From contig LCMB01000003.1 in assembly GCA_001002415.1 (NCBI GenBank), positions 12,489 through 76,488 of the forward strand: 64,000 nt of DNA, in the 5' to 3' direction. Below, piece after piece: positions 1 through 64,000 of this stretch. This DNA is from Microgenomates group bacterium GW2011_GWF2_46_18. GTDB taxonomy: Bacteria > Patescibacteriota > Microgenomatia > UBA1400 > UBA12108. Position numbers and translations under genes: made by a program. Numbering within the stretch: position 1 is the first letter of the stretch; each line of letters starts with the position of its first letter. The notes beneath the pieces were generated by a model. The model was not told where the DNA came from. It did not search any database and worked only from the letters and a program-made list of their open reading frames with translations.

Positions 1-1
1 A

Positions 2-1363
2 ATTATCTTACCCTATACCCTAAAGGGTGATGGTAAAACTGAAAGAGAATATCTCCAGTTTGAAGACGGAACAGAACTTTGGGTAGGAGAGTTAACCGGT
101 AAAGCTATTCTTGATGCCAAAGCCAAACAAGAAATATATTCTCGGGGAGCACTTTTGACCATTCCTGAAGAAATTCTGAAAGAATTTCCTCTTGCTCTAG
201 TTCCTCCCCAAATAGAAGCTCAAGTTGGACTAAATCCCTCTCTTTCTAATTCCTCCGCCCCCGCCGAAACATCTCCCGACCCAGCTATTTTACCCGACAC
301 TGAGCCTAAGGATATCAATCCCTTCGGACTCGAAAATATTCCGCTTGCCAATGCCAGCCAACTCACTCTTTCCCCTTCTCAGCTCGACAATCTCAAGGTT
401 ACTCTTCGTTATCAAAACCCCAAAGAAGTTATTATTGATCCCGATATTCTTGAATATCACAACGATCGAAGAGCTAATCCACCTCTTCCCGGTGAAACCA
501 ACGATGATTTGACCAATCTCCGTGATGATATTTCTTGTCTCAAAAATACTTGGGCCAATATTCTCGCAGTCTTCGGAAAAAATATCGATCGCCCGGACAT
601 GATCAAAGTAAAAGGCCCCATCCCCGAGATGTTTATCGATCAAATCCAGATCGATGGCAGCCAAGTCATTATTTCCGGACGCACCAAAAACCAGGAGAGT
701 GTGGTTAGCTTTAGTGTTTCCCGCAAAAAATTTGCCCGGCTCCTGCGTGATCCTAATACTGTTCTTGACGCTCAACTTACAGACGGCAGTTCAAACTCTA
801 CCCTTAAAAATATGATCATTGATTTAATTGGTGAAAACAAACCTTTCCCCCGAGCTTTTACGGTCTCAAACGAATGGTTGACTAGTCTTGCCGCTCTCGG
901 CGAACCTTCGCAAGCAGCCAACTCCGCCAGTCTTACCAGCCATTCGGCTGGATATCTTCTCGATGCCCAGTTAAATAATGCTCTATATGCGTATCTCCCC
1001 AACGGCATTCCCATCACCGTCAAAGGAATTGCCATTTATGGTAATCAAGGTTATTATCTCGCTAGCTTTGACCGTTTAGATGCCTTTACCGGTCTTGATA
1101 TTCGCACTAATACCGAAAGTATGCGCGATTTCGCTCTTCAACATGGTTTAATCACTTATTATTCTGACACTCTCTATCTTTTGATTCCCCTCAACTCCGC
1201 TGTTCTAGAAGACATGAGCCAAACTACTTCACACCCCATCCCCCTTGCCCGAAAGCTAAAACAAGAAAGAGAGACCCTCAACCGCGTTAACCCCGCTCAA
1301 AGCTTTCAAAGTCTAGACCGTCGCGCCCGTCAAATGGCCAAAAATCAGCGACAACAAGTATAA
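2..1363 (+). CDS. Hypothetical protein, 5' partial; the reading frame is open from the window start
   Basis: Frame of the 155..1363 ORF has no stop back to nt 2. Ordinary composition, no recognisable motif. Confidence 0.45.
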   Translation: MILPYTLKGDGKTEREYLQFEDGTELWVGELTGKAILDAKAKQEIYSRGALLTIPEEILKEFPLALVPPQIEAQVGLNPSLSNSSAPAETSPDPAILPDTEPKDINPFGLENIPLANASQLTLSPSQLDNLKVTLRYQNPKEVIIDPDILEYHNDRRANPPLPGETNDDLTNLRDDISCLKNTWANILAVFGKNIDRPDMIKVKGPIPEMFIDQIQIDGSQVIISGRTKNQESVVSFSVSRKKFARLLRDPNTVLDAQLTDGSSNSTLKNMIIDLIGENKPFPRAFTVSNEWLTSLAALGEPSQAANSASLTSHSAGYLLDAQLNNALYAYLPNGIPITVKGIAIYGNQGYYLASFDRLDAFTGLDIRTNTESMRDFALQHGLITYYSDTLYLLIPLNSAVLEDMSQTTSHPIPLARKLKQERETLNRVNPAQSFQSLDRRARQMAKNQRQQV

Positions 1364-1371
1364 TAATCTCC

Positions 1372-2172
1372 ATGCACTCTCTATTTTTCTTTGGCTCCGA
1401 CCAATATAGTCAAACTGTTCTTAACTATCTTCAAAACCACTCTGATCTAGCTATCACCCACCGCACCAATCTGACTTCTCTCCCACCAATTACTCCCGAT
1501 ACCCTTGGATTATCCGCCTCCTTCCCTCATCTTTTTCCTCCCGAACTCATCGACTCTTTCCAGGGAAAACTCTACAACCTCCACCCCTCTCTCCTGCCCC
1601 AATATCGTAACGTGGCCCCCGTCCCCTACGCCATCGCCATGGGGGACAAAGTGACCGGCATCACTCTCCAGCAAATTGACGCCAAAATTGATCACGGCCC
1701 CATTCTCGCGCAACAACAAGAACCCATTCTTCCCACTGACACTACTCCCCTGCTCCTTCACCGTCTCTTTACCCTCGGCGCCCAACTTTTCCTCGATTAT
1801 TTGGAGGGTGCAGAAGTGCTTTACAATCAAAACCCCAATCAACCCCTAATCTTTACCCACAAACTCACCACCGAATCCGGTCACCTTGAGTGGGCAGTAT
1901 TCCGCAAACTCCAGAACCACCAACCTGTTTTTGTCGAAGAAACCGCCAACCCTCTTTTAAAACTTCGACTTACCCGTAATCCTCAGGGTAACCTCCTTCA
2001 TGATCTCACCCGCGCTCTAAACGGGTACGAAAAGGTCTGGACGATTGCCCCGACCCGTAAGGGCGAGCTCCGCCTCACCATCGAATCCGTTCTTCCCAAC
2101 TTGACGATCAAACTCGCTGGCAAACCCAAACCAATCAGTTATAATGACTTTGTTAAATACTATTTGGAGTAA
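1372..2172 (+). CDS. fmt: Methionyl-tRNA formyltransferase (short form)
   Basis: N-terminal FFGSDQYS, then NLHPSLLPQYRNVAPVPYAIAMGDKVTGITLQQIDAKIDHGPIL, which matches the Fmt catalytic core (HPSLLP, GAAP, GVT-Q-D). Confidence 0.7.
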   Translation: MHSLFFFGSDQYSQTVLNYLQNHSDLAITHRTNLTSLPPITPDTLGLSASFPHLFPPELIDSFQGKLYNLHPSLLPQYRNVAPVPYAIAMGDKVTGITLQQIDAKIDHGPILAQQQEPILPTDTTPLLLHRLFTLGAQLFLDYLEGAEVLYNQNPNQPLIFTHKLTTESGHLEWAVFRKLQNHQPVFVEETANPLLKLRLTRNPQGNLLHDLTRALNGYEKVWTIAPTRKGELRLTIESVLPNLTIKLAGKPKPISYNDFVKYYLE

Positions 2173-2175
2173 ACT

Positions 2176-2421
2176 ATGGGAGAAAGACATCAACCAATCG
2201 ATCCAGTAACTCAAGCAGTTATTGATTTACATGAGGGAAAATCAAAAGGTGGCATTCGCGGTTTTTTTAAACGAGTTTTTAGAGCTCAAAGACAACTTGG
2301 ACTAATCGAAAACACTAATCCCATCGATGTAGTCACAACTCCTCCCGAAATAGCTACTGATATAAATACTTTTGAACCCAAAAAAGACGGCAAACAACCT
2401 CCTGCGCCACCCGCCGAATAA
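2176..2421 (+). CDS. Small hypothetical protein
   Basis: 81-aa ORF immediately after fmt; no motif recognised. Confidence 0.3.
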   Translation: MGERHQPIDPVTQAVIDLHEGKSKGGIRGFFKRVFRAQRQLGLIENTNPIDVVTTPPEIATDINTFEPKKDGKQPPAPPAE

Positions 2422-2468
2422 CCCCCTACCTCCCCCACCCCTCTTGACTCCAAGCTTATAATAATTCC

Positions 2469-3212
2469 ATGCTAGACTTACTCCGGAGGCCCGAAGTTAC
2501 TCAGGCTCATTTCTTTTACGATCGTCACATTACCACCACCAAAGGTGTAGAAGCGGGATATATACAAATCTCCAATACCCTCCTGGCTCTCAATCTCTCC
2601 ACTCTTATTCAGCTCGCCGAAAACAAAGATCTTCTTGCCGAGCTTAATTTATCCAAATTACAACAAGACTCACTCACCTCTGCTATCTGGCAACATCAAC
2701 ACCAATATTGGCAGAGACATATTTATCCTGATCGCTCCAGTTCTAACCCCGATGATCTAGCCGAACAATTAATCTCTCTTAACTCCGGTGCCAAGAAAAC
2801 CGTTGATCGTTTACCCATCACCTCGCTCACTTTCCCAGCTAATCTCTCCCCCACCCAAGAATTACAATCACGCCAAGATATTCTCGCTCCTGTCATAACT
2901 ACACTCTTTACTTCCGTCCAAATCGGCTGGGGATTAAAACGACCGCCCCTCAATGCAACACTTCGTGAATCCGCTCAACATCTCGTTAATGACAGATACA
3001 ACCTTACCTATCTACTCGCCGCTTCTCTTCTTCTCGATTCCGATAGTCAACAAACTCTCCAACAATATCTAGATTCTCGTCACTCTCCCCATACAATCAA
3101 CACCTCTCCCGGCCCCTCCCGACTTCACTTTAGAAAGGGCGGTGCAGACGAACAAGCTGGTGGTTTCTCCCCAGACGATTATGGTGACCATCGCGCTGAC
3201 GAAGATTACTAA
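2469..3212 (+). CDS. Hypothetical protein
   Basis: 247-aa ORF with no recognisable motif. Confidence 0.4.
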   Translation: MLDLLRRPEVTQAHFFYDRHITTTKGVEAGYIQISNTLLALNLSTLIQLAENKDLLAELNLSKLQQDSLTSAIWQHQHQYWQRHIYPDRSSSNPDDLAEQLISLNSGAKKTVDRLPITSLTFPANLSPTQELQSRQDILAPVITTLFTSVQIGWGLKRPPLNATLRESAQHLVNDRYNLTYLLAASLLLDSDSQQTLQQYLDSRHSPHTINTSPGPSRLHFRKGGADEQAGGFSPDDYGDHRADEDY

Positions 3213-3213
3213 C

Positions 3214-5367
3214 CTACCTCCCCCACCTCTCCCTACTCACCCTGATTACTTTGCTCCTATTTTCGTTCCTGCTATTGGGTAGCGGCAAAGTCCTGGCGAC
3301 AAATGCCCTCCCGCTCATCGCATCAATCATCAACCTGACCGCAATCTGGTAATTTTCCAGATTTACCAAATCCTTGTCCGTAAACACCTCGCCAAACTCC
3401 TTCATGATAATCCGAGCATCCTCAGCTCCAATGTTAAAGCTCACAATTGAGCCCGCATTCCCCAAAATGGCCTTTTGCACATCGATCGGAATCTGGGCCA
3501 TATACTGGTTGGCCATCATTAAATTCAGTTTGTACTTTCTGGCTTCTGACAAAATCTTGATAAAACTGGTCGTGGCAAAGTTTTGGAACTCATCAACATA
3601 GAGATAAAAATCCCGCCGATCATTTTCTCCCATCTCGACCCGGTTCATAGCCGCCAACTGGAACTTGGTAATAAGCATCGCCCCGACCAAGGCCGCATTA
3701 TCCTCCCCTAGTTTGCCTTGCGACAAATTGGCAATCAAAATCTTACCCTCGTTCATCACCGCTTCCATATCAATACTGCTGGTTGGCCGCTCAATGATGG
3801 CCCGGATCAACGGCGAGCTCACAAACTGTCCCACTTTGTTTAAAATCGGCGAGATCGACTCCTGCAACATTTTCTCCGGCATCTTATCAAATTCGTTCTC
3901 AAAATAGCGCTTAATCACTGGGTCTTGCAGTTTTGCCTCTACTTCCGCTCGGTAACTCCGATCTGTCAAAAGCCGCGGCACGTCTACCAAAGTGGCTCCC
4001 GGCACTTCGCTCAATGCCAGTAAGGTATTGCGCAAAATATACTCGAGTCTCGGTCCCCACGAATGCCCGTACAGCTTATTAAAAATAGCCACAATGCCAG
4101 ATACCACCAACTCCCGCTGGGCTGGGTCTTTGACCTCCAATATATTCAGCCTGACTGGTCGATCTCGATCGATCGGGTTAAAGTAAATGACGTCATTCAA
4201 CCGAGACGCCGGCACATAATCCAAAATCGTCTCTGACAAATCTCCGTGTGGGTCAATAATCGCCACTCCCCGTCCCTTTTTCATATCATCAATCGCCATA
4301 TTGGCAATTAGGGTACTTTTCCCCGTCCCGGTTTTCCCTATCACCCATAAATGCCGTCTCCGGTCCGTATCTTTAATCCCAAAGATAAGATCTCGATTCT
4401 TAAAAATTGTCCTACCAAAAAAATTAATTTTGGCTTTCTCTTCCTCGGTTTTGCCCTCAGCAATCGGCAGATTTTCCGGCGGTTCAGACAGCACATTCTG
4501 TCCCCACAAAATCATCGGAATCTTGACCTTTTCGCTCGGCAAATGCCACAGGGTTGCCATCTCCGCTACCGCTACCACTCGTTTGCCTCCACCCACTCGA
4601 TTTAGCAGCTTCTTTCGCCAGCCTTCTTTCCCCCACAAAGGCCTAACCAACTTCCAGGCATTCCCATCCGGTTTGGCAAACACGCCAAATACCGCCGCCA
4701 GTTCATTTAACCGCGAACTAGACGTCGCCCCTACCCGGAAATTAACTGCAAATCCACTCTGGGCAATCTTTTCTTCAATCCCCCGCTGGTTAGGCAGACT
4801 CCCCCGCCTCTCTGTGTAGCCTCTCCCATTCGCCTGCTGGCCGCTCACTCCCATGGCTCTTCCTCGGTCTATTGCCCCTCTCCCTGCTCCCTGCCAATCG
4901 TTAGGAGCCTTAGATAGCACCCAGGACAAATACACCACTTCATCGGCACTGACCTTCGACAGAACCGATAGATACGAGTTGATCGGATCCGTCTCCCGAA
5001 AATCCGCCCAAGTTTTCAAAGGATAAAAACTGGCCAAAGCCAACCGTAATTCCCCCACCTCCAATTTGTTCACCAATGAAGGGAGTGGGTCTTCGATCGG
5101 AGTAATCATCGCCAAAGGGTATGTGGACTGGATTTGAGAACTGACAAACTGAGCCAAACTGCTATTGCAACTCACCAAAAATCTGATTTTCTGCTCCCAT
5201 ACCGCTACTTCTAGGGCAATAACCGGCTGGGGCTCGCCCTTGATCCAAATATCAAAGAGTGATTTCTGCAAAATGTTTGGGAAAGTCGACAAAAATGTCG
5301 CCGCTGACTCGGGAGTTACTTCGGTCTCACGAGGAATCGTCACAAGAAGCGTCGTCAGCTTGGGCAT
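3214..5367 (-). CDS. TraD/VirD4/HerA-like P-loop NTPase (type IV secretion coupling-protein-like ATPase)
   Basis: Walker A GKTGTGKST and Walker B LYVDEFQNF. The 717-aa architecture is typical of the FtsK-HerA/TraG-TraD AAA-like (DUF87) family. Confidence 0.6.
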   Translation of the reverse strand: MPKLTTLLVTIPRETEVTPESAATFLSTFPNILQKSLFDIWIKGEPQPVIALEVAVWEQKIRFLVSCNSSLAQFVSSQIQSTYPLAMITPIEDPLPSLVNKLEVGELRLALASFYPLKTWADFRETDPINSYLSVLSKVSADEVVYLSWVLSKAPNDWQGAGRGAIDRGRAMGVSGQQANGRGYTERRGSLPNQRGIEEKIAQSGFAVNFRVGATSSSRLNELAAVFGVFAKPDGNAWKLVRPLWGKEGWRKKLLNRVGGGKRVVAVAEMATLWHLPSEKVKIPMILWGQNVLSEPPENLPIAEGKTEEEKAKINFFGRTIFKNRDLIFGIKDTDRRRHLWVIGKTGTGKSTLIANMAIDDMKKGRGVAIIDPHGDLSETILDYVPASRLNDVIYFNPIDRDRPVRLNILEVKDPAQRELVVSGIVAIFNKLYGHSWGPRLEYILRNTLLALSEVPGATLVDVPRLLTDRSYRAEVEAKLQDPVIKRYFENEFDKMPEKMLQESISPILNKVGQFVSSPLIRAIIERPTSSIDMEAVMNEGKILIANLSQGKLGEDNAALVGAMLITKFQLAAMNRVEMGENDRRDFYLYVDEFQNFATTSFIKILSEARKYKLNLMMANQYMAQIPIDVQKAILGNAGSIVSFNIGAEDARIIMKEFGEVFTDKDLVNLENYQIAVRLMIDAMSGRAFVARTLPLPNSRNENRSKVIRVSRERWGR

Positions 5368-5532
5368 ATAACTTCAGTATAACCTATCGCAACATCCACA
5401 CCAATCCCGCTATCCCACAACACGCAGTCAAAGCGAAAATACTCAAAAACACCATCTTACGGAATCTGTTTTCATGCTCTATGACTTGTTCAAACGGAAT
5501 CTCACCTGGTAATCTACCAACCTCTGTCATAT

Positions 5533-5733
5533 TTACTCTCCCTTAGCGGGCAGAGCCATCTTCACTTTACGCAGACACTTGGTACATAGCATCAGTCTCA
5601 GCTTACTTTCCCCGATCTGCATCCGGTGGGCGTGCAAATTGGGTTTGCGGATCCGTTGAGACCTATTCTTGGCATGACTCACGCTATGCCCCACATCCTG
5701 TCCCTTGTCACACAATGCACATTTATTTGCCAT
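5533..5733 (-). CDS. rpmB: 50S ribosomal protein L28
   Basis: MANKCALCDKGQDVGHSVSHAKNRSQRIRKPNLHAHR... matches L28 (C-x-C-G..., SHA-N-T-RR-PNL). Internal Met chosen as start; its CAT is at 5731-5733. Confidence 0.8.
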   Translation of the reverse strand: MANKCALCDKGQDVGHSVSHAKNRSQRIRKPNLHAHRMQIGESKLRLMLCTKCLRKVKMALPAKGE

Positions 5734-6001
5734 AGGGGTGTATTCTAGCAAAACATCTAGTTTTGCGCTACTCTGCATTTGTAATCTCGGCATTCTTTTT
5801 GACCTTCCACATTATTTACCTCATTACAAATCCACTCAGTCGCCCCGCTTCCAGTCTCTGCCCCAGGTTCCGCAGTTTTATCTAAAAATAGCCTTTCCCT
5901 AGCAAACTGCCCTTGTGCCGCACAAGCTCCGTCTTTCAAGCTGCAATGCAAACAAAATCCGGATTTCCATTCAACACCTATGGGAGTTGGCATATCACCT
6001 C

Positions 6002-6604
6002 TCACGCACTCACACTGCCGCGGTTACGGAAAATGAGCGAAGCTCCAATCACCAACCCCACAATTACCAAGACAATTACCAGTAGCGATGTTAATATCTT
6101 CCCAATCACGGTTCCTGCCGTTGTTCCCGCAGTACTCGTGCTAGATTGAACCGTCACACCCTTACTCTCAGTTGTAGTCGAGGGAGTAGTTGTGGCAGTA
6201 GGAGCCACTGTTACTGATTTATCAAAATTAAATACACTCAGTGATCCCGTCAAAACAATCCTGTCACTAGGGCGGCGAACCAAACTATCTTTCTCAGCCG
6301 TAATCACCATCTCGTTAAACGGGCTCGCAATATTACCCGAGAAATATCCTCGATCTACCTCGGCTATCCGGATCATCTCGCCTCTGACACTAGTCTTGCC
6401 CCACAATACATATCGGTTATAAGTCGTTTCGTAAGGATAAACCAACCCGTCACATCGGCCAGATACCCGGTAATATCCGTCTTGATAGAGGGATACTCCC
6501 TTGCACGACACCTGAGAACTGGTCAAATCCACACTTCCCTCATGGGCAGCTGCACTCCCCGCCAAAACAAACCACAAAGCTGCAAACACCAAAAACTTCT
6601 TCAT
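6002..6604 (-). CDS. Secreted/membrane-anchored hypothetical protein
   Basis: N-terminal signal peptide MKKFLVFAALWFVLAGSAAA, a Thr/Ser-rich linker, and a C-terminal hydrophobic anchor. Confidence 0.5.
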   Translation of the reverse strand: MKKFLVFAALWFVLAGSAAAHEGSVDLTSSQVSCKGVSLYQDGYYRVSGRCDGLVYPYETTYNRYVLWGKTSVRGEMIRIAEVDRGYFSGNIASPFNEMVITAEKDSLVRRPSDRIVLTGSLSVFNFDKSVTVAPTATTTPSTTTESKGVTVQSSTSTAGTTAGTVIGKILTSLLVIVLVIVGLVIGASLIFRNRGSVSA

Positions 6605-6673
6605 ACAGCCTATAATTTACCAAAAACTACCCAAAAAGTCAAGATCACCCCCCGATCGCGTAAAATACTCCTT

Positions 6674-7726
6674 ATGTCACTCTCACTTCACGATTTCCAG
6701 TACTATCTCCCAGAAAAGCTGATTGCTCAGTCTCCTGCCCATCCCCGTGACTCAGCCCGCCTCCTTTTGCTCAACCGCCAGACCCATACAATCTCCCACC
6801 ACCGTATTTCTGACCTCCCTAACCTTCTCCCTCCCAGCTATGATCTGGTAGTCAACAACACCAAAGTCTTCCCAGCCAGGTTGCTCGGCCATAAAGCTAC
6901 CGGCGGAGCCGTTGAAATCTTGCTCCTCCACAAACTGTCTTCCGCTCGTTACCACGTGATCACTCGTCCCGGGCTCAAGGTTGATCAAACCATTATTCTC
7001 TCCCCCACCCTTTCTGCCCGCGTGACCCATGTCGCAGGCCGCATTCGTACCCTTATTTTCTCTCAAACGGACCCCACTCTGACCGAGTCTCTTGCTCAAC
7101 TCGGGTCCATGCCCACTCCCCCGTACATTAAACGTCTGCTTAAGGATCCAGCCGATTATCAGACCGTTTATGCTAAATATGGCTTTTCCGCTGCCGCCCC
7201 GACCGCCGGCCTCCACTTTACCCCCCATTTAATCCACACTATAAAACAAGCCCATGCCTGGCACGAACTCACCCTCAATGTGGGCTTAGGTACCTTCCTC
7301 CCGGTCAAAGCCGAGAAAATTACCGACCACCTCATGCACGCCGAAAGTTATACTCTCTCTCCCTCGACCTCCCTCGCTTTGACCCATCTTGTGCACTCCT
7401 CTCGCCGTCTCTTGGCGGTCGGGACCACCACCGTCCGTGCCCTCGAATCCAACCTAGCCAATCACCCTTCTTTTACCCCAGGCACATTCTCTACTTCCAT
7501 TTTTATGTATCCCCCCTACCGTTTCCGCGCCACCGACGCTCTCCTTACCAACTTTCACCTGCCTGGCTCGACCCTGCTTATGCTGGTCTCTGCTTTTGTG
7601 AGCGCTCCTAATACAAAGGACCCTTTTACCACCTTTGCCGCTTCCCTCCTGGGGAAAGCCTACGCTGAAGCTGTCCAGGAAGGTTATCGTTTCTTTAGTT
7701 TTGGCGATGCCATGCTGATTCTGTAA
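6674..7726 (+). CDS. queA: S-adenosylmethionine:tRNA ribosyltransferase-isomerase
   Basis: MSLSLHDFQYYLPEKLIAQSP...RDSARLL matches the QueA N-terminus. The ATG at 6674 is preferred over the upstream start of the long ORF. Confidence 0.8.
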   Translation: MSLSLHDFQYYLPEKLIAQSPAHPRDSARLLLLNRQTHTISHHRISDLPNLLPPSYDLVVNNTKVFPARLLGHKATGGAVEILLLHKLSSARYHVITRPGLKVDQTIILSPTLSARVTHVAGRIRTLIFSQTDPTLTESLAQLGSMPTPPYIKRLLKDPADYQTVYAKYGFSAAAPTAGLHFTPHLIHTIKQAHAWHELTLNVGLGTFLPVKAEKITDHLMHAESYTLSPSTSLALTHLVHSSRRLLAVGTTTVRALESNLANHPSFTPGTFSTSIFMYPPYRFRATDALLTNFHLPGSTLLMLVSAFVSAPNTKDPFTTFAASLLGKAYAEAVQEGYRFFSFGDAMLIL

Positions 7727-7732
7727 GGTATA

Positions 7733-8356
7733 ATGATCCCCATGCTCGCTACCCTTTTTTCTAACCCCATCCTCTTTCTCTTTTGGATGATCGCGCTTGT
7801 TGCTACCATTTCCATCCATGAGTATGCTCATGCACGTATGGCCGACCGCCTTGGCGATCCCACCCCCCGCGCCATGGGGCGCCTCACCCTAAACCCCAAA
7901 GCTCATCTTGACCCCCTAGGTACCCTTGCCCTGCTTTTGATTGGTTTCGGCTGGGGCAAGCCTGTTCCTTTTGACCCCTACAATCTCCGCTCTCCCCGCC
8001 GAGATAGTGCCCTGATCGCGCTCGCCGGCCCCGCATCCAATCTTCTTTTTGCCTTTGTTTTATCGATGTTAATCAGATTTGTCCCTCTCACCTATCTGCT
8101 TACATCGCTCATCTCCATCCTTGTCTCACTCAACATCATGTTGGCAATCTTTAATCTAGTTCCCGTCTTCCCCCTCGATGGTGAAAAAATTCTCTCCGGT
8201 TTTCTCCCGGCTGGTCTCGCCCAAGAATACAGCAACATCATGCGTCAGTATGGAACTTTAATTCTGATCTTTCTCCTGCTTCCCTTAGGTGGAACTTCCC
8301 CCATCTCGGCCCTCATCTCTCCCGTGATCGGCTGGATCACTCAATTATTACTATAA
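7733..8356 (+). CDS. M50 family site-2 metalloprotease
   Basis: HEYAHA (HExxH) inside a TM helix, LDGG-like LDGEK motif, and multiple TM segments. Confidence 0.65.
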   Translation: MIPMLATLFSNPILFLFWMIALVATISIHEYAHARMADRLGDPTPRAMGRLTLNPKAHLDPLGTLALLLIGFGWGKPVPFDPYNLRSPRRDSALIALAGPASNLLFAFVLSMLIRFVPLTYLLTSLISILVSLNIMLAIFNLVPVFPLDGEKILSGFLPAGLAQEYSNIMRQYGTLILIFLLLPLGGTSPISALISPVIGWITQLLL

Positions 8357-8360
8357 ATTT

Positions 8361-8657
8361 ATGCCCGACCACGAAGTAACAACCCCCTCACTTTTTCCCG
8401 AATGTACTAATTGTCACCTGGTTAACGATTTACTCACCAAACTCCTTTTGGCGCAAACTAACCCCCGAACCCCATTTTCTCTCATCTCCCTCCAAATGCT
8501 CTGCTACCCGATCGGTGACAAAGGAATGGCCATGATTTGGCTTGCCAATACAAAAAGGGAATACACCCAACGCACTCTAGAAGTCCTTATGGGTCCGCAT
8601 CCAGAAGATCTAAAAATTATTTCTTGTCCAGGATTATCCGCCACAAACCACCCTTAA
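8361..8657 (+). CDS. Hypothetical protein
   Basis: 98-aa ORF starting 4 nt after the M50 protease stop. Confidence 0.25.
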   Translation: MPDHEVTTPSLFPECTNCHLVNDLLTKLLLAQTNPRTPFSLISLQMLCYPIGDKGMAMIWLANTKREYTQRTLEVLMGPHPEDLKIISCPGLSATNHP

Positions 8658-8658
8658 C

Positions 8659-8889
8659 CTAATTCCCCCCCACTCCTGAGACAACTCTCCCCATCACCCA
8701 TTGACCATTTGGTAAAAGCAAACTTTCCCTCCACCCACCCCCAAAATCTGGCATTACTTCAACTGCCACTATCTCATACAGACGGCCACCCACCTCAACC
8801 GATCCGTAGGGTTTGCCATCCGAACCCACCTCATAAACAACTCCTGATCTCTTAAACCATTCTTGTACCAACTCGGCTGAGCCTGTCAT
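8659..8889 (-). CDS. Hypothetical small protein
   Basis: 76-aa ORF with Gly-rich but protein-like composition. Confidence 0.25.
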   Translation of the reverse strand: MTGSAELVQEWFKRSGVVYEVGSDGKPYGSVEVGGRLYEIVAVEVMPDFGGGWRESLLLPNGQWVMGRVVSGVGGN

Positions 8890-8922
8890 ACCCCTATTTT
8901 ACTCCCCCACTTCAATCCTCAC

Positions 8923-8979
8923 GACTTTTCTCCTCGCTTGGGGTAAAATAGGGAATGTAGGGTCGTCGTTCAGCGGTAG
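8923..8979 (+). repeat. 57-nt direct repeat copy 1: relic of a GIY-YIG gene 3' end plus tRNA-Trp nt 1-21
   Basis: gactttt-ctcctcg-cttggggtaaaatagggaatgtagggtcgtcgttcagcggtag matches 9233..9289 with a few mismatches. Followed by an 8-bp GC hairpin at 8980..9003. Confidence 0.7.
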
Positions 8980-9015
8980 CCCCGCTGCTCACGAACAGCG
9001 GGGTCCAAAACCGAA

Positions 9016-9261
9016 ATGTATTACGTATACATCCTAGAAGATCGAAACAACAAACTTTACATTGGTTATTCTTCCGATCTTAAAAAGAGACTCATCTCGC
9101 ATGCATCCGGAACTACTTACACCACTAAAAGGATGAACCAACCTCAGTTAGTTTATTACGAAGCTTACTCAACGGAACAACTAGCCAGAAATCGAGAATC
9201 CAAGCTAAAACAGTTCGGTTCGAGTTACGCGGGACTTTTAAAACGTCTTGGGTTAAAATAA
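9016..9261 (+). CDS. GIY-YIG nuclease family protein (short UPF0213/YhbQ-like type)
   Basis: YYVYILEDRNNKLYIGYSSDLKKRLISH carries the GIY-YIG signature (G-I-Y(10)Y-I-G, R, E/N). Confidence 0.7.
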   Translation: MYYVYILEDRNNKLYIGYSSDLKKRLISHASGTTYTTKRMNQPQLVYYEAYSTEQLARNRESKLKQFGSSYAGLLKRLGLK

Positions 9262-9289
9262 GGGGCATAGGGTCGTCGTTCAGCGGTAG
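9233..9289 (+). repeat. 57-nt direct repeat copy 2, overlapping the GIY-YIG 3' end and the tRNA-Trp 5' end
   Basis: See copy 1. Confidence 0.7.
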
Positions 9290-9342
9290 GACAGAGGTCT
9301 CCAAAACCTCTAACGAAGGTTCGATTCCTTCCGACCCTGCCC
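9269..9342 (+). tRNA. tRNA-Trp (anticodon CCA)
   Basis: Cloverleaf: acceptor AGGGTCG/CGACCCT, D arm GTTC-AGCGGTAG-GGAC, anticodon stem GAGGT/ACCTC with loop CTCCAAA, T arm GAAGG-TTCGATT-CCTTC, discriminator G. The 3' end reads GCCCA, so the terminal CCA is not cleanly encoded. Confidence 0.75.
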
Positions 9343-9373
9343 ACAATGCTTGAGCATAGCGATGCAGGCGGGC

Positions 9374-9401
9374 CTGCAGTAATATATTTTGATATATTCA
9401 A
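9374..9401. repeat. Palindromic intergenic repeat R1 (CTGCAGTAATATATTTTGATATATTCAA)
   Basis: Core AATATAT-TTTG-ATATATT is a perfect 7-nt inverted repeat. Related copies at 10316, 10990, 11435, 12163 and 13385. Confidence 0.7.
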
Positions 9402-9784
9402 TTAGGATAATTCCAGACAAATTTTAGCAAACCGTCATCATCATATTCTTTAACCACAACCCCACCCAGTAAACCCGGAAGGATATTCTCTCCGAACCAT
9501 TTCATTCTTTCGTTTTCTGTCTGGAAATGGTATTCCAGTGGCATACCACGATTTACAGTTTCAACTTTCATCTCACTAATTGCTGCTTCATATAGGGCAG
9601 TTGTTTCACCCTCATGTTTTAATCCACGCCCCGTACTAACAATATCCATGTGTGCCATTGTTTCATCAGGCAGGGATACCAAAAATAACCTGAGAATTTT
9701 TCCAAGACCCGTAAAGTCAATCTCCGTCATTTCCGCCATACCTGAATCAACTACTTGTCTAGTAATCTCGTGTTGAAAAAACAT
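9398..9784 (-). CDS. Hypothetical protein (island cassette)
   Basis: 128-aa ORF, protein-like composition, no recognisable motif. Confidence 0.45.
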   Translation of the reverse strand: MFFQHEITRQVVDSGMAEMTEIDFTGLGKILRLFLVSLPDETMAHMDIVSTGRGLKHEGETTALYEAAISEMKVETVNRGMPLEYHFQTENERMKWFGENILPGLLGGVVVKEYDDDGLLKFVWNYPN

Positions 9785-9844
9785 TCTCCCATTATAAGCC
9801 TAATATCAACCCCTCAGCTCCGACCAAATACAAATCACAAATAG

Positions 9845-10219
9845 TTATTTTTGAGATAACCTCTGAACTGACTGAATTAGCCACTTCATTCCGTCTTCTT
9901 CCACCGCCTGCTTTGCTAAATAAGCGTCGCCAAAATGATAGTTACTATATGAAAAAGCTAGCGTTCTAATCCCCGGAAACGCATTTCTCAACATTTCCTC
10001 TATGTCTCGCCCCCTACCAGCAAAGCCATCAATCACGGCTAAGGCGGCCACAATATTCTGCGCTTGTAACTCCGCTATCTTCCGATTAGTCTCACCCCGC
10101 GAACTCGCCTCCCACACCGTATAACCAGCTTCTTTTAGTGTTTGTACAGCACCAATAATCAAGGGAGATACATCGATATCATCATCCACAAACACCAAAT
10201 GTTCTTTGTTCGCCGTCAT
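9845..10219 (-). CDS. Stand-alone response-regulator receiver (CheY-like) domain protein
   Basis: HLVFVDDD acidic pocket, then a later conserved D and a K-containing segment, in a ~125-aa length typical of REC domains. Confidence 0.5.
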   Translation of the reverse strand: MTANKEHLVFVDDDIDVSPLIIGAVQTLKEAGYTVWEASSRGETNRKIAELQAQNIVAALAVIDGFAGRGRDIEEMLRNAFPGIRTLAFSYSNYHFGDAYLAKQAVEEDGMKWLIQSVQRLSQK

Positions 10220-10299
10220 GTAAATATTGTAAATCAATAGTCAATATCAACAAATCAACTACGGAAAAACACTCCTCTCCCCAAATAAGTAGGTTCCAA

Positions 10300-10344
10300 C
10301 ATCTTCCACCAGTCCCTGCAGTAATATATTTTGATATATTCAAC
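10300..10344. repeat. Palindromic intergenic repeat R2 (ccaccagtccCTGCAGTAATATATTTTGATATATTCAAc)
   Basis: Same core as R1; shares the ccaccagtcc extension with R3. Confidence 0.7.
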
Positions 10345-10939
10345 TAACCAAACTCTTCTTCCAAACTGGTGCATCGCCATCTTTCCCAAAATAACCTATT
10401 GCTACACCAACTCTTTGATATCCGGGCAATTTATCATAAAAACCCCACCCTGTATCCCGATATCTCGGACCACTATTCAACACGACCTCCGTATACCCTT
10501 GAACAACGGCGGCCTGTTCAAGCATCCCCACAAGAGCTCTCCCAACCCCCTTGCCACCTCTCTGCTTCGGGTCAACATACGCATTTACCAACTCTACAGG
10601 CTTATCTGTTTGAAGAAAATCTAACGCCAACATCCTTGAATCTGGTGGCCTCATACCAATAACCCCCACAACTTCACCCTTAACACCAACCGCTGTAAAA
10701 TACCGATAATCATTCAGTCTATTTACGCTGTCCTCCATTAGTTGTAAATCTTCCAACACTTCCTCTGGTAATGGTTGGCCAGTATCTCTACTCTTCACCC
10801 AATGTTCCAAAATTGGCTTAAGTTGAACCAAATCACCCATTTCTAATGGACGCACAAACCCTCCGAAACTTACAGTTTCATCCTTTGTTCTTCTTTCGTT
10901 ATTAGGACTCATACAAGTATATTTTACCCTAATAGGCAA
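10340..10939 (-). CDS. GNAT family N-acetyltransferase
   Basis: VELVNAYVDPKQRGGKGVGRALV matches the acetyl-CoA binding motif A (Q/R-x-x-G-x-G/A). Confidence 0.6.
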   Translation of the reverse strand: MPIRVKYTCMSPNNERRTKDETVSFGGFVRPLEMGDLVQLKPILEHWVKSRDTGQPLPEEVLEDLQLMEDSVNRLNDYRYFTAVGVKGEVVGVIGMRPPDSRMLALDFLQTDKPVELVNAYVDPKQRGGKGVGRALVGMLEQAAVVQGYTEVVLNSGPRYRDTGWGFYDKLPGYQRVGVAIGYFGKDGDAPVWKKSLVS

Positions 10940-10982
10940 TAATCAATTTTAGTAAATCATTTTAGGCACCCTCCACCAGTCC

Positions 10983-11017
10983 CGGCAAATATATCAAAGC
11001 GTATCAATTTTTTCTCT
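10983..11017. repeat. Intergenic repeat R3, inverted-orientation member (ccaccagtcccGGCAAATATATCAAAGCGTATCAA)
   Basis: Carries the reverse complement of the TTTGATATATT core. Confidence 0.65.
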
Positions 11018-11054
11018 AATGAATTTTTGTGTTACTTTTTGATAAAATCATCAC

Positions 11055-11411
11055 ATGGCAGACAAAGAGGTAAAGACGTTTGACACTATGGAAAAAGCCA
11101 TTAAGTCAAAAAAGAGATTATTAGACTCGGACTATGTCAAGTTGAATTTTATCGCTCTGGGAAATTTACAGAAGAAAACAATGTTAATTTTGCGAGAGCA
11201 AAACTTAGTTATTGTTGTTTTGTTCTTGTTATCTTGGTTCAAGGTTGAAGTTATATCAATAATAACCAATATCGCAACATGGACTTACGACTATGTTAAA
11301 TTTGCAGTTGAGGGATTTAATCAAATTTCGTTAGACACAAAGTATACTTTTCTAGTAGTTACACCAATCTCGCTAGTCATCGGATACATGCTTGGAAATA
11401 AACGAAAATAG
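11055..11411 (+). CDS. Small membrane protein, hypothetical
   Basis: Two hydrophobic helices (LVIVVLFLLSWF and FLVVTPISLVIGYML). Confidence 0.4.
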   Translation: MADKEVKTFDTMEKAIKSKKRLLDSDYVKLNFIALGNLQKKTMLILREQNLVIVVLFLLSWFKVEVISIITNIATWTYDYVKFAVEGFNQISLDTKYTFLVVTPISLVIGYMLGNKRK

Positions 11412-11463
11412 GTTCTGACATTCACCACTAATCTCTGCAGTGATATATTTTGATATAGTTAAC
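11410..11463. repeat. Intergenic repeat R4 (ggttctgacattcaccact...CTGCAGTGATATATTTTGATATAGTTAAC)
   Basis: Core palindrome plus a left extension shared with R6 (13340..13368). Confidence 0.65.
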
Positions 11464-11488
11464 TAATTCTTTGGGGTATAATCTCCCC

Positions 11489-12136
11489 ATGCATATCGAA
11501 AATGAGTGGGTCAAAACTACCCTCGCGGATTTTCTTGAAGCTATTCCCTCGGACTACCCGTACTTTGCTCTGGGATCGTTAGTTCTACTCTCATATACCG
11601 AGAATTTTTATACCAGACCAATACGAGATATTGATCTGATTGGCGACACCCACGGAACTGATAAGCTCGGAGCTGTGTTACTTGATAAGGGATACGCCCA
11701 AAACACATTTATCGATAGTAAATTTCCCCTCGCTCATAAACTACAAGCAATCGGAAAGAAAAAATACCTAAGATTTGAGAAGAATGGTCGAGCCCTTGAA
11801 ATCATGACTTCTAATTTGACGGCCAATGACGGGAGTATTGATGTCGAGCTTTATCCTGGAATAGCGGTCTCAATGTCTGAGTCGGCAGTTCAGAACACAA
11901 GATACCAGGGACTGGAATTCCGAGCTGTATCACCCGAGGCTCTCTTCTGCATTTATAACTTTGGACTAAAAACCTGGGGTACTCTCGTAAAGACACGGAT
12001 AGAACAGAGGCGCCGTGACTTGGCTGCATTACATAAAATCGTCCAGCCCTATGCTCTGACTAGAATCGCAGATAATGTTCATCTAAAAATTGGACGGTCA
12101 AGGATTAAAATTCCAAGCAAACTGATTACTACCTAA
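11489..12136 (+). CDS. Putative nucleotidyltransferase-fold protein
   Basis: FALGSLVLLSYTENFYTRPIRDIDLIGD resembles the minimal NTase motif hG[GS]-x(9-13)-DhD. TATAAT at 11476-11481 makes ATG 11489 the likely start. Confidence 0.35.
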   Translation: MHIENEWVKTTLADFLEAIPSDYPYFALGSLVLLSYTENFYTRPIRDIDLIGDTHGTDKLGAVLLDKGYAQNTFIDSKFPLAHKLQAIGKKKYLRFEKNGRALEIMTSNLTANDGSIDVELYPGIAVSMSESAVQNTRYQGLEFRAVSPEALFCIYNFGLKTWGTLVKTRIEQRRRDLAALHKIVQPYALTRIADNVHLKIGRSRIKIPSKLITT

Positions 12137-12157
12137 ATAAGTTCTCACATCCTCTCC

Positions 12158-12188
12158 TAATCTCTGCAAATATATCAAAGCATATCAC
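12158..12188. repeat. Intergenic repeat R5, inverted-orientation member (tctCTGCAAATATATCAAAGCATATCAC)
   Basis: Reverse complement of the core TTTGATATATT. Confidence 0.6.
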
Positions 12189-12201
12189 TTTATCTAGAAA
12201 T

Positions 12202-13182
12202 CTACCCTATCCAATTAAACAAATACCCCATCAGCATTATCCCCACAATCGTAATCCCAAAGAATGTAGCCAGTAGTTGCCATTTCATCACTTTCTTGAG
12301 GATCAAAGCTTCGGGAATAGACAGAGTGACCGTCGCGGTCATAAACGCGAGCGCTGTCCCTAGTGGTATCCCCTTCCCAATCAGCGCTTCCATCACCGGG
12401 ATTACTCCCACCGAGTTAGCATAGAGTGGAACACCCGAAAGAGTCGCTGCTGGAATGGCCCACCAACTTTTGGTCCCCAGATAACGCTCTATTAAAGTCT
12501 GTGGGATAAATCCATGGATTATCGCCCCTATCGCAACACCTAATAAGACATATGGATAGACTCTTTTAGTTATCTCCCATCCATCACTCCACCACAGTTT
12601 AGCCCTTTCCCCTACACTAAGCTCTACCCCTTCATTTTCTCTTAGTGCCTGTGCCCTATTCTTGAACTTTAGAAGCGAAGATTCCACATACTTCTCCATG
12701 TGCAACCGCCCAATTAGTATTCCCCCAAGGATGCTCACAATTATCCCCACAAGGTTATACAAAGCTGTCACCCGCCAGCCAAACAAGGCAGGAAAAAGTA
12801 AAAGAGAGGCTTCGTTTACCAGTGGCGAACTAATGAGGAAGGTAAAAGTAATACCAAGTGGTATCCCGGCCGACAAGAAACCAATAAACAGGGGGATCGA
12901 CGAACAGGAACAAAATGGGGTAATCACCCCCAGGAGTGCGGCCAACAAGTAATCTAGTCCAAACCATCTCCTCTTAGTGAGCAAATCCCGCACTTTCTCC
13001 ATCGGAAAGTAGTAACGAGTAATCGCCATCACATAATTTATCACTACCAAAAGCAGACCTATCTTGATTGAGTCGTAAATGAAAAAATTTACTGCCTCAC
13101 CCAGATAACTCCCTACCTGAATTCCCAGCCATTGGTGAACAACCGTCTCGGCCAAAATCTGAACTGGACTAAATATGTCCAT
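12202..13182 (-). CDS. DUF318/ArsP-type permease (COG0701)
   Basis: Polytopic membrane protein with the family-typical TPFCSCSSIPLF cysteine motif. Confidence 0.55.
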   Translation of the reverse strand: MDIFSPVQILAETVVHQWLGIQVGSYLGEAVNFFIYDSIKIGLLLVVINYVMAITRYYFPMEKVRDLLTKRRWFGLDYLLAALLGVITPFCSCSSIPLFIGFLSAGIPLGITFTFLISSPLVNEASLLLFPALFGWRVTALYNLVGIIVSILGGILIGRLHMEKYVESSLLKFKNRAQALRENEGVELSVGERAKLWWSDGWEITKRVYPYVLLGVAIGAIIHGFIPQTLIERYLGTKSWWAIPAATLSGVPLYANSVGVIPVMEALIGKGIPLGTALAFMTATVTLSIPEALILKKVMKWQLLATFFGITIVGIMLMGYLFNWIG

Positions 13183-13339
13183 ATATCTTTGCTTTCACTT
13201 TGTTCTTATCCGGAATAAATCCGGTCATTACTATTTTGTGTAGTTTTTGGCAGGTTGGGCACCCTGACCCCAATACTTGAATTTTCATAGGTTATTCTCC
13301 AAACCAAAAATACGCTCAATCTTTGCATTGTGCAACAGG

Positions 13340-13410
13340 TAGGTTCTGACATTCACCACTCATCCCTCCTACATCAAGGCTCCGGCCGGCAAATATCTTG
13401 CTCTCGTGCT
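13340..13410. repeat. Intergenic repeat R6, degenerate (aggttctgacattcaccact ... ggccGGCAAATATcttg)
   Basis: Shares the 19-nt ggttctgacattcaccact with R4 and the GGCAAATAT half-site with R3/R5. Confidence 0.45.
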
Positions 13411-14677
13411 CAATAACTTATATAGTGACATTAGCATGAAAAAAACGAATTTTCTTAGTCTCATCTTGCTCGGTACAGTGATCTTGCTCGCCAGCTTCTT
13501 TAGTATTAAAGATCCCACCCTATATGTGGATGAAACAGTCCACTACAAAGTCATCGAGAACTTTTGTAATCTCAATTTCACCATCCACCCCAATCTCACC
13601 AACATCCCTGCCTACCATGCCATCCTCGGCGGGATTTGTTATCTTGGCTCCTTCATCCTACCTCTTAATTCCATTCACTTTACTCGGATAACTTCCCTTT
13701 TCCTTAGTCTTCTAGGTCTTATTTTTTTCTATCTTCTTGCCAAAAAAATACAGCACAAGACTCCCCTATTCACAGTTCTCCAACTCTTTTTGCTTCCCAT
13801 TGCCTTCCCCTTTTATTTTCTCGTTTACACCGACATCCCCGCCATCGCTCCTATCGCCCTGGCCCTCTTACTCACCCTCAATTACAAATACGCTTGGGCG
13901 GGAATCTTGGTAACTCTCAGTATTGCTTTCCGTCAAAATAATTTCGTCTGGCTCGGATGGCTGGCTCTTACTATTTTCTTTGATGGAATGCTTTTCAAAT
14001 CTAATCTCAAATATCTCTTCCAATATATGCTTCAATATCTTTCGAAAGTTTCTACTTTCATCCTCGGTGCCGTTGCCTTTGTAGGTTTTGTGAAATGGAA
14101 CGGCGGGATCTCTCTGGCGAAAGCCGAAGAATGGGCTCATCCATCTTTTAGTTTCCATCTTGGCAATGTTTATTTGATGTTGGTCCTCTTTACTCTCGCC
14201 TTTTTACCCATAGTTATAGCCACTATCCCCAAAATAAAGCGTATTTGGAATCACAAGTTAATTCTTTCCCTGTTCTTACTGACTTGTGGGCTTATCACTT
14301 ATACTTTTCTCTTCCAATTTAACAATACTCATCCCTACAACCAACACGAATTCGCAGTCCACAATAAAATCTTGGTCCTGATGACCCAATCCTTTGCCAG
14401 TCGTCTAGTTTCTCTCATCCCCATGCTCCTGGCCCTTCTTACCATTTTTTCTACCAAATTCCGCCGACCCCTCTATTATCTGATGTATCCCTTCGCCCTT
14501 CTTTTTGTTCTCCCTTCTTGGCTGATCGAACCGCGCTACTACATAATCCCCTTCTATTTTTATCTTCTGTTTAAAGAGGAAAGTTCCAACCTTACGAAGC
14601 TCTCCCTCATCATTTGGGAACTCATTGGGTCTAGCTTGCTCCTCTATGGAACTCTCAACAAACTCCTCTTACCCTAA
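13406..14677 (+). CDS. GT-C fold membrane glycosyltransferase (ArnT/PMT GT39/83-like)
   Basis: About 11 predicted TM helices. First loop has YVDETVHY (the DE-x-x-Y motif of GT39/83). Confidence 0.45.
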   Translation: MLNNLYSDISMKKTNFLSLILLGTVILLASFFSIKDPTLYVDETVHYKVIENFCNLNFTIHPNLTNIPAYHAILGGICYLGSFILPLNSIHFTRITSLFLSLLGLIFFYLLAKKIQHKTPLFTVLQLFLLPIAFPFYFLVYTDIPAIAPIALALLLTLNYKYAWAGILVTLSIAFRQNNFVWLGWLALTIFFDGMLFKSNLKYLFQYMLQYLSKVSTFILGAVAFVGFVKWNGGISLAKAEEWAHPSFSFHLGNVYLMLVLFTLAFLPIVIATIPKIKRIWNHKLILSLFLLTCGLITYTFLFQFNNTHPYNQHEFAVHNKILVLMTQSFASRLVSLIPMLLALLTIFSTKFRRPLYYLMYPFALLFVLPSWLIEPRYYIIPFYFYLLFKEESSNLTKLSLIIWELIGSSLLLYGTLNKLLLP

Positions 14678-14684
14678 ACTTCAC

Positions 14685-15200
14685 CTATCGCTCCCAACGA
14701 AAATACCCATTCCCTCCCCCTCTGCCCGGTAATCTCCAATTCTGCCCCTCCACTTGCTGATAAAAACGTCTCATCGGTCCCTGGCGAGACAATCTATCGT
14801 TTAACCCCAAATAGTCCACCAAACCAGCCGCCAAAATAATTGCTACCACAAATCCACCGATCACCAGCCAGATGTTTTTCTTATAAACACAATCAAATTT
14901 CTTGAGTAACTTTATCCCCAAAACAATTCCTCCAATCGCCAATATTGGAACCCACCAAGGGAAATTATTGAGCATCAACTGCAACTTCCACTGCCCCATC
15001 GGTCCGTGCTGACGCAGCAAAAACCAGGTGAGATTCACCAGAAATATTGCTCCCACGGATAAGCCCGCAAGTCCCCCAACCAATAACACCGAACCCAACA
15101 CAAAATACCAGCGCGGTTTCATGGCAATCTCGTTGGACTCCACTTTGGCCATGATGGCTTTCTTCAGATCAATTGGCTTTACTTTTGCTGTTTTTGACAT
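14685..15200 (-). CDS. Putative membrane anti-sigma factor
   Basis: Overlaps the 3' end of the ECF sigma gene by 22 nt; a cytoplasmic N-terminus is followed by several TM helices. Confidence 0.4.
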   Translation of the reverse strand: MSKTAKVKPIDLKKAIMAKVESNEIAMKPRWYFVLGSVLLVGGLAGLSVGAIFLVNLTWFLLRQHGPMGQWKLQLMLNNFPWWVPILAIGGIVLGIKLLKKFDCVYKKNIWLVIGGFVVAIILAAGLVDYLGLNDRLSRQGPMRRFYQQVEGQNWRLPGRGGGNGYFRWER

Positions 15201-15727
15201 AATGCTTTCATGATTCCTTTGGCACGGCTAACCCTCGTTCCAACCGTCCCAATGGGAATTCGTAATATATCACTAATTTCCTCATACGATTTTTCCTCTA
15301 GATAAAACAGCGACAACGGCTCCTTATAAATGAGCGGCATCTGCTCTAAACAGCGATGGGTGTGAGTAAGTAGCTCCTTTTTCACAAACTCAGCCTCCAA
15401 ATCCACCCCGCTTGCAAACTCCATTTTATCTCCAATTGTCTGATGTTTTTTTTGTTTATGTAGCATATTCATCGCTTCGTTGTGGACAATTCTGTATACC
15501 CAACTGGAAAATTTTTTCTTCGTATCAAAACTATGGAGATTAACATACGCTTTGATCAATCCCTCTTGCACCACATCAGCTCCCTTGTGGTCATCTCCCA
15601 TGATGTTGCTGGCATACCTCATTAGCTTATCCTGGTATCGTTTAATAATCTCTGCATACATTTCTTTATTCGAGCTTCGCACAATCTCGATTACTTCTTC
15701 GTCGGATAATTTGGCTGTCTGACTCAT
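15179..15727 (-). CDS. ECF-type RNA polymerase sigma factor
   Basis: Region 2 (FSSWVYRIVHNEAMNMLHK) and region 4 HTH (LSLFYLEEKSYEEISDILRIPIGTVGTRVSRAK). Confidence 0.7.
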   Translation of the reverse strand: MSQTAKLSDEEVIEIVRSSNKEMYAEIIKRYQDKLMRYASNIMGDDHKGADVVQEGLIKAYVNLHSFDTKKKFSSWVYRIVHNEAMNMLHKQKKHQTIGDKMEFASGVDLEAEFVKKELLTHTHRCLEQMPLIYKEPLSLFYLEEKSYEEISDILRIPIGTVGTRVSRAKGIMKALCQKQQK

Positions 15728-15814
15728 AGTTATTACACTTAGTATAACGCTTCACAACTGCCGACACCTCACTCATATCATCTGGGTGAGGCGTCAGCTA
15801 TTTTAGAAATATGG

Positions 15815-16189
15815 TTAACGATTAGTTCTTCCATATCCCATTCCTTGACCCATTCCTGAGCCATTACGGAGTCCGAGTCCTAGTTCTGCTCGGATCTTAT
15901 TGGCTTCTTCGGTGTTACCCTGTTTAGCCAATTCGTGAGCCTCGGCGAACCTGGCAAAGTTGTCAGCATTCACCACTTGAGTTACTCTACCACGGCCTGC
16001 CATTTGCTCTTTCCAAGCATTGTAATCTTTATTGGTAAATGCTTGCTCCATCGCAGCATGGCGCTCTTCGGTATAGTTAGGACCCGTTACGTTGGGATCC
16101 CCTCTATAAGCCTGGACAGCCTGAGGAGCGATAATTACGCCCCCAACAATCAAAGCCGTCAATCCAAATAGTATTGATGTCTTGTTCAT
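15815..16189 (-). CDS. Small secreted protein, hypothetical
   Basis: Signal peptide MNKTSILFGLTALIVGGVIIAPQAVQA; Gly/Met-rich C-terminus. Confidence 0.45.
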   Translation of the reverse strand: MNKTSILFGLTALIVGGVIIAPQAVQAYRGDPNVTGPNYTEERHAAMEQAFTNKDYNAWKEQMAGRGRVTQVVNADNFARFAEAHELAKQGNTEEANKIRAELGLGLRNGSGMGQGMGYGRTNR

Positions 16190-16325
16190 ATCTTTTCACC
16201 CCCTTTCAAAATTCAAATTGTGTTATCTACTAGTAGTACCGCAAACAGGTCTATTTTCTTTCACCCACCTTTACCGGATTATTCTTGAATATTTCCCTAT
16301 TTGTGCTACACTAACCCCATAAACG

Positions 16326-16359
16326 CCTCGTCTATGCTCCGGCTCGACGAGGTTTTTTT
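16326..16359 (+). promoter_or_regulatory. Hairpin with T-run; extended -10 TGcTATAAT (16362-16370) lies 6 nt upstream of the NYN gene ATG
   Basis: CCTCGTC-tatgctccggct-GACGAGG followed by TTTTTTT; TATAAT at 16365-16370; ATG at 16377. Confidence 0.35.
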
Positions 16360-16376
16360 ATTGCTATAATCAAGAT

Positions 16377-16964
16377 ATGTCCAAAACTATTCTCTACATC
16401 GATGGTGAAAACATCAAACACTACCTCAAACTGGTCCTCAAAAATGCGCAGATTCCAGTGAAACAACACAACCTGGAAAATTTCGCCTACTCCACCCTTT
16501 TCGCCCAAGTCCTCAAAGGTCTTGATCTGGCCGAACAGCGTTATTACTCCGCCAAAATTCGCTACCACGCCGAGCAGCAAGCCAAATCCAAAGAACTCAT
16601 TCTCAAACAACGTGTCCAGAAAAGTAGTTTGGAAAAGCAGGGAATCAAAGTCATTATGGGCGGCAATGTTCGCCCTCAAGAAGTAACCGTTAACGGCAAA
16701 AAGACTACCGTTTTCCACGAAAAAGGTGTCGATGTCCAAATTGCGGTAGATTTAATTACCGACGCTCTCGACAAAACCATTACTACCGCCGTTCTCTGTA
16801 GCTCCGATTCCGACCTGCAACCAGCCGTCCAGGAACTCAAACAACGGGGAGTGGAAATCATCTATCTTGGTTTCGAAATTAGTCCCAACAAAGGCCTCTC
16901 CTACACTACCAACCGGACTATTCTCATCCGTAATTCCGAGGTCTTAGATATCTATCGTTCCTAA
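16377..16964 (+). CDS. NYN (LabA-like, PIN-related) domain protein
   Basis: ILYIDGENI, then EKGVDVQIAVDLITDA and LCSSDSDL, match the conserved acidic NYN/LabA motifs. Confidence 0.6.
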   Translation: MSKTILYIDGENIKHYLKLVLKNAQIPVKQHNLENFAYSTLFAQVLKGLDLAEQRYYSAKIRYHAEQQAKSKELILKQRVQKSSLEKQGIKVIMGGNVRPQEVTVNGKKTTVFHEKGVDVQIAVDLITDALDKTITTAVLCSSDSDLQPAVQELKQRGVEIIYLGFEISPNKGLSYTTNRTILIRNSEVLDIYRS

Positions 16965-17055
16965 CTCAATTTCCCACCACACATTGCATATGCAATCCTA
17001 TAACTTGCATTCTAGGGTATAATTTCTAGCGTTTATATTAACTATTCAATTAACT

Positions 17056-18666
17056 ATGTCCCACAGCCAGCCAGAAATTCCCCCCATCGAAGGTCTCCTT
17101 CAAGCAGAAAGACCCGACCCAGACATTTTTCAAGACCAACCGCAGAACTGGACAGAACGCCTTGTCCCTGGTTTTCTGGCTGTTCTTCGAGGTATTGGGA
17201 TTGATTATCAGCCCCACATCCCCTCACTCAATTTTAAGGATTTAACTGCTGCCCACGAACATAATCCTTCTGAACTTCAGAAAATCAAAAAGAATTACCT
17301 TGGTGATCTCATCCAAGCTCGCTCTCATCGCGGAATCGGCACTCCCCTTAAAGCTATGGTTCAATATCTCCTCCAACCATCTAACGGCAACATTGAAACC
17401 CTGGGTGATCCCAACACCTGGGTTCTAGATCCTCTCGATTCTGAATCATGTTTGGCCGTAGTGAAATTACTTCTCGAAATTCAACAAAAAACCAATATCT
17501 GGATCGGTTTTGCGAAGCCCGAAGACTGGACCGATCCATGGAGTACTAAAAAAAACCAGCGTCCGCCTCTCCTTGGTCACGAACCAGATCCCATTTATGG
17601 TCGACGTAACCCCATTCGTTCTCTCCAAGATTTTCAGGATTATCTCCTAATTGCCAGAGAAATAGTAAAACAGGAGAGAATTGACCAACTCTCCCTCAAA
17701 CTCGCCCGAGCCCACAACTCTCAATTTGACAGCTTACTAACTCAAGAAAAACAACAACTTATCCAAAATCAAACCAACGAAGCCTCACGTCTCATCGAAC
17801 AAGTTTATTCCAAGACCATGAGATGGCGTGAGCTTAATGAGTTGCTTGCCAAATTAAATCAGCCCCCCTTAGAAAAATATGATCATAGTCTAATTAAAAT
17901 TTTTCCTCAAGATAACCCTGCCTACCAAAACGGGGACATCATGCTCACAGAAAGCGGAATCGAAATAGAGTTTTCAGAACATCAATTTACCCATCGTGGA
18001 ACAGAGACCAAACCACAAAAAGCCCGGCTCACCCTCATGCTTTCCCCCTCTGGGCAACTTATCATTATCGGCGATCAGCAACATCTTCCTTATCTTTATC
18101 CCATAATCCAAAGCCGCCACCTACTCGAGCTTCTAGACAAAAAAGTTCTTCCCAAATTCACCTCATCGTATTATGAAATAGAAATTATGCTCGAACTAGG
18201 TCTTCCAACTCACGACATAAATCCCTCCAATCTCGAATCTGCCATGCGAGGTGGAAAAATTGCCTTTGTTGTCGACATGATCGCCGGTAAACATCAACTT
18301 TGTCCTAACGGTCAAACAAAAACTCCATCCCCCAGTTTAACTCCATACCTCGTCCACCTAAATTCCGACACCCTTATTAATTCCTGTACGATTCTTCCCT
18401 CCTCTGTTAGAGATATGATCGAAACACACAATTATTTACCTTCCCTCTATCAACTTCTCAACAACTGCCAAGCTGATCCGTCTAAACTAACCCAACAAGA
18501 CGTTGATAACGCCAAAGCTCTCCTTGCTTTCAAGGATCAATGGGTCAATCAGTTTCCTCTCCCGCCCTCACTCCTTTCAACTCTTAAAGAAATTATTACC
18601 TATGGCCGTCCTCTTTCCAATCCTTGGCGATCCATCGTAATTTTAGAACAGCGTCTAAAAATCTAG
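17056..18666 (+). CDS. Hypothetical protein (536 aa)
   Basis: Long clean ORF with no recognisable motif. Confidence 0.5.
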   Translation: MSHSQPEIPPIEGLLQAERPDPDIFQDQPQNWTERLVPGFLAVLRGIGIDYQPHIPSLNFKDLTAAHEHNPSELQKIKKNYLGDLIQARSHRGIGTPLKAMVQYLLQPSNGNIETLGDPNTWVLDPLDSESCLAVVKLLLEIQQKTNIWIGFAKPEDWTDPWSTKKNQRPPLLGHEPDPIYGRRNPIRSLQDFQDYLLIAREIVKQERIDQLSLKLARAHNSQFDSLLTQEKQQLIQNQTNEASRLIEQVYSKTMRWRELNELLAKLNQPPLEKYDHSLIKIFPQDNPAYQNGDIMLTESGIEIEFSEHQFTHRGTETKPQKARLTLMLSPSGQLIIIGDQQHLPYLYPIIQSRHLLELLDKKVLPKFTSSYYEIEIMLELGLPTHDINPSNLESAMRGGKIAFVVDMIAGKHQLCPNGQTKTPSPSLTPYLVHLNSDTLINSCTILPSSVRDMIETHNYLPSLYQLLNNCQADPSKLTQQDVDNAKALLAFKDQWVNQFPLPPSLLSTLKEIITYGRPLSNPWRSIVILEQRLKI

Positions 18667-18702
18667 ATTGCATAAATAGGTAAAACCTAATATGCTTACC
18701 CC

Positions 18703-20028
18703 ATGCCCATGACTCATCGTCCTGTTCCAGCCGAGCTAGAATTCAAGCGTACCGCTCACGAAGAACGCCATCTTTTGGAAACGGTCCAGATCCCGATCGT
18801 CACGGTCTCCGCAACTTTCAAAGAAGAACTCGAAGCTCGCTTTGGCGAAAAGCCGACAGCCGAAACTCCCGACGTCACCTTTAGCCGCGCCCACTACAGT
18901 ATGGCCAACGCTTTGGTTGTTGAAGCTACCAAACAGCGCCGCACTTTCTGGATGATTGACCCGACCAACTATGTCTCCGCCAAGGACTGGCCCAAAATTA
19001 TGTTTACCCAAAGAATGGGACGCCTCATTGCCAGAAATCCCCTGCTCAAACAACTCAAAGACCTGATGGATACTCGGCTTCGCAATCAACTCCCTCTAAC
19101 CAGTGCTATTCGCGCTCCCTTAACTTATGTCACCGGCCGCGTCACCCGCCCCATTATTTCGCTCCACTACGAAGCTGGTAACATCCTGCTTGAAAACGGC
19201 AAAACTGTGCTCCAAGTTGTCACCGACCCCCATGTTCGTCCCCAATACTTAACCCACGCTGACAATCCTCATCTTACCTGGGCAGTTTTTGACGAACTGA
19301 CCAAATCTCGCCTACTCGAACTCGCCTATATCCTGGGCCACAAAGTCGACGAACGCCGTGTCCAAGTTACCGGTTGCCCCGTCGATCCACGAATTATCCG
19401 CAAAGACAAAAATACCGCCATCAAAGGTTATCGCTACCGCCCCCTTAGACTCGCCATCACCACTGGTGGTTTGGGCACCAACAAAGACGAAATCCAGGAT
19501 CTCTTGCTTCACCTTTCTCCCGCCATCAAAAAAGGCGAAGTCCACATTGCGGCTTATTGTGGTGTCCACGAAGATTTCGAAACCATGTTCACCACTTTCG
19601 CCCGCGTCCATCGGATCAAAATTGGTGAGCTGGATGATCCCCAAGCACCTCTAAGAATCTTCCGCGGTCATGATATTGTCGCCGCTAACGAACTCTTGCT
19701 CGATTACATCTTTCCTTGGGCAGATGGCTTGATCACCAAGCCTAGTGGCGATATGGCCTACGAAGCCGTTGCCGCCGGTTGTTTTCTGTTAACTCTCAAG
19801 CCCTGGGGAGAGTGGGAAGACAATATTCGCGCCGTTACCGAAGCCTGGGGAGTCAGTATTCGTGCCGATATTAGCAACATTCTGTCTCAACTCAAGGCCA
19901 TCGTCACCGTCCCCATTCGTAAAAGTCAGCCGTGGGTGGAAGTAGCGCTTACTCGCGCCCAAAAACTTGCTCCCGATATCTCCCGCGGAGCCAGCAACAT
20001 TCTCAAACTTTATCGAAAACTCACCTAA
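18703..20028 (+). CDS. Hypothetical protein (441 aa), possibly glycosyltransferase-like
   Basis: Long clean ORF. LAITTGGLGTNKDE weakly resembles the nucleotide-sugar binding loops of GT-B enzymes. Confidence 0.45.
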   Translation: MPMTHRPVPAELEFKRTAHEERHLLETVQIPIVTVSATFKEELEARFGEKPTAETPDVTFSRAHYSMANALVVEATKQRRTFWMIDPTNYVSAKDWPKIMFTQRMGRLIARNPLLKQLKDLMDTRLRNQLPLTSAIRAPLTYVTGRVTRPIISLHYEAGNILLENGKTVLQVVTDPHVRPQYLTHADNPHLTWAVFDELTKSRLLELAYILGHKVDERRVQVTGCPVDPRIIRKDKNTAIKGYRYRPLRLAITTGGLGTNKDEIQDLLLHLSPAIKKGEVHIAAYCGVHEDFETMFTTFARVHRIKIGELDDPQAPLRIFRGHDIVAANELLLDYIFPWADGLITKPSGDMAYEAVAAGCFLLTLKPWGEWEDNIRAVTEAWGVSIRADISNILSQLKAIVTVPIRKSQPWVEVALTRAQKLAPDISRGASNILKLYRKLT

Positions 20029-20029
20029 T

Positions 20030-20209
20030 TTACTTTAGCTTCTTACTCTCTTTGTGTTTAGTGTGTTTCTTGCACTTAGGACAATATTTGGACAACACCA
20101 ATTTATCTGGGGTATTTAGTTTGCTGCGGCTGGTGATGTAGTTAAACGCACTACACTCTCCACACTTGAGTCCAAACGGTTGTCTCGGTCCCTTTTTTGC
20201 TTTTGCCAT
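20030..20209 (-). CDS. rpmG: 50S ribosomal protein L33
   Basis: MAKAKKGPRQPFGLKCGECSAFNYITSRSKLNTPDKLVLSKYCPKCKKHTKHKESK carries the CxxC...CxxC zinc ribbon and NYIT motif of L33. Confidence 0.8.
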   Translation of the reverse strand: MAKAKKGPRQPFGLKCGECSAFNYITSRSKLNTPDKLVLSKYCPKCKKHTKHKESKKLK

Positions 20210-20247
20210 GGTTGACATTTTACCACAACTTACGTACATTATAACTA

Positions 20248-20793
20248 ATGCCCGATCAACTGAATAAGCAAACGCTCATCAATCTTTTGATTGACTCACC
20301 TCTTCGTGAGCCCATTAAAATTAATCTTATCGACATTGCCAACAATACTACTGACCCCGATCTTCCCAAAATTTTCCCCACCATCGTCAAAGAACTTGAA
20401 ATTTTCCAAAAAGCCACCGACCGACGGATGAAATTGGCCGAAGAAACCATTGCTAAATTGGGTGGATCTGCTCCCATCGAATCCCCCACACCACCACAAC
20501 CTCCCGAAGTAACACCTCCTTCAGCCGCCGTAGCCTCGGCGCAGGAGGCCCCCGCTCCAGAGGGCCTCACTGTCCCTCCGCTAGACCTCCCTCCTCTTCC
20601 TCAGATCCCCAACCCTACTCCCGAACCCGCCATGCCTACTCCTCAACCTGTCGGCGGTACTCCCAGCACCCCCAACACACCCAATTCTGACGAATCCGCG
20701 TTGGCCGAAATCCAAAAAGAGCTTGATAGTCTCAAGTCAGGTGTAACCACCGACGCCAATCCAACCCCTGCACCGACTCCTACCCAAACATAG
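20248..20793 (+). CDS. Hypothetical protein with Pro/Thr-rich C-terminal tail
   Basis: 181-aa ORF; N-terminal ~90 aa globular, C-terminal low-complexity PTPxP repeats. Confidence 0.4.
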   Translation: MPDQLNKQTLINLLIDSPLREPIKINLIDIANNTTDPDLPKIFPTIVKELEIFQKATDRRMKLAEETIAKLGGSAPIESPTPPQPPEVTPPSAAVASAQEAPAPEGLTVPPLDLPPLPQIPNPTPEPAMPTPQPVGGTPSTPNTPNSDESALAEIQKELDSLKSGVTTDANPTPAPTPTQT

Positions 20794-20819
20794 TTTTTCC
20801 AGGTAAAATATTCTGAGTT

Positions 20820-20881
20820 GCTGCACATCAAGTTGCGTAGCAACTTGAGAAATGCGTTCAGGCGCGATAGCAGCCTGAGAC
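20820..20881 (+). promoter_or_regulatory. Conserved 62-nt tRNA-operon leader, copy 1
   Basis: gctgcacatcaagttgcgtagcaacttgagaaatgcgttcaggcgcgatagcagcctgagacgc differs by only 2 mismatches from 22721..22782 and ends at tRNA +1. Confidence 0.6.
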
Positions 20882-20954
20882 GCCACCTTAGCTCATCCGG
20901 TAGAGCAACGGTTTTGTAAACCGTAGGTGCTGGGTTCGAGTCCCAGAGGTGGCT
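20882..20954 (+). tRNA. tRNA-Thr (anticodon UGU)
   Basis: Acceptor GCCACCT/AGGTGGC, anticodon stem ACGGT/ACCGT with loop TTTGTAA, T loop TTCGAGT. No encoded CCA. Confidence 0.85.
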
Positions 20955-22498
20955 CACTTGTTCAAGTTTCGCCAATACTCCAAAATCTCCCTGGCAATTG
21001 GGGCCGCCGTCGCACTTCCCTCTCCCCCTGCCTCTACCAACACCGTCAATACCATCTCCGGATTCTCCCCAGGGTAAGCTACCGTAATCCACGCGTGGGG
21101 TAAATCACTCTCGGATTTTTGCCCCGCATGTTGAGCCGTCCCCGTCTTACACAATACATAAGGGGCAAAATCAAACAACGGGAACGCCGTTCCGGTTGGG
21201 GCACACACCTGTCGCATTCCCTCCCTGACTGACTCGATCTGATCGGTAGCTATTCCCAAATCCCGGCACTCCGTCACCCCCTCTTTGAGCAAGCTTACCC
21301 TGCATACTCTTCCTGAAACGGCCGCTGCCGTCATTCTGGCTGCCTGCAGGGGTGTCACCAACAGATCTCCCTGCCCAATCGCCAAATGATAAGTATTACC
21401 CAAAAACCATTTTTCCCCGGTTGATCGTTCCTTTTGTAGTCGACTCGGCACCAATCCCGCAATTTCACCCGTTAGTTGGATCCCGGTCTCTTCCCCCAAA
21501 CCAAATTTATGTGCCCAATCCGTCAGTTCATCCACCCCCACCATCTCTCCCACTTTGTAAAAATAGACATCATTCGACCGAGCCAGCGCTCTTTCCAAAT
21601 CCAACTCTCCTTCTTTCCTCCCATACTGATCAAAATACCAGTTCCCATATCGGTAGTCATTGATCCTAATCTCTCCCGTATCCTCAATCTTGGTTTCTGG
21701 GGTAATCTTCCCCGTTGCGAGGCCCGCATAGGCCGTAACTAACTTAAAAATACTTCCTGGCGGGTACTGAGCCGATACTGCTCGATTCAAAAAGTACTCT
21801 TTACTCGTATCTGAAAGATATTTTTCTAGACTCTTTGGGTCATATGTTGGCAAACTCACCAATCCCAACACTTTTCCTCGCATATCGATGGCCACCGCCG
21901 CCCCAGTTTTACCCTTCATCGCTTGGTACATCTTCTCCTGCAGTCCTACCTCAATACTCAACGTCACATCTTGCCCTCGATCTGGTTCATTACTCCCGAG
22001 TTCTCTGACTATTTTTCCTCCCGCATCCACTTCGGATAACACTCCTCCATCTTTACCCTTGAGCACCGTCTCCATCTCTCGTTCTACCCCCACCCGCCCG
22101 ATATAGCTTCCCAAGGGATAACAAATGCCCAATCTGCACCCCAGCTCGCTCTCGGTAACCTCACTCATATAGCCCACAACCATTGCCACTGCCGACCCAT
22201 AAGGGTACTTTCGCTGGTAACGCCCAAATTCCTCGTTCCATTCATTGGTGACCAATGGTACCCCCCGGCGATCCTTAATTATTCCTCGCTCTGCCTCCTC
22301 CCGCACCAACTCAATATGATTAGCCTGCGACAACAATCCCTGCTGTCCGCTCTCCCAAATCTGTAAGTAGGCTGCCCTTGCAACAATAATCGCTACCCAG
22401 ACAATCGCTGCCACCCAAACTAGCCTCACCCTCAGCCTCGTCTCCCAGCTGGATCGATCAGTTTGTGTCGCCTCATACCCCCATACCGTCTTGCCCAT
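20954..22498 (-). CDS. Penicillin-binding protein 2 / peptidoglycan D,D-transpeptidase
   Basis: SxxK (PGSIFK), SxN-like and KTG (CKTGTAQ) motifs; N-terminal TM anchor. Confidence 0.8.
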   Translation of the reverse strand: MGKTVWGYEATQTDRSSWETRLRVRLVWVAAIVWVAIIVARAAYLQIWESGQQGLLSQANHIELVREEAERGIIKDRRGVPLVTNEWNEEFGRYQRKYPYGSAVAMVVGYMSEVTESELGCRLGICYPLGSYIGRVGVEREMETVLKGKDGGVLSEVDAGGKIVRELGSNEPDRGQDVTLSIEVGLQEKMYQAMKGKTGAAVAIDMRGKVLGLVSLPTYDPKSLEKYLSDTSKEYFLNRAVSAQYPPGSIFKLVTAYAGLATGKITPETKIEDTGEIRINDYRYGNWYFDQYGRKEGELDLERALARSNDVYFYKVGEMVGVDELTDWAHKFGLGEETGIQLTGEIAGLVPSRLQKERSTGEKWFLGNTYHLAIGQGDLLVTPLQAARMTAAAVSGRVCRVSLLKEGVTECRDLGIATDQIESVREGMRQVCAPTGTAFPLFDFAPYVLCKTGTAQHAGQKSESDLPHAWITVAYPGENPEMVLTVLVEAGGEGSATAAPIAREILEYWRNLNK

Positions 22499-22720
22499 TC
22501 GTTAATTATATGCTAGTCTGATTTTGCCCTGCGGAAAGGGGATAGCGAGGAATTTTTTCCTCCACAAAAGAACGCTTTTATGGGAGGGCAAGTATCAGAT
22601 ACCCTGTGGGGATTTGATCTTCCCACCCACCTGGAATTTTCCGGGGAAAGCTTCTTCGCAAGACCCCCGTCTGCGGGGCATTTGATTGCAAATAGACTCA
22701 TTCTCAGAGATAATACATAC

Positions 22721-22782
22721 GCTGCACATCAAGTTGCGTAGCAACATGAGAAATGCGTTCAGGCGCGATAGCTGCCTGAGAC
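22721..22782 (+). promoter_or_regulatory. Conserved 62-nt tRNA-operon leader, copy 2
   Basis: Near-identical to 20820..20881. Confidence 0.6.
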
Positions 22783-22865
22783 GCTGGGGTACTCAAGCGG
22801 TCAACGAGGGCAGACTGTAAATCTGCTGCCTTACGGCTACATAGGTTCGAGTCCTATCCCCAGCA
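22783..22865 (+). tRNA. tRNA-Tyr (anticodon GUA), long variable arm
   Basis: Acceptor GCTGGGG/CCCCAGC, anticodon loop CTGTAAA, 14-nt variable arm, T loop TTCGAGT. No encoded CCA. Confidence 0.85.
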
Positions 22866-22869
22866 CCTA

Positions 22870-22945
22870 GCCGACGTAGCTCAGTTGGTAGAGCGCGTTC
22901 TTGGTAAGAACGAGGTCTCGGGTTCGATCCCCGACGTTGGCTCCA
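22870..22945 (+). tRNA. tRNA-Thr (anticodon GGU)
   Basis: Acceptor GCCGACG/CGTTGGC, anticodon loop TTGGTAA, T loop TTCGATC, CCA encoded. Confidence 0.85.
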
Positions 22946-22946
22946 C

Positions 22947-23621
22947 ATGAATCTTGCCAACAAAACTATTCTCCTAACCGGCGCGACCGGCGGTATTGGT
23001 TCTCTCCTTACCTCCAAGCTTACCGCTGCCAAAGCCAATTTGATCACGTTGGGTCGCGATCCAAATAAACCCGCCTCCTACCACACTGATCTGGCCAATC
23101 CCACCAGTCGTCAGGAACTAATTAAGCAAATCTTGTCCGACTACCCTAGTTTAGATATTATTATTCATGCCGCGGGGATTGGTATCTACAAATCACTCGT
23201 TGACCTGACCTCTGAAGACTGGTATCAATCCTATGAATTAAACGTTTTTGCTCCCCTCTTTTTAGCCCAACAGCTTCACCCCCAACTCAATCTGGTGCTT
23301 GGCTCTTGTTCTGCTTTTCAGCACACCCCCGAGCGCTCCCTCTACAACTCCACCAAAGCCGCTCTTCGAGCTCTCACTCTCTGTTTAGCCCAAGAACAAC
23401 CCGGTCACTTCGTTCACCTCGCTCTCGACTCTACCTTGACTGCCTTTGGTCCTTTGACTTTAGCCCAAAAACAAGCCAAACAAAAAGACGGGAAAATTTA
23501 TCTTGATCCGTCTTGGGTCTCCGACCAGATTATCTCGATCCTCCAAAATGACTCTCGCGACACGGAATACGTTCTCTCTCCCGATTGCTACCCTGAATGT
23601 GGGACTTGGCACAAACCCTAA
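22947..23621 (+). CDS. Short-chain dehydrogenase/reductase (SDR) family oxidoreductase
   Basis: TGATGGIG Rossmann motif. The ATG is 1 nt after the tRNA-Thr CCA. Confidence 0.65.
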   Translation: MNLANKTILLTGATGGIGSLLTSKLTAAKANLITLGRDPNKPASYHTDLANPTSRQELIKQILSDYPSLDIIIHAAGIGIYKSLVDLTSEDWYQSYELNVFAPLFLAQQLHPQLNLVLGSCSAFQHTPERSLYNSTKAALRALTLCLAQEQPGHFVHLALDSTLTAFGPLTLAQKQAKQKDGKIYLDPSWVSDQIISILQNDSRDTEYVLSPDCYPECGTWHKP

Positions 23622-23642
23622 CTCGTTCTAAACTGATACTGT

Positions 23643-23924
23643 ATGTCTCCACGATACGCAACAGTTCGCGATCACAACCACGCTATCAGGCTGGTAATAA
23701 AAGACCCTCTGTCTGCCGATCGTACCATTCTCGCCAACGAACGCACTTTCCTAGCCTACATTAGAACTGCAGTCACCCTCTTAGTCGCCGGACTTTCTTT
23801 GATTTCTTTTTTCCCCAGCAACCTCGTGAAATTTATCGGCATTATCTCTCTTGTTCCCACCATTATTATCTTTAGTGTGGGTGCCCGACGCTACTACTAT
23901 CTCAAACACTCGCTCAATAGTTAA
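23643..23924 (+). CDS. DUF202 (YidH-like) membrane protein
   Basis: LANERTFLAYIRTAV signature plus two TM helices. Confidence 0.55.
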   Translation: MSPRYATVRDHNHAIRLVIKDPLSADRTILANERTFLAYIRTAVTLLVAGLSLISFFPSNLVKFIGIISLVPTIIIFSVGARRYYYLKHSLNS

Positions 23925-24817
23925 AGATTCAAGCTCTGCAAAAACTGTTTAAATGCTCCGTTCATATCTGGATCCTTGAGCGCAAATTCTATCTGAGTCT
24001 TCATGTACTCCAATTTGTTGCCCGTATCATAGTACTTGCCGTTTTTGATCTCGGTAGCAAGCACATGCTTCCCATCAGCCAACATTAGTTTGAGCGCATC
24101 ATTGTAATAGAATTCTGCACCTGGCTTTAGATTGGTAAGTACGGTATCTAAATAATCAAAAATATCTGGTGTCAATAAATATCCACTCACAGTGGCCAAA
24201 TTACTTGGAGCATTGGCTTTCCCCGGCTTCTCAATAATGGTAGTACAATCAATTACCCCTGGTTCAAGTTCCGTCCCACCCGCGAATCCATAACGATCAT
24301 AATCCGCGTCGCTCTTGGCTCTCACACCCGCCATACAGCTATAGCCATACTTCTCATATGCCGAAAGCAGTTGTTTAAACCTTGACGGTTCCGCCGCGAT
24401 AAAATCATCACTCCAGGTATAAATAAATGGTTCATCCCCAATTAGGTGCCGCACGTTCATAAGCGGTGTTCCATTCCCATATGGACCCTTTTGCCTGACG
24501 TAAGCAAAATTAGCCAGGTTCGAAATTTTCATCACCGAATCGAGGAGGGGTTTCTTCTTCTCACCCCCCATTTTCAAGTTTTCGATCAAGTCAGTCGAGG
24601 GGCTGTCAAAATGATCTTCGATCGTCCGTTTATGGTACCCGGTAACAATAATAATGTCGGTAATCCCAGCATCCACCAGTTCCTCGACAATATATTGGAT
24701 CACCGGTTTGTCGACAATTGGCAACATTTCTTTGGGCATTGCCTTAGTCTGCGGCAAAAATCGCGTCCCAAATCCTGCCGCGGGAATAACTGCTTTGGTT
24801 ACTTTTTGCTTTGTCAT
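23921..24817 (-). CDS. galU: UTP--glucose-1-phosphate uridylyltransferase
   Basis: KAVIPAAGFGTRFLPQTKAMPKEMLPIVDKPVIQY is the canonical GalU N-terminus. Confidence 0.8.
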   Translation of the reverse strand: MTKQKVTKAVIPAAGFGTRFLPQTKAMPKEMLPIVDKPVIQYIVEELVDAGITDIIIVTGYHKRTIEDHFDSPSTDLIENLKMGGEKKKPLLDSVMKISNLANFAYVRQKGPYGNGTPLMNVRHLIGDEPFIYTWSDDFIAAEPSRFKQLLSAYEKYGYSCMAGVRAKSDADYDRYGFAGGTELEPGVIDCTTIIEKPGKANAPSNLATVSGYLLTPDIFDYLDTVLTNLKPGAEFYYNDALKLMLADGKHVLATEIKNGKYYDTGNKLEYMKTQIEFALKDPDMNGAFKQFLQSLNL

Positions 24818-25371
24818 AGTGTCATTAACTCCTTTTCTTTTTCTTTGCCTAATTCCTCAAGTTCTAGCATAAACTTATCAATCTGCTTCTGCATCGTTTC
24901 TAGCCAGCTTTTAATACTATCTTCCGATATTCCACTCTCTCCCTCTTGTGCTTCAATTTCTTCTTTTATCTCTCCTCGGATCGTTCTCCCGATCACTTTA
25001 CCCCCCTCGACCTTTTGGTGAACGAGTTTTACCAACTCTTCTCGTCTCTCCTGTGACAAAGCCGGAATCGCAATCTTGACCGTCTCTCCGTCCACCATCG
25101 CATTCAAATTCAATCCAGCCTTATTAATTCCCGCCGCAACCGCCGAAATCAAACCCCGATCCCAGGGTGAAACCACAATTAGCGAAGTGTCGGGAGCCGA
25201 AATACTGGCTAGTTCCTGCAAATTCATGATCGTCCCGTAGGCTTCGACTTTGACTTCTTCCACAATTGATGGTTTTGCTCTCCCCGTCCGAACCGTTCCC
25301 AAGTCCTTTTTTACCACCTCCACTGCTTGCGCCAATCTCGACTGCAACTTGGCTAATATTGCCTCACTCAT
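24814..25371 (-). CDS. frr: Ribosome recycling factor
   Basis: VRTGRAKPSIVEEVKVEAYG...LISAVAAGINKAGLNLNAMVDGETVKIAIPALSQERREELVK is the RRF signature. Internal Met start chosen (CAT 25369-25371). Confidence 0.8.
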   Translation of the reverse strand: MSEAILAKLQSRLAQAVEVVKKDLGTVRTGRAKPSIVEEVKVEAYGTIMNLQELASISAPDTSLIVVSPWDRGLISAVAAGINKAGLNLNAMVDGETVKIAIPALSQERREELVKLVHQKVEGGKVIGRTIRGEIKEEIEAQEGESGISEDSIKSWLETMQKQIDKFMLELEELGKEKEKELMTL

Positions 25372-25413
25372 AAGTGGTAGTCTACCATAAATATCTGTTA
25401 CAATAACAGTCAT

Positions 25414-25593
25414 GAATCTTTTGACCTACCTCCGCGAAGTTCGCGCCGAACTCGTACACGTCAACTGGCCCACTCGCGCCGAAGTTTATCATCTCACTGT
25501 TATAGTTCTTGGTGCCTCTCTTTTTGTTGGCCTCTATATCGGTGGACTGGACTATACTTTCACCAGCCTCCTTGGCATCTTCCTCAAATAATC
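25414..25593 (+). CDS. secE: Preprotein translocase subunit SecE
   Basis: 59-aa ORF, not in the supplied track: MNLLTYLREVRAELVHVNWPTRAEVYHLTVIVLGASLFVGLYIGGLDYTFTSLLGIFLK. It has the SecE pattern (REV-AEL-KV-WPTR, single TM) and sits just upstream of nusG as in the conserved secE-nusG arrangement. Confidence 0.65.
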
Positions 25594-25915
25594 AAGGACG
25601 TTTTCCATCCTGACAGTCTTGCTTACAATACGTCCGCAATGCCCAATTATCCAGCCTTTCTCTCCAAGAACTAGCTCGAGGAATTTTGACACTATCACAG
25701 AACTCCCTACATTTATTTAGGCTCATTGATGTCCCACTACCGCTAACCGGAGAAGGTTTAGGTGTTGCCACCGTACCACCACCCCCCTCACCCCCCGTTA
25801 TCATATATATTCTGGGGGCATAATTATTTTTCATGGTCAACCATCCCACCCAAATAAGTAACCCCACAATCACTCCCCATAATAACTTCTCTCTCCGTAC
25901 AACTTGTTTCTTCAT
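25592..25915 (-). CDS. Small membrane-anchored Cys-rich protein, hypothetical
   Basis: N-terminal TM helix, Gly linker, and a C-terminal CREFC...YCKQDC pair of CxxxC motifs. Lies opposite-strand between secE and nusG. Confidence 0.3.
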   Translation of the reverse strand: MKKQVVRREKLLWGVIVGLLIWVGWLTMKNNYAPRIYMITGGEGGGGTVATPKPSPVSGSGTSMSLNKCREFCDSVKIPRASSWRERLDNWALRTYCKQDCQDGKRP

Positions 25916-26037
25916 AAAGGATCTTCCCTTCGCCTAGAATTAATAATAATTGCTTCTACTGACATGGTAGCGTATTTATGCTATACTTGACAAGTTCCCC
26001 CAAGTTAAATGATCATTATTAAATAGGAGAATTGAAC

Positions 26038-26685
26038 ATGTCAGACGACACTCAAATCCAAGATCAAGTCGAAGAAGCCAAGACGGGCGATATCCTCTCC
26101 GAAGTTAAAGAGCCCAATCCCTACCACGTTATCTACGAAGAAAATGAGCTCTTAGAGGCCAAAGCCAAATGGTACGTTGTCCATACCTACAGTGGTCACG
26201 AACTCAAAGTTGCCGAACAACTCAAAATTCGTATTGCCAGCATGGCCGTCGTGGGCAAAATCTTTCAAGTGGTCATCCCCGCCCAAGACAAAATTCAAGT
26301 TAAAAAAGGTCAGAAAAAAACTATCAAGGAAAAAATTCTTCCCGGCTACATCCTGATCAAAATGATTGTCGATGATAATAGTTGGCTCGCCGTCCGCACC
26401 ACCCCTGGTGTCACTGCTTTTATCGGCAGTGTTGGCAAACGCCCCACCCCTATTCCCGCTCATGAGGTCGAAACCATCATGAAGTTTATGGAAGTCAAAG
26501 CTCCCAAATTCAAGAGTACCTTCAGTCCCGGCGAAGCCGTCAAGATCGTCGAGGGTCCTTTCGCCGATTTCCTAGGTACTGTCGATCACATCGACGAAAC
26601 CAAGGGCAAGCTGACCGTTTTGGTCTCCATCTTTGGTCGCGAAACTCCGGTCGAGCTAGACTTCACCCAGGTATCTAAGATATAA
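26038..26685 (+). CDS. nusG: Transcription termination/antitermination factor NusG
   Basis: [15 protein letters not shown] domain start and a C-terminal KOW ([21 protein letters not shown]). SD aggaga sits 7 nt upstream of ATG 26038; the track's 26032 start is a TTG. Confidence 0.85.
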
Positions 26686-26696
26686 TCCGAGGTCTC

Positions 26697-27125
26697 ATGG
26701 CAAAAAAGAAAATTAAAACCGTCATCAAAGTCTTCCCCATGGGTGGGGCCGCCACCCCGGCGCCTCCCATTGGCCCAGCTCTGGGTCAACATGGTGTTAA
26801 CATCATGGAGTTTGTCAATCAATACAACAAACAAACTCAAGACAAAAAGGGTCAAAAAGTTCCCGCCGAAATTACCATCTACGAAGACCGTACCTTTACT
26901 TTTGTTCTCAAACTCCCCCCCGTCTCCGAGATGATCAAACAAGAGCTCAAACTCAAATTAGGGAGCGGCGAGCCCAACAAAACCAAGGTGGGCAAATTAA
27001 CTCGCGCCCAACTCGAGAAAATTGCTACCGAAAAGATGCCTGACCTCTCAGCCAGTACTCTCGAAGCTGCCATGAAAACTGTCGCCGGTACTGCTCGCAG
27101 TATGGGTGTCGAAGTCGAGAATTAA
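26697..27125 (+). CDS. rplK: 50S ribosomal protein L11
   Basis: [34 protein letters not shown] is the L11 signature. Confidence 0.9.
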
Positions 27126-29002
27126 ACAGTTTTCTTTTCGCTTTTGTAGGCCAAACCATTCTTTTTTAGCAAATTTAGCATTTTCCCAAAATTTGCGTTA
27201 ACTTCCCCCCACTTACTCTTATCTCCCGGATCAACCAACATATATCCCACCACATTCGCTACTAACTCATCATAAAATAACCCCTGGATAAATTTTTTCA
27301 ATCGTTTATTCCACGAATCAAAAAAAGCTCCCGAAACCTCAGGGTTAGAACCTTCCATCATAGCTTGTTTCACCTCATCCGGTCGATACATTGTCAAATG
27401 AGCCAGTGTCAAAGGCAATACAACTTCTTCAATAAATCTTGGGTTGGTCACGTGCCCGAGTAAGTTGCCTCGTTTCAGATACTCAATCTCACTCCTATTG
27501 CCAATTATTGTCTCTGCAGTTAATCTCGCCAATCCCTCTAGGGTAGGTAAACTAGTTTGTAACTTATCAATATAATCATGTAAACCAAAATGATTACGAT
27601 ATGCCAACAGATCCTTATAAAGGTCTCCATTCCCCATCTCTCTCATCCCCATATTGAGTTCTTTGGTGTATTGCCCTACTGTCACCCTATACCCCTGCCC
27701 CATCAATATTCCAACCGAATAATCCGTAGCAATCATTTCATTAGAATTCTCACTCGCCAATACCTTCGCCTCTACATCACTCAATTCTCCTTCTACTGCC
27801 GGATATTCTCCCTCTGGAGCAAAAATTGATTTCATTGACCTCAACGGGTCAAATTGTCGAGCGATTTTTAAATATAAATCTCTGAAAGCCAAACGGTCTA
27901 ATCCTTTTAGCATCCACGATCTATGCCACAATGAGTGAGTCGCCTCATGAAAGATTATTCCATCGTAAGCTAAAGCATTTTTCTCATAAGTCTTCAGGTC
28001 TAAATTCTCTACTCCGCCTCCAACATTAATTTTACTTGTACTAATTTCTGCATTTCCCTGAGGAAAATTTTCTTTCCCTATATCCATCCAGGTAATACTT
28101 TTCATCCCTCGCTCAATTCCCAATTTTGATAACTTCTTTTTCACAGCCTTAGCTACCTCTGGATCAAAATTAATAATTTGCCCCTTTTCCGGACGCCTCC
28201 AGAGTGTCCAAGGGTCCTTATCTATTTCCATTGATTTATCTGGCAAAATATCTTCTGTCTCCCAGCCTGGCTTTTCCCACAACTCCGAACCTGTCTCACT
28301 TACTATTTGTGCAACGATCGGATGTGTCCCGCTTGTCGCCTGTCCTAATATCATCGAATTCCATGGATAATTCCACATCGCTCCAATCTGTAAGCGTCGA
28401 AAATCATCTGGCATAGCCACATCAATCGGATCCGAACCCATTCTTAGAGATACAAGTTCCTGCTCCGGCAAATGTACCAAGAATTCATAAACTTTTTCTG
28501 GATTTAAATCCCGAAAATAATCAGCCACGATTAAGCTCATGCGCAAATACGAAGCGTATTCATAATATTTTGTCTGAGCTTCCGGCAAAACCTCCTTTAA
28601 GCTTTCTTTTTCTGCCCCCCAACATAATTCACCCTCATGAAAAACCATCTCAACTAGCTTGCCCACACTTTTGTCCCACTCTTCCAGCTTGACAAATCCC
28701 TCCTCTGGCAAGTCATGCTTTCGCTGGTCCACTTTCCACAATTCATCAACCAACCTACCCCAACCTCCCAATTCCGCTTCCATCCTATCTCTCAACTCTG
28801 GATGATCAAATAGCTCCTTGGGATTATTCTCAAAATGCATTTGTGTCCATGGGCTTTCTTTTGTTTCTCCCTCATCCTTACCCAATAATTTTGATAATTC
28901 ACTTCCTCCTTTCAATAATCCCAAACCACCCAAAGCAGCCCCCGCCAATTTTAAAAAATCTCGCCGTGAAATTTTTTTACTATCTCCCCCCGGTTCACTC
29001 AT
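27122..29002 (-). CDS. Tat-signal secreted protein with HExxH zinc-metallopeptidase-like motif
   Basis: N-terminal [19 protein letters not shown] twin-arginine signal; [13 protein letters not shown] contains HExxH. The 626-aa gene is inserted antisense between rplK and rplA. Confidence 0.6.
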
Positions 29003-29066
29003 CCCTCCATTATGGCAAAAACATCTCTATTCTGCTACAATTCTCACCAGCTAACCGTTTACTTGA

Positions 29067-29081
29067 TCAGCCTTCGGCTGA
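29067..29081 (+). promoter_or_regulatory. Small hairpin in the rplA leader just upstream of the SD; possible L1 autoregulatory element
   Basis: TCAGCC-TTC-GGCTGA lies 4 nt before the AAGGAGG SD. L1 is known to autoregulate via an rRNA-mimic in leaders of L11/L1 operons. Confidence 0.2.
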
Positions 29082-29099
29082 CTTAAGGAGGTAAATAAT

Positions 29100-30053
29100 A
29101 TGGGTAAAGTCAAAAAGATCGTTATGGATGCTTCGCAAGAAGCCGAAGTCAAAGCCAAAGCCGTTTCCAAAAAAAAGAAAATGATTATCTGGGAAGAGCT
29201 CTACTCTGACCTAACTCCTCACGTCGCTCTGGCTCTTCGCGAAGCTCGCGTCAAGCCCGATCAGTTAACCACCATGTCCGACGGTGACTTAACCGCCATT
29301 GATGGCATTAACGACACCGCTCTCGAAGAAATTCGCAGCAAATATTCTCCCGACCTTACCGCTCCCGTTGCTGTCGCTACTACCGCTGCGCCGGCCGTAG
29401 CCGAAGGCGAAGGCACGGAGGAAAAGTCCGGGATTATTCCCCCCAACAAACGCCACACTTTCCGCCATGGCAAAGCCATTGTGGCCGCCAAAAGCAAAAT
29501 TGACCGCACCAAGTTTTACCCGGTAGAAGAGGCCGTCAAACTTGTCAAATCGACCAACATTACCAACTTTGATGCCACCGTTACCGTTCACCTTAACCTA
29601 GTTGGCAAAGATGCTCCCACTCGGCTTGAGCTGACTTTCCCATATCTGGCTGGTGCCGCCAAAAAAGTTGCCATCGTCTCTGATGAAATTCTGGCTAATC
29701 TCGAAAAGGGGAAAATCGATTTTGATATCCTGGTCACCCATCCCTCTTTTATGCCCAAGTTGGCCAAATATGCCAAACTGTTGGGTCCCAAAGGGTTGAT
29801 GCCTAGCCCCAAAGCCGGCACTGTCACCCCTGATCCAGAGAAAAAGGCCCAAGAATTTGCTGCAGGCAAAACCATGATCAAAGCCGAAGCCAAGTTCCCT
29901 CTGATGCATATTACTGTCGGGAAAATTAGCCAAAAAGAAGAAGAGCTGATTCAAAACATTCGCACTCTTCTCGAAGCCGTAAAACCTAGGAACATCGGTA
30001 AAGCCACTCTTGCCAGCACCATGTCTCCCGGTATCAAGTTGCAGCTCAACTAA
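29100..30053 (+). CDS. rplA: 50S ribosomal protein L1 with ~115-aa N-terminal extension
   Basis: L1 core GPKGLMPSPKAGTVTPD and FPLMHITVGKIS. The first ~115 aa (lysine-rich, with a DGDLTAIDGINDTALEEIRSKY helix-hairpin-helix-like segment) have no counterpart in typical L1. Good SD. Confidence 0.85.
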   Translation: MGKVKKIVMDASQEAEVKAKAVSKKKKMIIWEELYSDLTPHVALALREARVKPDQLTTMSDGDLTAIDGINDTALEEIRSKYSPDLTAPVAVATTAAPAVAEGEGTEEKSGIIPPNKRHTFRHGKAIVAAKSKIDRTKFYPVEEAVKLVKSTNITNFDATVTVHLNLVGKDAPTRLELTFPYLAGAAKKVAIVSDEILANLEKGKIDFDILVTHPSFMPKLAKYAKLLGPKGLMPSPKAGTVTPDPEKKAQEFAAGKTMIKAEAKFPLMHITVGKISQKEEELIQNIRTLLEAVKPRNIGKATLASTMSPGIKLQLN

Positions 30054-30141
30054 AATTCTGGTAGAATCAATCTAATCCTTAAGACAGTAGGCGATCACTA
30101 AGCCCTACCGAAGGCAAGTATCTCACCCAGGTGGGAGCACT

Positions 30142-30168
30142 AGCTGTCAAAGAGGACAGCTATTTTTG
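30142..30168 (+). terminator. Attenuator-like hairpin plus T-run in the rplJ leader
   Basis: AGCTGTC-aaagag-GACAGCT followed by aTTTTTgTaTT, 5 nt before the rplJ SD (aggag 30173-30177). The L10 operon leader is known to carry an attenuator and L10-binding structure. Confidence 0.35.
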
Positions 30169-30184
30169 TATTAGGAGCCCATTT

Positions 30185-30718
30185 ATGCCAAATCAAAAAA
30201 ATCTTACTCAAGTCAAAGCCTTGGAAACCAAGCTTGAGGGGATCCAAGCCCTTTTTCTCGCGGATTATGCGGGCTTAACTGTCAAAGAACAACGGCTCCT
30301 TCGTTCCCAAGTCAAAGCCGCCGGGGGAGAATTGGTCGTTGCCAAAAATACTCTCCTCAAAATTGCCCTGCAAAACCAAGGATATGATGCCGCAAGCCTC
30401 ACTCCCGAACTCAAAGGCCAAAAAGTTACTTTGTTTGCACCTAGTGACGCCGTGGCTCCGCTTAAAGCTTTAGTCGAATTTAGCAAAGCCAACGAAAAAG
30501 AATTGCCAAAAATAAAGGCGGGTGTATTGGGCAAAGAAGTCCTAACTGTACAAAAAATTATGCAACTTGCCAATCTCCCCAGCAAAGCCGAATTGCTCTC
30601 CAAACTTCTGGGAACTCTCGCTAACCCCGCCCGCAATCTGGTCGGTGTCCTCGTTGCTCCCACCCGTAATCTGGTTTATGCCATTTCTGCCATTCAAACC
30701 AAAAAAGCTGTTCAATAA
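30185..30718 (+). CDS. rplJ: 50S ribosomal protein L10
   Basis: MPNQKNLTQVKALETKLEGIQALFLADYAGLTVKEQRLLRSQVKAAGGELVVAKNTLL. SD aggag 8 nt upstream of ATG 30185. Confidence 0.8.
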   Translation: MPNQKNLTQVKALETKLEGIQALFLADYAGLTVKEQRLLRSQVKAAGGELVVAKNTLLKIALQNQGYDAASLTPELKGQKVTLFAPSDAVAPLKALVEFSKANEKELPKIKAGVLGKEVLTVQKIMQLANLPSKAELLSKLLGTLANPARNLVGVLVAPTRNLVYAISAIQTKKAVQ

Positions 30719-30775
30719 TATATAAATTACCGGAATCTAGAATCTATTATCTAGAATCTAATATAAGGAGGACTT

Positions 30776-31171
30776 ATGTCCGACACTAAACTTTCTCCCG
30801 CTCTCACTGAGATCGTCGAGAAAATCGAAAAATTATCCGTCCTAGAGGTTGCCGACCTAGTCAAAGCCCTCGAAGAGAAATTTGGCGTTAGCGCCGCCGC
30901 TCCCGTAGCCGTGGCCGCTGCTCCCGCTGCTGGTGCCGCTGCTCCAGTCGAGGAAAAAGACGCTTTTGATGTTGTTATCAGTAGTGGCGGTACCAACAAA
31001 ATTGCCGTCATCAAAGCCGTCCGTGAGCTCAATCAAACTCTGGGCCTCAAAGAAGCCAAGGATTTGGTCGAAGCCGCTCCCAAAACGATTCTCGAAGGTG
31101 CCAAAAAAGAAGACGCCGAAGCAGCCAAGAAAAAGCTCGAAGAAGCCGGTGCCACCGTCGAACTCAAGTAA
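30776..31171 (+). CDS. rplL: 50S ribosomal protein L7/L12
   Basis: [29 protein letters not shown], an Ala/Pro hinge, and a C-terminal ...[42 protein letters not shown] aaggagga. Confidence 0.9.
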
Positions 31172-31197
31172 TTACTTGTTCTACAACTCAACTCAAA

Positions 31198-31221
31198 GCC
31201 CCCATACCTGGGGGCTTTTTG
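31198..31221 (+). terminator. Rho-independent terminator after rplL
   Basis: GCCCCCA-tacc-TGGGGGC followed by TTTTTgTT. Confidence 0.6.
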
Positions 31222-31410
31222 TTACCGCCAGATCTGTTACTTATCCACCTTTCCCCATTCTCTTATAACCCTATCATCCATGATATTTCATTATGTCGCA
31301 CAATATCTCTAGATCAATCATATCGCTAATCATACATAGTATTACCCACCAACTATTAACTAATACATTTGGTAGATCAAATGAGATCCTATTGACACGC
31401 TCCCGCTCAC

Positions 31411-31635
31411 TTGCTAATATCATCTCACATGAACGATAAAATCGATCTCAAAAATCTTCCCGACCTTTTGACCGTTCGCGAAGTTGCCGACCTCCTCCGT
31501 GTCTCCCCTCTTACCCTCAAACGCTGGGGAAAACGCGGCAAACTCCCCGCTATCCGCATCAACTCTCGCGGCGACCGCCGCTACAAAAAAGAACAGGTTC
31601 AGTGGTTATTGGGTATCAATCCAGATCAGGGGTAA
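31411..31635 (+). CDS. Excisionase/MerR-type HTH DNA-binding protein
   Basis: LLTVREVADLLRVSPLTLKRWGKRGKLPAIRIN is an HTH_17 excisionase-family motif. Confidence 0.55.
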   Translation: MLISSHMNDKIDLKNLPDLLTVREVADLLRVSPLTLKRWGKRGKLPAIRINSRGDRRYKKEQVQWLLGINPDQG

Positions 31636-32358
31636 TCATTTTTTCTCAAACATTTTCATATCCGCTAGTTTAAACACGTAGGTACAAAAGTCCCCCACCA
31701 TATTTTCATCTTTCTTCTTATCTCCCTGCCATTCCAGATAAAGTTTCATAAAATCCTCCCGGGACAAATATGCCCATCCCATCGTGACCTGTCCAGGTAT
31801 CTTATTATCAGTCGGATCTGCTACCCAGCGCTCTTTAAAGCGTGCCTTTAGTTCTGTTATTCCCTGAACAACCGCTTGCTGAATCCTGGGAATGACTCCA
31901 TCCCTGCCAACTCCCCCTTCCATCAATAATTTAGCTTCCTCAGAACTACTTGCCCTCATTAGAATCCCCAGCTCATCTCCCCCAAGTCGAGTCAAATCAT
32001 CATATGGGCGGATTTTCCCCGCCATCTGAAAGGCATTATAAATCGCCGCATCCCCCATATAGTGACCCTGATCTTTTCCCCCTGCATCATTAATTAGCTT
32101 CAAATTATCCAGATCACCCATGGCAACCACCAATCCCGGGTATTCATCCAAATTCCCTTGTAACATCCGCTGGGCCATCCGCTGAAGTTTCAAATCTACT
32201 GCCCTCCGGCTTAACACCCCCAAATCCCCCACCAAATCAGCTAATTCCCTTTCTCGAATTTGCGCCCGTAGAGACAGAACAGATGATTTCTCTCGAGGAA
32301 ACTTTTCTCGCATCTTCAACACGGTTGCACGGTCAACTCCCATCCTTCTACTATACAA
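31636..32358 (-). CDS. GGDEF-domain (diguanylate cyclase-like) protein with degenerate GGDEL motif
   Basis: VVAMGDLDNLKLINDAGG...GHYMGDAAI then RLGGDELGIL matches the GGDEF palm-domain layout. The signature residue is F to L, and there is no sensor domain. Confidence 0.55.
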   Translation of the reverse strand: MYSRRMGVDRATVLKMREKFPREKSSVLSLRAQIRERELADLVGDLGVLSRRAVDLKLQRMAQRMLQGNLDEYPGLVVAMGDLDNLKLINDAGGKDQGHYMGDAAIYNAFQMAGKIRPYDDLTRLGGDELGILMRASSSEEAKLLMEGGVGRDGVIPRIQQAVVQGITELKARFKERWVADPTDNKIPGQVTMGWAYLSREDFMKLYLEWQGDKKKDENMVGDFCTYVFKLADMKMFEKK

Positions 32359-33307
32359 CCCGAGCGATCACTTCCGCTACCTCTTCGGCACTGTTTGTCA
32401 TCATCAAGTTTTGTCGCAGTTCCCCTGCCCCGGGAAATCCATGGGCATACCAGGCCAAATGTTTTCGCACAGGCATAAAGTAATTTACTCCGAGATTCTG
32501 GAAGATCTCCTCAAATTTTCTCGCGTGTTCTACCGCCCAGGCCAACCTTTGCTCTTTCGTTGGATCCTTAATCCCTGCAAAAATACCTGGATTACCTTCT
32601 GCTCCTCTTCCAATCAAGACCCCATCCACCCCATACTCTAACGTCTTACGTCTAACATCTTGTATCTTCTTTACATCTCCGTTCCCCAAGATGTAACCCC
32701 CATGATGGTGGACTATCTCCCCTGCCCGTGCAATTGTCTCCCAATCCGCTTCTCCGGTATAAAGCTGCCGAAGAGTCCTGCCGTGCAAACTCACTACCGC
32801 TGGCGCTACCTCCATTAGCGTTTCCATCCACTCCTCCATCTCGGTTTTGTCGGTTACTCCAATCCTGGTCTTGACCGAAACTGGTAAGCTGGTGTTTGCC
32901 TTAGTCACTCGTATAATCTCCTGCGCCAACTTAGGTGTCCGGATCAGCCCCGCCCCTGCCCCCTGTTCACTCACCTTCTTGGCTGGACAACCCATGTTGA
33001 TATCAATCCCGTCAAATCCCATGTCCTCAATTAACTCTGCAGCCTCCGCAAATAGTTCTGGTGTCCGGCCAAACACTTGTGCCACCACCGGTCTTTCACC
33101 TGGATCAAAGCGAAAAGTTTGTAACAGCCGTTCCCTTCGCTCTCCTTGGGTGAAATGCAAAGCATCTACACTTACAAACTCGGTAAAAATTACGTCTGGC
33201 TTCCCATACTTCGCCACCATATAGCGAAACGCGGCATCCGTCACTCCATCCATAGGTGACAGTCCCACCACCGGCAAACCTCGCCCAAACAAATCCTGCC
33301 AAAACAT
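32351..33307 (-). CDS. dusB: tRNA-dihydrouridine synthase
   Basis: LSPMDGVTDAAFR, the DGIDINMGCPAKKV catalytic Cys motif, and a TIM-barrel layout. Confidence 0.8.
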   Translation of the reverse strand: MFWQDLFGRGLPVVGLSPMDGVTDAAFRYMVAKYGKPDVIFTEFVSVDALHFTQGERRERLLQTFRFDPGERPVVAQVFGRTPELFAEAAELIEDMGFDGIDINMGCPAKKVSEQGAGAGLIRTPKLAQEIIRVTKANTSLPVSVKTRIGVTDKTEMEEWMETLMEVAPAVVSLHGRTLRQLYTGEADWETIARAGEIVHHHGGYILGNGDVKKIQDVRRKTLEYGVDGVLIGRGAEGNPGIFAGIKDPTKEQRLAWAVEHARKFEEIFQNLGVNYFMPVRKHLAWYAHGFPGAGELRQNLMMTNSAEEVAEVIARVV

Positions 33308-33308
33308 A

Positions 33309-34112
33309 TCAATCTATCAACTTGTGATACATAACTAACCACCCAAATTGAAATACTTTCAAAATCCGCCGATACCGCCACGGTTCGTGGACCAATCGCC
33401 ATAACCACTTGAGTCCCATTCGATCAATCCATCTTGGGCATCGTGCCACGACTCCCGCCCACTCGTCTAGGACTCCCCCCACTCCCATCGCTACCCTGGC
33501 CCGCAGGTATGGCCGATTTTCCTCGATCCATAAATCCTGGTAGGGAGAACCGTATGCCACCAACAAATAGCCCGGCTCATACGCGTTAATCCGCGCGATG
33601 GTCATACTGGCTTCCTCATTTTTTTCTACCCTCACACTCCTGGCCCCCTCGTACCACTCAACCAGTAGCTGAGGATAGATTTTCCTCATTTCAATAGCTG
33701 CCCGCTCTGCTACGCCACTCCGTGCTCCCAGCAAAAAGACTTTTTCACTTTTTTGCTCCGCATGCCGCAAAATTTCTTCAACCAACTCGACTCCACTCAC
33801 TCTCTCCACCTTGCCCCGCCCCAACCACATGCTGGCCCAATACACCCCCCACCCGTCGACTACTGTCAGACACTGTGTTAGCATGGATCTAAACCCTTCA
33901 TCAGTTCTTGCCTCCATCACATACTCTGGGTTGACCGTCGCCACGTGGAGCATTTCCTTCCTCTGGAGCCAAATTTTCCTTAGCACTTCACTTTTCTGAG
34001 TGCCAGATAGAGGTACTCCCAGGATTTCTATTGACTTATCCATCTTTTTTGTTGGTTTAATTTGGGTCTTCAGACCAACTTTGGCACTATTTTTTCTGTT
34101 TTTGCGACTCAT
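33309..34112 (-). CDS. WecB/TagA/CpsF family (GT26) glycosyltransferase
   Basis: VATVNPEYVMEAR...VVDGWGVYWAS, then LLGARSGVAERAA, are GT26 hallmarks. Confidence 0.7.
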   Translation of the reverse strand: MSRKNRKNSAKVGLKTQIKPTKKMDKSIEILGVPLSGTQKSEVLRKIWLQRKEMLHVATVNPEYVMEARTDEGFRSMLTQCLTVVDGWGVYWASMWLGRGKVERVSGVELVEEILRHAEQKSEKVFLLGARSGVAERAAIEMRKIYPQLLVEWYEGARSVRVEKNEEASMTIARINAYEPGYLLVAYGSPYQDLWIEENRPYLRARVAMGVGGVLDEWAGVVARCPRWIDRMGLKWLWRLVHEPWRYRRILKVFQFGWLVMYHKLID

Positions 34113-34448
34113 GTCTCATTCCTATCTTGCTTCATCATACCGCTAGGCATCAATTTTAGCAAAAACAACTCAATTTGACAGGAAAAATACTATCTTATAT
34201 TTTTGGAGCTATAATTTTAACCCCCTTTTACCATCCCATCTTATTTATTATTACTACAAGTCTATATCTAATTGAATATGGATGGCCATATTTAGCTCAT
34301 TGATCAAATATTTTATTCAAAAAATAACCTAAAAAGTAGAAAATAACCGAAATATCACGAAATTTCTCTAACGCTAATTATACCCCTCCCCTGCCTCTAT
34401 AATAATTAGTGGATATTTACAATTTACTCTATATCTTACGTAGAATAT

Positions 34449-35600
34449 TTATAACCTATATAACAAAACTTTTAAGGTCGCCTTCGCCGCCTTTTCCCAC
34501 GTTAACTGTTTAATCCGCGCTCGTCCCGCACCAATTAATTTAGTTCGTAATTGTTGTTGGTTGGCAATCTTTTTCATTGTTTCCGCCAATTTGGGCACAA
34601 ACACATCGTCTAACGGGACGACTATTCCTGCGTTCCCCACCACTTCGGGTAGCGCCCCTCCATTACTCACCACTACCGGGACCCCTGCTTTCATCGCTTC
34701 CAAAGGTGGTAGTCCAAAACCTTCCGTCCAGGACGGCTGCACATACATCCCTGCTCCCAGATAGAGCGCCTCAAGTTCACTCTCACCCACTCGTCCGGTT
34801 ACGATAATCCGTTCAATTGCCGGGCTCTCCCCAATTTCTCTCCACAGATCATCGTTCATCCATCCCATTCCACCAGATATAACTAGCTTGTAACCAGCGG
34901 GTAACTCAGCCTTTTCAAACGCTCTTACCAAACTCACCAAATTTTTGCGCGGCGACGCCGTCCCGACAAATAACACATACTTTCCCCTCTGCAAGCCGTA
35001 TTTCTCCCACGTTTTTTTGCTAAGATCTTCATTCTGGATTATCGATTTGTTCTCAACCCCTTCGTATATCACACTGATCTTTTTTGTATCAATCCCGGTC
35101 TCATTAATTAAATCTTGTTTGGTATGCTCCGAGACCGCAATCAACCTGTCAGCCTTGTGGGCGGCGTAATAAGTCGACAACGGCAAGTACCACCGCTGCA
35201 GCCGATTACGGTATTCCGGGAGCCACATGTATTCCAAACCATGGATCGTCACCACCGTTGTCAATTTCTCTCCCACTCCCCGACGGAAAATCGGTAAAGT
35301 ATGAGCCGGCACCCACAAAACTTCAATTCCCCGCATTTCGCTTTGCACCGCATACTTTTGCCACGTGGCCTTCGCTAGTCCCCATTGTGTCCACAGGTAC
35401 CGATACTTGATTGGACAAACCAATATATTATTTCTTTTGCCAAGCGATGATAAATTTGCCTTTGGCCGGATAAATAGAACAAAAAAGTGCTTTTTTGCCT
35501 CTGGCAGTTGCAGCATCTCATTGATAACGTGGTATGAATAATTTTCCGTGCCCGTCCGCTCTTCGGCAAACGCTCTCGAGCAATCAATTCCGATGACCAT
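34449..35600 (-). CDS. GT4 family (GT-B) glycosyltransferase
   Basis: C-terminal EGFGLPPLEAMKAGVPVVVSNGGALPEVVG is the GT4 E-x7-E region. Confidence 0.7.
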   Translation of the reverse strand: MVIGIDCSRAFAEERTGTENYSYHVINEMLQLPEAKKHFFVLFIRPKANLSSLGKRNNILVCPIKYRYLWTQWGLAKATWQKYAVQSEMRGIEVLWVPAHTLPIFRRGVGEKLTTVVTIHGLEYMWLPEYRNRLQRWYLPLSTYYAAHKADRLIAVSEHTKQDLINETGIDTKKISVIYEGVENKSIIQNEDLSKKTWEKYGLQRGKYVLFVGTASPRKNLVSLVRAFEKAELPAGYKLVISGGMGWMNDDLWREIGESPAIERIIVTGRVGESELEALYLGAGMYVQPSWTEGFGLPPLEAMKAGVPVVVSNGGALPEVVGNAGIVVPLDDVFVPKLAETMKKIANQQQLRTKLIGAGRARIKQLTWEKAAKATLKVLLYRL

Positions 35601-35774
35601 ATCACAATGATATCAGATCGTAACAATAACATGCATTTTGACCGTACTTATTCGGTGCAGACATGTTTCACAACCGAAAAAGATTACGCAGACGGGTAGT
35701 CGAGTACCAGGTGAATTCGCCACCAGGCGAATATCACCGATTTTTCGTGGGAAATATGTCGAACCGAAGAAATG

Positions 35775-36812
35775 TTATCTCAACGCCCGTCTGTACGTAT
35801 CAATATTCTCGATCGCTTTCCCCGTCCCCTTGACCACGCACAACAAAGGTTCCTCTGCCAGATATGCGGGTACCCCCACTTCTCTGGTCAACAACGTATC
35901 CAAATTTCGCAAAGTTGCCGTCCCCCCACTCATCACAATTCCTCGATCAATAATGTCTGACGACAATTCCGGCGGTGTCTCTTCCAGCACTGCCTTTACC
36001 ACTCCCACTATCTGGGCGAGAGGTTTTGTCAAAGCTTGGTACACATCACTTGAAGTCAGCGTAATTGTTCTAGGTAGTCCAGTCACGGTATCTCTTCCCT
36101 TTACCTGGATACTTTCTTCCCGCGGCAACTTGATTGCCGAACCAATCTTTATCTTCACCATTTCTGCAGTCTGATCTCCGATCACCAGCGCGTGATTACG
36201 CCTGGCAAAATCCATAATTGCTTCATCCAATTTGTTTCCCCCCACTCGCACACTTTTGTGGGCCACGACGCCTCCCAAAGATATGACAGCCGTCTCGGCA
36301 CTTCCTCCGCCTACATCCAAAATCATATTCCCCGAGGCTTCCGCAATCGGGACTCCCGCCCCAATCGCCGCCGCCAGAGGTTCATCAATCAGATAGGTTG
36401 CCTTGGCTCCAGCTGCCATCGTCGCATCCACTGCCGCTCTGCGCTCTACTTGAGTACATCCAGCCGGAACGCAAATCATTACCTCTGGTTTTAACCACAG
36501 ATTCTTTCCTACGGCCTTTTGAATAAAAAACCGTATCAGTGCCTCGGTAATCGCGTAATCAGCGATCACTCCGTCCTTCATTGGCCGGCTCGCAATGATA
36601 TTCCCGGGGGTTCGCCCCAACATTGTCTTGGCTTCATGCCCTACTGCCACTACTCGCATATCCTCGACAGATACCGCTACCACCGTTGGCTCGTTCAGGA
36701 CAATTCCTCTGCCTGCTACCCAGACCAAAGAATTCGCCGTCCCCAAATCAATCCCTATTCTTTTTCCCCAACTCATATGCCAACATTCTAGCATATTTAC
36801 TTTTTCACGCAT
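35775..36812 (-). CDS. mreB: Rod shape-determining protein MreB
   Basis: IGIDLGTANSLVWV phosphate-1 motif, and actin-fold motifs further on (DVGGGSAETAV). Confidence 0.8.
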   Translation of the reverse strand: MREKVNMLECWHMSWGKRIGIDLGTANSLVWVAGRGIVLNEPTVVAVSVEDMRVVAVGHEAKTMLGRTPGNIIASRPMKDGVIADYAITEALIRFFIQKAVGKNLWLKPEVMICVPAGCTQVERRAAVDATMAAGAKATYLIDEPLAAAIGAGVPIAEASGNMILDVGGGSAETAVISLGGVVAHKSVRVGGNKLDEAIMDFARRNHALVIGDQTAEMVKIKIGSAIKLPREESIQVKGRDTVTGLPRTITLTSSDVYQALTKPLAQIVGVVKAVLEETPPELSSDIIDRGIVMSGGTATLRNLDTLLTREVGVPAYLAEEPLLCVVKGTGKAIENIDTYRRALR

Positions 36813-36864
36813 TTTTACCTTTACCGCATTATCTACTTTATTACCGCACCTTCTGACCTAGATT

Positions 36865-37923
36865 TTGCGGTATATAACCCGCTTGACATTCAGATTCACT
36901 CGTCATACACTGAAAATATTCCCAACAAACTTAGACAAACCAGAAGAAGGGCAAGTTGTGGACAACTTATATACCGTTAGCGAGGTCGCTGACAAACTAA
37001 AAATCTCCGATAAAACTCTTAGGCGCTGGGAAGACGCTGGACGTTTTCATCCCAGCCGCACTTTGGGGAACCAAAGGCGTTATAGTCTTAGCGATATTCA
37101 AATCCTCGATGCTATCAAACACAACGTCATTTCCGATCAAGCTAGTCTTTTATCCCTAGATCAAGCCGCTAGTTTGATGGGAGTATCTCCCGCTACCATT
37201 GAACGTTGGGAACGGGAAGGCAAAATTCACCCCTTTGTCACCATGGGTGCCACCTACTATCCCAAACACCGTCTTGTCGACAAAATGACCGAACTCAAAG
37301 CAGATCCCGAAATTCTCAATCCTCCCCCTACCTTTTTTCCTTCTCCTCCACCTGTTATAGAACGTCCCGTTACTCCCATGAAGACCTCCCCCACCCCTCT
37401 TACTCACCCCCACCCATCCTTCACTCTACCTTCCTCGCTCCTCACCCAAGCTTTACTTACCTTGATCCTTCTCTTGCTTTATCATCTCTTTTTTAACCAA
37501 CCGCCCTCTCTCCCAGATAGTCCCGCTGTTCCCGGAGAGATCCAGGGTACCTCAACTCTTGCCCCTGACCCAAGGATCGATGATTTAATCACCAAATTCT
37601 CGGACCACTTGTCCGCCGAAATGCTCAAAGACGCCAAAACTGTCCCCACCACTACCATCAATCTCGCCCAAACCGCGCTGATTACTGGTCAAACCACCCT
37701 TCCTCAAGGCAAAGCTCAAATCTCGGTCTCACATCCTAGTCTAACCTCGACTACCCCTGTGACCGCGACTTTTACTTCCGACTATGCTCCTGCCAAAAAA
37801 TTTTGGATTACTGTAACCCAAGGATCCTTTACTCTCCACACCGACTTCCCGGTCACTGCCGATTCTGACTTTAACTACTCTTTCCTGAGTAAGGAATCAA
37901 CTCCCAGTGCTTCTACCCTTTAA
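36865..37923 (+). CDS. Membrane protein with two N-terminal excisionase/MerR-type HTH domains
   Basis: Two HTH_17-like repeats (LYTVSEVADKLKISDKTLRRWEDAGRF and LDQAASLMGVSPATIERWEREGKI). These are followed by a Pro-rich linker, a TM helix (ALLTLILLLLYHLFF) and a ~150-aa C-terminal domain. True start uncertain. Confidence 0.5.
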   Translation: MRYITRLTFRFTRHTLKIFPTNLDKPEEGQVVDNLYTVSEVADKLKISDKTLRRWEDAGRFHPSRTLGNQRRYSLSDIQILDAIKHNVISDQASLLSLDQAASLMGVSPATIERWEREGKIHPFVTMGATYYPKHRLVDKMTELKADPEILNPPPTFFPSPPPVIERPVTPMKTSPTPLTHPHPSFTLPSSLLTQALLTLILLLLYHLFFNQPPSLPDSPAVPGEIQGTSTLAPDPRIDDLITKFSDHLSAEMLKDAKTVPTTTINLAQTALITGQTTLPQGKAQISVSHPSLTSTTPVTATFTSDYAPAKKFWITVTQGSFTLHTDFPVTADSDFNYSFLSKESTPSASTL

Positions 37924-38177
37924 AACCCAGCCGCACTCAAGACTTCATTTAATTTGCGTGCATTCTTTGCCACAATTTCCACTGTACCAGGCTCCTGTCC
38001 CGGAGAACTCTCACAGCACAATAGAGTATTAACGACGGGGACCGCGTTTCTAATTGCCATCAGTTCCTCGTAACTGAAACTGAATACTGATCCAGCCTGC
38101 CTATAAGATTCAACGTTTCCTACTGTTATTGGCATATTTTTTCCTGTTTGTTCTTGTAACCTATAATCAGTACGCAT
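37920..38177 (-). CDS. Hypothetical small protein
   Basis: 85-aa ORF, no motif. Confidence 0.3.
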   Translation of the reverse strand: MRTDYRLQEQTGKNMPITVGNVESYRQAGSVFSFSYEELMAIRNAVPVVNTLLCCESSPGQEPGTVEIVAKNARKLNEVLSAAGF

Positions 38178-38243
38178 TATTTACGCACAAACAGCGAGTC
38201 TACTCTTACTCAACTTTGTTGTCAACCATGTATAATAGGTGCC

Positions 38244-39647
38244 ATGCGTCCCGCTCAAACCCGTTTCCGTCTTCTCATCTTCCTCTCTACCCTTCTCTTT
38301 ATCGGTCTTGGCACCTATCTGGTCATTCGCTATGCCAAAGGCGACCGCCTGGGCCAATCTGGCATTGTCAAAGGGACTGGCCTCCTTTCTGCCAATAGTT
38401 TCCCGACCGGCGCCGAAGTCTATATCAACGGTAAATTGACGACAGCCACCGACAACACCCTCAACCTTGACCCTGGCGAATATCAACTCGAAATCAAAAA
38501 AGACGGTTATCACACCTGGAACAAACGACTTACCATCACCAAAGAGCTCGTGACCCAAACCAACGCCCGCCTTTTCCCGGTCAGCCCCACCCTTGAACCC
38601 TTGACCTATACTGGTGCCATCAATGCCATTCCCTCTCCTGACGGAACCAGCTTGGCTTATGTGGTCGCTTCCGCCTCTGCTGCCACCAAAAATGGTCTCT
38701 ACATTCAAGATCTGGATTCCTCTCCCATCTCTCTCAACAAAAGTGCGCGCCAGATCAGCCGCGAAGGCGGTGGCTACTCCTACGCCAATTCTCATTACAC
38801 CTGGAGTCCCAATGGCTCCGAAATTCTAGTTGCTTTCGAAAATGGAGATCACCTCCTCCTGGATTCAACTCGTTTCAACGATCCAACCGAGCTCAAAGAT
38901 GTGACCGTTCGACTCCCTCAAATCCTCTCCGAATGGGAACTCGAATTGGCTCGCACTGATCTGACTCGTCTTACCAAACTCCCCGATTTTTTCCAGGGCT
39001 TGGCTACTGAATCCAGTATCCTCACCAACCTCTATTTCTCTCCAGACGGAGAAAAACTTTTATACCAAGCTTTGAGTAATCTGGAAATCCCCGTCGGCTT
39101 AATCCCCTCTCTTCCCTCCTCTTCTAGCCAGCCAGAAACCCGTCAATTGTCGCCCGGCAACTGGTATGTCTATGATCTCAAAGAAGACAAAAATTTCCTT
39201 ATCGCCGAAGGTTCAGCTCCTTCCCCCTCTCCCTCCCAAACCCCCAAAACCAAATCCAATCTGGTTCAACTCTCACCTGTCCTTCAAAAAACCACTCTTC
39301 TTTCCAACCTCGAACCTCTTCCTGCCGAACTAATCTCCTCTCCCTCCGCCTTCCATACCCTTCAACAAGACGGGAACCTCACTAATACCCTCGCTCGCTT
39401 TAATGCCCAATACTCCTCTATGACAGTCGGTAGCCTCCAGTGGTATCCCGACTCCATCCACTTAATCATTACCACCGAACAAAATATTGTTCTCATCGAA
39501 TATGACAACACCAACACAACCACTGTCTATGCCGGACCTTTTGACCACACTTTTGTCACTCCTTGGCCAGATTACTCAAAGATAGTTACCCGCATTCAAT
39601 TTTCTCCCGACACCCCTCCCAACCTCTATACAATCAAGCTTAGATAA
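38244..39647 (+). CDS. PEGA-domain protein with TolB-like beta-propeller repeats, membrane anchored
   Basis: N-terminal TM. A PEGA-like segment (FPTGAEVYINGK...LDPGEYQLEIKKDGYHTWNKRL). Repeated YxxSPDG/WSPNGSE motifs typical of TolB/WD40-like propellers. Confidence 0.55.
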   Translation: MRPAQTRFRLLIFLSTLLFIGLGTYLVIRYAKGDRLGQSGIVKGTGLLSANSFPTGAEVYINGKLTTATDNTLNLDPGEYQLEIKKDGYHTWNKRLTITKELVTQTNARLFPVSPTLEPLTYTGAINAIPSPDGTSLAYVVASASAATKNGLYIQDLDSSPISLNKSARQISREGGGYSYANSHYTWSPNGSEILVAFENGDHLLLDSTRFNDPTELKDVTVRLPQILSEWELELARTDLTRLTKLPDFFQGLATESSILTNLYFSPDGEKLLYQALSNLEIPVGLIPSLPSSSSQPETRQLSPGNWYVYDLKEDKNFLIAEGSAPSPSPSQTPKTKSNLVQLSPVLQKTTLLSNLEPLPAELISSPSAFHTLQQDGNLTNTLARFNAQYSSMTVGSLQWYPDSIHLIITTEQNIVLIEYDNTNTTTVYAGPFDHTFVTPWPDYSKIVTRIQFSPDTPPNLYTIKLR

Positions 39648-40295
39648 TTGTATAGTTATATCATGTTCAATCTGCTCACTCACAACTACTTAACTCGTGG
39701 CTTCTGGGGAGACGAAGCCTGGACCATTGGTATTTCCCGCCTCCCCATCACAGAAATCATTACCATTACCGGCCAAGATTTCCATCCCCCCTTCTATTAT
39801 TTTCTCGTTCATGCGTTGGGCTCGCTTACCGGCTTTTCCGAAATCCCCATTCGTCTCCTTTCCACCCTCTTTTTCCTCCTAATTCCCTTTCTCGTATACA
39901 AACTAACTGGATTATTTTGGACCACTAAAAATACTCTCACTAAAATCTATCGTCTATCATCTAGTATCTTGATCCTTTTCTCCCCTATTCTCTTTACCTA
40001 TGCTTTCGAAGCTCGCTCCTACGGTCTGTTGGCTTGCGAAACCATCCTCTCTGCCTACATTTTTTGGCGAGCGCTCAATGAAAACAAAGGACATTACCTC
40101 TGGAGAATCCTCTATACCATTATTGGCGGATTATTCTCGCCTCACATGGCTTTTATCTGCTCCTTTTTGAACGTAACAAAATCCTCGCTCTCCTCCCTAG
40201 TGCTCTCGGAGTCCTCCTCATTCAGCTCCCCTGGCTACCTACCCTTCTCGGGCAAACCAGCTCGGTCCAGTCCAGCTACTGGATCGGCCCCATGA
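39648..40295 (+). CDS. GT-C (GT39/ArnT-like) membrane glycosyltransferase, N-terminal part; probably frameshifted
   Basis: GFWGDEAWTIG (DE motif) plus TM helices. The last ~50 codons are Ser-rich and read as out-of-frame. The alternative frame is open from 40082 and continues into the next ORF. Confidence 0.5.
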   Translation: MYSYIMFNLLTHNYLTRGFWGDEAWTIGISRLPITEIITITGQDFHPPFYYFLVHALGSLTGFSEIPIRLLSTLFFLLIPFLVYKLTGLFWTTKNTLTKIYRLSSSILILFSPILFTYAFEARSYGLLACETILSAYIFWRALNENKGHYLWRILYTIIGGLFSPHMAFICSFLNVTKSSLSSLVLSESSSFSSPGYLPFSGKPARSSPATGSAP

Positions 40296-40954
40296 ACAAT
40301 CGTACCCACGCCGAATTTTTTCTCCGCGTTGTCGGGGGAGATCGAGTAACCATCATGCAATCACCTCTCGCTTACTCTGTTGGCGCCATACTCCTGCTAG
40401 ATTTCCTCTACCGGCTTTATCAACGCGACTTCCCTCGCCATTACCGATTCCTTCTTACTTGGCTTCTGATCCCTACCCTCCTTTCCACTATCATCTCCCT
40501 CCTCTTTACTCCCGTCTTCTATTATCGCTACCTCATTTTTTCCGCCATCCCCATTCTGATTCTGACTGTTCAGGCTCTCAAGCGTCTGCCTCAAATCATC
40601 TTTCTCTTGATCGTCATTGTTCTCCTTGGTGCTCAAGTCTACGTTGATTATCGAATTTTCTCTCAATACCCTCGTTCTATGCGTGAAGAAGTTGCCGAAC
40701 TCTACCAAACCAAGGTAAAAAATGATCAGAACGTCTATACCGTCCTACCTTCCTTTGCCGAAGTAGCCTACTACCTCCCCCACACATCTCCCATCAAAGT
40801 CCTGCCGCTCGGTCTCATTCAATTCTCCGGCAAATCACTCCTCGATGCCTACGTCCGCCTCGGTAAAGCCGAGATTGTCGATGGGGTTACTCCTTACTAT
40901 CTCCTCGAACCAGGCCCCAAAACAAGCCTTATCGACACAACTAAGGTAAAATAA
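40292..40954 (+). CDS. C-terminal part of the same GT39-like glycosyltransferase, or a separate gene
   Basis: TM-rich then a soluble C-terminal domain. Its frame is open upstream to 40082, reading ...LLLFERNKILALLPSALGVLLIQLPWLPTLL.... Confidence 0.45.
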   Translation: MNNRTHAEFFLRVVGGDRVTIMQSPLAYSVGAILLLDFLYRLYQRDFPRHYRFLLTWLLIPTLLSTIISLLFTPVFYYRYLIFSAIPILILTVQALKRLPQIIFLLIVIVLLGAQVYVDYRIFSQYPRSMREEVAELYQTKVKNDQNVYTVLPSFAEVAYYLPHTSPIKVLPLGLIQFSGKSLLDAYVRLGKAEIVDGVTPYYLLEPGPKTSLIDTTKVK

Positions 40955-40961
40955 TCTCAAC

Positions 40962-41033
40962 GTCCCTGTAGTTCAACGGATAGAACTGCGGTTTCCTAAA
41001 CCGCCAATCCAGGTCCAATTCCCGGCAGGGACA
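40962..41033 (+). tRNA. tRNA-Arg (anticodon CCU), atypical T arm
   Basis: Acceptor GTCCCTG/CAGGGAC, D arm GTTC-AACGGATA-GAAC, anticodon stem GCGGT/ACCGC with loop TTCCTAA. The T arm CCAGG-TCCAATT-CCCGG has one A-C mismatch and a non-canonical loop. No CCA. Confidence 0.55.
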
Positions 41034-41043
41034 CATACACCCC

Positions 41044-41483
41044 TTACTTCCCCCGCTCAAACTCCGAATAAATCAGACACGCCTCGGCCGTATCATACTC
41101 AAACAATTCTTCTGATTTAAAGATTAGTCTAATCTCTTTCCCGGCATTCTCAGTACTATCCGAGGCATGAATCAAATTTTGGCTCCCGCTCAAAGCGTAA
41201 TCACCGCGGATACTCCCGGCTTCCGCTTCGTACCCTTTAGTCACTCCGACAATTTTTCGGACTACGCTGACTGCTTCTTGTCCTTCCCACACCATCGCCA
41301 CGATCGGTGTCCAGGTCATAAATCCTTTTAGGTCTTTGAAAAAAGGTTTGTCTTTGTGGGTCTCATCATCTTCAGTCCCACCAACTTGAGTCCTTTACGC
41401 TCGAACCGGCGCATGATTTCTCCAATTAGTCCTCGCTGTAATCCATCTGGTTTAATCAAAATTACTGTGCGTTGCATAGACAT
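41044..41483 (-). pseudogene. ndk: Nucleoside diphosphate kinase, apparently disrupted by a frameshift/deletion
   Basis: C-terminal 91 codons (41044..41319) encode ...[23 protein letters not shown]...NLIHASDS, i.e. NDK including the catalytic His region. N-terminal 50 codons (41331..41483) encode [40 protein letters not shown], in a different frame that ends in a stop. Any single-indel repair still omits ~11 aa of the Tyr52 helix hairpin. Confidence 0.5.
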
Positions 41484-41531
41484 ATTTTTCTCCTTTCCCC
41501 CATTCTATCACATAGGATATAATCCCCTTGT

Positions 41532-41602
41532 CGGGGTGTGGTCCAGCGGTAGGATGCGCGCTTCGGGTGCGTGCGGCCTCGGTTCGATTCCGAGCACCCC
41601 GA
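41532..41602 (+). tRNA. tRNA-Pro (anticodon CGG)
   Basis: Acceptor CGGGGTG/CACCCCG, anticodon stem CGCGC/GCGTG with loop TTCGGGT, T arm CTCGG-TTCGATT-CCGAG. No CCA. Confidence 0.8.
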
Positions 41603-41603
41603 C

Positions 41604-42848
41604 TTACTTAGCTCTTGGTCCCACAATTACTGTCCTAATCTCCTCTTCTTTTACTAGCTCCGTCAATACCTGTTTAACCTCATCTAGCGTCACTCCTCTA
41701 ACAATCCGTTCCACCTCTTCTGGTTGCCTAATCTCATCAGTTATCAAAGCTCGCATCCCAAAGAATTGGGCCACCCCCATCGAATCCTCCAAAGTCAGGG
41801 GCAAATGACCCAGCACGTATTCTTTGGCTTTCCTTAGTTCTGTTTGGGTAATTGTCGACCCCAGCTTGAGCAATTCCTCCTTAGATACTCTTAAAGCCTC
41901 TTCAAGCTTCCCGAGTGCCACTCCCGCCCGAACCGCCAAATACCCCACATCATAGGCCGTATCCATCTCAGCTCGTACGTAATAAGCCAGTCCCCGCTTC
42001 TCTCTAATCTCGTTAAATAATCGGCTGCTCATCCCTCCCCCCAAAACAATTTGCCCTAACTGGAGTGCATATCGCCTAGGATCAATCAATGAGACTCCTG
42101 GTACCCCCATCAAAAAATGGGCTTGTTCAGTTTTTCTTCGCACATGCTTTGTCTGAGGTTTCCCATACTTCCCTGATTGGTTATATGTCAACATCCCTCC
42201 CTTCCCCATTCCCGACAATTTATTTTCCAACTCAACTAACATCTCTCGTCTATCACTTGGGATCTTCCCGGCTATAACTACCAACACATTCCCTCCCCGA
42301 TACCACTCGTGCATGTAAGTTCTCAAAGCTTGGCTCGTGGTCGCTCTAACCGTCTCTTTGTCTCCAATAATTAGTCTCCCCATACTGCTTCCGTCATAGA
42401 TCAGGTTTTCAAACTCCTCAACAGCCCGCTCTCTGGGCTCATCCTCATACATGGCAATTTCCTGCACAATCACTTCTCGTTCCCGGGTCAAATCTTCTTG
42501 AGGGAGGCTCGGCACCGTCACCATTTCCGCCAAAATCTTCGTGGTCAAAGGCAAGTGTTTGGCTGCACTGGTAATGTAGTAACCCGTATATTCCTTGCCA
42601 GTAAAGGCATTATTCTCGGCTCCAATCGAATCAATCGCGGTCGAAATCGCCATGGGCGTTGGGAAACTCTTGGTTCCCTTAAATAGCATGTGTTCCAACA
42701 CATGGGAGATCCCCGCCTGCTTTCCGGTCTCATTCCTAGAGCCGGTTTTAACCAAAATCATCATTGTCACCGACTCAACTCCCGCCATTGGGATCGCCAA
42801 CACCCTCACTCCATTTGTCAACTTGGTGTAGTTAACGTCAAACTTCAT
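41604..42848 (-). CDS. M16 family (pitrilysin-like) zinc peptidase
   Basis: HVLEHMLFKGT inverted zinc motif HxxEH; ~414 aa, typical of M16B. Confidence 0.75.
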   Translation of the reverse strand: MKFDVNYTKLTNGVRVLAIPMAGVESVTMMILVKTGSRNETGKQAGISHVLEHMLFKGTKSFPTPMAISTAIDSIGAENNAFTGKEYTGYYITSAAKHLPLTTKILAEMVTVPSLPQEDLTREREVIVQEIAMYEDEPRERAVEEFENLIYDGSSMGRLIIGDKETVRATTSQALRTYMHEWYRGGNVLVVIAGKIPSDRREMLVELENKLSGMGKGGMLTYNQSGKYGKPQTKHVRRKTEQAHFLMGVPGVSLIDPRRYALQLGQIVLGGGMSSRLFNEIREKRGLAYYVRAEMDTAYDVGYLAVRAGVALGKLEEALRVSKEELLKLGSTITQTELRKAKEYVLGHLPLTLEDSMGVAQFFGMRALITDEIRQPEEVERIVRGVTLDEVKQVLTELVKEEEIRTVIVGPRAK

Positions 42849-42866
42849 GATTATTTCCTTTCTTAG

Positions 42867-42938
42867 TGGACCGTGGCGGACTCGAACCGCCCTTTCCGCA
42901 ATGCGAATGCGGTGCTCTACCAGATAAGCTAACGGCCC
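42867..42938 (-). tRNA. tRNA-Ala (anticodon CGC)
   Basis: Reverse complement gives acceptor GGGCCGT/ACGGTCC with the G3:U70 alanine identity pair, anticodon loop TTCGCAT, T arm GGCGG-TTCGAGT-CCGCC. No CCA. Confidence 0.8.
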
Positions 42939-42945
42939 AACTTTT

Positions 42946-43524
42946 CTATTTTACTACAACCCAGGCTAAACCGATCGCTACCATCCCTCCACCAACTATC
43001 GCTCCCATCATTGCCTGTGCCCACGTATGATGTTTTTGCTCTACTCGTGCCCAAGCTACCAGACATAATATCGCGTATAACCAAATATATTTCCACTCGA
43101 AAAACATATTAATCGCCGTGATTAAAACCGCATTAACCCCCGTATGTAAACTAATCTTCCACTTGAGTGTAATCAGGAAAAAGACGATTGCCACTCCATA
43201 AAATACCGCTAATACCTGAACCAACTCGTTTTTGCCTAGTTCATGGGCCATCCATATTCCCCCCAAATGACAAATCAAAGTAAACAAATATAGGGGAATT
43301 CGTTGTTTCCGATTTCGAATATCCCAGTTTGAAATCTGCCGATTATAGAGCATGATTAAGAAAAAGATTAAAGGCACGATCGCATCAACAAACAATAGTA
43401 ACCCTACGAATCGCCAGCGTAATCCCTCTTGGATTGCTACCGCCACCGCCAGCAGGATCGCCAATGGGATCTCCCACACCGGATCAAACACTCTCGACAC
43501 CACTTGCGCCAAAATCTTCCTCAC
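42946..43524 (-). CDS. Polytopic membrane protein, PAP2-phosphatase-like
   Basis: Five to six TM helices. KQRIP, SLHTG and RVEQKHHTWAQAMMGAIVG resemble PAP2 motifs 1-3 (KxxxxxxRP, PSGH, SRxxxxxHxxxD), imperfectly. Confidence 0.35.
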   Translation of the reverse strand: MRKILAQVVSRVFDPVWEIPLAILLAVAVAIQEGLRWRFVGLLLFVDAIVPLIFFLIMLYNRQISNWDIRNRKQRIPLYLFTLICHLGGIWMAHELGKNELVQVLAVFYGVAIVFFLITLKWKISLHTGVNAVLITAINMFFEWKYIWLYAILCLVAWARVEQKHHTWAQAMMGAIVGGGMVAIGLAWVVVK

Positions 43525-43538
43525 TCTTTAAATATACA

Positions 43539-43997
43539 CTACTCCCGCAGCTTTCCCCTCTTATCTCTTTCTCCAGTCATAGCACCTCTTACTGTACCCA
43601 TACCTGCTGTAGTATCATACATTACATAATCTCCCATATCCATATGTTCATTTGCCAATAATTTGTCATATTCATCTATGATCGCATGAGCCTGATGCGC
43701 CCAATCCTCTCTACTCCCGTGGAAAGTTTCAACGTTAAGTTTTCTTCTCGTTAGTTCACTTTCAATCAAAGGATTTATCGGATATCCATTTAACAAATTC
43801 TTGAACGCTGCGACTATCAACGCTTCGATTGGAGCTTCTTCGGATAAAACTATTTCTGGTGGGATTACTTTTCCAAGTTCTCCTGGTTTCAGGGCTTTTG
43901 TAGTATCAGCACTCACTGTCCTAGAACCTTTTGGCCTCCCTCTCTTCCCCCTGCCCTCTACAAATTGTTCTTTTTTAGCATCCCATCGTAATCCCAT
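43539..43997 (-). CDS. Hypothetical protein
   Basis: 152-aa ORF with an N-terminal basic stretch (RGKRGRPKGSR). Confidence 0.4.
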   Translation of the reverse strand: MGLRWDAKKEQFVEGRGKRGRPKGSRTVSADTTKALKPGELGKVIPPEIVLSEEAPIEALIVAAFKNLLNGYPINPLIESELTRRKLNVETFHGSREDWAHQAHAIIDEYDKLLANEHMDMGDYVMYDTTAGMGTVRGAMTGERDKRGKLRE

Positions 43998-44022
43998 TCA
44001 CATATGCTACCACAATTTTGCC

Positions 44023-44370
44023 CTATTTATTACTCAAAGTTACCCCGACTGGTATCAACTCCTCACCCCACGGCTGATATACTCTTCCAGATTTAGGATC
44101 AACCATAAACGGGATTGCCTTCCCCGTAAAAGTAAACCATAAATATTTCTTCCCCTCCCAATCCAGTGTTTGATGAGGATGCCGACCGCCTTCCAAGACT
44201 GTCCTAATCGCACCTCTCCCCTGTTCACAAATCGCGTGGGGACAAAATGTCGTCGGTAATACTGTTTCTTCCCACTCCCTTAACACTCTCTCACCCCCAA
44301 TTTCTCTAAATCCACACTCACCACTTCGCCCACCCTGTTGACACCACGCACACTTTTCTTTTAATAACAT
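44023..44370 (-). CDS. Hypothetical Cys/His-containing protein
   Basis: CAWCQQGG...C and FCPHAICEQG...GGRHPH suggest a metal-binding small protein. Confidence 0.4.
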   Translation of the reverse strand: MLLKEKCAWCQQGGRSGECGFREIGGERVLREWEETVLPTTFCPHAICEQGRGAIRTVLEGGRHPHQTLDWEGKKYLWFTFTGKAIPFMVDPKSGRVYQPWGEELIPVGVTLSNK

Positions 44371-44434
44371 CGGTCGGATTATACCAAACTACATTTCCGT
44401 TGGGGCCTGGATCCCCAATAACCCCAATCCACTC

Positions 44435-46069
44435 TCAAGAATATTTGCCACCGCCTCTGTCAAGCGCATTGTAGAAACTATTAAATCTGGTCGCCAATTC
44501 GTAGATATACGTCGCCACTAGTTGCGGTGCAAACTTTTCCCCCGCTTCCACCACCACCTCCGGATACCGGTAAATCCAGCGCAGAATACTCATCTCTTCA
44601 TTACTAGGGTTGATCCCATGCAATTGCGAGGGTTGATCCCTTGTAATCTCACTCTTTGCCAAAACACTTTTTGCCCGAGCAAAGGTATACTGGAGATATG
44701 GCCCGGTATCCCCTTCCAGATTGGTCATCTTCTCTGGTTCATAGACAATATCCCCGCCGATTGCCTGCCTTAGCACCGTATATTTAAGCGCCCCCACCGC
44801 TACCATATCCGCTACCCGCTCTCGCTCCTTGATTTCCCTCTCCCCCATCTTAAGTTGTACCACCGCTTTCAAATCATTGAGTAACCCCTCCCCTGTTATT
44901 ACCTTGCCAGTCCGACTACTCATCTTCCCGCTTACTAGCTTCATCATCCCATGGGGAATATGCGTCGTTTTTGCTGCCAGTTCGGGGTACAACTGTTCCA
45001 TCACCCGCAAAACTACCTTAAAATACTCGGTAATCTCGTTGGCTGTGACAATATACGATCGATCGTAGGAGTATCTCCCATACTTAGTCTTCGCCAGTCC
45101 CAAATCCTTGGCTTCATAAGTCGGTAGCCCCAATTTATTGCGGAATACTCGGGTATGTAAATGATCTTTTTCTCCTTTATATACTACCGCTCCCTCTTCG
45201 CCTACTTCCAAAACACCCTTTGCTAACCCTTCCTTAACAACCTCTAGTCCCACCGGTCCCGCTTCGCTCTCAAAAAAATATTCATCAAACTTGGTTCCCA
45301 GCCGAGCATAAATCGTCTCAAAATATGCCAGTGACCACTCTCTCCCCACATCATACAGTTTGTTAGTCTCTGCATTACTTCTCTGATAAATTTGCAGGTT
45401 CAATTCGTGGATTTCTTTTTTCACTTCTTCATCTTCCTCATATCTTGTCGCCCCCAGTGCATATGCCTGTCCCATCAACTTCTGTCGCTCTTTGAGTTCC
45501 CATTTCTCTAACTCCCCTAGTTCCAACTTCCTCATTCCTAATTCCTGACGTATTCCCCAAATCGCCTTGGCCACATGTAATCCCACATCTCCCTGGTAAT
45601 TGGCTCGTTTCACTTCTGCTCCTTGCGCGATCAATATCCTGGCCAGACTCTCGCCGATCGTGTTACTCATTAGGTGGCCTATGTGCATCTCCTTAAACGG
45701 GTTGGGATCGGTATACTCAACCATGATCCTTTGTCCTGCCAGTTGTTTATTTTTCCCATAACCTTTCTTCCTGGCGGCTCCAGCTTCCTCAATCAGATAC
45801 TCTTTCTTTAGGTAAAAATTGATAAAACCCGCTCCCGCCACTTCTATTTTCTCTATCAATCTATTCATTTCTATATCATTTGCTAACAATTCCCATATCT
45901 TTTCCGCCACTTCCCGCGGCTTAATTCCAACTTCTTTGGCCAAAACTAGCACCACATTGGTGGAATAATCCCCGTGTTGTTCATCTTTTGGATGTTCCAC
46001 CTTAAAGTTAACAACCGGCATTTTCAGTTTCTTTAATTGGGCTTGAATCCCCTCCCTAATCATTTGCAT
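44435..46069 (-). CDS. argS: Arginine--tRNA ligase
   Basis: HIGH motif (FKEMHIGHLMS), class I ArgRS length, and a C-terminal DALK-type anticodon-binding helix bundle. Confidence 0.85.
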   Translation of the reverse strand: MQMIREGIQAQLKKLKMPVVNFKVEHPKDEQHGDYSTNVVLVLAKEVGIKPREVAEKIWELLANDIEMNRLIEKIEVAGAGFINFYLKKEYLIEEAGAARKKGYGKNKQLAGQRIMVEYTDPNPFKEMHIGHLMSNTIGESLARILIAQGAEVKRANYQGDVGLHVAKAIWGIRQELGMRKLELGELEKWELKERQKLMGQAYALGATRYEEDEEVKKEIHELNLQIYQRSNAETNKLYDVGREWSLAYFETIYARLGTKFDEYFFESEAGPVGLEVVKEGLAKGVLEVGEEGAVVYKGEKDHLHTRVFRNKLGLPTYEAKDLGLAKTKYGRYSYDRSYIVTANEITEYFKVVLRVMEQLYPELAAKTTHIPHGMMKLVSGKMSSRTGKVITGEGLLNDLKAVVQLKMGEREIKERERVADMVAVGALKYTVLRQAIGGDIVYEPEKMTNLEGDTGPYLQYTFARAKSVLAKSEITRDQPSQLHGINPSNEEMSILRWIYRYPEVVVEAGEKFAPQLVATYIYELATRFNSFYNALDRGGGKYS

Positions 46070-46096
46070 GTCTTTATTCTACCCTATTCCCCCATT

Positions 46097-48289
46097 CTAC
46101 TCATACCTTAAAGCATCCAGGGCCGAAATCTTGGTTGCGCGTCTGGCTGGGTAAATCCCCGTTACCACCCCCACCGCAAAAGATAATATCAAGACGAACA
46201 CGACGAATAACGGGGGAATATAACTAATATCTATCCACCCCACTCCCTTTACAATCGCAAAGGTTGAAAGTACTATCCCCAACAACTTCCCTGCCAAAAA
46301 TCCTGTCAGTACCCCAAATACTCCTCCCAAGAGTCCCATCGCCATCGCTTCTGCCAAAAACAACTCTTTAACCTCCGAGCTCTGCATTCCCATCGCTTTC
46401 ATAATCCCCACCTCCCGTGTCCGCTCCATCAGTGACACCGTTAACGTATTAAACATCCCCAGCGATGCCACCGCCAAAGCCACCAAGCCAAAAGTCGCTA
46501 ACACCGCTCTGGCAGTTCCAAATAACCGATCAATCTGTGCCACCGTGTCAGCCACCGAGGCCGTTTTGTACCCCAAGTTATCAATTTGCTGACGAATCTT
46601 TTCCAGATCACTCTTATCCTTAGCCACCAACTTAACTTGGGAATAATTAGTTGTCCCCAAACCCACAATATCCCCTAATGGTACGTACACCAAGGGTGTA
46701 CTCCCCTCTTCAATTACCGCCGAAACTGTATACACTGTCGGTTTTGATTCCGCCGTCCGATCCAAATCTGGTTTCAGTGTATTGAGAATCACAAATCCAA
46801 TCTCAAAAGTCGATCCAACCGCCTTATTCACATCTATTCCCAACAATTCAATAAAGGCTCGATTTACTACCGCCTGTCTCTGCATCGACTCTGGTGTTTC
46901 AATCATTAGTACCGCGGCTGCCTGAGCACTCTCTGAGGCGCTCTCTCCAATTGACACCCACTCTACTCCATTCTCATCCGTCCCAACCACCATCGCCGAA
47001 ATAGAAGCCGCCGGATTCACGCTCGTCACAATCTCCGCACTCCCACTGGCCTCCCCCAAAACCGTTCCATAATCAGTATCATCATCCCACTCGATGTAAC
47101 TACTCGCATCTTCGTCCACCATCACCCCAACTTCGGCAATGTATCCTTCTCTCCATTCCTGGATCCGTTCGCTATCATAAACAACCTCGTAATTAAATCC
47201 TTTCTTCTGCCACAACGGGTATGGAGCCTTAATCCATCTCCCCAATACTACTCCCTGAACACTGCGTCCTTCCCCACCCCGCTCGTCTTCCTGGTAACTC
47301 TCGCCCCAATACTCCACTCCTTCATATCCCCCTTCCACCCTCTTTACGTAACCCAAAATCTCCGCACCTTTCCGAGGTTCAGCTAATACCTTGAGATAAA
47401 TCTCTGGTTCTACGTTAAATTCGACATTGCGGATTCGACTTCCAAAACTAGCCTCTTGAAAATTCCATTCGGTACTGACTCCCGCCACTCTCACATCGGG
47501 CAATAACCCCGCTTCTTCTCTGGTGGTAAACCAATCTCCCTTAATTTTGTTCAATCCCGCCACCTCCAAATACTCTCCACTCACTCCATAAACCACACTC
47601 TCGCTATTTCCCCCTTCAAAAAATACCTTCCCGACCAGTGACACTATCGGCATCACCTTTTCCACCCCGCCGATATTTTGCATGGTTTGAATAGCCTCCC
47701 CGTCCAATCGAATATTCGAGGCCTGACCGATCGTGACATCGGCCATTTTTAATTCTTCCAGCCGCGCCACCCGCGAAACTACTAGTCGTTGTAACCCATA
47801 CCCCACCGAAACCAAAAACACAATCGCCGCAATCCCCACCCCCATCCCTCCCACTGTCACAAATGATCGAGTTCTTTTAGCTCGCATATTTCGGAAAGCC
47901 AAAGCGATGAGAAAGCTTCGCCGCACCCCTCCCCTGTGTCCTTCTAACTTAGCAATTACTCTCTCTCCCCAATTCCCCAGTTTAGTTTGCCAAAATCGAT
48001 CCGTTGAACTGACAATTTTCCCCAATATCTTGATCTGCCCAATCATTTTCCATAATAGCTCAAGCAAAAATACCAATAACAAGCCAAAGAAACTTAACAG
48101 TGACAAAATTGTTTTACCCTCTTCTTGTAGCTTAATTACCGTTTCTTTGGAGAAAAAATGTCTCCAATTCCGCAGTCTTTCCTTCCATGACCTTTTAGGA
48201 ACTTTTACCCCAGCCGTTCGCTCCTCAGCTTTGGCTTCATGTTGATGGTTTTGCAGTAAATCAGCTAACATTATTTTCTCCTCTTCCAA
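46097..48289 (-). CDS. ABC transporter permease, FtsX/MacB family with large extracytoplasmic domain
   Basis: N-terminal TM, a ~450-aa extracytoplasmic domain, and a C-terminal 3-TM FtsX module ending GIYPARRATKISALDALRYE. Confidence 0.75.
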   Translation of the reverse strand: MEEEKIMLADLLQNHQHEAKAEERTAGVKVPKRSWKERLRNWRHFFSKETVIKLQEEGKTILSLLSFFGLLLVFLLELLWKMIGQIKILGKIVSSTDRFWQTKLGNWGERVIAKLEGHRGGVRRSFLIALAFRNMRAKRTRSFVTVGGMGVGIAAIVFLVSVGYGLQRLVVSRVARLEELKMADVTIGQASNIRLDGEAIQTMQNIGGVEKVMPIVSLVGKVFFEGGNSESVVYGVSGEYLEVAGLNKIKGDWFTTREEAGLLPDVRVAGVSTEWNFQEASFGSRIRNVEFNVEPEIYLKVLAEPRKGAEILGYVKRVEGGYEGVEYWGESYQEDERGGEGRSVQGVVLGRWIKAPYPLWQKKGFNYEVVYDSERIQEWREGYIAEVGVMVDEDASSYIEWDDDTDYGTVLGEASGSAEIVTSVNPAASISAMVVGTDENGVEWVSIGESASESAQAAAVLMIETPESMQRQAVVNRAFIELLGIDVNKAVGSTFEIGFVILNTLKPDLDRTAESKPTVYTVSAVIEEGSTPLVYVPLGDIVGLGTTNYSQVKLVAKDKSDLEKIRQQIDNLGYKTASVADTVAQIDRLFGTARAVLATFGLVALAVASLGMFNTLTVSLMERTREVGIMKAMGMQSSEVKELFLAEAMAMGLLGGVFGVLTGFLAGKLLGIVLSTFAIVKGVGWIDISYIPPLFVVFVLILSFAVGVVTGIYPARRATKISALDALRYE

Positions 48290-49094
48290 TATGTGTACTC
48301 TTGGTATCTCCGGCTACTTCCAACTCTTGGATATGTCTGGCTCCCCGCTTCCCTGCCATTTCCTTAAAGAGTTTACTCACTTCGGCCTGATTATATTCAT
48401 TCTCAATTTTTCCATCTACCACTCGAATCATCCTGGTCGCATACTTCAAGTATTCCAAGTCATGAGTCACCATCACGATAGTTCTCCCATCCTGCTTATT
48501 CAAATTAGACAATAGCTGCATTAACTCTTCTCCTGACTGGGTATCCAGATTTCCGGTTGGTTCATCCGCCACCAAAATAACCGGGTCATTAATTAAGGCT
48601 CTCGCCAAAGACACTCTCTGTTGCTGTCCACTCGATAACTCCGTCGGTGAATAATTTTGCCAATCTTCCATCCCCACGATTTTTAACATCTCTAGCGATT
48701 TTCCAAATGCCTCCGACGGCATCTGACCCAACAAAAACAAAGGGAAGGCCACATTTTCTAGTACCGTTAACGACTTGATCCAATATGGCTGTTGATACAC
48801 CATCCCTACTCGGGTTTTCCGAAACTCCGCCGCCTCATCCTGACTCATCTGCGCAAAATCTTTCTCTAGTAACATCACTTTCCCCGCGGTCGGCTTTTCC
48901 AGTCCTAGCAGGGTGTGTAATAAAGTACTCTTTCCTGATCCCGATGGTCCAAAAATGACAAAGAAATCCCCCCCGTGAATCTGGGTAGATACATCCTTTA
49001 ACACCTGAACTTCCTGTGTTCCCACCTGATAATTCTTATTCACATGCTCTACACTCATGACTGGAGAATTTTTACTTACCGTTATATTACTCAT
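48261..49094 (-). CDS. ABC transporter ATP-binding protein (MacB/LolD-like)
   Basis: Walker A GPSGSGKST, signature LSGGQQQRVSLARAL, Walker B ILVADEPTGNLD. Confidence 0.8.
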   Translation of the reverse strand: MSNITVSKNSPVMSVEHVNKNYQVGTQEVQVLKDVSTQIHGGDFFVIFGPSGSGKSTLLHTLLGLEKPTAGKVMLLEKDFAQMSQDEAAEFRKTRVGMVYQQPYWIKSLTVLENVAFPLFLLGQMPSEAFGKSLEMLKIVGMEDWQNYSPTELSSGQQQRVSLARALINDPVILVADEPTGNLDTQSGEELMQLLSNLNKQDGRTIVMVTHDLEYLKYATRMIRVVDGKIENEYNQAEVSKLFKEMAGKRGARHIQELEVAGDTKSTHIGRGENNVS

Positions 49095-49112
49095 ATCTTT
49101 ACTACCAGTTTA

Positions 49113-52100
49113 CTAGTTACTCCCGTAATTGCCAAGGAATCCAAAGGCTTTCGAGAGATTAATAATTACCAAGTTAAGCGCACTCTGGGTTGCTTTAGGG
49201 GTAATCACTACCCGGTCCACCGATTGAGATTCATTATCCGCATCATCAAAAGAAATTGCCTTAACATGATAAACTCTCGAAGGTTGAAGATTGGGGACGA
49301 CTACTACATGATTATATGTTAAATCAGTATCATGCTGAGTTTTATTCACCAAATTCCCACTTGATCCTTCCCCATACGCTACCTGAGAAGTTGAGAGTTC
49401 ATCCGTATCCCACGCCACAACTAATTGTGCCGTAGTTTCTTCTCCCGCCCCTTGTATCACTGTCTCTACTTTCAAATTGGCCAATACCGGTGGTCGAGTA
49501 TCAGTCGCCGTGGTAAATGTTTGCGGATTACTCAAAGCCTCGTTGCCAATCTTATCTCTTCCTTTAACAATCAGAGTATACGCCGTATTAGGCAATAGTC
49601 CCTCAATCAACATTGTATGGGCTTTCACTAATTTAATCTCAATCTTATCTTGCGCCGCCGAAGCATTGGCTGATGGATAATAAGTCACAATACTCGAAAT
49701 TTCTGTGTTACTAGTCCAAGTAACCAAAACTGTCGAACTAGAGGATCCCCTCACCTGTTGTAACCTTACCGTCGCAATTTTTGGCCGAGGTAAAGTAGTA
49801 AAATCCAAAATCGTCCCCTCATATTCTGCCGTTTCTTCGTCAAACACATTAATTCTGTAGTAATACTTAGTCCCGTCAGTCAAACCAGATAATATCGTAG
49901 AATATGTCGTTTCACTGGTAGAAGTAGTCAAGGTCGTAGAACCACCAAAACTATTTGTTGTCCCGTAATATATTTTTACTTGACTAGCTCCAGTCACTGT
50001 ATAATTAATTACCGCTGAATCCAATCCAATACTAGTTACGTTCACGTTTTGTGCTACCGGTGCAGCATCTGTCGTAAAACTATACTCACTACTAGTTCCC
50101 GTATTGCCATCTTCATCCGTCCACTTAGCTTTATAATAATAAGTCGTCCCTGGAGATAATCCCGTTAGTTGAATTGAGTGCGCCGCCACTTGACTTGAAT
50201 TACTCGGTTCCACACTCCCATAGCTCCCACTGCCTGTCCCATACTGAATTTTTGAATCAGATGTTCGATCAGTCGACCAGGTTATCGTCGCTTTCTTGGT
50301 TGTAATCGATGACACTGCCGGATTAACACTCAATCCTGGCGCACTGGTCCACTTACCGGTCGGAGTTATTGAAACCGCATTTGTCCCGGAAGAAATCGCT
50401 TCAGCTCCATCCTGAGAATATACTTTGTAGTAATAAAGAACGGAAGCCGGAGTATTGTCCACATAGGAAAGACCGGAAGTACTACCTACCCGAGAAAAAC
50501 TAGACCCATCGACAGAACGATAAATCAGATAAGTTAAATTACCCGCTCCCTGGTAACTCGGAGCTGTCCAGGTCAAGGTCACATTCCATTGAGATGAAGA
50601 TTTAATACTAGAATCTGAAGCAACTAAATTACCCACATTGTCCGGATCGGTTGAATTTAAAGTAAAGCTACCGGAAATATAGTTGCTGGGAGAGTAATTT
50701 GGGGTTTCGGCATCATCTATTGCCACCACATAAACCGTGTTCACCCCTTTATTAACATTGGGTAAAGCAGCAGCGACTAAAGTAATTTCAGTACCATTAT
50801 CCCAATAGGTACTGGCATTACCTTGCAGTGTCGCCAAAGATGAAGGCGGACTGGTATTAATCATGTAATAGTAACTAGTCACATTTTGACCATCGGTCGG
50901 TGTTGCCTCCGACCATGAAAGAGAAAACTCATTGGTATCTGAAGTAGTAGGATCAATTGTTACCACACCATCTCCAGGAAAACTCGGAGCCTCCCCACCG
51001 TAAGTCAAATTACCGGTCCGGTAAGTTGCCGCCGAAGAGGGATTGCCGGCATTGTCGACCGTCCGGAAATAAACCACATTATTGCCAGTTATTACATTAG
51101 CTTCATCACGAGCAGCAATAAATGTATATGCAGAGGCAGTAGCCGGGATATAGTCCAAATCAAATTCCGCATTATAAGTCGTTCCCTGCCAAGAACCGGC
51201 ACTCGAATTAAGCTGATATTGCCAACCCAAAACTCCCGATTCGGAATCGGAACTGGCACTGCCACCACTAGTCGGCCAAGAAAAATTCATATCCACTACA
51301 TTAGAAAAATTAGTTGAAGGCATAGTCAGATAAGCTACATTAGTAGGGACAGTACTATCGTACTTAAAGCTCACCAAATCCTGCCAAGGACCAGCGATAT
51401 CATTGGCCACATTCCCAGCCGCATCCACCGCCTTAATCGAAAACCAATACTGTTTGTTAGTCGGTAAAGTTAAACCAGAAATCGAACTCAAATCCACGCT
51501 TGTTCCGGCAACAATATAAGGACAAGTTGAGTTATTGGTAATTCCATCATCCAAACCGTTCATCTCTCCTGCATCAGTCTCCGGATTAAGACTAGCTGAC
51601 GGAGTTGCATCTACCGTTTGCTCATCCAAAGAGATACAGTAACCAGCAACAGCCGTATCATCAGTCCCAGCTGTCCAAGTGATGGTAGGTTCAGTACTCG
51701 TCCAATTCCCACTGGTTAACCCAGTAATTGCCACATTAGCTGCATTCACGCTAGGTCTCAATTGATCTGAAGCTGTAAAAGGAACAGAAATATCATAAAG
51801 CTCCGGAGATAATGCTCCCTGGACAGTCAAAGTTGCCTGGTATTGAAGATATTGATCCTGGTCAGTAACACAATCAGTTTCTGTCAGATCTGTCCCAGAA
51901 GCAATCCCACTACAAGACCCCCAATCCGTAGCCCCAGACATATCCGGACTGCTATCAGTTCTAACTTTAATCGTTACTCCGGACCCTGAAGCCGTGTAAC
52001 TCAACTCCCCCCAGTCAGCCGCAAATCCGGCATCCAAAATATTCGAAATCAAAATACCAGAATCAGGATACTGACTTACCTCATCAGCGATTGTATTAAA

Positions 52101-53360
52101 AGCATTCGTTTCAGATTTGTAAGAAGCTGCAATCCAAGCGGCTGAACGTCCAATATCTGAAACTCTAATTTCATCGAGAACTCCATTAACATAATAGCTA
52201 GGTGCAAGTTTACCAATTGTAGTTGCACTCCCGGTAGAAAGCGCCCCTGATACTGATTGAGAGCTTGTTTGAACCCCATCAATATAGGCCTTTAGTGTTT
52301 CTCCGTTATACACCAAGCCTAATTGATGAAATTGCCCATCTCCCAGCCCACTTCCACTATTAAATACTTGTCTCCCCATCGTTGCTGTCGTGACTCCTGC
52401 TCTAATTTGTCCTGTGCTCTCAATCGCATCCAACTCAATCTGGGTACCTTGCATATAAATCGTATGATATCCACTCCCTGCCACTCCTAATCTCTTAAAC
52501 CAGGTAGTAACTGTCACTTGTGAGGCTGGGCTAATCGCAGTAATCGTAATGTTATCGCCGGCACCATTAAAGTGATCTGCTCCATCAATCTGACCAATGT
52601 CTGCCCCTTGCTCGGTCACCGTTACACTATTTGAATCAAAATTATTTGCAGTCGAATCATAGTGAACGCCACTGCTCTCATTAAAATGTTGGACCATCTT
52701 ATAACCACTATTCCAAACACTACTTTCTGTTTGTCCATCACTCGCTCCGGTATTACCGTAATATATATATACATAATCAGTGTTAGAATTTTGATCAATT
52801 TGGGGAACTTTAACCCACACGTATGAAGACCCGGTTTCATCCCACTTCTCGATTTCATAAGCCAAAACCGTCCCATCAGAATCAGTGAATCTCAAATCCT
52901 GACCCAAGTCTTGAGTCTTGGTGTAATCAATATTTGTCCCTGTGTCCAGCTTCACCAATACCGGGAAATCAGTTAGATTTTCACTAGTTACTCCCAAAGT
53001 AGCGTCAGTATTATCAAAGGTAATCTTCCTTCGATATGCCCAATTATGATAATCACTACTCCAACCATCCGTCTGATCAAGGACAATCAAACCAGCGCTG
53101 GCTGTGGCTTCAACTCCATCCAAACTCGTCCAGGTATTTACTGTCTCAGAAACTAACGTGGAACTATCCCCTCCACTCCAGTCCGTTTGGACCCATGGCG
53201 TACTTGTCGCTCTAATTCGTGGAATTACCACATCATTCACCAAGAAAAATAGTCCAATCGCCATTCCAGCCGTCAACGCACTAATAACCGCCATCTGTAA
53301 CCACACAAACGAAAACCTTGGTTTCAAATATCGATTTATCAACTTTTCTTTGATCGTCAT
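49113..53360 (-). CDS. Giant surface protein (1415 aa) with LamG/concanavalin-like and multiple fibronectin-III-like domains
   Basis: N-terminal TM/signal anchor. Ser/Thr/Gly/Asn-rich beta-sandwich repeats. Its C-terminal ~640 aa is paralogous to the C-terminus of the adjacent 2355-aa protein and ends ...LNLVIINLSKAFGFLG.... Confidence 0.7.
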   Translation of the reverse strand: MTIKEKLINRYLKPRFSFVWLQMAVISALTAGMAIGLFFLVNDVVIPRIRATSTPWVQTDWSGGDSSTLVSETVNTWTSLDGVEATASAGLIVLDQTDGWSSDYHNWAYRRKITFDNTDATLGVTSENLTDFPVLVKLDTGTNIDYTKTQDLGQDLRFTDSDGTVLAYEIEKWDETGSSYVWVKVPQIDQNSNTDYVYIYYGNTGASDGQTESSVWNSGYKMVQHFNESSGVHYDSTANNFDSNSVTVTEQGADIGQIDGADHFNGAGDNITITAISPASQVTVTTWFKRLGVAGSGYHTIYMQGTQIELDAIESTGQIRAGVTTATMGRQVFNSGSGLGDGQFHQLGLVYNGETLKAYIDGVQTSSQSVSGALSTGSATTIGKLAPSYYVNGVLDEIRVSDIGRSAAWIAASYKSETNAFNTIADEVSQYPDSGILISNILDAGFAADWGELSYTASGSGVTIKVRTDSSPDMSGATDWGSCSGIASGTDLTETDCVTDQDQYLQYQATLTVQGALSPELYDISVPFTASDQLRPSVNAANVAITGLTSGNWTSTEPTITWTAGTDDTAVAGYCISLDEQTVDATPSASLNPETDAGEMNGLDDGITNNSTCPYIVAGTSVDLSSISGLTLPTNKQYWFSIKAVDAAGNVANDIAGPWQDLVSFKYDSTVPTNVAYLTMPSTNFSNVVDMNFSWPTSGGSASSDSESGVLGWQYQLNSSAGSWQGTTYNAEFDLDYIPATASAYTFIAARDEANVITGNNVVYFRTVDNAGNPSSAATYRTGNLTYGGEAPSFPGDGVVTIDPTTSDTNEFSLSWSEATPTDGQNVTSYYYMINTSPPSSLATLQGNASTYWDNGTEITLVAAALPNVNKGVNTVYVVAIDDAETPNYSPSNYISGSFTLNSTDPDNVGNLVASDSSIKSSSQWNVTLTWTAPSYQGAGNLTYLIYRSVDGSSFSRVGSTSGLSYVDNTPASVLYYYKVYSQDGAEAISSGTNAVSITPTGKWTSAPGLSVNPAVSSITTKKATITWSTDRTSDSKIQYGTGSGSYGSVEPSNSSQVAAHSIQLTGLSPGTTYYYKAKWTDEDGNTGTSSEYSFTTDAAPVAQNVNVTSIGLDSAVINYTVTGASQVKIYYGTTNSFGGSTTLTTSTSETTYSTILSGLTDGTKYYYRINVFDEETAEYEGTILDFTTLPRPKIATVRLQQVRGSSSSTVLVTWTSNTEISSIVTYYPSANASAAQDKIEIKLVKAHTMLIEGLLPNTAYTLIVKGRDKIGNEALSNPQTFTTATDTRPPVLANLKVETVIQGAGEETTAQLVVAWDTDELSTSQVAYGEGSSGNLVNKTQHDTDLTYNHVVVVPNLQPSRVYHVKAISFDDADNESQSVDRVVITPKATQSALNLVIINLSKAFGFLGNYGSN

Positions 53361-53376
53361 ATGTTTATCTTGTTAA

Positions 53377-56300
53377 TTAATTCCCCGCTATTCCTCCCAA
53401 GAACCCGAAGGCTTGGGATAAGTTGGATACCACCAAATTTAAGGCACTCTTAGTTTCTTTCGGAGTAATTACGACTCGATCTACCGAGGTTGCTTCATTA
53501 CTTGCTTCATCCATCGACAAAGCCTTGAGGTGATATACCTTTGATGGCTGCAAATTAGATATCACCACCAAATGATTGAAAGTTCGATTACTGTCTTGCT
53601 GAGTTTTGCTCCCCAAACTCCCACCCGATCCTTCTCCATAAGCCACCTGAGAAGTCGAGAGTTCATCCGTATCCCAGGACACAACTAGTTGGGCCGTTGC
53701 CTCTTCCCCTACTCCCAGAATCACTGGCTCAACTTTCAAATTGGCAATCGACGGCGGTCGCGTATCCGACGCCGTACTAAATGTCTGTGCTGACGCTACC
53801 GCCTCATTCCCTACCTTATCGCGTCCTTTTACTACCATCGTATATGCAGTATTGGGCAGTAACCCAGAGATCAAAGCTCGGTGGGCTGTCACCAACTTCA
53901 CATCAATATTATCCTGCGCAGCAGATGGATTGGCCGAGGGGTAATAAGTAATTATCGAAGAAATTGGCGTATTAGTCACCCACGTGACCAAAATCGTTCC
54001 CGTTGCAGTCCCCTTAACTTGTTGCAGCTTCACCAAATCAATTCTTGGTCGCGGCAGAGTCTCAAAGGAATAGGTATCTCCCTCGTATTCATTATTCTCA
54101 CTGTCAAACAGACTAACCTTGTAATAATACTTGGTCCCATCCGCCAGTCCGGTCAACTGGACAGTATAGGTCGACTCAGCCGTCCCCACACCCATCTCAC
54201 TATAGCCTCCAAAAGCCGTGGTAGTACCGTAATACACTTTCGCTTTACTCGCGTCTTTACTCGTAAACTGGATATTCACTGTATCCAGTCCAATCGACAC
54301 CGCCTTCACTTCTTTAGCAGTTGGCGCCGGATCAGTCGCAAACGTATATTCTTCGCTCGATCCCAAATTCCCGTCCTCATCCGTCCACTTCGCCACAAAA
54401 TAATAGGTTGCCCCTGGGCTCAAATTGTTGAGCGTCAATGAATGTACTGTCACTTGATCAGAATTCCCCACCTCTTCATCAAAATAATCTCCGCTCGCCG
54501 TCCCGTACGCCACTTTCGAATCGGCCGTTCGTGACGTCGTCCAATCCACCTCAGCCTTCTTGGTGGTAATCTCACCAACCTCAGGCTCCCCGACCAAAGG
54601 CGCTGCCGTGGTATATTTTCCATCTGGATATAGCGATACTGCACTCGAAAATGCTCCGCAGTTATTGGCCGAATCACAGGCTCTTATCTTGTAGTAGTAG
54701 GTTATCTGGCTTAACCCTGTATCCACATATGAAATGCCCGAAGTTGATGCTCGTTGGGTGTAGGTAACGCCATCCGTCGACCGATAAACTTGATAACTCG
54801 CTACTCCCGCCCCGACCGACGAGGGTGACTCCCAAGTCAAGGCTAGCTTCCACGCCGAACTGGCCTTGACCGACACATCCGCAATATCAGCGTTTAGGGG
54901 TATGCCTGGCGCCGTCGTATTGGCCGTAAAGGTAACGCTTGCATAGTTGTCATAATCAACATTCCCCGCTTCATCCATGACTACCACATACAAAGTATTT
55001 TCTCCAGGAAGTGTCGCATATGCCGACGCTCCCAAACTATTCGAATAAGCTCTCGTAACTGACGACTCGGTTGGGAGTGCATTAACCGAGTAATAGTACT
55101 GCAAATTAACCAGTGAGCCATAATAAGCAACCGGTGCCTCCCACTCGAACTCAAACGAATTGACCGTATTTGTTTCCGGTGTCACCGTCAAACTGGTCGG
55201 AGCCGACGGAGCGCCATTATTGTAATAAAAAGATCCGGTCGTATAACTGCTATAGTTACCAGCCGTATCACGCGAACGCACATAAAAAGTATTCGTTCCG
55301 GTCTGGTATCCCGTAATCCCTGTCACACTCACTCCGCTCGTACACTGATCACTCGCCAAAGTCCCTGAAGCCGTTGCCGTTTTATAACAGTACTCAATCC
55401 CTCCACTGGCACTATCGGTCGCACTCTCCCAGCTAAAATCAAAATCATTGACCGCGGTATAACCCGAAGGATCTGCCGCCAAACCGGTTGGCACATTCGG
55501 AGCTTCATTATCATATTTATAAATAAATGGTTGCCATGCCGTCCCACTCACATTCCCCGCATCATCCTTGCTTTTAATCCGTAAATAGTAAGTACTCCCG
55601 GTAACTAGCGAGCTAGCTGTAAACGAGCTTGGAGTAATCAAAGTTCCCGCTGTTTCTGGATCAGCGTCGCTATCGGATCCGAAATATACATAATACCCAA
55701 CTATTGCACTTCCCGTCTCGGTATCACTGGCCCCGCCTGTTACTTCCGCATCCGGCCAGTCAAAATAAGGACTGGTATGGTTATACCAAGTATTAGTCAC
55801 CATACTGGCGCTAGCCGTTGCGGTCGTATACGCCGATAGTTCACTCGCGTTAGTCGGAGGGGTCGTATCCGAATAATACTTGATCGAATAATCCGCAATT
55901 ACTCCCGAGTAAATCCCATCCGAACTGGCAAGTTCAAACTGCACTTGTAAATACCGCTGTACCGTTGAGTTTATTTTGTACTCATAACTCGTTCCCACCG
56001 CTTTTTCTTCATTGGCAGAAACCCACGCATCCCACACCACTCCATCGGTACTGGTCCGTGTCGATACAGTTAAGGTATTATTGGTCGCAGACGAATACGT
56101 CAAGGTCAAGTTCGCCAATCGGTAAACCTCCCCCAGATCAATCGTTGCCGACTGGTATGACCCGGCTTCTTCAAACGAAGTGGTACTTGATTCCATCACG
56201 TAGGTATACAAACCATTGGCATAACTATTCGTTCCCGGTCCTGGTAACACATACATCTTTCCGCTCCCATCACTAGCCGCCGCCCCGCCGTAGTAAATTG

Positions 56301-59300
56301 CCCCCGGGAAATTCGCAATCGCACTCCAACTGTCCCCACTCACGCTATAACGGTAACAACTGGCGGTATTGTAACCTTTACAGGCATACAAATAATCTCC
56401 TCCTGAATCAACCAAAAAGCCATCGTTATAAACCGAGTCACTCAAAGCCGTTAAGGTACTCCAGCTACCTCCCGCCACATCATATCGGTAAAGCGGGTTA
56501 GGATTGACTGCACTTCCCCGCATGATATACAAATATCCGTCCTTATAAACCAGTTGGGCTCCGTAACTGACAGTCGCCGTAATATTGGTCAGAGTACTCC
56601 ACTTATTCCCCGCCGATCCTTGCGTATCAAACCGGTAAAAGCTGGTTGTTCCCGCCCCCCTCGCATAATAAATATAACGCGATCCATCATAAGCGAGCGA
56701 TGATCCCGCCCCTGGATCAACCGGCAGCAAATCATCTGCTTCCCGGCTCCAGACATTCGTCGCTATATCGTACACATAAAAATTATTATTAATATTGCTT
56801 GTGCTCGCATAAATTTTCTCTGCGGTACTGTCATAAACCAACGCTCCTCCCAAATACATTCCTCCCGGCACATCTGCTAGCTCTGTTGCGATCCCAGTTG
56901 TCGGATCATACTTAACAAAAGTACTATCCTGATTCCCTCTGGTTAGGTAGTAATTGCTTCCGTCACCTTTGATAATATCTGCTCCATATCCTTGGGTCGC
57001 CAGATCACTTCCAAAAAACATCTCCCGGAAAAATCCTCTTTCGGGTACTAACCACTCCGCTTTGGCAATATCATAAATCGCCATACTAGTAGTTGCCATC
57101 CCTCGCACTGCATACAACTTCCCTCCGGCATTGCGCATCGAACTCCCTAGCCCCAAAGTCCATGGCGCCTCATCCAACTGGCTCCAGGTATCACTCGCAA
57201 TCGCATATTTATATAGATAAGGTTTTCCTCCGCCAGGGATCATGTACAAAGCATTGCTAGTCGTGTCATACTGTAAATGTCCCCCCTGATAAACGTTGTG
57301 CGGAGTTTTGGCCAGCTGAGTCCAAGTATTGGTACTGATGCTGTAAGCTGCTAGTCCGGTATACTGCGTACCCTGCAAAGCATAAATCGTATCTGCCCCG
57401 TCATACGTCAAAGCTGCTCCATAATTAATCAAATTACTGATTTGTTCTGTTGTCGCCCCAAAATCCACATTTGCCATCGATTCCCAACTGTCATTTGTTG
57501 TGTTATAGCGCATAAATGCATCATCCGAAGTTCCCCGCAAAGCGTAAATATACTGAGTTCCGTCATATACTAGCGCCGAATCATAATAAATTGTCAGTGG
57601 TGAATCCGTCGCCGCCGCATCATCCCACGTATTTTGCGCAATATCATACCGCCAAAAAGTACTTGTCTGATTCCCGGCAAAGGCATACAAATACCCTCCC
57701 GGTCCCTCCACAATTTTGCCTCCATAATGCACCACCGCCGGAGTATCCGCTAGGGTCGACCAAGTACTGCTCGCAATATCATAACTATAAAAATTTGCCG
57801 TGTTATATCCCCGCAGGGTGTACAACTTGCTGCTGGTACTGACATATGCCGTACTGGATCCGTAATACGGTGCCGCCGGTATCAGTCCCGGAGCCTCTTC
57901 CCGCCAAAACCCAGCTTTCCCCGCCAACTTAATCTCATCACCTGTAATGGTCATGTTATCTACCGTACTCCCCGCAAAATCACCACTACTTGTATATGCC
58001 ACACTAGTCGCCACCACCCCCTGATACCCATAGGTAAATCCGCTTGCCACACTACTAGTATTACCAGCACTATCCTTGGCTACTACCCGCAAGTAATATG
58101 TCCCCGTGGTCAAATTACTGGTAACCACATAATCGCTTGTTGTCTGGTAATTTCCGGCTGTAATTGGATCAGCACTCGCATTAGTCCCGAAATACACATA
58201 ATACCCTGCCACACTAGTTTCGGCATCGCTTGCTCCACTCCAACTAAAGTAAGGATAGTTGTACCGGTAACTACTCCCCGAAACCAAGGTACTCCCTCCC
58301 ACCTCACTCGACTTTCCAGTAAATGTGGTGGGTGCCGTCGGTGCTGTCACATCCCCTTGATAATTGATCGTTAGAGCTGTCAAAGTCGGGGTTTCTGTCC
58401 GATCTGTACTTGCTGTCAAAGTTGCTCGCACTTGGATGTAGCGGTTGACACTTGACCCAATCGTAGTTCCCGCTACCGCCGTCCACTCTCCCCACGTAAC
58501 TTTGTCGGCACTTGTTCTCGTCTCGTAACTAATACTACTATCGCCAGGCTTAGTTGCTGTTTCCACTAAAGATGTCCACGCCGTCACATATGTCAAATCC
58601 TCTACCGGACTAATCCACGTCCCACTCGCTAAATAATCATTGGCATCAATCGAATAGCTTGCCATATTCAAAATACTCGCTCCCACCGCCGAATACAAAA
58701 TCGCGTTTATGGTATCAACGACCAGCGCTCCGCCGTTATAAGCTCCCTGATGATATCCGTAGTACTCGTTTAATGAATCCAGATACAGCCACTCTCCGCT
58801 GCTAATGTTGTATCTCCAGAATTGACCTTTGTAATATCCAGCCTGAATATAGATATTTCCATCCCAATAAACTGCATCACTCCCCCAATACGGTGCATAC
58901 GGTAGCGATGCTACTTCACTCCAAGTATCAGTTGAAATCGTATATTTCAACAAAAATCCGGTTCGCGAACCAGAAACATAGTAAAGATTCGTCCCATCCG
59001 AAAATAGCCTAGCCCCATAACTCGCTTCACTGTTATTAGGAAGGTCAGTTGGGGTATCTTCCCAGCTATTCCCCGAAATTGAGTAACGATAATGTTTGAG
59101 GGTATAACCTCCTACGGTTGCATAAAGATAATCACCACTCCCAGGGTACGCCAAACTGCCTCCATAATTTACATTTGCCGGAGCCACCGCCATCGTCGCC
59201 CAACTATCTGCCGCCGGATCATAGCGGTAAAAATTAGTAGTATTACTCCCTTGGAAGAAATATAAGTAACTACCCGCCACCACTCCTGTCGTATCATCAT

Positions 59301-60444
59301 TAAAGGCTGCCGGCGCCACCGCCCTCGACTCCCAGGTCTTACTCGTCAGGTTATAACGATAGAAAGTGGTGGTGTTGGCTCCTCTCGGTTGATAAATATA
59401 TCCCCCGTAATACACCAAATCCGAACCCGATCCTGGAGCCAGAGTCATATCTACCGGTCCCAAATACCCATCTGTATCTGGATCATACTTCCAAAATTCA
59501 TACGTTCCATTTCCTCTAAACACATAGATCATGTCATCTATCGCGTTATACACGCTCCCCACATAACGCGAAGCTTGGGGTAAGACCGCCATCGTGCTCC
59601 AACTATTGCCCGCAATGTCGTATCGATACATTGTGGTGGTATTTCCATTCAAAGTAATGTAGATATACGCTCCTCTGATAGCTGCATGACTGTCTTCCGC
59701 AATCACCGCCGTCATATTTGTCATGGTGGACCACGTTCCCGCCGCCACTGAATATCGATACATGGTATTAGTCGACACTCCGCGCAGAGTGTAAAAATAC
59801 CCGTCGTTATACACCAATGAGGCTCCGTAATTAATCGTTGCCGGCGTCCCCGTTAACATACTCCACTCACCCGTGCTAGTCGTATATTTCCAAAAGTCAG
59901 TCGTACTATTACCATGCAAGGCATAAATATCCGTTCCGTTCGTCGCCAAACTACCTCCGCGGTAAACCAAGTCGGGTGTATCTGCTAACTCGGTCCAAGT
60001 ATTATTAGTTATGTCGTACCTGGCATACTCTTTTTGATACCCCCCAAACATGGCGTAAAGATATCCATCCAAATACACCATATCTGAGCCGTATCCCGCC
60101 GAGTAAGGAGCCGAAGCCAAAACTTCCCACCGATTAGTTGCCTGATGGTATCTCGCAAACCACGTGTCATATCCTGCCAAGACATAGACATACTCCCCAT
60201 CCGACTCAATCGCTGTCCCTGTCGTCAACGGTAGTTCCGGTGTCTGCCAGGCTCTCTGTTCCCACTCTCCCGCTGATCTTAGCTTAATCTCCCCTGCCGA
60301 ACTCTCCCCGGTTACCCCATTAAATACCCCCGTCTCCCACTCCGCAGTCTCGCTGTAATCAAAGCTTGTAGCCTTCACATTAACCACCCCTCCCAAGATG
60401 AGAAGTCCACTCAACACCAATACTTGACCGACTCGTTTAATCAT
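53377..60444 (-). CDS. Giant surface protein (2355 aa) with multiple Kelch/beta-propeller repeat blocks and FN3-like domains
   Basis: Signal peptide. Dozens of ~45-aa Y-x-Y/W-containing repeats (YRYD...NSW/TW...) arranged as several propellers, separated by FN3-like modules. The C-terminus is shared with the 1415-aa neighbour. Confidence 0.7.
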   Translation of the reverse strand: MIKRVGQVLVLSGLLILGGVVNVKATSFDYSETAEWETGVFNGVTGESSAGEIKLRSAGEWEQRAWQTPELPLTTGTAIESDGEYVYVLAGYDTWFARYHQATNRWEVLASAPYSAGYGSDMVYLDGYLYAMFGGYQKEYARYDITNNTWTELADTPDLVYRGGSLATNGTDIYALHGNSTTDFWKYTTSTGEWSMLTGTPATINYGASLVYNDGYFYTLRGVSTNTMYRYSVAAGTWSTMTNMTAVIAEDSHAAIRGAYIYITLNGNTTTMYRYDIAGNSWSTMAVLPQASRYVGSVYNAIDDMIYVFRGNGTYEFWKYDPDTDGYLGPVDMTLAPGSGSDLVYYGGYIYQPRGANTTTFYRYNLTSKTWESRAVAPAAFNDDTTGVVAGSYLYFFQGSNTTNFYRYDPAADSWATMAVAPANVNYGGSLAYPGSGDYLYATVGGYTLKHYRYSISGNSWEDTPTDLPNNSEASYGARLFSDGTNLYYVSGSRTGFLLKYTISTDTWSEVASLPYAPYWGSDAVYWDGNIYIQAGYYKGQFWRYNISSGEWLYLDSLNEYYGYHQGAYNGGALVVDTINAILYSAVGASILNMASYSIDANDYLASGTWISPVEDLTYVTAWTSLVETATKPGDSSISYETRTSADKVTWGEWTAVAGTTIGSSVNRYIQVRATLTASTDRTETPTLTALTINYQGDVTAPTAPTTFTGKSSEVGGSTLVSGSSYRYNYPYFSWSGASDAETSVAGYYVYFGTNASADPITAGNYQTTSDYVVTSNLTTGTYYLRVVAKDSAGNTSSVASGFTYGYQGVVATSVAYTSSGDFAGSTVDNMTITGDEIKLAGKAGFWREEAPGLIPAAPYYGSSTAYVSTSSKLYTLRGYNTANFYSYDIASSTWSTLADTPAVVHYGGKIVEGPGGYLYAFAGNQTSTFWRYDIAQNTWDDAAATDSPLTIYYDSALVYDGTQYIYALRGTSDDAFMRYNTTNDSWESMANVDFGATTEQISNLINYGAALTYDGADTIYALQGTQYTGLAAYSISTNTWTQLAKTPHNVYQGGHLQYDTTSNALYMIPGGGKPYLYKYAIASDTWSQLDEAPWTLGLGSSMRNAGGKLYAVRGMATTSMAIYDIAKAEWLVPERGFFREMFFGSDLATQGYGADIIKGDGSNYYLTRGNQDSTFVKYDPTTGIATELADVPGGMYLGGALVYDSTAEKIYASTSNINNNFYVYDIATNVWSREADDLLPVDPGAGSSLAYDGSRYIYYARGAGTTSFYRFDTQGSAGNKWSTLTNITATVSYGAQLVYKDGYLYIMRGSAVNPNPLYRYDVAGGSWSTLTALSDSVYNDGFLVDSGGDYLYACKGYNTASCYRYSVSGDSWSAIANFPGAIYYGGAAASDGSGKMYVLPGPGTNSYANGLYTYVMESSTTSFEEAGSYQSATIDLGEVYRLANLTLTYSSATNNTLTVSTRTSTDGVVWDAWVSANEEKAVGTSYEYKINSTVQRYLQVQFELASSDGIYSGVIADYSIKYYSDTTPPTNASELSAYTTATASASMVTNTWYNHTSPYFDWPDAEVTGGASDTETGSAIVGYYVYFGSDSDADPETAGTLITPSSFTASSLVTGSTYYLRIKSKDDAGNVSGTAWQPFIYKYDNEAPNVPTGLAADPSGYTAVNDFDFSWESATDSASGGIEYCYKTATASGTLASDQCTSGVSVTGITGYQTGTNTFYVRSRDTAGNYSSYTTGSFYYNNGAPSAPTSLTVTPETNTVNSFEFEWEAPVAYYGSLVNLQYYYSVNALPTESSVTRAYSNSLGASAYATLPGENTLYVVVMDEAGNVDYDNYASVTFTANTTAPGIPLNADIADVSVKASSAWKLALTWESPSSVGAGVASYQVYRSTDGVTYTQRASTSGISYVDTGLSQITYYYKIRACDSANNCGAFSSAVSLYPDGKYTTAAPLVGEPEVGEITTKKAEVDWTTSRTADSKVAYGTASGDYFDEEVGNSDQVTVHSLTLNNLSPGATYYFVAKWTDEDGNLGSSEEYTFATDPAPTAKEVKAVSIGLDTVNIQFTSKDASKAKVYYGTTTAFGGYSEMGVGTAESTYTVQLTGLADGTKYYYKVSLFDSENNEYEGDTYSFETLPRPRIDLVKLQQVKGTATGTILVTWVTNTPISSIITYYPSANPSAAQDNIDVKLVTAHRALISGLLPNTAYTMVVKGRDKVGNEAVASAQTFSTASDTRPPSIANLKVEPVILGVGEEATAQLVVSWDTDELSTSQVAYGEGSGGSLGSKTQQDSNRTFNHLVVISNLQPSKVYHLKALSMDEASNEATSVDRVVITPKETKSALNLVVSNLSQAFGFLGGIAGN

Positions 60445-61084
60445 TTGTCTCTATTTCTTCCAATGGATAAATTAATGATTCCTGATTAACCACGTATGGT
60501 TCATTTTCGCTTTGCCCATATTCCTCTTCTCCTACTACCAGATAAAATTTAATTTCTTTCCCCTCTTCCACCTCCAATAACAAATCGTGCTCTTTTGTCT
60601 CCACATTCCCTTCATTAGCTACCATTACTCTCTCAATTGACTCTCCCTGATAACCCCAGACCATAATCCCCAAGGTCTTATCATAAGTTTGCCACCTGAC
60701 TCGCACCAATGTTTCCCCCAACCGCTCAATCCGTACGTCTTGAGGATACTCAATTTTTAGCACCCGATAATTTACATATACTTGTAGTACCACTAGTGCC
60801 ACAAACACCAATCCATCTACAATCCACCAACCCAACCACCTCACAAACTCAAATCGTCCAGTTTTCCGCGCCCTCACTAACAATCTAATTAATTGATATA
60901 GCCACAAGATACTCACCAGCACCCAAGATACCCAAATTATTTTCAGATCATGGCTGTGCAAATTATCCCGATACTGTTGATTTAGTACCGACGAAACTAC
61001 TAGCGCCGAATCTTGGTAAACCTGCGCCCCCATTATTTTTCCTGTTTCGATCCACTCAAAATTTGCCATATTAGTAACTCGCAA
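60437..61084 (-). CDS. Membrane protein, hypothetical (first gene pair of the giant-protein operon)
   Basis: Two TM helices then a ~120-aa acidic C-terminal domain. Overlaps the giant gene by 8 nt. Confidence 0.45.
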   Translation of the reverse strand: MRVTNMANFEWIETGKIMGAQVYQDSALVVSSVLNQQYRDNLHSHDLKIIWVSWVLVSILWLYQLIRLLVRARKTGRFEFVRWLGWWIVDGLVFVALVVLQVYVNYRVLKIEYPQDVRIERLGETLVRVRWQTYDKTLGIMVWGYQGESIERVMVANEGNVETKEHDLLLEVEEGKEIKFYLVVGEEEYGQSENEPYVVNQESLIYPLEEIETND

Positions 61085-61367
61085 GTAACCTTGCGACCTC
61101 CTTTTTGGTTTTAATCAGATCTAATATCTGGGTATTCAACTTCCACCTAAGTCCCACCTTATCCTGGGCTTTCCCCATCGGCTCAATCAAACTAATCCCC
61201 CGAAATCTAGTTCGCGACAAACTCGACAATACTCCCCCCAAAACCTTCTTTTTGAGAGGAGTTCCCGCCTCCATTTGTCTTACTGTCAAAATTTTCTCCC
61301 CACCCTGAAGAAAATAAGCTAGTAACAACAACTGGTTATAACTCAACCGCGCGATTTTATTCTGCAC
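61071..61367 (-). CDS. Small basic protein, possible winged-helix regulator
   Basis: 98 aa; LSYNQLLLLAYFLQGGEKILTVRQM resembles an HTH recognition segment. Overlaps the next gene by 14 nt. Confidence 0.3.
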   Translation of the reverse strand: MQNKIARLSYNQLLLLAYFLQGGEKILTVRQMEAGTPLKKKVLGGVLSSLSRTRFRGISLIEPMGKAQDKVGLRWKLNTQILDLIKTKKEVARLLASY

Positions 61368-61458
61368 TTACCAGAGACTAGCATACTACTCGTTCTTATG
61401 CAACTATCAGTAGTTTATATAGTTTATATAGCTAACATTCTTTAATCTCTGGATACGA

Positions 61459-62352
61459 TTAGAAATTAACCTCGATTATGCCTTCCTGATCCGTCCGAGC
61501 AATTTCTGTCCCAACTCGCTCTAACCTCTCTAATGTTTCCTGTGTCGGGTGCCCATAGCGATTCCCCTTCCCCACACTAATGATCGCCAATTCTGGTTTG
61601 ATTCTTTCCAAAAATGGGAGAGTACTGGCATACTTTGATCCATGATGACCTACTTTGAGGATATCTATGTCAGGTAACCCTCCCAACTCCAATAAGGTTT
61701 TCTCTGTCTGGTCACCCGCATCTCCCATGAGGAGAATTTTTCGATTATCCTCTAGTAAGAGCAAAACAACACTCCGCTCGTTCACCTTTCCCTCCTTGGC
61801 ACTTGCACCTAGTATCTGCTCGCGCATATTTTTTTCCATTTGTTGGCTAAACACCGCCACATATTCCCTGTTTGTTTCTCTCGGCCACACTACCTCCAAT
61901 TCTATTTTGCTCTCCTCCCCCACTCGTCCCACTCGTAGTTTTTGCCCTCGCTCAACTCCTGTTACCGGGATTTGTTGCTCAATCAAAATCTCTCTCAATT
62001 TGGTAAGAGTACTACTTGCTCGCACCCCATCAGCTGTTACAAACTGTATCACCTCATATCTTTCTATTACAGGTATCAACCCCGCCAAATGGTCGTGATC
62101 CGTATTGGTCAACACTATAAGTTCGATTCTCCGATCATAGAAGGGCAAGTATTTTTCCAGGCAGGTCAAAATTTTCTCCTGACTTGGTCCTCCATCCACC
62201 AGTACTTGGTTACTACCCTTGATCAAAAGGATCGCATCCCCCTGCCCCACATCACACACTACCAAGTGTATTCGTTCATCAGGCATCTGACCTAGGATCA
62301 GAATTATCAACCCCACTAGTAACCCAACTCCATACCACCAACCTTTGTTCAT
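61459..62352 (-). CDS. ComEC/Rec2 C-terminal metallo-beta-lactamase domain protein
   Basis: N-terminal TM, then LVVCDVGQGDAILL and HHGSKYAS motifs of the ComEC MBL domain. Confidence 0.7.
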   Translation of the reverse strand: MNKGWWYGVGLLVGLIILILGQMPDERIHLVVCDVGQGDAILLIKGSNQVLVDGGPSQEKILTCLEKYLPFYDRRIELIVLTNTDHDHLAGLIPVIERYEVIQFVTADGVRASSTLTKLREILIEQQIPVTGVERGQKLRVGRVGEESKIELEVVWPRETNREYVAVFSQQMEKNMREQILGASAKEGKVNERSVVLLLLEDNRKILLMGDAGDQTEKTLLELGGLPDIDILKVGHHGSKYASTLPFLERIKPELAIISVGKGNRYGHPTQETLERLERVGTEIARTDQEGIIEVNF

Positions 62353-63509
62353 AAATTACCCCACCATTCAATAACTCTCACCATCCACCATAGAGGCACG
62401 TACAAAATCCATCCGATCACCTGCCCCACTCGCATGCTCAAACTTCCGGCCCCCACTACGACTGCCGCCAGCAACATTATTAGTGGCACGATCGGTAAAA
62501 TTAGTAAATTAACGATCGGGGAGATCCACGCTACTCTCCCGAAATGCCACCAAATAATCGGTGCCGTCGCTACACTCGCCGCCACCGTCGGATAAATGTA
62601 CTCCGCTCCCAGCCCCACCTTAACCTTGTGCAACTTTGGCTCTAAATATAATAATCCTGCCGTCGCCGAAACTGACAATTGCCACCCTACATCTGCAATT
62701 AGCAGTGGGTTTATTAACAACATGCCGTAAGCCGCCACCCATAGTAGCCTTTTGGCTTCCGTCGGCCTCCCCCAAAAATATGCCATCAAAGTTAGGCTCC
62801 CCATAATCCCCGCTCTAACCACGGACGCCGACCCTCCAGCTAATCCGACATACACTCCAATCCCCGTGATCCCCACAATCGTAGCCACTCCCCGGCTGAA
62901 CCATCGCTTAAATAGACTCATCAATACTCCCGCCACAATCATCACGTTAAATCCCGAAGCCGCAATCACATGGAGCGTGCCTGTTGCCACCAATTGGTCA
63001 TAAAATTCTCGGGGCATCTCTCCCCTCACCCCCAAGAGTATTCCCGCACCCAAGCTGGACATGGGCTCTGGCAGGGTTTTTTCCAATATGGTTACCCACT
63101 TCTTCCTCCATTTTCCCAACCCAATCTGGATCACTTCAATCAAAGATAACCTCCTTTGGTTTTCTCTCTCGATAATCTCAAAATTCGGATCCATCATTTT
63201 AATTTGCCGCTCTTTCCCTCCTAGCAATAACGGGATAACGCTGCCAACAAAGCGGACCTTGTCCCCTTGGTTAATTCCTGCATCACTCTTTAGTTTGATA
63301 TACCATCTTCCCTGGCGTATGATCACATTTGATTCAGTCTGTTCTGGTTTATCCAAGATCGGTGCGGTAAAACTGACCACCGATTCGGGTGTCCAACTCG
63401 TCGGTAAGATTTTCGGTAAACTTACCCATCTCAGCCACAAAATTATCAATAAAATAACAAACATGCCGAGATTTGCAGAAGAAAATTTACTTTTCATTTC
63501 AATACACAC
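62349..63509 (-). CDS. comEC: ComEC/Rec2 N-terminal DUF4131 plus Competence (channel) domain protein
   Basis: TGTLHVIAASGFNVMIVAG matches the ComEC competence-domain signature; polytopic. Its stop overlaps the downstream MBL ORF start (ATGA). Confidence 0.7.
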   Translation of the reverse strand: MCIEMKSKFSSANLGMFVILLIILWLRWVSLPKILPTSWTPESVVSFTAPILDKPEQTESNVIIRQGRWYIKLKSDAGINQGDKVRFVGSVIPLLLGGKERQIKMMDPNFEIIERENQRRLSLIEVIQIGLGKWRKKWVTILEKTLPEPMSSLGAGILLGVRGEMPREFYDQLVATGTLHVIAASGFNVMIVAGVLMSLFKRWFSRGVATIVGITGIGVYVGLAGGSASVVRAGIMGSLTLMAYFWGRPTEAKRLLWVAAYGMLLINPLLIADVGWQLSVSATAGLLYLEPKLHKVKVGLGAEYIYPTVAASVATAPIIWWHFGRVAWISPIVNLLILPIVPLIMLLAAVVVGAGSLSMRVGQVIGWILYVPLWWMVRVIEWWGNL

Positions 63510-64000
63510 TCACCTGATCTTTGATTTTCTCATACACACTCTCTGGTATCTTGGCTTTACTCACCAACTCCTCCGTACTCCCATATGGTCGGTTCGCGAC
63601 AATCGCCTGTGCTCTCACCTCCCCAATCCCCGTTAGTTTATCCAATTCTGCCACACTCGCTGTATTGATATTAATTGTTTTCGCTTGATTACTTATTGTT
63701 TGGTTATTGGTTATTGGAATTTGGTTATTAATTTCGTTTCTCGTGGGTATATAGATTTTCCCGCCATCCTTTATTTCTTGTGCCAAATTCATCGTTTGTG
63801 CCACCCACTGTCTGTCCGCCTCAGCCGATAACCCTCCCGCCAAAACAAGCGCGTCTCCGATCCTCGCTCCCGTTGGCAATTTATAGACTCCCGGCGTAAT
63901 CACCTCGCCGCCCACGTCAACCACAATCTCACCCCCTTTTTCTATTGAACTTGATTGCACAATTTCCACCACTGCCGGCTCCGGCCAAATCACTCCCCAC
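63499..64000 (-). CDS. comEA: ComEA DNA-binding competence protein (SLBB plus tandem HhH), 5' end outside window
   Basis: ININTASVAELDKLTGIGEVRAQAIVANRPYGSTEEL is the ComEA HhH motif; an upstream SLBB-like segment precedes it. Confidence 0.7.
   Translation of the reverse strand, partial: WGVIWPEPAVVEIVQSSSIEKGGEIVVDVGGEVITPGVYKLPTGARIGDALVLAGGLSAEADRQWVAQTMNLAQEIKDGGKIYIPTRNEINNQIPITNNQTISNQAKTININTASVAELDKLTGIGEVRAQAIVANRPYGSTEELVSKAKIPESVYEKIKDQVSVY

Follow-up and report, generated by a model that had tools for sequence, protein, structure and literature searches.

Small mobile units at the end of a tRNA-Trp gene in a Patescibacteria genome, probably inserted by a large serine recombinase

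Serial insertion at one site is a known route to gene islands. In the ssrA islands of Dehalococcoides, some tandem units lack an integration module and are regarded as cis-mobilizable (McMurdie et al. 2011, PMC3146451). Composite SCC islands (SCCmec, psi-SCC, ACME) grow in tandem at the end of one conserved gene, and of the 937 Prochlorococcus elements in the tycheposon study of Hackl et al. (bioRxiv 10.1101/2020.12.28.424599), 910 use tyrosine recombinases. Here we describe a comparable but unusually miniature island in a 64-kb stretch of DNA (the window). Its host is a tiny groundwater bacterium of a Patescibacteria lineage.

Organisation of the island and its repeats

An initial annotation had described a cassette-like accessory block beside tRNA-Trp, with a palindromic repeat in every intergenic gap. 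The tRNA gene was confirmed directly 5' of the block, and the features of the region are as follows.

8937-9012, plus strand: incomplete second copy of tRNA-Trp, comprising its promoter region and 5' part as far as CAGCGGTAG, then a GC hairpin and the anticodon-loop-like TCCAAAACC
9016-9261, plus: 81-aa GIY-YIG nuclease gene (PF01541, E 5e-14), flanked by the partial copy and the complete tRNA-Trp
9268-9343, plus: tRNA-Trp(cca), Rfam 62.6 bits; its last 22 nt (GTTC..CCCTGC) are the attB-type left arm (B arm)
9344-9377, plus: spacer with hairpin TGCAGGcgggCCTGCA and CCTGC at its end; left side of junction R1
9378-9405, plus: R1 right arm, type P (AGTAATATATTTTGATATATTCAATTAG), containing the g1 stop codon
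9398-9784, minus: g1, 128-aa ORFan (unit 1)
9845-10237, minus: g2, 124-130 aa, no family detected (unit 1)
10289-10319, plus: R2 L arm, attP-type P arm, GTTC..TGC of 27 nt
10320-10347, plus: R2 right arm, type P, containing the g3 stop codon
10340-10939, minus: g3, GNAT acetyltransferase (PF00583, E 1e-7; unit 2)
10961-10986, plus: R3 L arm, degenerate, GTTC end lost and CCACCAGTCCCGGC kept; no match to the geometry regex
10987-11010, plus: R3 right arm, type Q (inverted P)
11055-11411, plus: g4, 118-aa predicted membrane protein, TAG stop within the R4 L arm (unit 3)
11408-11438, plus: R4 L arm, 27-nt geometry
11439-11466, plus: R4 right arm, type P
11471-12136, plus: g5, 215-221 aa, weak nucleotidyltransferase-fold match (NTP_transf_5, E 1e-4, below cut-off; unit 4)
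12137-12167, plus: R5 L arm, 27-nt geometry
12168-12194, plus: R5 right arm, type Q (inverted P)
12202-13182, minus: g6, ArsP_1/DUF318 permease (PF03773, E 4e-66; unit 5)
13169-13288, minus: truncated 39-aa thioredoxin_3-like ORF overlapping the g6 start (unit 5)
13339-13369, plus: R6 L arm, 27-nt geometry, distal end of the array
13370-13405, plus: ancestral chromosomal flank of tRNA-Trp (B' side), TACATCAAGGCTCCGGCCGGCAAATATC..., 98% shared with strain L098

The gene order was identical across independent assemblies (NCBI MAG, ENA, JGI). What had been observed earlier was confirmed in part: the repeats, the tRNA and two Pfam families (GNAT and the DUF318 permease) held, whereas the repeat limits and some gene calls did not. 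A stand-alone receiver domain in g2 found no support in Pfam or the PDB, and the nucleotidyltransferase-fold call for g5 is backed by its NTP_transf_5 match only below the cut-off. For g1, a single 95% variant was found among 5.8 billion proteins. The thioredoxin_3-like ORF was called with a weak PF13192 in the related loci L003 and L006. The partial tRNA-Trp duplicate contains a 43-nt direct repeat (D5) with 86% identity to 9247-9289, and the same module was seen in L118 and L119. The GIY-YIG nuclease gene is missing in strain L098, which aligns across the insertion.

The repeat family comprises six copies of about 58 nt, all on the plus strand between 9345 and 13406. A profile built from the repeats found no further copy elsewhere in the 64 kb. 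The repeat joins a left arm, L, to a right arm. R1, R2 and R4 have the palindrome P as their right arm, and R3 and R5 have its inversion, Q. The L arm is the left half of 27-31 nt with the pattern GTTC..ACA..C.AC.A..CCCTGC. The palindrome had been taken for the core of the repeat; it makes up only the right half, and the half that carries the information is the tRNA-like left arm, which had been overlooked.

The perfect palindrome, the half-site and the shared modules reported earlier were all located in the window. The palindrome AATATATTTTGATATATT lies at 9381-9398 and 10323-10340, with a two-mismatch copy at 11442-11459 and an inverted three-mismatch copy at 12169-12186, which makes four matches where 0.14 were expected. 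GGCAAATATATCAAAG was found at 10984-10999 and with one mismatch at 12165-12180. R2 and R3 share the module ccaccagtcc, and R4 and R6 share ggttctgacattcaccact. The Q arm of R5 matches the reverse complement of the R4 P arm at 86% over 22 nt without gaps (I1). The P motif can be read in two ways, as a perfect 7-4-7 palindrome and as TGATAT repeated directly with a spacing of 10 bp; TGATAT-N4-TGATAT, with at most one mismatch, was found only abutting CTGCA junctions.

Two of the six junctions differ from the rest. R1 is without an L arm; on its left stands a spacer with a GC hairpin and CCTGC at the end. This spacer, which gave no significant match to the L consensus, is not an L arm but may be what remains of the 3' end of an older tRNA. 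R6 is without the palindrome, and its right side aligns co-linearly with the native flank of the L021 tRNA-Trp (p about 0.007). The gap between g1 and g2 (9785-9844) holds no supported repeat copy, only a weak similarity to the R6 right arm (p about 0.04), which corrects the earlier statement that every gap has one.

The junctions, with the consensus CCCTGC/A.. and CCCTGC/AGTGATAT (the slash marks the junction), divide the island into five recombinase-less units of 0.45-1.2 kb: P-g1-g2-L, P-g3-L, Q-g4-L, P-g5-L and Q-g6-trx'-L. Every unit consists of one or two intact ORFs tightly packed between the arms, with stop codons within the arms.

Crossover site and geometry of the arms

The crossover was mapped with an occupied (L099) and an unoccupied (L100) site of one species, whose flanks are 98-99.7% identical. 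The two share the 5-nt core CCTGC at the tRNA end, flanked in the occupied site by hybrid attL and attR sequences, and the crossover is placed inside this core, the last bases of the tRNA. The attB site reads ..caggCCTGC/tttacccc. The attL site of L099, ..CCTGC/aacgtagaaatgacggg, continues into a gene for a 580-aa Resolvase+Recombinase protein, entering it at the 3' end, and its attR site is GTTCTCACACTCTCGACCAGTCCCTGC/tttacccc. The left part of this attR is the L arm of the window, so attR consists of an L arm joined to the chromosomal flank. The comparison of L117 with L118 agreed, except for a 74-nt tRNA remnant in L118.

The distance from GTTC to GC was then compared between the arms. The scan matched 12 tRNA arms, all with 22 nt; a 13th, the tRNA-Asp arm of L107, was missed by the scan and also gave 22 nt when counted by hand. 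In the L arms the distance is 27 nt (16 of 16, from 8 loci). According to Rutherford et al. 2013 (PMC3783163), the ZD motif lies 5 bp closer to the centre in attB than in attP, and the 22-nt and 27-nt arms therefore show the published offset of +5 bp between the attP and attB half-sites of large serine recombinases (LSRs). By eye, none of the right arms showed convincing pseudo-dyad symmetry with the L arm. LSR-occupied sites have right arms without any relation to each other, an unusual situation for serine integrases. Autonomous LSR elements carry a right arm with AAARTAGAAA.. plus a hairpin, and the P/Q arm does not resemble it.

These junctions bear on the proposal that the units are integron cassettes, with the repeats as folded attC-type sites for a tyrosine integrase. 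Single-gene units, a partly palindromic repeat and a gene content that varies among strains would fit such an array. However, the junction is CCCTGC/A and not G/TTRRRY, and neither GTTRRRY nor RYYYAAC cores were found. Folding of the repeats gave no significant structure and energies no better than those of shuffled sequences (z -0.75 to +1.97). The Pfam lists of the called genes from 2202 to 23182 contain no Phage_integrase, no tyrosine recombinase or IntI was detected within 10 kb on each side, and the homologous junctions carry a serine recombinase. We consider an integron-like array extremely unlikely. Xer/pdif modules were also tried and rejected: the L arms all point in the same direction, with P and Q partly alternating, and there is no 11-6-11 dif-like site.

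Recombinase elements in relatives and the origin of the units

In related Patescibacteria, the L arm forms the right end of LSR-encoding elements of 5.5-9 kb at the 3' end of tRNA-Trp or tRNA-Asp. An LSR (PF00239+PF07508) adjoins the att site in L098, L099, L106, L107, L110, L111, L114 and L117, and in the autonomous elements the recombinase gene lies on the reverse strand, abutting the tRNA. With a profile from the window copies alone, L arms were found only in such arrays, and the tRNA-Asp arrays carry them beside LSRs 65-66% identical to the L098 recombinase. About 80 unrelated loci contained neither L arms nor repeat copies.

Strain L098 belongs to the same species as the window (M50 protease 99% identical; flanks 93-98% at the nucleotide level). 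There, the tRNA-Trp is followed by an LSR element of 5.5 kb with an L arm at its end, by P-DUF3800 gene-L, by Q-two small genes-L and by the distal flank seen at R6 of the window. Only this distal junction is common to both islands, and the gene content at the site is entirely different. L001, the only within-population variant, is without 9813-11439, so that g2-g4 are missing. The comparison with relatives thus bore out the expectation that gene content would differ. The right end of the L001 deletion lies at 11439/11440, its left end lies outside the supported junctions and its endpoints have no dinucleotide in common; the deletion is therefore not a clean LSR product. In L110, two cassettes are tandem duplicates of 94% identity, which means that duplication also builds arrays. 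Tandem units at one gene end with att-derived direct repeats were likewise found in L098, L017, L100 and L110, and different arrays have no cassette genes in common. At L023 the site is without inserted genes, and a conserved 441-aa gene starts 46 nt past the tRNA.

The exact P motif was found in one other relevant species among 185,579. It stands there directly 3' of tRNA-Trp, and a second L+P junction follows one gene on. A second exact match, in L016 (Thomasclavelia), is presumed to be a chance match. In viral contigs the L pattern gave 0 matches and the P pattern chance matches only.

This distribution leaves a practically negligible probability for a REP- or MITE-type repeat that is dispersed over the genome and dense here by chance. 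The repeat is short, AT-rich and palindromic, with nothing else in favour of such an element, but within the 64 kb the palindrome is confined to the island: the remaining 60 kb of the window, like the unrelated loci, contain zero further copies, and in the one other relevant species the exact motif again stands at tRNA-Trp.

The palindrome was also considered as the operator of a dimeric regulator of all island genes. Its 7-4-7 symmetry with the TGATAT direct repeat and a sigma-70 family gene about 2 kb downstream would suit this. However, whichever its orientation, the motif stays tied to the recombination junction, and it is found equally often at the 5' and the 3' ends of genes. Both g1 and g3 have it at their 3' ends, and another copy separates the convergent g5 and g6. 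In other genomes it directly follows tRNA-Trp with unrelated downstream genes, and promoter-like matches in the region are fewer than in shuffled sequences. An operator set is very unlikely.

Since L arms and LSRs occur together in relatives, the crossover lies at the tRNA end, the arms differ by the published offset and the gene content is a different one in strain L098, we conclude that the island is most likely a serial-integration array at the 3' end of tRNA-Trp, with the repeats as attR-type junctions made by a patescibacterial LSR family. The L arm of about 30 nt would be the left half of attP, borne at the right end of each incoming element and mimicking the T-arm and acceptor end of the tRNA with GTTC placed at a distance from the crossover that is greater by 5 bp. 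The right part, of about 20-27 nt, would be the sequence that lay beside the tRNA at arrival, i.e. the left end of the previous occupant. The autonomous LSR elements integrate with a crossover within CCTGC; each newcomer would push the older units outward, and the array terminates on the original chromosomal flank. Of the earlier interpretation, the accessory island anchored at tRNA-Trp and the role of the repeats as unit delimiters are supported, whereas integron cassettes, MITE/REP elements and operators are not.

Neither a recombinase gene nor a fragment of one was detected by tblastn in the island or in the whole 64 kb. The window's own units would therefore have been inserted by such an LSR acting in trans. 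The palindromic P/Q arm may represent the conserved left-end half-site of a family of recombinase-less units, as in cis-mobilizable or pseudo-SCC elements. The complete difference in gene content between strains of one species gives only an indirect hint that a resident recombinase moves such units.

It is possible, though rather doubtful, that the units are instead decay remnants of full 5-9 kb LSR elements that lost the recombinase and most genes, with P/Q as a relic of the ancestral region downstream of tRNA-Trp and nothing mobilised in trans. In favour of decay, this species does have autonomous LSR elements at the same site, the Q core AAATATATCAAA recurs 29 nt from the crossover in the native L021 flank, and tycheposon islands have been described with degenerate remnants and partial tRNAs. 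Against decay, no array contained LSR fragments, even at E<=1, and the units are intact, tightly packed ORFs with their stops inside the arms. Their left ends carry a conserved P (8 cases) or Q arm (3 cases), never a remnant of the LSR-type right arm. Moreover, the tRNA-proximal unit is P-type and without recombinase in L017, L019 and L026, and so is the unit at R1 of the window, the innermost gene-bearing junction past the 34-nt spacer.

Comparison with known islands

As in Dehalococcoides, the tandem units lie downstream of a small essential RNA gene and are bounded by direct repeats of its 3' end, and the serine recombinase there (roughly 540 aa) is also encoded on the reverse strand beside attL. 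The target is tmRNA in Dehalococcoides, whereas here it is tRNA-Trp, and tRNA-Asp in relatives. The repeat here is a 27-nt attP-type arm with the +5 bp offset and not an exact copy of the gene end. The units have 0.45-1.2 kb and one or two genes instead of several kb, a DsiA-like second recombinase and the conserved six-gene module are absent, and the host belongs to the Patescibacteria.

The SCC composite islands show the same tandem build-up at the 3' end of one conserved gene, with direct repeats demarcating the elements and pseudo-elements without ccr among them. Their driver, Ccr, is a large serine recombinase and is likened to the LSR here by class. Unlike the island described here, with its tRNA target and tRNA-mimicking arm, SCC elements use rlmH/orfX, are about 10-60 kb long and have repeats with inverted repeats.

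With the tycheposon islands of Prochlorococcus, the locus shares a streamlined host, repeated integration at one tRNA with displacement of the older elements into the island, partial tRNA repeats between elements and degenerate remnants. Tycheposons have true partial tRNAs and replication modules, in contrast to the LSR and single-gene units here. Integron cassettes resemble the units as compact single ORFs in either orientation, with a recombination site overlapping stop codons and a high turnover between strains. However, IntI, attI, a Pc promoter and an attC fold are absent here, and the recombinase is of the serine and not the tyrosine class, with a tRNA gene as the anchor. Taken together, the evidence from the junctions makes the island comparable to the Dehalococcoides ssrA, SCC composite and tycheposon islands rather than to an integron, a REP/MITE family or a set of operators.

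Genes and repeats beside tRNA-Trp

ORF calling in the window placed six ORFs and a fragment of a gene downstream of tRNA-Trp, some on each strand.

9268-9343, tRNA-Trp(cca), identified by Rfam and by a tRNA call
9398-9784, minus strand, g1, an ORFan (a search of 5.8 billion proteins gave one variant, at 95%)
9845-10237, minus strand, g2, without a Pfam or PDB match
10340-10939, minus strand, g3, GNAT
11055-11411, plus strand, g4
11471-12136, plus strand, g5, weak NTP_transf_5 match
12202-13182, minus strand, g6, ArsP_1 permease
13169-13288, minus strand, thioredoxin_3-like fragment of 39 aa (MKIQVLGSGCPTCQKL..)

The GNAT acetyltransferase (g3) and the DUF318 permease (g6) of the initial annotation were confirmed and the NTase fold of g5 was recovered as a weak match, but the stand-alone receiver domain assigned to g2 found no counterpart. 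The thioredoxin_3-like fragment overlaps the start of g6 and looks like a partner gene of the same unit that has been truncated. A defence function was rejected, as the six window genes gave no PADLOC matches; one sub-threshold match was to a DUF3800 protein of L098, a second locus of the same species. The arrangement of genes and repeats was reproduced in independent assemblies.

The palindrome and its half-site, noticed earlier as the centre of a repeat present in each intergenic gap, are non-random (four matches in the window scan, 0.14 expected). The repeat is real but is not centred on the palindrome: the copies are about 58 nt long, all run in one direction and include a left arm, L, whose consensus is ATAGGTTCTGACATCCTCCACCAGTCCCTGC. 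R1, R2 and R4 have the palindrome P (AGTRATATATTTTGATATA..) as their right arm, R3 and R5 its inverted form Q (AAATATATCAAAGCRTATCA); TACATCAAGG.. is a right-arm sequence named alongside them. Q of R5 matches the reverse complement of P of R4 at 86% over 22 nt without gaps. No L arm was detected in R1 and no palindrome in R6. The g1-g2 gap holds no supported copy (p about 0.04) and was not accepted as a seventh junction. The idea that the R1 spacer is an L arm in decay was not supported either. A repeat-profile search found no further copies in the 64 kb. The stop codons of g1 and g3 lie at the same position within P, and the TAG stop of g4 lies within L. The units are very compact: the arms enclose no more than one or two ORFs, all intact.

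Several roles were considered for these repeats. P also contains TGATAT twice in direct orientation, at 10-bp spacing, and this motif, with at most one mismatch, occurred only at spots abutting a CTGCA junction; the suggestion that the palindromes are operators was rejected on this tie to the junctions. An integron was rejected, as IntI was missing within 10 kb on either side and the repeats have neither attC cores nor a significant fold. A REP or MITE family was rejected as well, with no other copy in the 64 kb, none in about 80 unrelated loci and a single relevant species carrying exact P among 185,579. Rfam found the tRNA alone and the repeats folded no better than shuffled sequences, which disposes of an RNA structure or family. 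As a terminator, P would offer a weak AT-only hairpin that the terminator scan did not see; the right arms of LSR elements and of the cassettes at L110, another array, form strong hairpins (-13 and -27.5 kcal/mol). Promoter-like matches in the region were fewer than in shuffles.

The plus-strand GC skew is uniformly negative over window positions 1-30000 (-0.13 to -0.43 per 1-kb window) despite genes on both strands. A strand bias of this strength is uncommon and probably contributes to how C-rich the L arms look. Further along, the minus strand at 49113-60444 carries two very large adjacent ORFs of 1415 and 2355 aa.

The L arm and the recombinase at tRNA 3' ends

In the search of the 185,579 species genomes for exact P, the one relevant match was a Candidatus Woesebacteria contig (L017) whose left flank is syntenic with the window; a second match in Thomasclavelia (L016) is presumed to be chance. 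In L017 the motif lies directly 3' of tRNA-Trp, where ..TAGGTTCGAGCCCTAGTACCCCTGC is joined to AGTGATATATTTTGATATA, and one small gene further on a second junction joins GTTCTTACATCCTTCACGAGTCCCTGC to ATTGATATATATTGATATAG. The L arm is therefore similar to the tRNA's own T-arm and acceptor end, and P occupies the start of the tRNA trailer. The distance from GTTC to the core GC was 22 nt in 12 scan-matched tRNA arms and, counted by hand, in the tRNA-Asp arm of L107, which the scan had missed. It was 27 nt in 16 of 16 L arms. In large serine recombinase (LSR) sites the motif for the zinc-ribbon domain is 5 bp nearer the centre in attB than in attP (Rutherford et al. 2013, PMC3783163). Since 27 versus 22 nt matches this rule, the L arm is an attP-type half-site and not a decayed tRNA copy, which also accounts for features, such as ACAT, that L arms of distant genomes have in common and tRNAs lack. 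The 5-bp offset is thereby seen in natural sequences over 29 sites.

Orthologous loci were gathered via the neighbouring M50 protease. Two of them, L099 and L100, encode an identical protease and have flanks of 98-99.7% identity, and L099 carries a 7.5-kb insertion at the tRNA end compared with L100. The alignment showed a 5-nt overlap and gave attB as ..caggCCTGC followed by tttacccc. In L099, attL reads ..CCTGC followed by aacgtagaaatgacggg and runs into the 3' end of a reverse-strand gene whose 580-aa product combines a Resolvase and a Recombinase domain, and attR reads GTTCTCACACTCTCGACCAGTCCCTGC followed by tttacccc. The crossover lies within CCTGC. The L arm of the window is thus the left attP half of an LSR element.

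The LSR family had 2,007 members at E<=1e-30, the named ones mostly from Patescibacteria. Relatives 65-66% identical to the L098 recombinase were found at the 3' end of tRNA-Asp, with the same L arm, and further attL/attR pairs were found at tRNA-Trp in L106 and L117. In autonomous LSR elements the right arm is AAARTAGAAA plus a hairpin, within the C-terminal coding region of the LSR. No free circular attP form was found; the small LSR contigs examined were all integrated or ended at the tRNA.

A phage derivation of the LSR elements was rejected: 10 element proteins had no PHROG matches, and IMG/VR yielded no LSR relatives with either a single-protein or a 14-sequence-alignment query. In viral contigs the L pattern had no match, and the P pattern had eight chance matches without a nearby tRNA or L arm. 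At L114 (279-5900), an LSR element at tRNA-Trp carries, within about 5.7 kb, GP3_package (small-terminase-like), SocA_Panacea and Cro/CI-type HTH genes, a set reminiscent of phage satellites. Other LSR elements had no phage-family matches.

The tRNA-Trp gene itself has been remodelled at several loci. In the window (8937-9343) the order is a copy of the tRNA-Trp promoter region together with the first 22 nt of the gene, a GC hairpin (CCCCGCTGctcacgaaCAGCGGGG), TCCAAAACC, an 81-aa GIY-YIG gene and the intact tRNA-Trp; strain L098 lacks this insertion. In L118 (7193-7346) and L119 (11175-11330) a full new tRNA-Trp precedes a 74-nt remnant of an older one, which carries the window's module (CAGCGGTAG, GC hairpin and TCCAAAACC). 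L122 (8986-9140) is also among the remodelled loci. This looks like nuclease-associated replacement or insertion of the tRNA gene, and Rfam gave no intron match at the window locus. L122 and L117 belong to one population (identical M50 protease), and in L122 (8986-10440) a second LSR element of 68% nucleotide identity is inserted after the old tRNA remnant, not the functional tRNA. The 3' part of a tRNA thus seems to be enough for targeting, and one site is contested by different LSR elements.

Assembly and turnover of the array

At R6, L is joined to TACATCAAGGCTCCGGCCGGCAAATAT, and this right side aligns co-linearly with the native flank of tRNA-Trp in L021 (p about 0.007). At L023, a site without inserted genes, a conserved 441-aa gene begins 46 nt past the tRNA. 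From both observations, the original flank of the window now lies 4 kb from the tRNA. Each intervening junction consists of L and the left end of an older unit, the pattern expected if each arrival were to insert beside the tRNA and push older units outward. Very probably, the island arose at tRNA-Trp as an array built by serial integration of the LSR type.

Comparison with L098 showed how far such arrays differ. Its M50 protease is 99% identical to that of the window and the flanks are 93-98% identical, which places both in one species. At the same tRNA, L098 has a 5.5-kb element with a 570-aa LSR and an L arm at its end, followed by P, a DUF3800 gene and L, and then by Q, two small genes and L. 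From window position 13339 onward the distal flank of L098 is 98% identical to the R6 flank, yet 5 of the 31 positions in the terminal L arms differ. The two arrays have no gene in common. The absence of common genes and the differences between the terminal L arms suggest that the arrays were assembled or replaced within the lifetime of the species. As g1 is an ORFan, its homologues offered no route to other arrays.

Units may also be lost or duplicated. L001 (GCA_003508865.1), as assembled, lacks window positions 9813-11439 (g2-g4); its right endpoint is 1 nt past the R4 crossover zone, its left endpoint is in the g1-g2 gap, and the two share no bases. Without a common dinucleotide this deletion is not a clean LSR excision product. 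Tandem duplication also adds to arrays elsewhere. L110, which has at least four more L junctions past its LSR element, contains two adjacent cassettes (2544-4150) that are tandem duplicates at 94% identity, each encoding a 102-aa membrane protein that is itself internally duplicated. Its inter-cassette repeats are about 200 nt long, with the -27.5 kcal/mol hairpin (z -6.9) directly after the L arm.

When window positions 13406-20000 were compared with L023, L021, L027, L100 and L118, the distance from tRNA-Trp to the 441-aa gene varied between 46 nt in L023 and about 9.4 kb in the window. The variable region therefore exceeds the repeat-bounded island; in the window it also takes in genes for an ALG10-like glycosyltransferase, a sigma-70 family protein and an NYN protein, in a stretch free of L arms.

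Recombinase-less units and their significance

The left end of a unit was P in eight cases (five genomes) and Q in three, and never the right arm of an autonomous LSR element. P is conserved over about 20 nt, fading by position 28, and is unlike the LSR-type right arm. These left ends argue against simple decay of full LSR elements and favour a putative family of recombinase-less units with a conserved end of its own. No LSR gene or fragment was found in the window, and no LSR fragments in any array. Right arms at LSR-occupied sites bear no relation to one another. Either the enzyme needs the tRNA-side half-site alone, or P has another role. Compared by eye, L and P agreed at only 10 of 27 positions, and the idea that they form a pseudo-dyad was dropped.

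It is conceivable, if rather unlikely, that the P-gene-L and Q-gene-L units are mini-cassettes mobilised in trans. They would be circularisable single-gene elements whose attP combines the L arm with a palindromic arm of about 20-27 nt in either orientation, and LSRs supplied in trans, of a family requiring one well-defined attB half-site, the tRNA end, would capture them at tRNA 3' ends. If true, such mini-cassettes would be an equivalent of the integron based on serine recombinases and a main way for Patescibacteria, with their reduced genomes, to gain genes; cassette capture would then have been invented a second time, by an independent mechanism.

The genomes of Patescibacteria (CPR) are tiny, and to our knowledge the documented routes by which they exchange genes are few. 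The locus offers a concrete one: a widespread LSR family aimed at tRNA 3' ends, which leaves behind accessory-gene arrays made of very small units. These arrays can differ wholly between strains of one species and therefore mark where strain-specific genes reside; for the same reason assemblies often break at tRNA-Trp. Many contigs from metagenomes of related populations (L102, L103, L120, L121, L124 and L125) end at or just past tRNA-Trp, consistent with strain heterogeneity breaking the assemblies. For recombinase engineering, one attB half-site is the conserved tRNA end and the other appears unconstrained.

The kind of island is already known, and its miniaturised form is new. Outward-pushing serial insertion has also been described for tycheposon islands, and SCC composite islands with pseudo-SCC elements follow the same logic. 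The ssrA islands of Dehalococcoides likewise combine serial insertion with a reverse-strand serine recombinase by attL and recombinase-less tandem units.

Follow-up and report, generated by a model that had tools for sequence, protein, structure and literature searches.

Giant modular surface proteins and a MacB/FtsX-type ABC transporter form a recurrent gene module in Patescibacteria

Introduction

In a genome of the Microgenomates (Patescibacteria/CPR), an ultra-small bacterium of groundwater, competence genes, two giant surface proteins, and an ABC transporter follow one another on the same strand. Which of these genes belong together, and what does an ABC transporter do beside giant proteins? 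We analyzed the 64-kb stretch of DNA that contains the locus, hereafter the window, together with related loci from other genomes. A preliminary description of the same DNA had read the whole cluster as a possible attachment or host-interaction apparatus. All features below lie on the minus strand, and coordinates are those of the window.

Results

Gene content of the locus

All ten ORFs of the preliminary description are present where it had placed them, and their domains were confirmed with Pfam. Based on longest-ORF starts, the gaps between consecutive genes from comEA to the permease are, in order, -11, -4, +91, -14, -8, +16, +18, and -29 nt, and +27 nt separate the permease from argS; with the gene callers' starts, the overlap of ATPase and permease is 11 nt. 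The spacing of 4-20 nt with one break of ~90 nt that had been proposed is essentially right (measured range -29 to +18, break +91). The same 1415-aa protein and the same gene order were found on contigs from 47 collection blocks with 99.9% DNA identity; the sequence is not an assembly artefact. Scans for consensus promoters and terminators returned sites that were fewer than, or about equal to, those in shuffled sequence and were uninformative on operon structure.

Two giants with different heads and a common C-terminus

Giant A (2355 aa; 53377..60444) matches Kelch_6 (2.3e-38), Kelch_4, Kelch_1, fn3, and Pur_ac_phosph_N in Pfam. Its signal peptide precedes two Kelch beta-propeller regions, with beta-sandwich/FN3 domains after each of them, and the protein closes with a conserved FN3 stalk and a C-terminal helix. 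Giant B (1415 aa; 49113..53360) starts with an N-terminal signal anchor, followed by a head (52128..52904) made of DUF2341 (aa 153-237, 1.8e-15) and LamG (Laminin_G_3, aa 266-411, 1.2e-16), a beta-sandwich, an FN3 stalk, and a C-terminal helix; it also matches Pur_ac_phosph_N (8.7e-18) and fn3 (1.1e-11). Both giants had been assigned N-terminal signal anchors. Each does have one N-terminal hydrophobic segment (residues 5-23 in giant A and 23-41 in giant B), but that of giant A looks cleavable (…VKA/TS), with a putative signal peptide at aa 1-25 (MIKRVGQVLVLSGLLILGGVVNVKA/TS; 60370..60444) whose cleavage site was inferred from sequence. In the N-terminal region of giant B (53211..53360), the motif RYLKPRFSFVWLQ precedes the hydrophobic helix, a variant of the leader of B-type giants (YFFEPRFHFSRFQFNL + TM + IFA/xNDT). 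Pfam identified Kelch, LamG, DUF2341, and FN3-type domains in the giants and no hydrolase, LytM, or coiled-coil domain, and no lipobox was seen in either protein.

The C-terminal module of giant A (aa about 1599-2355; 53380..55650) is shared with giant B, with 49% identity across 799 aligned residues in BLASTP and 59% across the last 512. A common module of ~640 aa had been claimed; it is real and somewhat longer. An AlphaFold2 model of the module of giant B (aa 904-1415; 49116..50651; model mcf7dd2d76cce, mean pLDDT 90.2) presents five FN3-like beta-sandwiches and then a C-terminal alpha-helix (model residues 491-502, ALNLVIINLSKA), the latter modeled with modest confidence (pLDDT drops from 68 to <50). 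This helix is amphipathic and too polar for a membrane span. Foldseek matched the module to generic tandem-FN3 ectodomains only. The near-identical tail described for the two giants is present in both (SALNLVVSNLSQAFGFLGGIAGN in giant A, 53380..53448), and its consensus …ITPKAT.xALNLVIxNLxxAFGFLGG was kept in all of the about 70 related giants that we aligned, despite completely different heads. When the last 120 aa were used to search the library, the tail motif ended 80 of the best 148 matches (lengths 402-6321 aa). A divergent subfamily of giants with an 'FGW' tail also exists, and its permease is of ordinary size (about 400 aa). The idea of a local duplication of the giants was not supported: the C-module of giant B reaches 67-68% with giants of distant lineages versus 59% with giant A, and in the closest relative (L007) an A-type giant abuts the ATPase with no giant B between them.

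Conserved order of giant and transporter genes

Relatives of the permease are encoded at 451 genome loci. Gene order was counted in the best 80 of these, 74 of which were informative for the ATPase and 72 for the giant. The ATPase adjoins the permease in 73/74 loci and is fused to it in about 8. A protein with the C-module was found directly upstream of the ATPase (<600 nt; median gap 29.5 nt) in 65 of the 72 loci; three further loci have it 1-3 genes away, and two have it on the other side or divergent, for a total of 70/72; L043 and L057 presented no giant in their short flanks. Full-length relatives of giant A precede the ABC and FtsX genes in seven loci (L010-L012, L039, L067, L069, and L084), and tandem arrays of 3-4 giants precede one transporter in L087 and L042. 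Some genomes hold two complete units (L029/L034 and L026/L048). The search for tail-bearing proteins beside the ABC pair that the preliminary description had proposed gave the same picture: ABC and FtsX genes came next in 4/5 informative look-ups from giants (P0202, P0130, P0249, and P0307, each followed by ABC_tran and MacB_PCD/FtsX, and including the 'FGW'-tail subfamily), and one tail-bearing giant (P0264) had no adjoining ABC pair. In the window, both giants end in FN3-like domains and the tail …TPK.….AL.LV…L…FGF/W, and the genes of an ABC ATPase and an FtsX/MacB_PCD permease come after them. This adjacency persists where heads have been exchanged, where ATPase and permease are fused, where the permease falls in another size class, and where the entire unit is duplicated; the genes that surround the unit are not conserved.

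These counts indicate that the giants and the ABC pair belong together. Neither a loss of synteny nor a housekeeping unit fixed beside argS, the two outcomes that had been named as counting against this association, was found in related genomes. The functional unit would be a three-part module of one or more large Sec-exported surface proteins, an ABC ATPase, and a MacB/FtsX-type permease, which recurs across Patescibacteria, in hundreds of their genomes. The permease tree tracks the A or B type of the adjoining giant (7 Fitch changes versus 20.8 in shuffles), a signal that is confounded by organismal phylogeny. Because of this, and because the permeases of L029 (B-type giant) and L034 (A-type giant) of one genome cluster together, there is no clean co-divergence of permease and giant.

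Competence genes and other neighbors

The giant-transporter order is strongly conserved, whereas the neighboring genes are lineage-specific. The competence block (61459..63993), identified with Pfam and NCBIfam, falls outside the conserved unit. It comprises comEA (63499-63993; SLBB and HHH_3, PF10531 and PF12836) and a split comEC, whose Competence-domain ORF (62349-63509; PF03772, 7.4e-46) overlaps the MBL ORF (61459-62352; Lactamase_B) by 4 nt; all expected domains of ComEA (SLBB and HhH) and ComEC (Competence and MBL) are therefore present. Because comEC is split, the MBL ORF scored 113 bits on TIGR00361, under the cut-off (190). Next comes a 98-aa protein (61071..61367), an accessory found upstream of A-type giants, with homologues in L008, L009, and L039. 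It was taken for a small putative regulator, an assignment that we could not sustain: searches of Pfam, NCBIfam, and the PDB gave no match, 5.8 billion proteins yielded only 13 relatives, and an identical protein is recorded under Microgenomates group bacterium GW2011_GWC1_46_16. The 215-aa protein (60437..61084), which has two hydrophobic helices and is rich in beta structure in its C-terminal half, matched no Pfam or NCBIfam model, and its sole homologue among the 80 loci is in L009. The occurrence of these two proteins in L008, L009, and L039 only argues against their being core parts. Likewise, argS follows the permease only in the close relative L008 and lies about ten genes away in L046.

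Could all of these genes nevertheless encode one apparatus, in which the giants would capture DNA or cells for uptake by ComEA/ComEC? The genes are co-directional and tightly spaced here and in close relatives, and comEC is also upstream of the giant in L008 and L012. DUF2341 proteins occur in archaeal type IV pilus loci, and natural transformation of Methanococcus maripaludis needs one (PMC4858521, PMC10133366), a link to pili and transformation that we counted in favor of such an apparatus. However, L008 and L012 are the only ones among the 80 loci where comEC adjoins the giant, and comEA/comEC are not its neighbors in about 70 further loci whose upstream sequence is visible. The 91-nt gap sets comEC apart from the rest, the 98-aa and 215-aa proteins are restricted to four lineages, and other lineages have cassettes of diversity-generating retroelements (DGRs), T4SS-like genes, two-component systems, or genes of no related function in the neighboring positions. 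We consider a single uptake apparatus very unlikely.

Variable heads

Across loci, the heads of the giants are Kelch propellers, DUF2341/LamG, or CLec/FGE-sulfatase domains. An RT and Avd with TR/VR pairs showing adenine-specific mismatches were found in 17 related loci; the DGR variable region falls inside the giant gene in at least 11 related loci and at the junction of a head ORF and a stalk ORF in 5 more. DGR targets in general are ligand-binding proteins (PMC8144416), and the mutagenesis of the heads in relatives argues for ligand or host binding. The giants probably have an adhesive or host-binding role. No RT or bAvd homologue was detected within the 64-kb window, so its own giants do not qualify as DGR targets.

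The transporter and what it might act on

The ABC ATPase (277 aa; 48261..49094; ABC_tran, 1.6e-31) best matches the LolD (219 bits), FtsE (196 bits), and MacB models of NCBIfam, all under their cut-offs. Adjoining it, as in the type VII ABC superfamily, is a MacB/FtsX-type permease of 730 aa (724 aa by gene callers; 46097..48289). The permease presents a four-helix FtsX domain (PF02687, E=3.6e-18, residues 599-722) and, between TM1 (about 144-166) and TM2 (about 595-613), a MacB_PCD domain (PF12704, E=7.8e-18); TM2-4 are helices in the AlphaFold2 model (pLDDT 75), and an N-terminal helical extension carries an extra hydrophobic helix (aa 61-79). The large ectodomain between TM1 and TM2, previously put at ~450 aa, measures about 400-430 aa. 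It contains an additional beta-rich insertion of about 200 aa, and its enlargement is conserved among relatives (invariant alignment columns). The top Foldseek matches, with probability 1.00, are MacB (5gko), LolCDE (9rld), Spr0694-5 (5xu1), and YtrEF (9o9x), further matches being YknZ, BceAB, and HrtBA; by entry title, they include LolCDE-lipoprotein, FtsEX-EnvC, and MacAB-TolC-YbjP complexes. The permease scored far below the cut-offs of the LolCE family (TIGR02212, 73 versus 362 bits), of FtsX (NF038347, 37 versus 225; NF038346, 38 versus 250; TIGR00439, 26 versus 255), and of the MacB equivalog (80 versus 966). It has a MacB/LolCE-like fold with an enlarged ectodomain, outside the cut-offs of all three families.

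The pair might be a MacB-type exporter or resistance pump of the ordinary kind, which moves a small substrate (antimicrobial peptide, lipid, or toxin) and shares an operon with the giants but has no mechanistic link to them. Resistance or efflux is the function of many MacB-like systems in Gram-positive bacteria, the matches to Spr0694-0695, YknZ, BceAB, and HrtBA point the same way, and source annotations name relatives 'ABC-type antimicrobial peptide transport system permease'. Adjacency to the C-module in 65-70/72 loci of very divergent lineages would, however, be unusual for unrelated functions, and it outlasts head exchange, fusion, size change, and unit duplication while flanking genes vary. 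A small-substrate pump is distinctly unlikely.

It is less probable still that the pair is the FtsEX division system, with the giant as an extracellular partner controlling wall hydrolysis in the manner of EnvC, PcsB, or RipC. FtsEX is in the same ABC class as the pair, has an extracytoplasmic partner through which it works, and is among the structural matches; the ATPase score on FtsE and an M23 peptidase gene downstream in about 11 related loci also fit. Against it stand the FtsX scores of 37-38 bits (cut-offs 225-250), the full MacB_PCD, which FtsX does not have, and the domain content of the giants. Moreover, some genomes carry two units, hypervariable and even DGR-diversified heads would be ill-suited to a housekeeping division factor, and the M23 gene is part of a T4SS-like gene set.

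Discussion

A putative mechanism

Export, processing, or anchoring of the giants by the ABC pair is still the most reasonable idea. We favor, with moderate confidence, a type VII ABC mechanotransducer dedicated to anchoring or deploying the giants as modular adhesins, and we deduce the coupling from synteny. Against such coupling, genes for separate envelope functions can also stay together in an operon through co-regulation. The exchangeable head would do the binding: Kelch propellers in giant A, DUF2341 and LamG in giant B, and, in other genomes, LamG or a C-type-lectin fold diversified by a retroelement. The conserved FN3-like stalk would project the head away from the cell, and its base would dock on the permease together with the amphipathic C-terminal helix that ends the protein. 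Cytoplasmic ATP hydrolysis could then be transmitted through the permease ectodomain to the giant, in the manner known for FtsEX with EnvC/PcsB or for LolCDE with lipoproteins; extracytoplasmic proteins are the partners of several members of this fold class whose structures have been solved. The giant would be held at the surface, released, or changed in shape, and in the window one transporter would serve two different giants. The contact between giant and permease, the direction of action (anchoring or extraction), and the adhesive or host-binding role are inferred; gene content, domain folds, gene order, conservation of the tail, and DGR targeting of heads in relatives are observed.

A sub-variant of this mechanotransducer is LolCDE-like: acting on the N-terminal anchor or C-terminal helix, the transporter would pull the giant out of the outer leaflet of the membrane and release it to the wall, S-layer, or medium, a step of secretion or maturation and not a lasting attachment. 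Complexes of LolCDE with lipoproteins rank with the closest folds, B-type giants have a conserved leader with a TM segment, and the C-terminal helix is not a membrane span. On the other hand, the LolCE score is low, no LolA-like acceptor was identified, the window and related loci contain a single permease gene with no second one to form a LolC/LolE pair, and nothing separates release from anchoring. We regard such extraction as rather unlikely.

A bolder version of the mechanotransducer, doubtful but possible, is that Patescibacteria attach, throughout the phylum, mainly by means of this module, a MacB-type ABC motor mechanically coupled through FN3 stalk and C-terminal helix to interchangeable giant adhesins whose heads are reprogrammed by DGRs in many lineages. 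If so, intracellular ATP hydrolysis would actively extend, retract, release, or re-set an external host-binding arm, and the module would represent a new class of surface machinery powered by an ABC transporter. A loose conceptual parallel is found in gliding mycoplasmas, whose giant 'leg' proteins are driven by ATP.

Comparison with known systems

The preliminary description knew of no characterized system with this composition; we found none either in our literature and database comparison, and no description of the giant-plus-transporter module in the literature. FtsEX with EnvC, PcsB, or RipC resembles it in having a separate ATPase and a four-helix FtsX-type permease, and in a presumed role that is not solute transport but action on a secreted partner whose gene is adjacent. 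Here, in contrast, the permease combines a complete MacB-type periplasmic core domain, which carries a large insertion, with an N-terminal extension, and the partner is a modular FN3 protein of 1400-2400 aa without coiled-coil, LytM, or CHAP domains. LolCDE is the closest fold class, gives the best match of the ATPase, and shares the idea of pulling a membrane-tethered protein from the outer leaflet. It differs in its LolC and LolE permeases, in scores that our permease does not approach, and in its substrate, since the candidate substrate here is not a lipoprotein; the group to which this bacterium belongs is also reported as single-membraned (PMC11809585).

MacAB-TolC and the Gram-positive MacB-like pumps (Spr0694-0695, YknXYZ, YtrEF, and BceAB) share the Pfam combination FtsX + MacB_PCD, and some relatives of the window's pair are ATPase-permease fusions as in MacB. 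Unlike these pumps, the locus has no HlyD-family membrane-fusion gene (none between 41.6 and 64 kb of the window), sensor kinase partner, or TolC, the ectodomain has about double the size, and the conserved partner gene encodes a giant surface protein. In type I secretion of RTX adhesins (LapA/LapBCE, MpIBP), too, a giant repetitive adhesin with a conserved C-terminal element is encoded beside a dedicated ABC transporter. T1SS consist of ABC_membrane-type exporters, a membrane-fusion protein, and an outer-membrane channel, and their substrates have RTX repeats and no Sec signals. The giants described here carry N-terminal Sec-type signals, and the ABC protein is MacB-type with an FtsX-type permease, so the locus does not qualify as a T1SS.

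Finally, the giant heads of relatives resemble C-type-lectin targets of DGRs in having an FGE-sulfatase/CLec fold with a VR templated by an adjoining bAvd-RT cassette, whereas the window has no RT, Avd, or CLec head. The variable region of these relatives is internal (about aa 330-440 of a 1400-1630-aa protein), unlike most known DGR variable regions, which are at the C-terminus (PMC5758913). Taken together, the giant-plus-transporter module looks like an undescribed ATP-coupled system that deploys binding proteins on the cell surface.

Gene content of the cluster

The cluster runs on the minus strand from 63993 to 46097 and opens with comEA (SLBB and HhH domains), followed by comEC in two pieces, a Competence-domain ORF and a metallo-beta-lactamase ORF with a 4-nt overlap. 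Next come an ORF of 98 aa and one of 215 aa, the latter with two hydrophobic helices, and then giant A (2355 aa; Kelch-rich, with FN3 and Pur_ac_phosph_N-type domains) and giant B (1415 aa; DUF2341, Laminin_G_3 and the FN3-type domains of giant A). An ABC ATPase and a 730-aa permease (46097-48289; Pfam FtsX and MacB_PCD) complete the series, and argS comes next. From comEA to argS, the intervals between genes are, in order, -11, -4, +91, -14, -8, +16, +18, -29 and +27 nt. Scans for promoter and terminator consensus sequences over 44-64 kb yielded no more sites than shuffled sequences. The cluster region is found in many assemblies as 99.9%-identical contigs, and the 98-aa protein has the same sequence as one named Microgenomates group bacterium GW2011_GWC1_46_16.

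No curated NCBIfam family was found for the giants or for the 98-aa and 215-aa proteins, and a PDB sequence search with the 98-aa protein returned zero matches even at E=10. Because both searches were empty, we dropped the label of small regulator that the preliminary description had attached to the 98-aa protein. As an account of the cluster, that description was correct overall and needed small adjustments to the size of the module shared by the giants, the size of the permease ectodomain and the N-terminus of giant A.

The remaining window resembles ordinary chromosome, with mreB, PBP2, glycosyltransferases, queA, dus and ribosomal protein L1. A PEGA-domain protein (38244-39647, plus strand) adjoins glycosyltransferases and, together with WecG/TagA and GT4 genes at 33-36 kb, marks an envelope-rich region. 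Two ORFs of 215 and 220 aa (39648-40295 and 40292-40954, plus strand) together make up a PMT_2/DUF6056-type glycosyltransferase; it is a single 440-aa protein at the equivalent place in the related contigs L003-L005 (L-numbers designate related loci or contigs), and the split is a strain-level frameshift or assembly error. The argS gene (44435-46069; also 44371-44434) encodes 544 aa with a truncated DALR domain ending in …NALDRGGGKYS. It encodes 570 aa in the 99.9%-identical contig L001, relative to which the window is ~30 nt shorter at that spot, and L003 and L005 carry other indels there, with no argS gene call. At its 3' end, this essential gene is polymorphic or damaged. About 40 kb from the cluster, a 717-aa protein (3214-5367, minus strand) combines TrwB/VirD4-type coupling-protein and TraG-D_C domains. 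Finally, GC skew is negative over 1-64000 (-0.12 to -0.43 in 2-kb windows) with genes on both strands, an unusually strong strand compositional asymmetry.

Giants with a conserved stalk and exchangeable heads

The two giants share 49% identity over 799 aligned residues, up to a nearly identical tail. The shared C-terminal module that had been noted before is present with this tail, and its size is about 510-800 aa, not ~640. Giant B residues 904-1415, modelled with AlphaFold2 (mean pLDDT 90), fold into five FN3-like sandwiches, and the sequence ALNLVIINLSKA makes up an alpha-helix at the end. Foldseek searches with this C-module retrieved only generic tandem-FN3 ectodomains, for example gp130 and fibronectin, and no specific relative. 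The tail, …ITPKAT.xALNLVIxNLxxAFGFLGG, is amphipathic and kept in all ~70 aligned giants. We rejected it as a transmembrane anchor since it is too polar (mean Kyte-Doolittle 0.8-1.35 over 18 residues).

The regions N-terminal to the stalk differ completely among giants. Double Kelch propellers are found in giant A and in L010-12, L039, L067, L069 and L084, and DUF2341/LamG heads in giant B, L019 and L070; other related giants carry LamG alone, FGE-sulfatase/C-type-lectin folds or a region without any match. Many B-type giants start with a common leader, YFFEPRFHFSRFQFNL followed by a hydrophobic helix and IFA/xNDT, of which giant B has a variant. Giant A also begins with a signal, as previously described, which is probably a cleavable signal peptide rather than an anchor. 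Giant B did not arise as a recent copy of giant A: the C-module of giant B is closer to those of L016, L025 and L035 (67-68% identity) than to that of giant A (59%), and in L007, the closest relative, an A-type giant directly abuts the ATPase.

A conserved unit of giant, ATPase and permease

Full-length relatives of the permease were found down to ~40% identity, and those with a name are labelled Microgenomates, Collierbacteria or Pacebacteria. A profile built from 20 of these relatives was used to search contigs from one genome per species, which yielded 451 loci, and the domain-split window proteins were mapped on the best 80 of them by tblastn and ORF calling. The ATPase adjoins the permease in 73 of 74 loci, and the two are fused in about eight. 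Of the 72 loci with sufficient flanking sequence, 65 have a C-module protein immediately upstream of the ATPase (median gap 29.5 nt). In L027, L073 and L077 this protein is displaced upstream by one to three genes, and in L048 and L037 it is found on the opposite side or in divergent orientation; L043 and L057, whose flanks are short, showed none. Clustering of neighbouring ORFs placed every other family in at most 19 of the 80 loci. The conserved unit therefore consists of giant, ATPase and permease, and this module is widespread in Patescibacteria.

The preliminary description had envisaged two contrary outcomes, giants that are not syntenic with the ABC pair and an ABC pair that always sits beside argS. 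Both fail, the first on the directly adjacent loci and the second because argS follows the permease in L008 only, and distantly in L046, among the 80 loci. Its proposal that the competence genes and the giants form one apparatus fared less well. In the 80 loci, comEC is near the unit in L008 and L012 only, homologues of the 98-aa and 215-aa proteins are restricted to L008, L009 and L039, and the competence linkage is confined to the window's lineage. Archaeal DUF2341 proteins have been associated with type IV pili and transformation (PMC4858521, PMC10133366), and for this reason a competence-linked apparatus is kept here as a weak lead.

We then approached the association from the giants, with an exhaustive phmmer search using the last 120 residues of giant B. 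This search returned 4552, 2115 and 304 cluster representatives at E<=1e-3, 1e-10 and 1e-30, respectively, of which the lower-scoring matches include unrelated FN3 proteins. Among the best 148 matches, the tail motif is terminal in 80, and these proteins range in length from 402 to 6321 aa. Besides the FGF form of the window, the motif has a divergent FGW form (…LTPQK..SIIQLII.NFE.TFGWLKK). Context look-ups starting from individual tail-bearing proteins found ABC_tran followed by MacB_PCD/FtsX for P0202, P0130, P0249 and P0307; no ABC pair was found for P0264, and the look-up for P0246 reached a contig end. In the FGW subfamily, the permease is ordinary-sized (398-404 aa) and the ATPase longer (460-483 aa); because these permeases differ in size, the association of giants with ABC pairs is independent of the permease subfamily used in our search. 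Three or four tail-bearing giants stand in tandem before one fused transporter in L087, and L042 has two; the window layout of two giants and one transporter is a recurring variant. An efflux or resistance pump that shares an operon with functionally unrelated giants fails to explain why the synteny persists when heads are exchanged, genes are fused or duplicated, and the permease class changes.

Several features recur around the unit in related loci. A T4SS-like set (T4SS-pilin/TrbL/VirB6-like, PrgI, a VirB4-like ATPase with a TraG P-loop, M23 peptidase) lies downstream of the permease in ~11 loci, at ~12-19 kb in L030, L059, L064, L065, L066, L020, L055, L061 and L029 and at 18577-21112 in L045. 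Response-regulator and PAS histidine-kinase genes are also recurrent. Reverse transcriptase, bAvd, VirB4-like, TrbL, PrgI, M23, response-regulator and histidine-kinase genes were sought in the window and none was found. Many module contigs are labelled uncultured Gammaproteobacteria/Pseudomonadales, Limisphaerales, Anaerolineae, Aerophobetes or Bdellovibrionales (among them L010, L011, L015, L018, L063, L065, L071 and L086). These labels look like mis-binning or placeholder taxonomy, because L012, with which L010 and L011 are syntenic, is a Collierbacteria contig, and L065 is syntenic with L059.

Diversity-generating retroelements target giant heads in relatives

In 19 of the 80 loci, the giant is preceded at a distance of a few genes by genes for bAvd and a reverse transcriptase. 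Screening of these loci for repeats that differ from each other at adenines of one copy identified template/variable pairs in 17. In 11 loci the variable repeat falls within the giant, 1.1-1.3 kb into the gene: L016 (5683-5801), L020 (5769-5884), L025 (5737-5858), L026, L029 (5376-5491), L036 (3800-3919), L044 (5500-5619), L045 (5736-5857), L059 (5483-5601), L065 (5484-5601) and L076 (5402-5526). In the ten of these given with coordinates, the template repeats lie 2-3.5 kb upstream. In five others it falls at the junction of a head ORF and a stalk ORF: L017 (4396-5700/5598-9122), L030, L040 (3390-4652/4589-8008), L061 (4535-5740/5598-9134) and L066. The separate head ORFs, which overlap or adjoin the stalk ORFs, encode 380-434 aa and end in the variable repeat (…NNNVGFRCASD); the split is either genuine or the product of frameshifts from assembling a hypervariable region. 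In L014, the variable repeat is in another gene.

FGE-sulfatase matches in the heads of L020, L029 and L076 extend to residue ~410-418, the position of the variable repeat. The retroelement of these lineages therefore targets the head of an ABC-linked giant, in which the variable region is internal. In contrast, a large survey found most variable regions to be C-terminal (PMC5758913). Retroelement targets in CPR were reported in one survey to have typically no recognisable transmembrane or conserved domain (PMC8144416). Domain and homology searches of the window found reverse transcriptase, Avd and C-type-lectin head all absent, and the retroelement link bears on the function of the family, not directly on the window locus.

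A type VII ABC permease outside the characterised families

The permease model (pLDDT 75) matched MacB, LolC/LolE, Spr0694-0695 and YtrEF with a Foldseek probability of 1.00. The extracytoplasmic domain is present as previously described and measures about 400-430 aa rather than ~450. Additions to the fold are an N-terminal helical extension and a beta-rich ectodomain insertion of ~200 aa with conserved glycine, tryptophan and tyrosine positions. The extension (residues 1-140) contains a strongly hydrophobic helix (aa 61-79), which is kept in most unfused relatives and is weakly hydrophobic in ATPase-permease fusions. It is doubtful that this helix is a fifth membrane span, because a single extra span would invert the topology in the fusions, where the segment is weakly hydrophobic.

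The permease fails the equivalog cut-offs of LolCE (73 bits against 362), FtsX (26-38 against 225-255) and MacB (80 against 966), and no membrane-fusion protein, second permease or sensor kinase was found in the window locus. The permease belongs to the type VII ABC superfamily but to none of its characterised families. The pair could also be read as a divergent FtsEX, which conflicts with the family scores and the MacB-type ectodomain, as well as with multiple copies per genome and hypervariable partners. We also considered co-divergence of the permease with giant type A or B (7 Fitch steps versus 20.8 in shuffles), a signal confounded by phylogeny and contradicted by the same-genome pair L029/L034, and did not use it.

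Discussion

Patescibacteria are a very large, mostly uncultured bacterial branch thought to live attached to other cells, and to our knowledge their mode of attachment is largely unknown. Genome papers have described very large surface proteins with adhesion domains in this group (FN3, concanavalin, FhaB or DUF2341) and treated them as fast-evolving orphans (PMC13059738, PMC11809585); one of the two reported no full-length homologues. In our analysis, the giants have a stalk and a tail in common, both conserved, and are paired with a MacB-type ABC transporter of their own; tail motif and gene order provide a sequence signature to find them. The heads are of ligand-binding types and exchangeable, some are diversified by a retroelement, and the FN3 stalk is rigid and conserved; these three traits are consistent with giants being surface binding proteins whose specificity lies in the head. 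Viewing the giants as part of a module gives a rationale for head swapping, and ties the retroelements of CPR to a defined membrane-associated machine.

Giants are almost always paired with a MacB-type ABC transporter, and proteins that are unrelated elsewhere retain the stalk base and the terminal helix. Both observations suggest that the transporter recognises the conserved end of the giant. The permease ectodomain is a testable partner candidate. From synteny, conservation and analogy, we favour a dedicated mechanotransducer in which the ABC pair would anchor, release or re-set giant adhesins. By analogy, handling could amount to permanent anchoring or to LolCDE-like extraction, and we prefer neither.

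Known type VII ABC systems pass ATP-driven movements to extracytoplasmic partners: FtsEX to EnvC/PcsB, LolCDE to lipoproteins and MacB to MacA-TolC. Complexes of such systems are among the closest folds of the permease. Full-text literature searches did not find the module of giant, ATPase and permease described. Type VII systems with extracytoplasmic partners are already known, and what is new is the class of partner, giant surface proteins. If the coupling is real, the partners of type VII ABC mechanotransducers, such as hydrolase activators and lipoproteins, would extend to giant adhesins.
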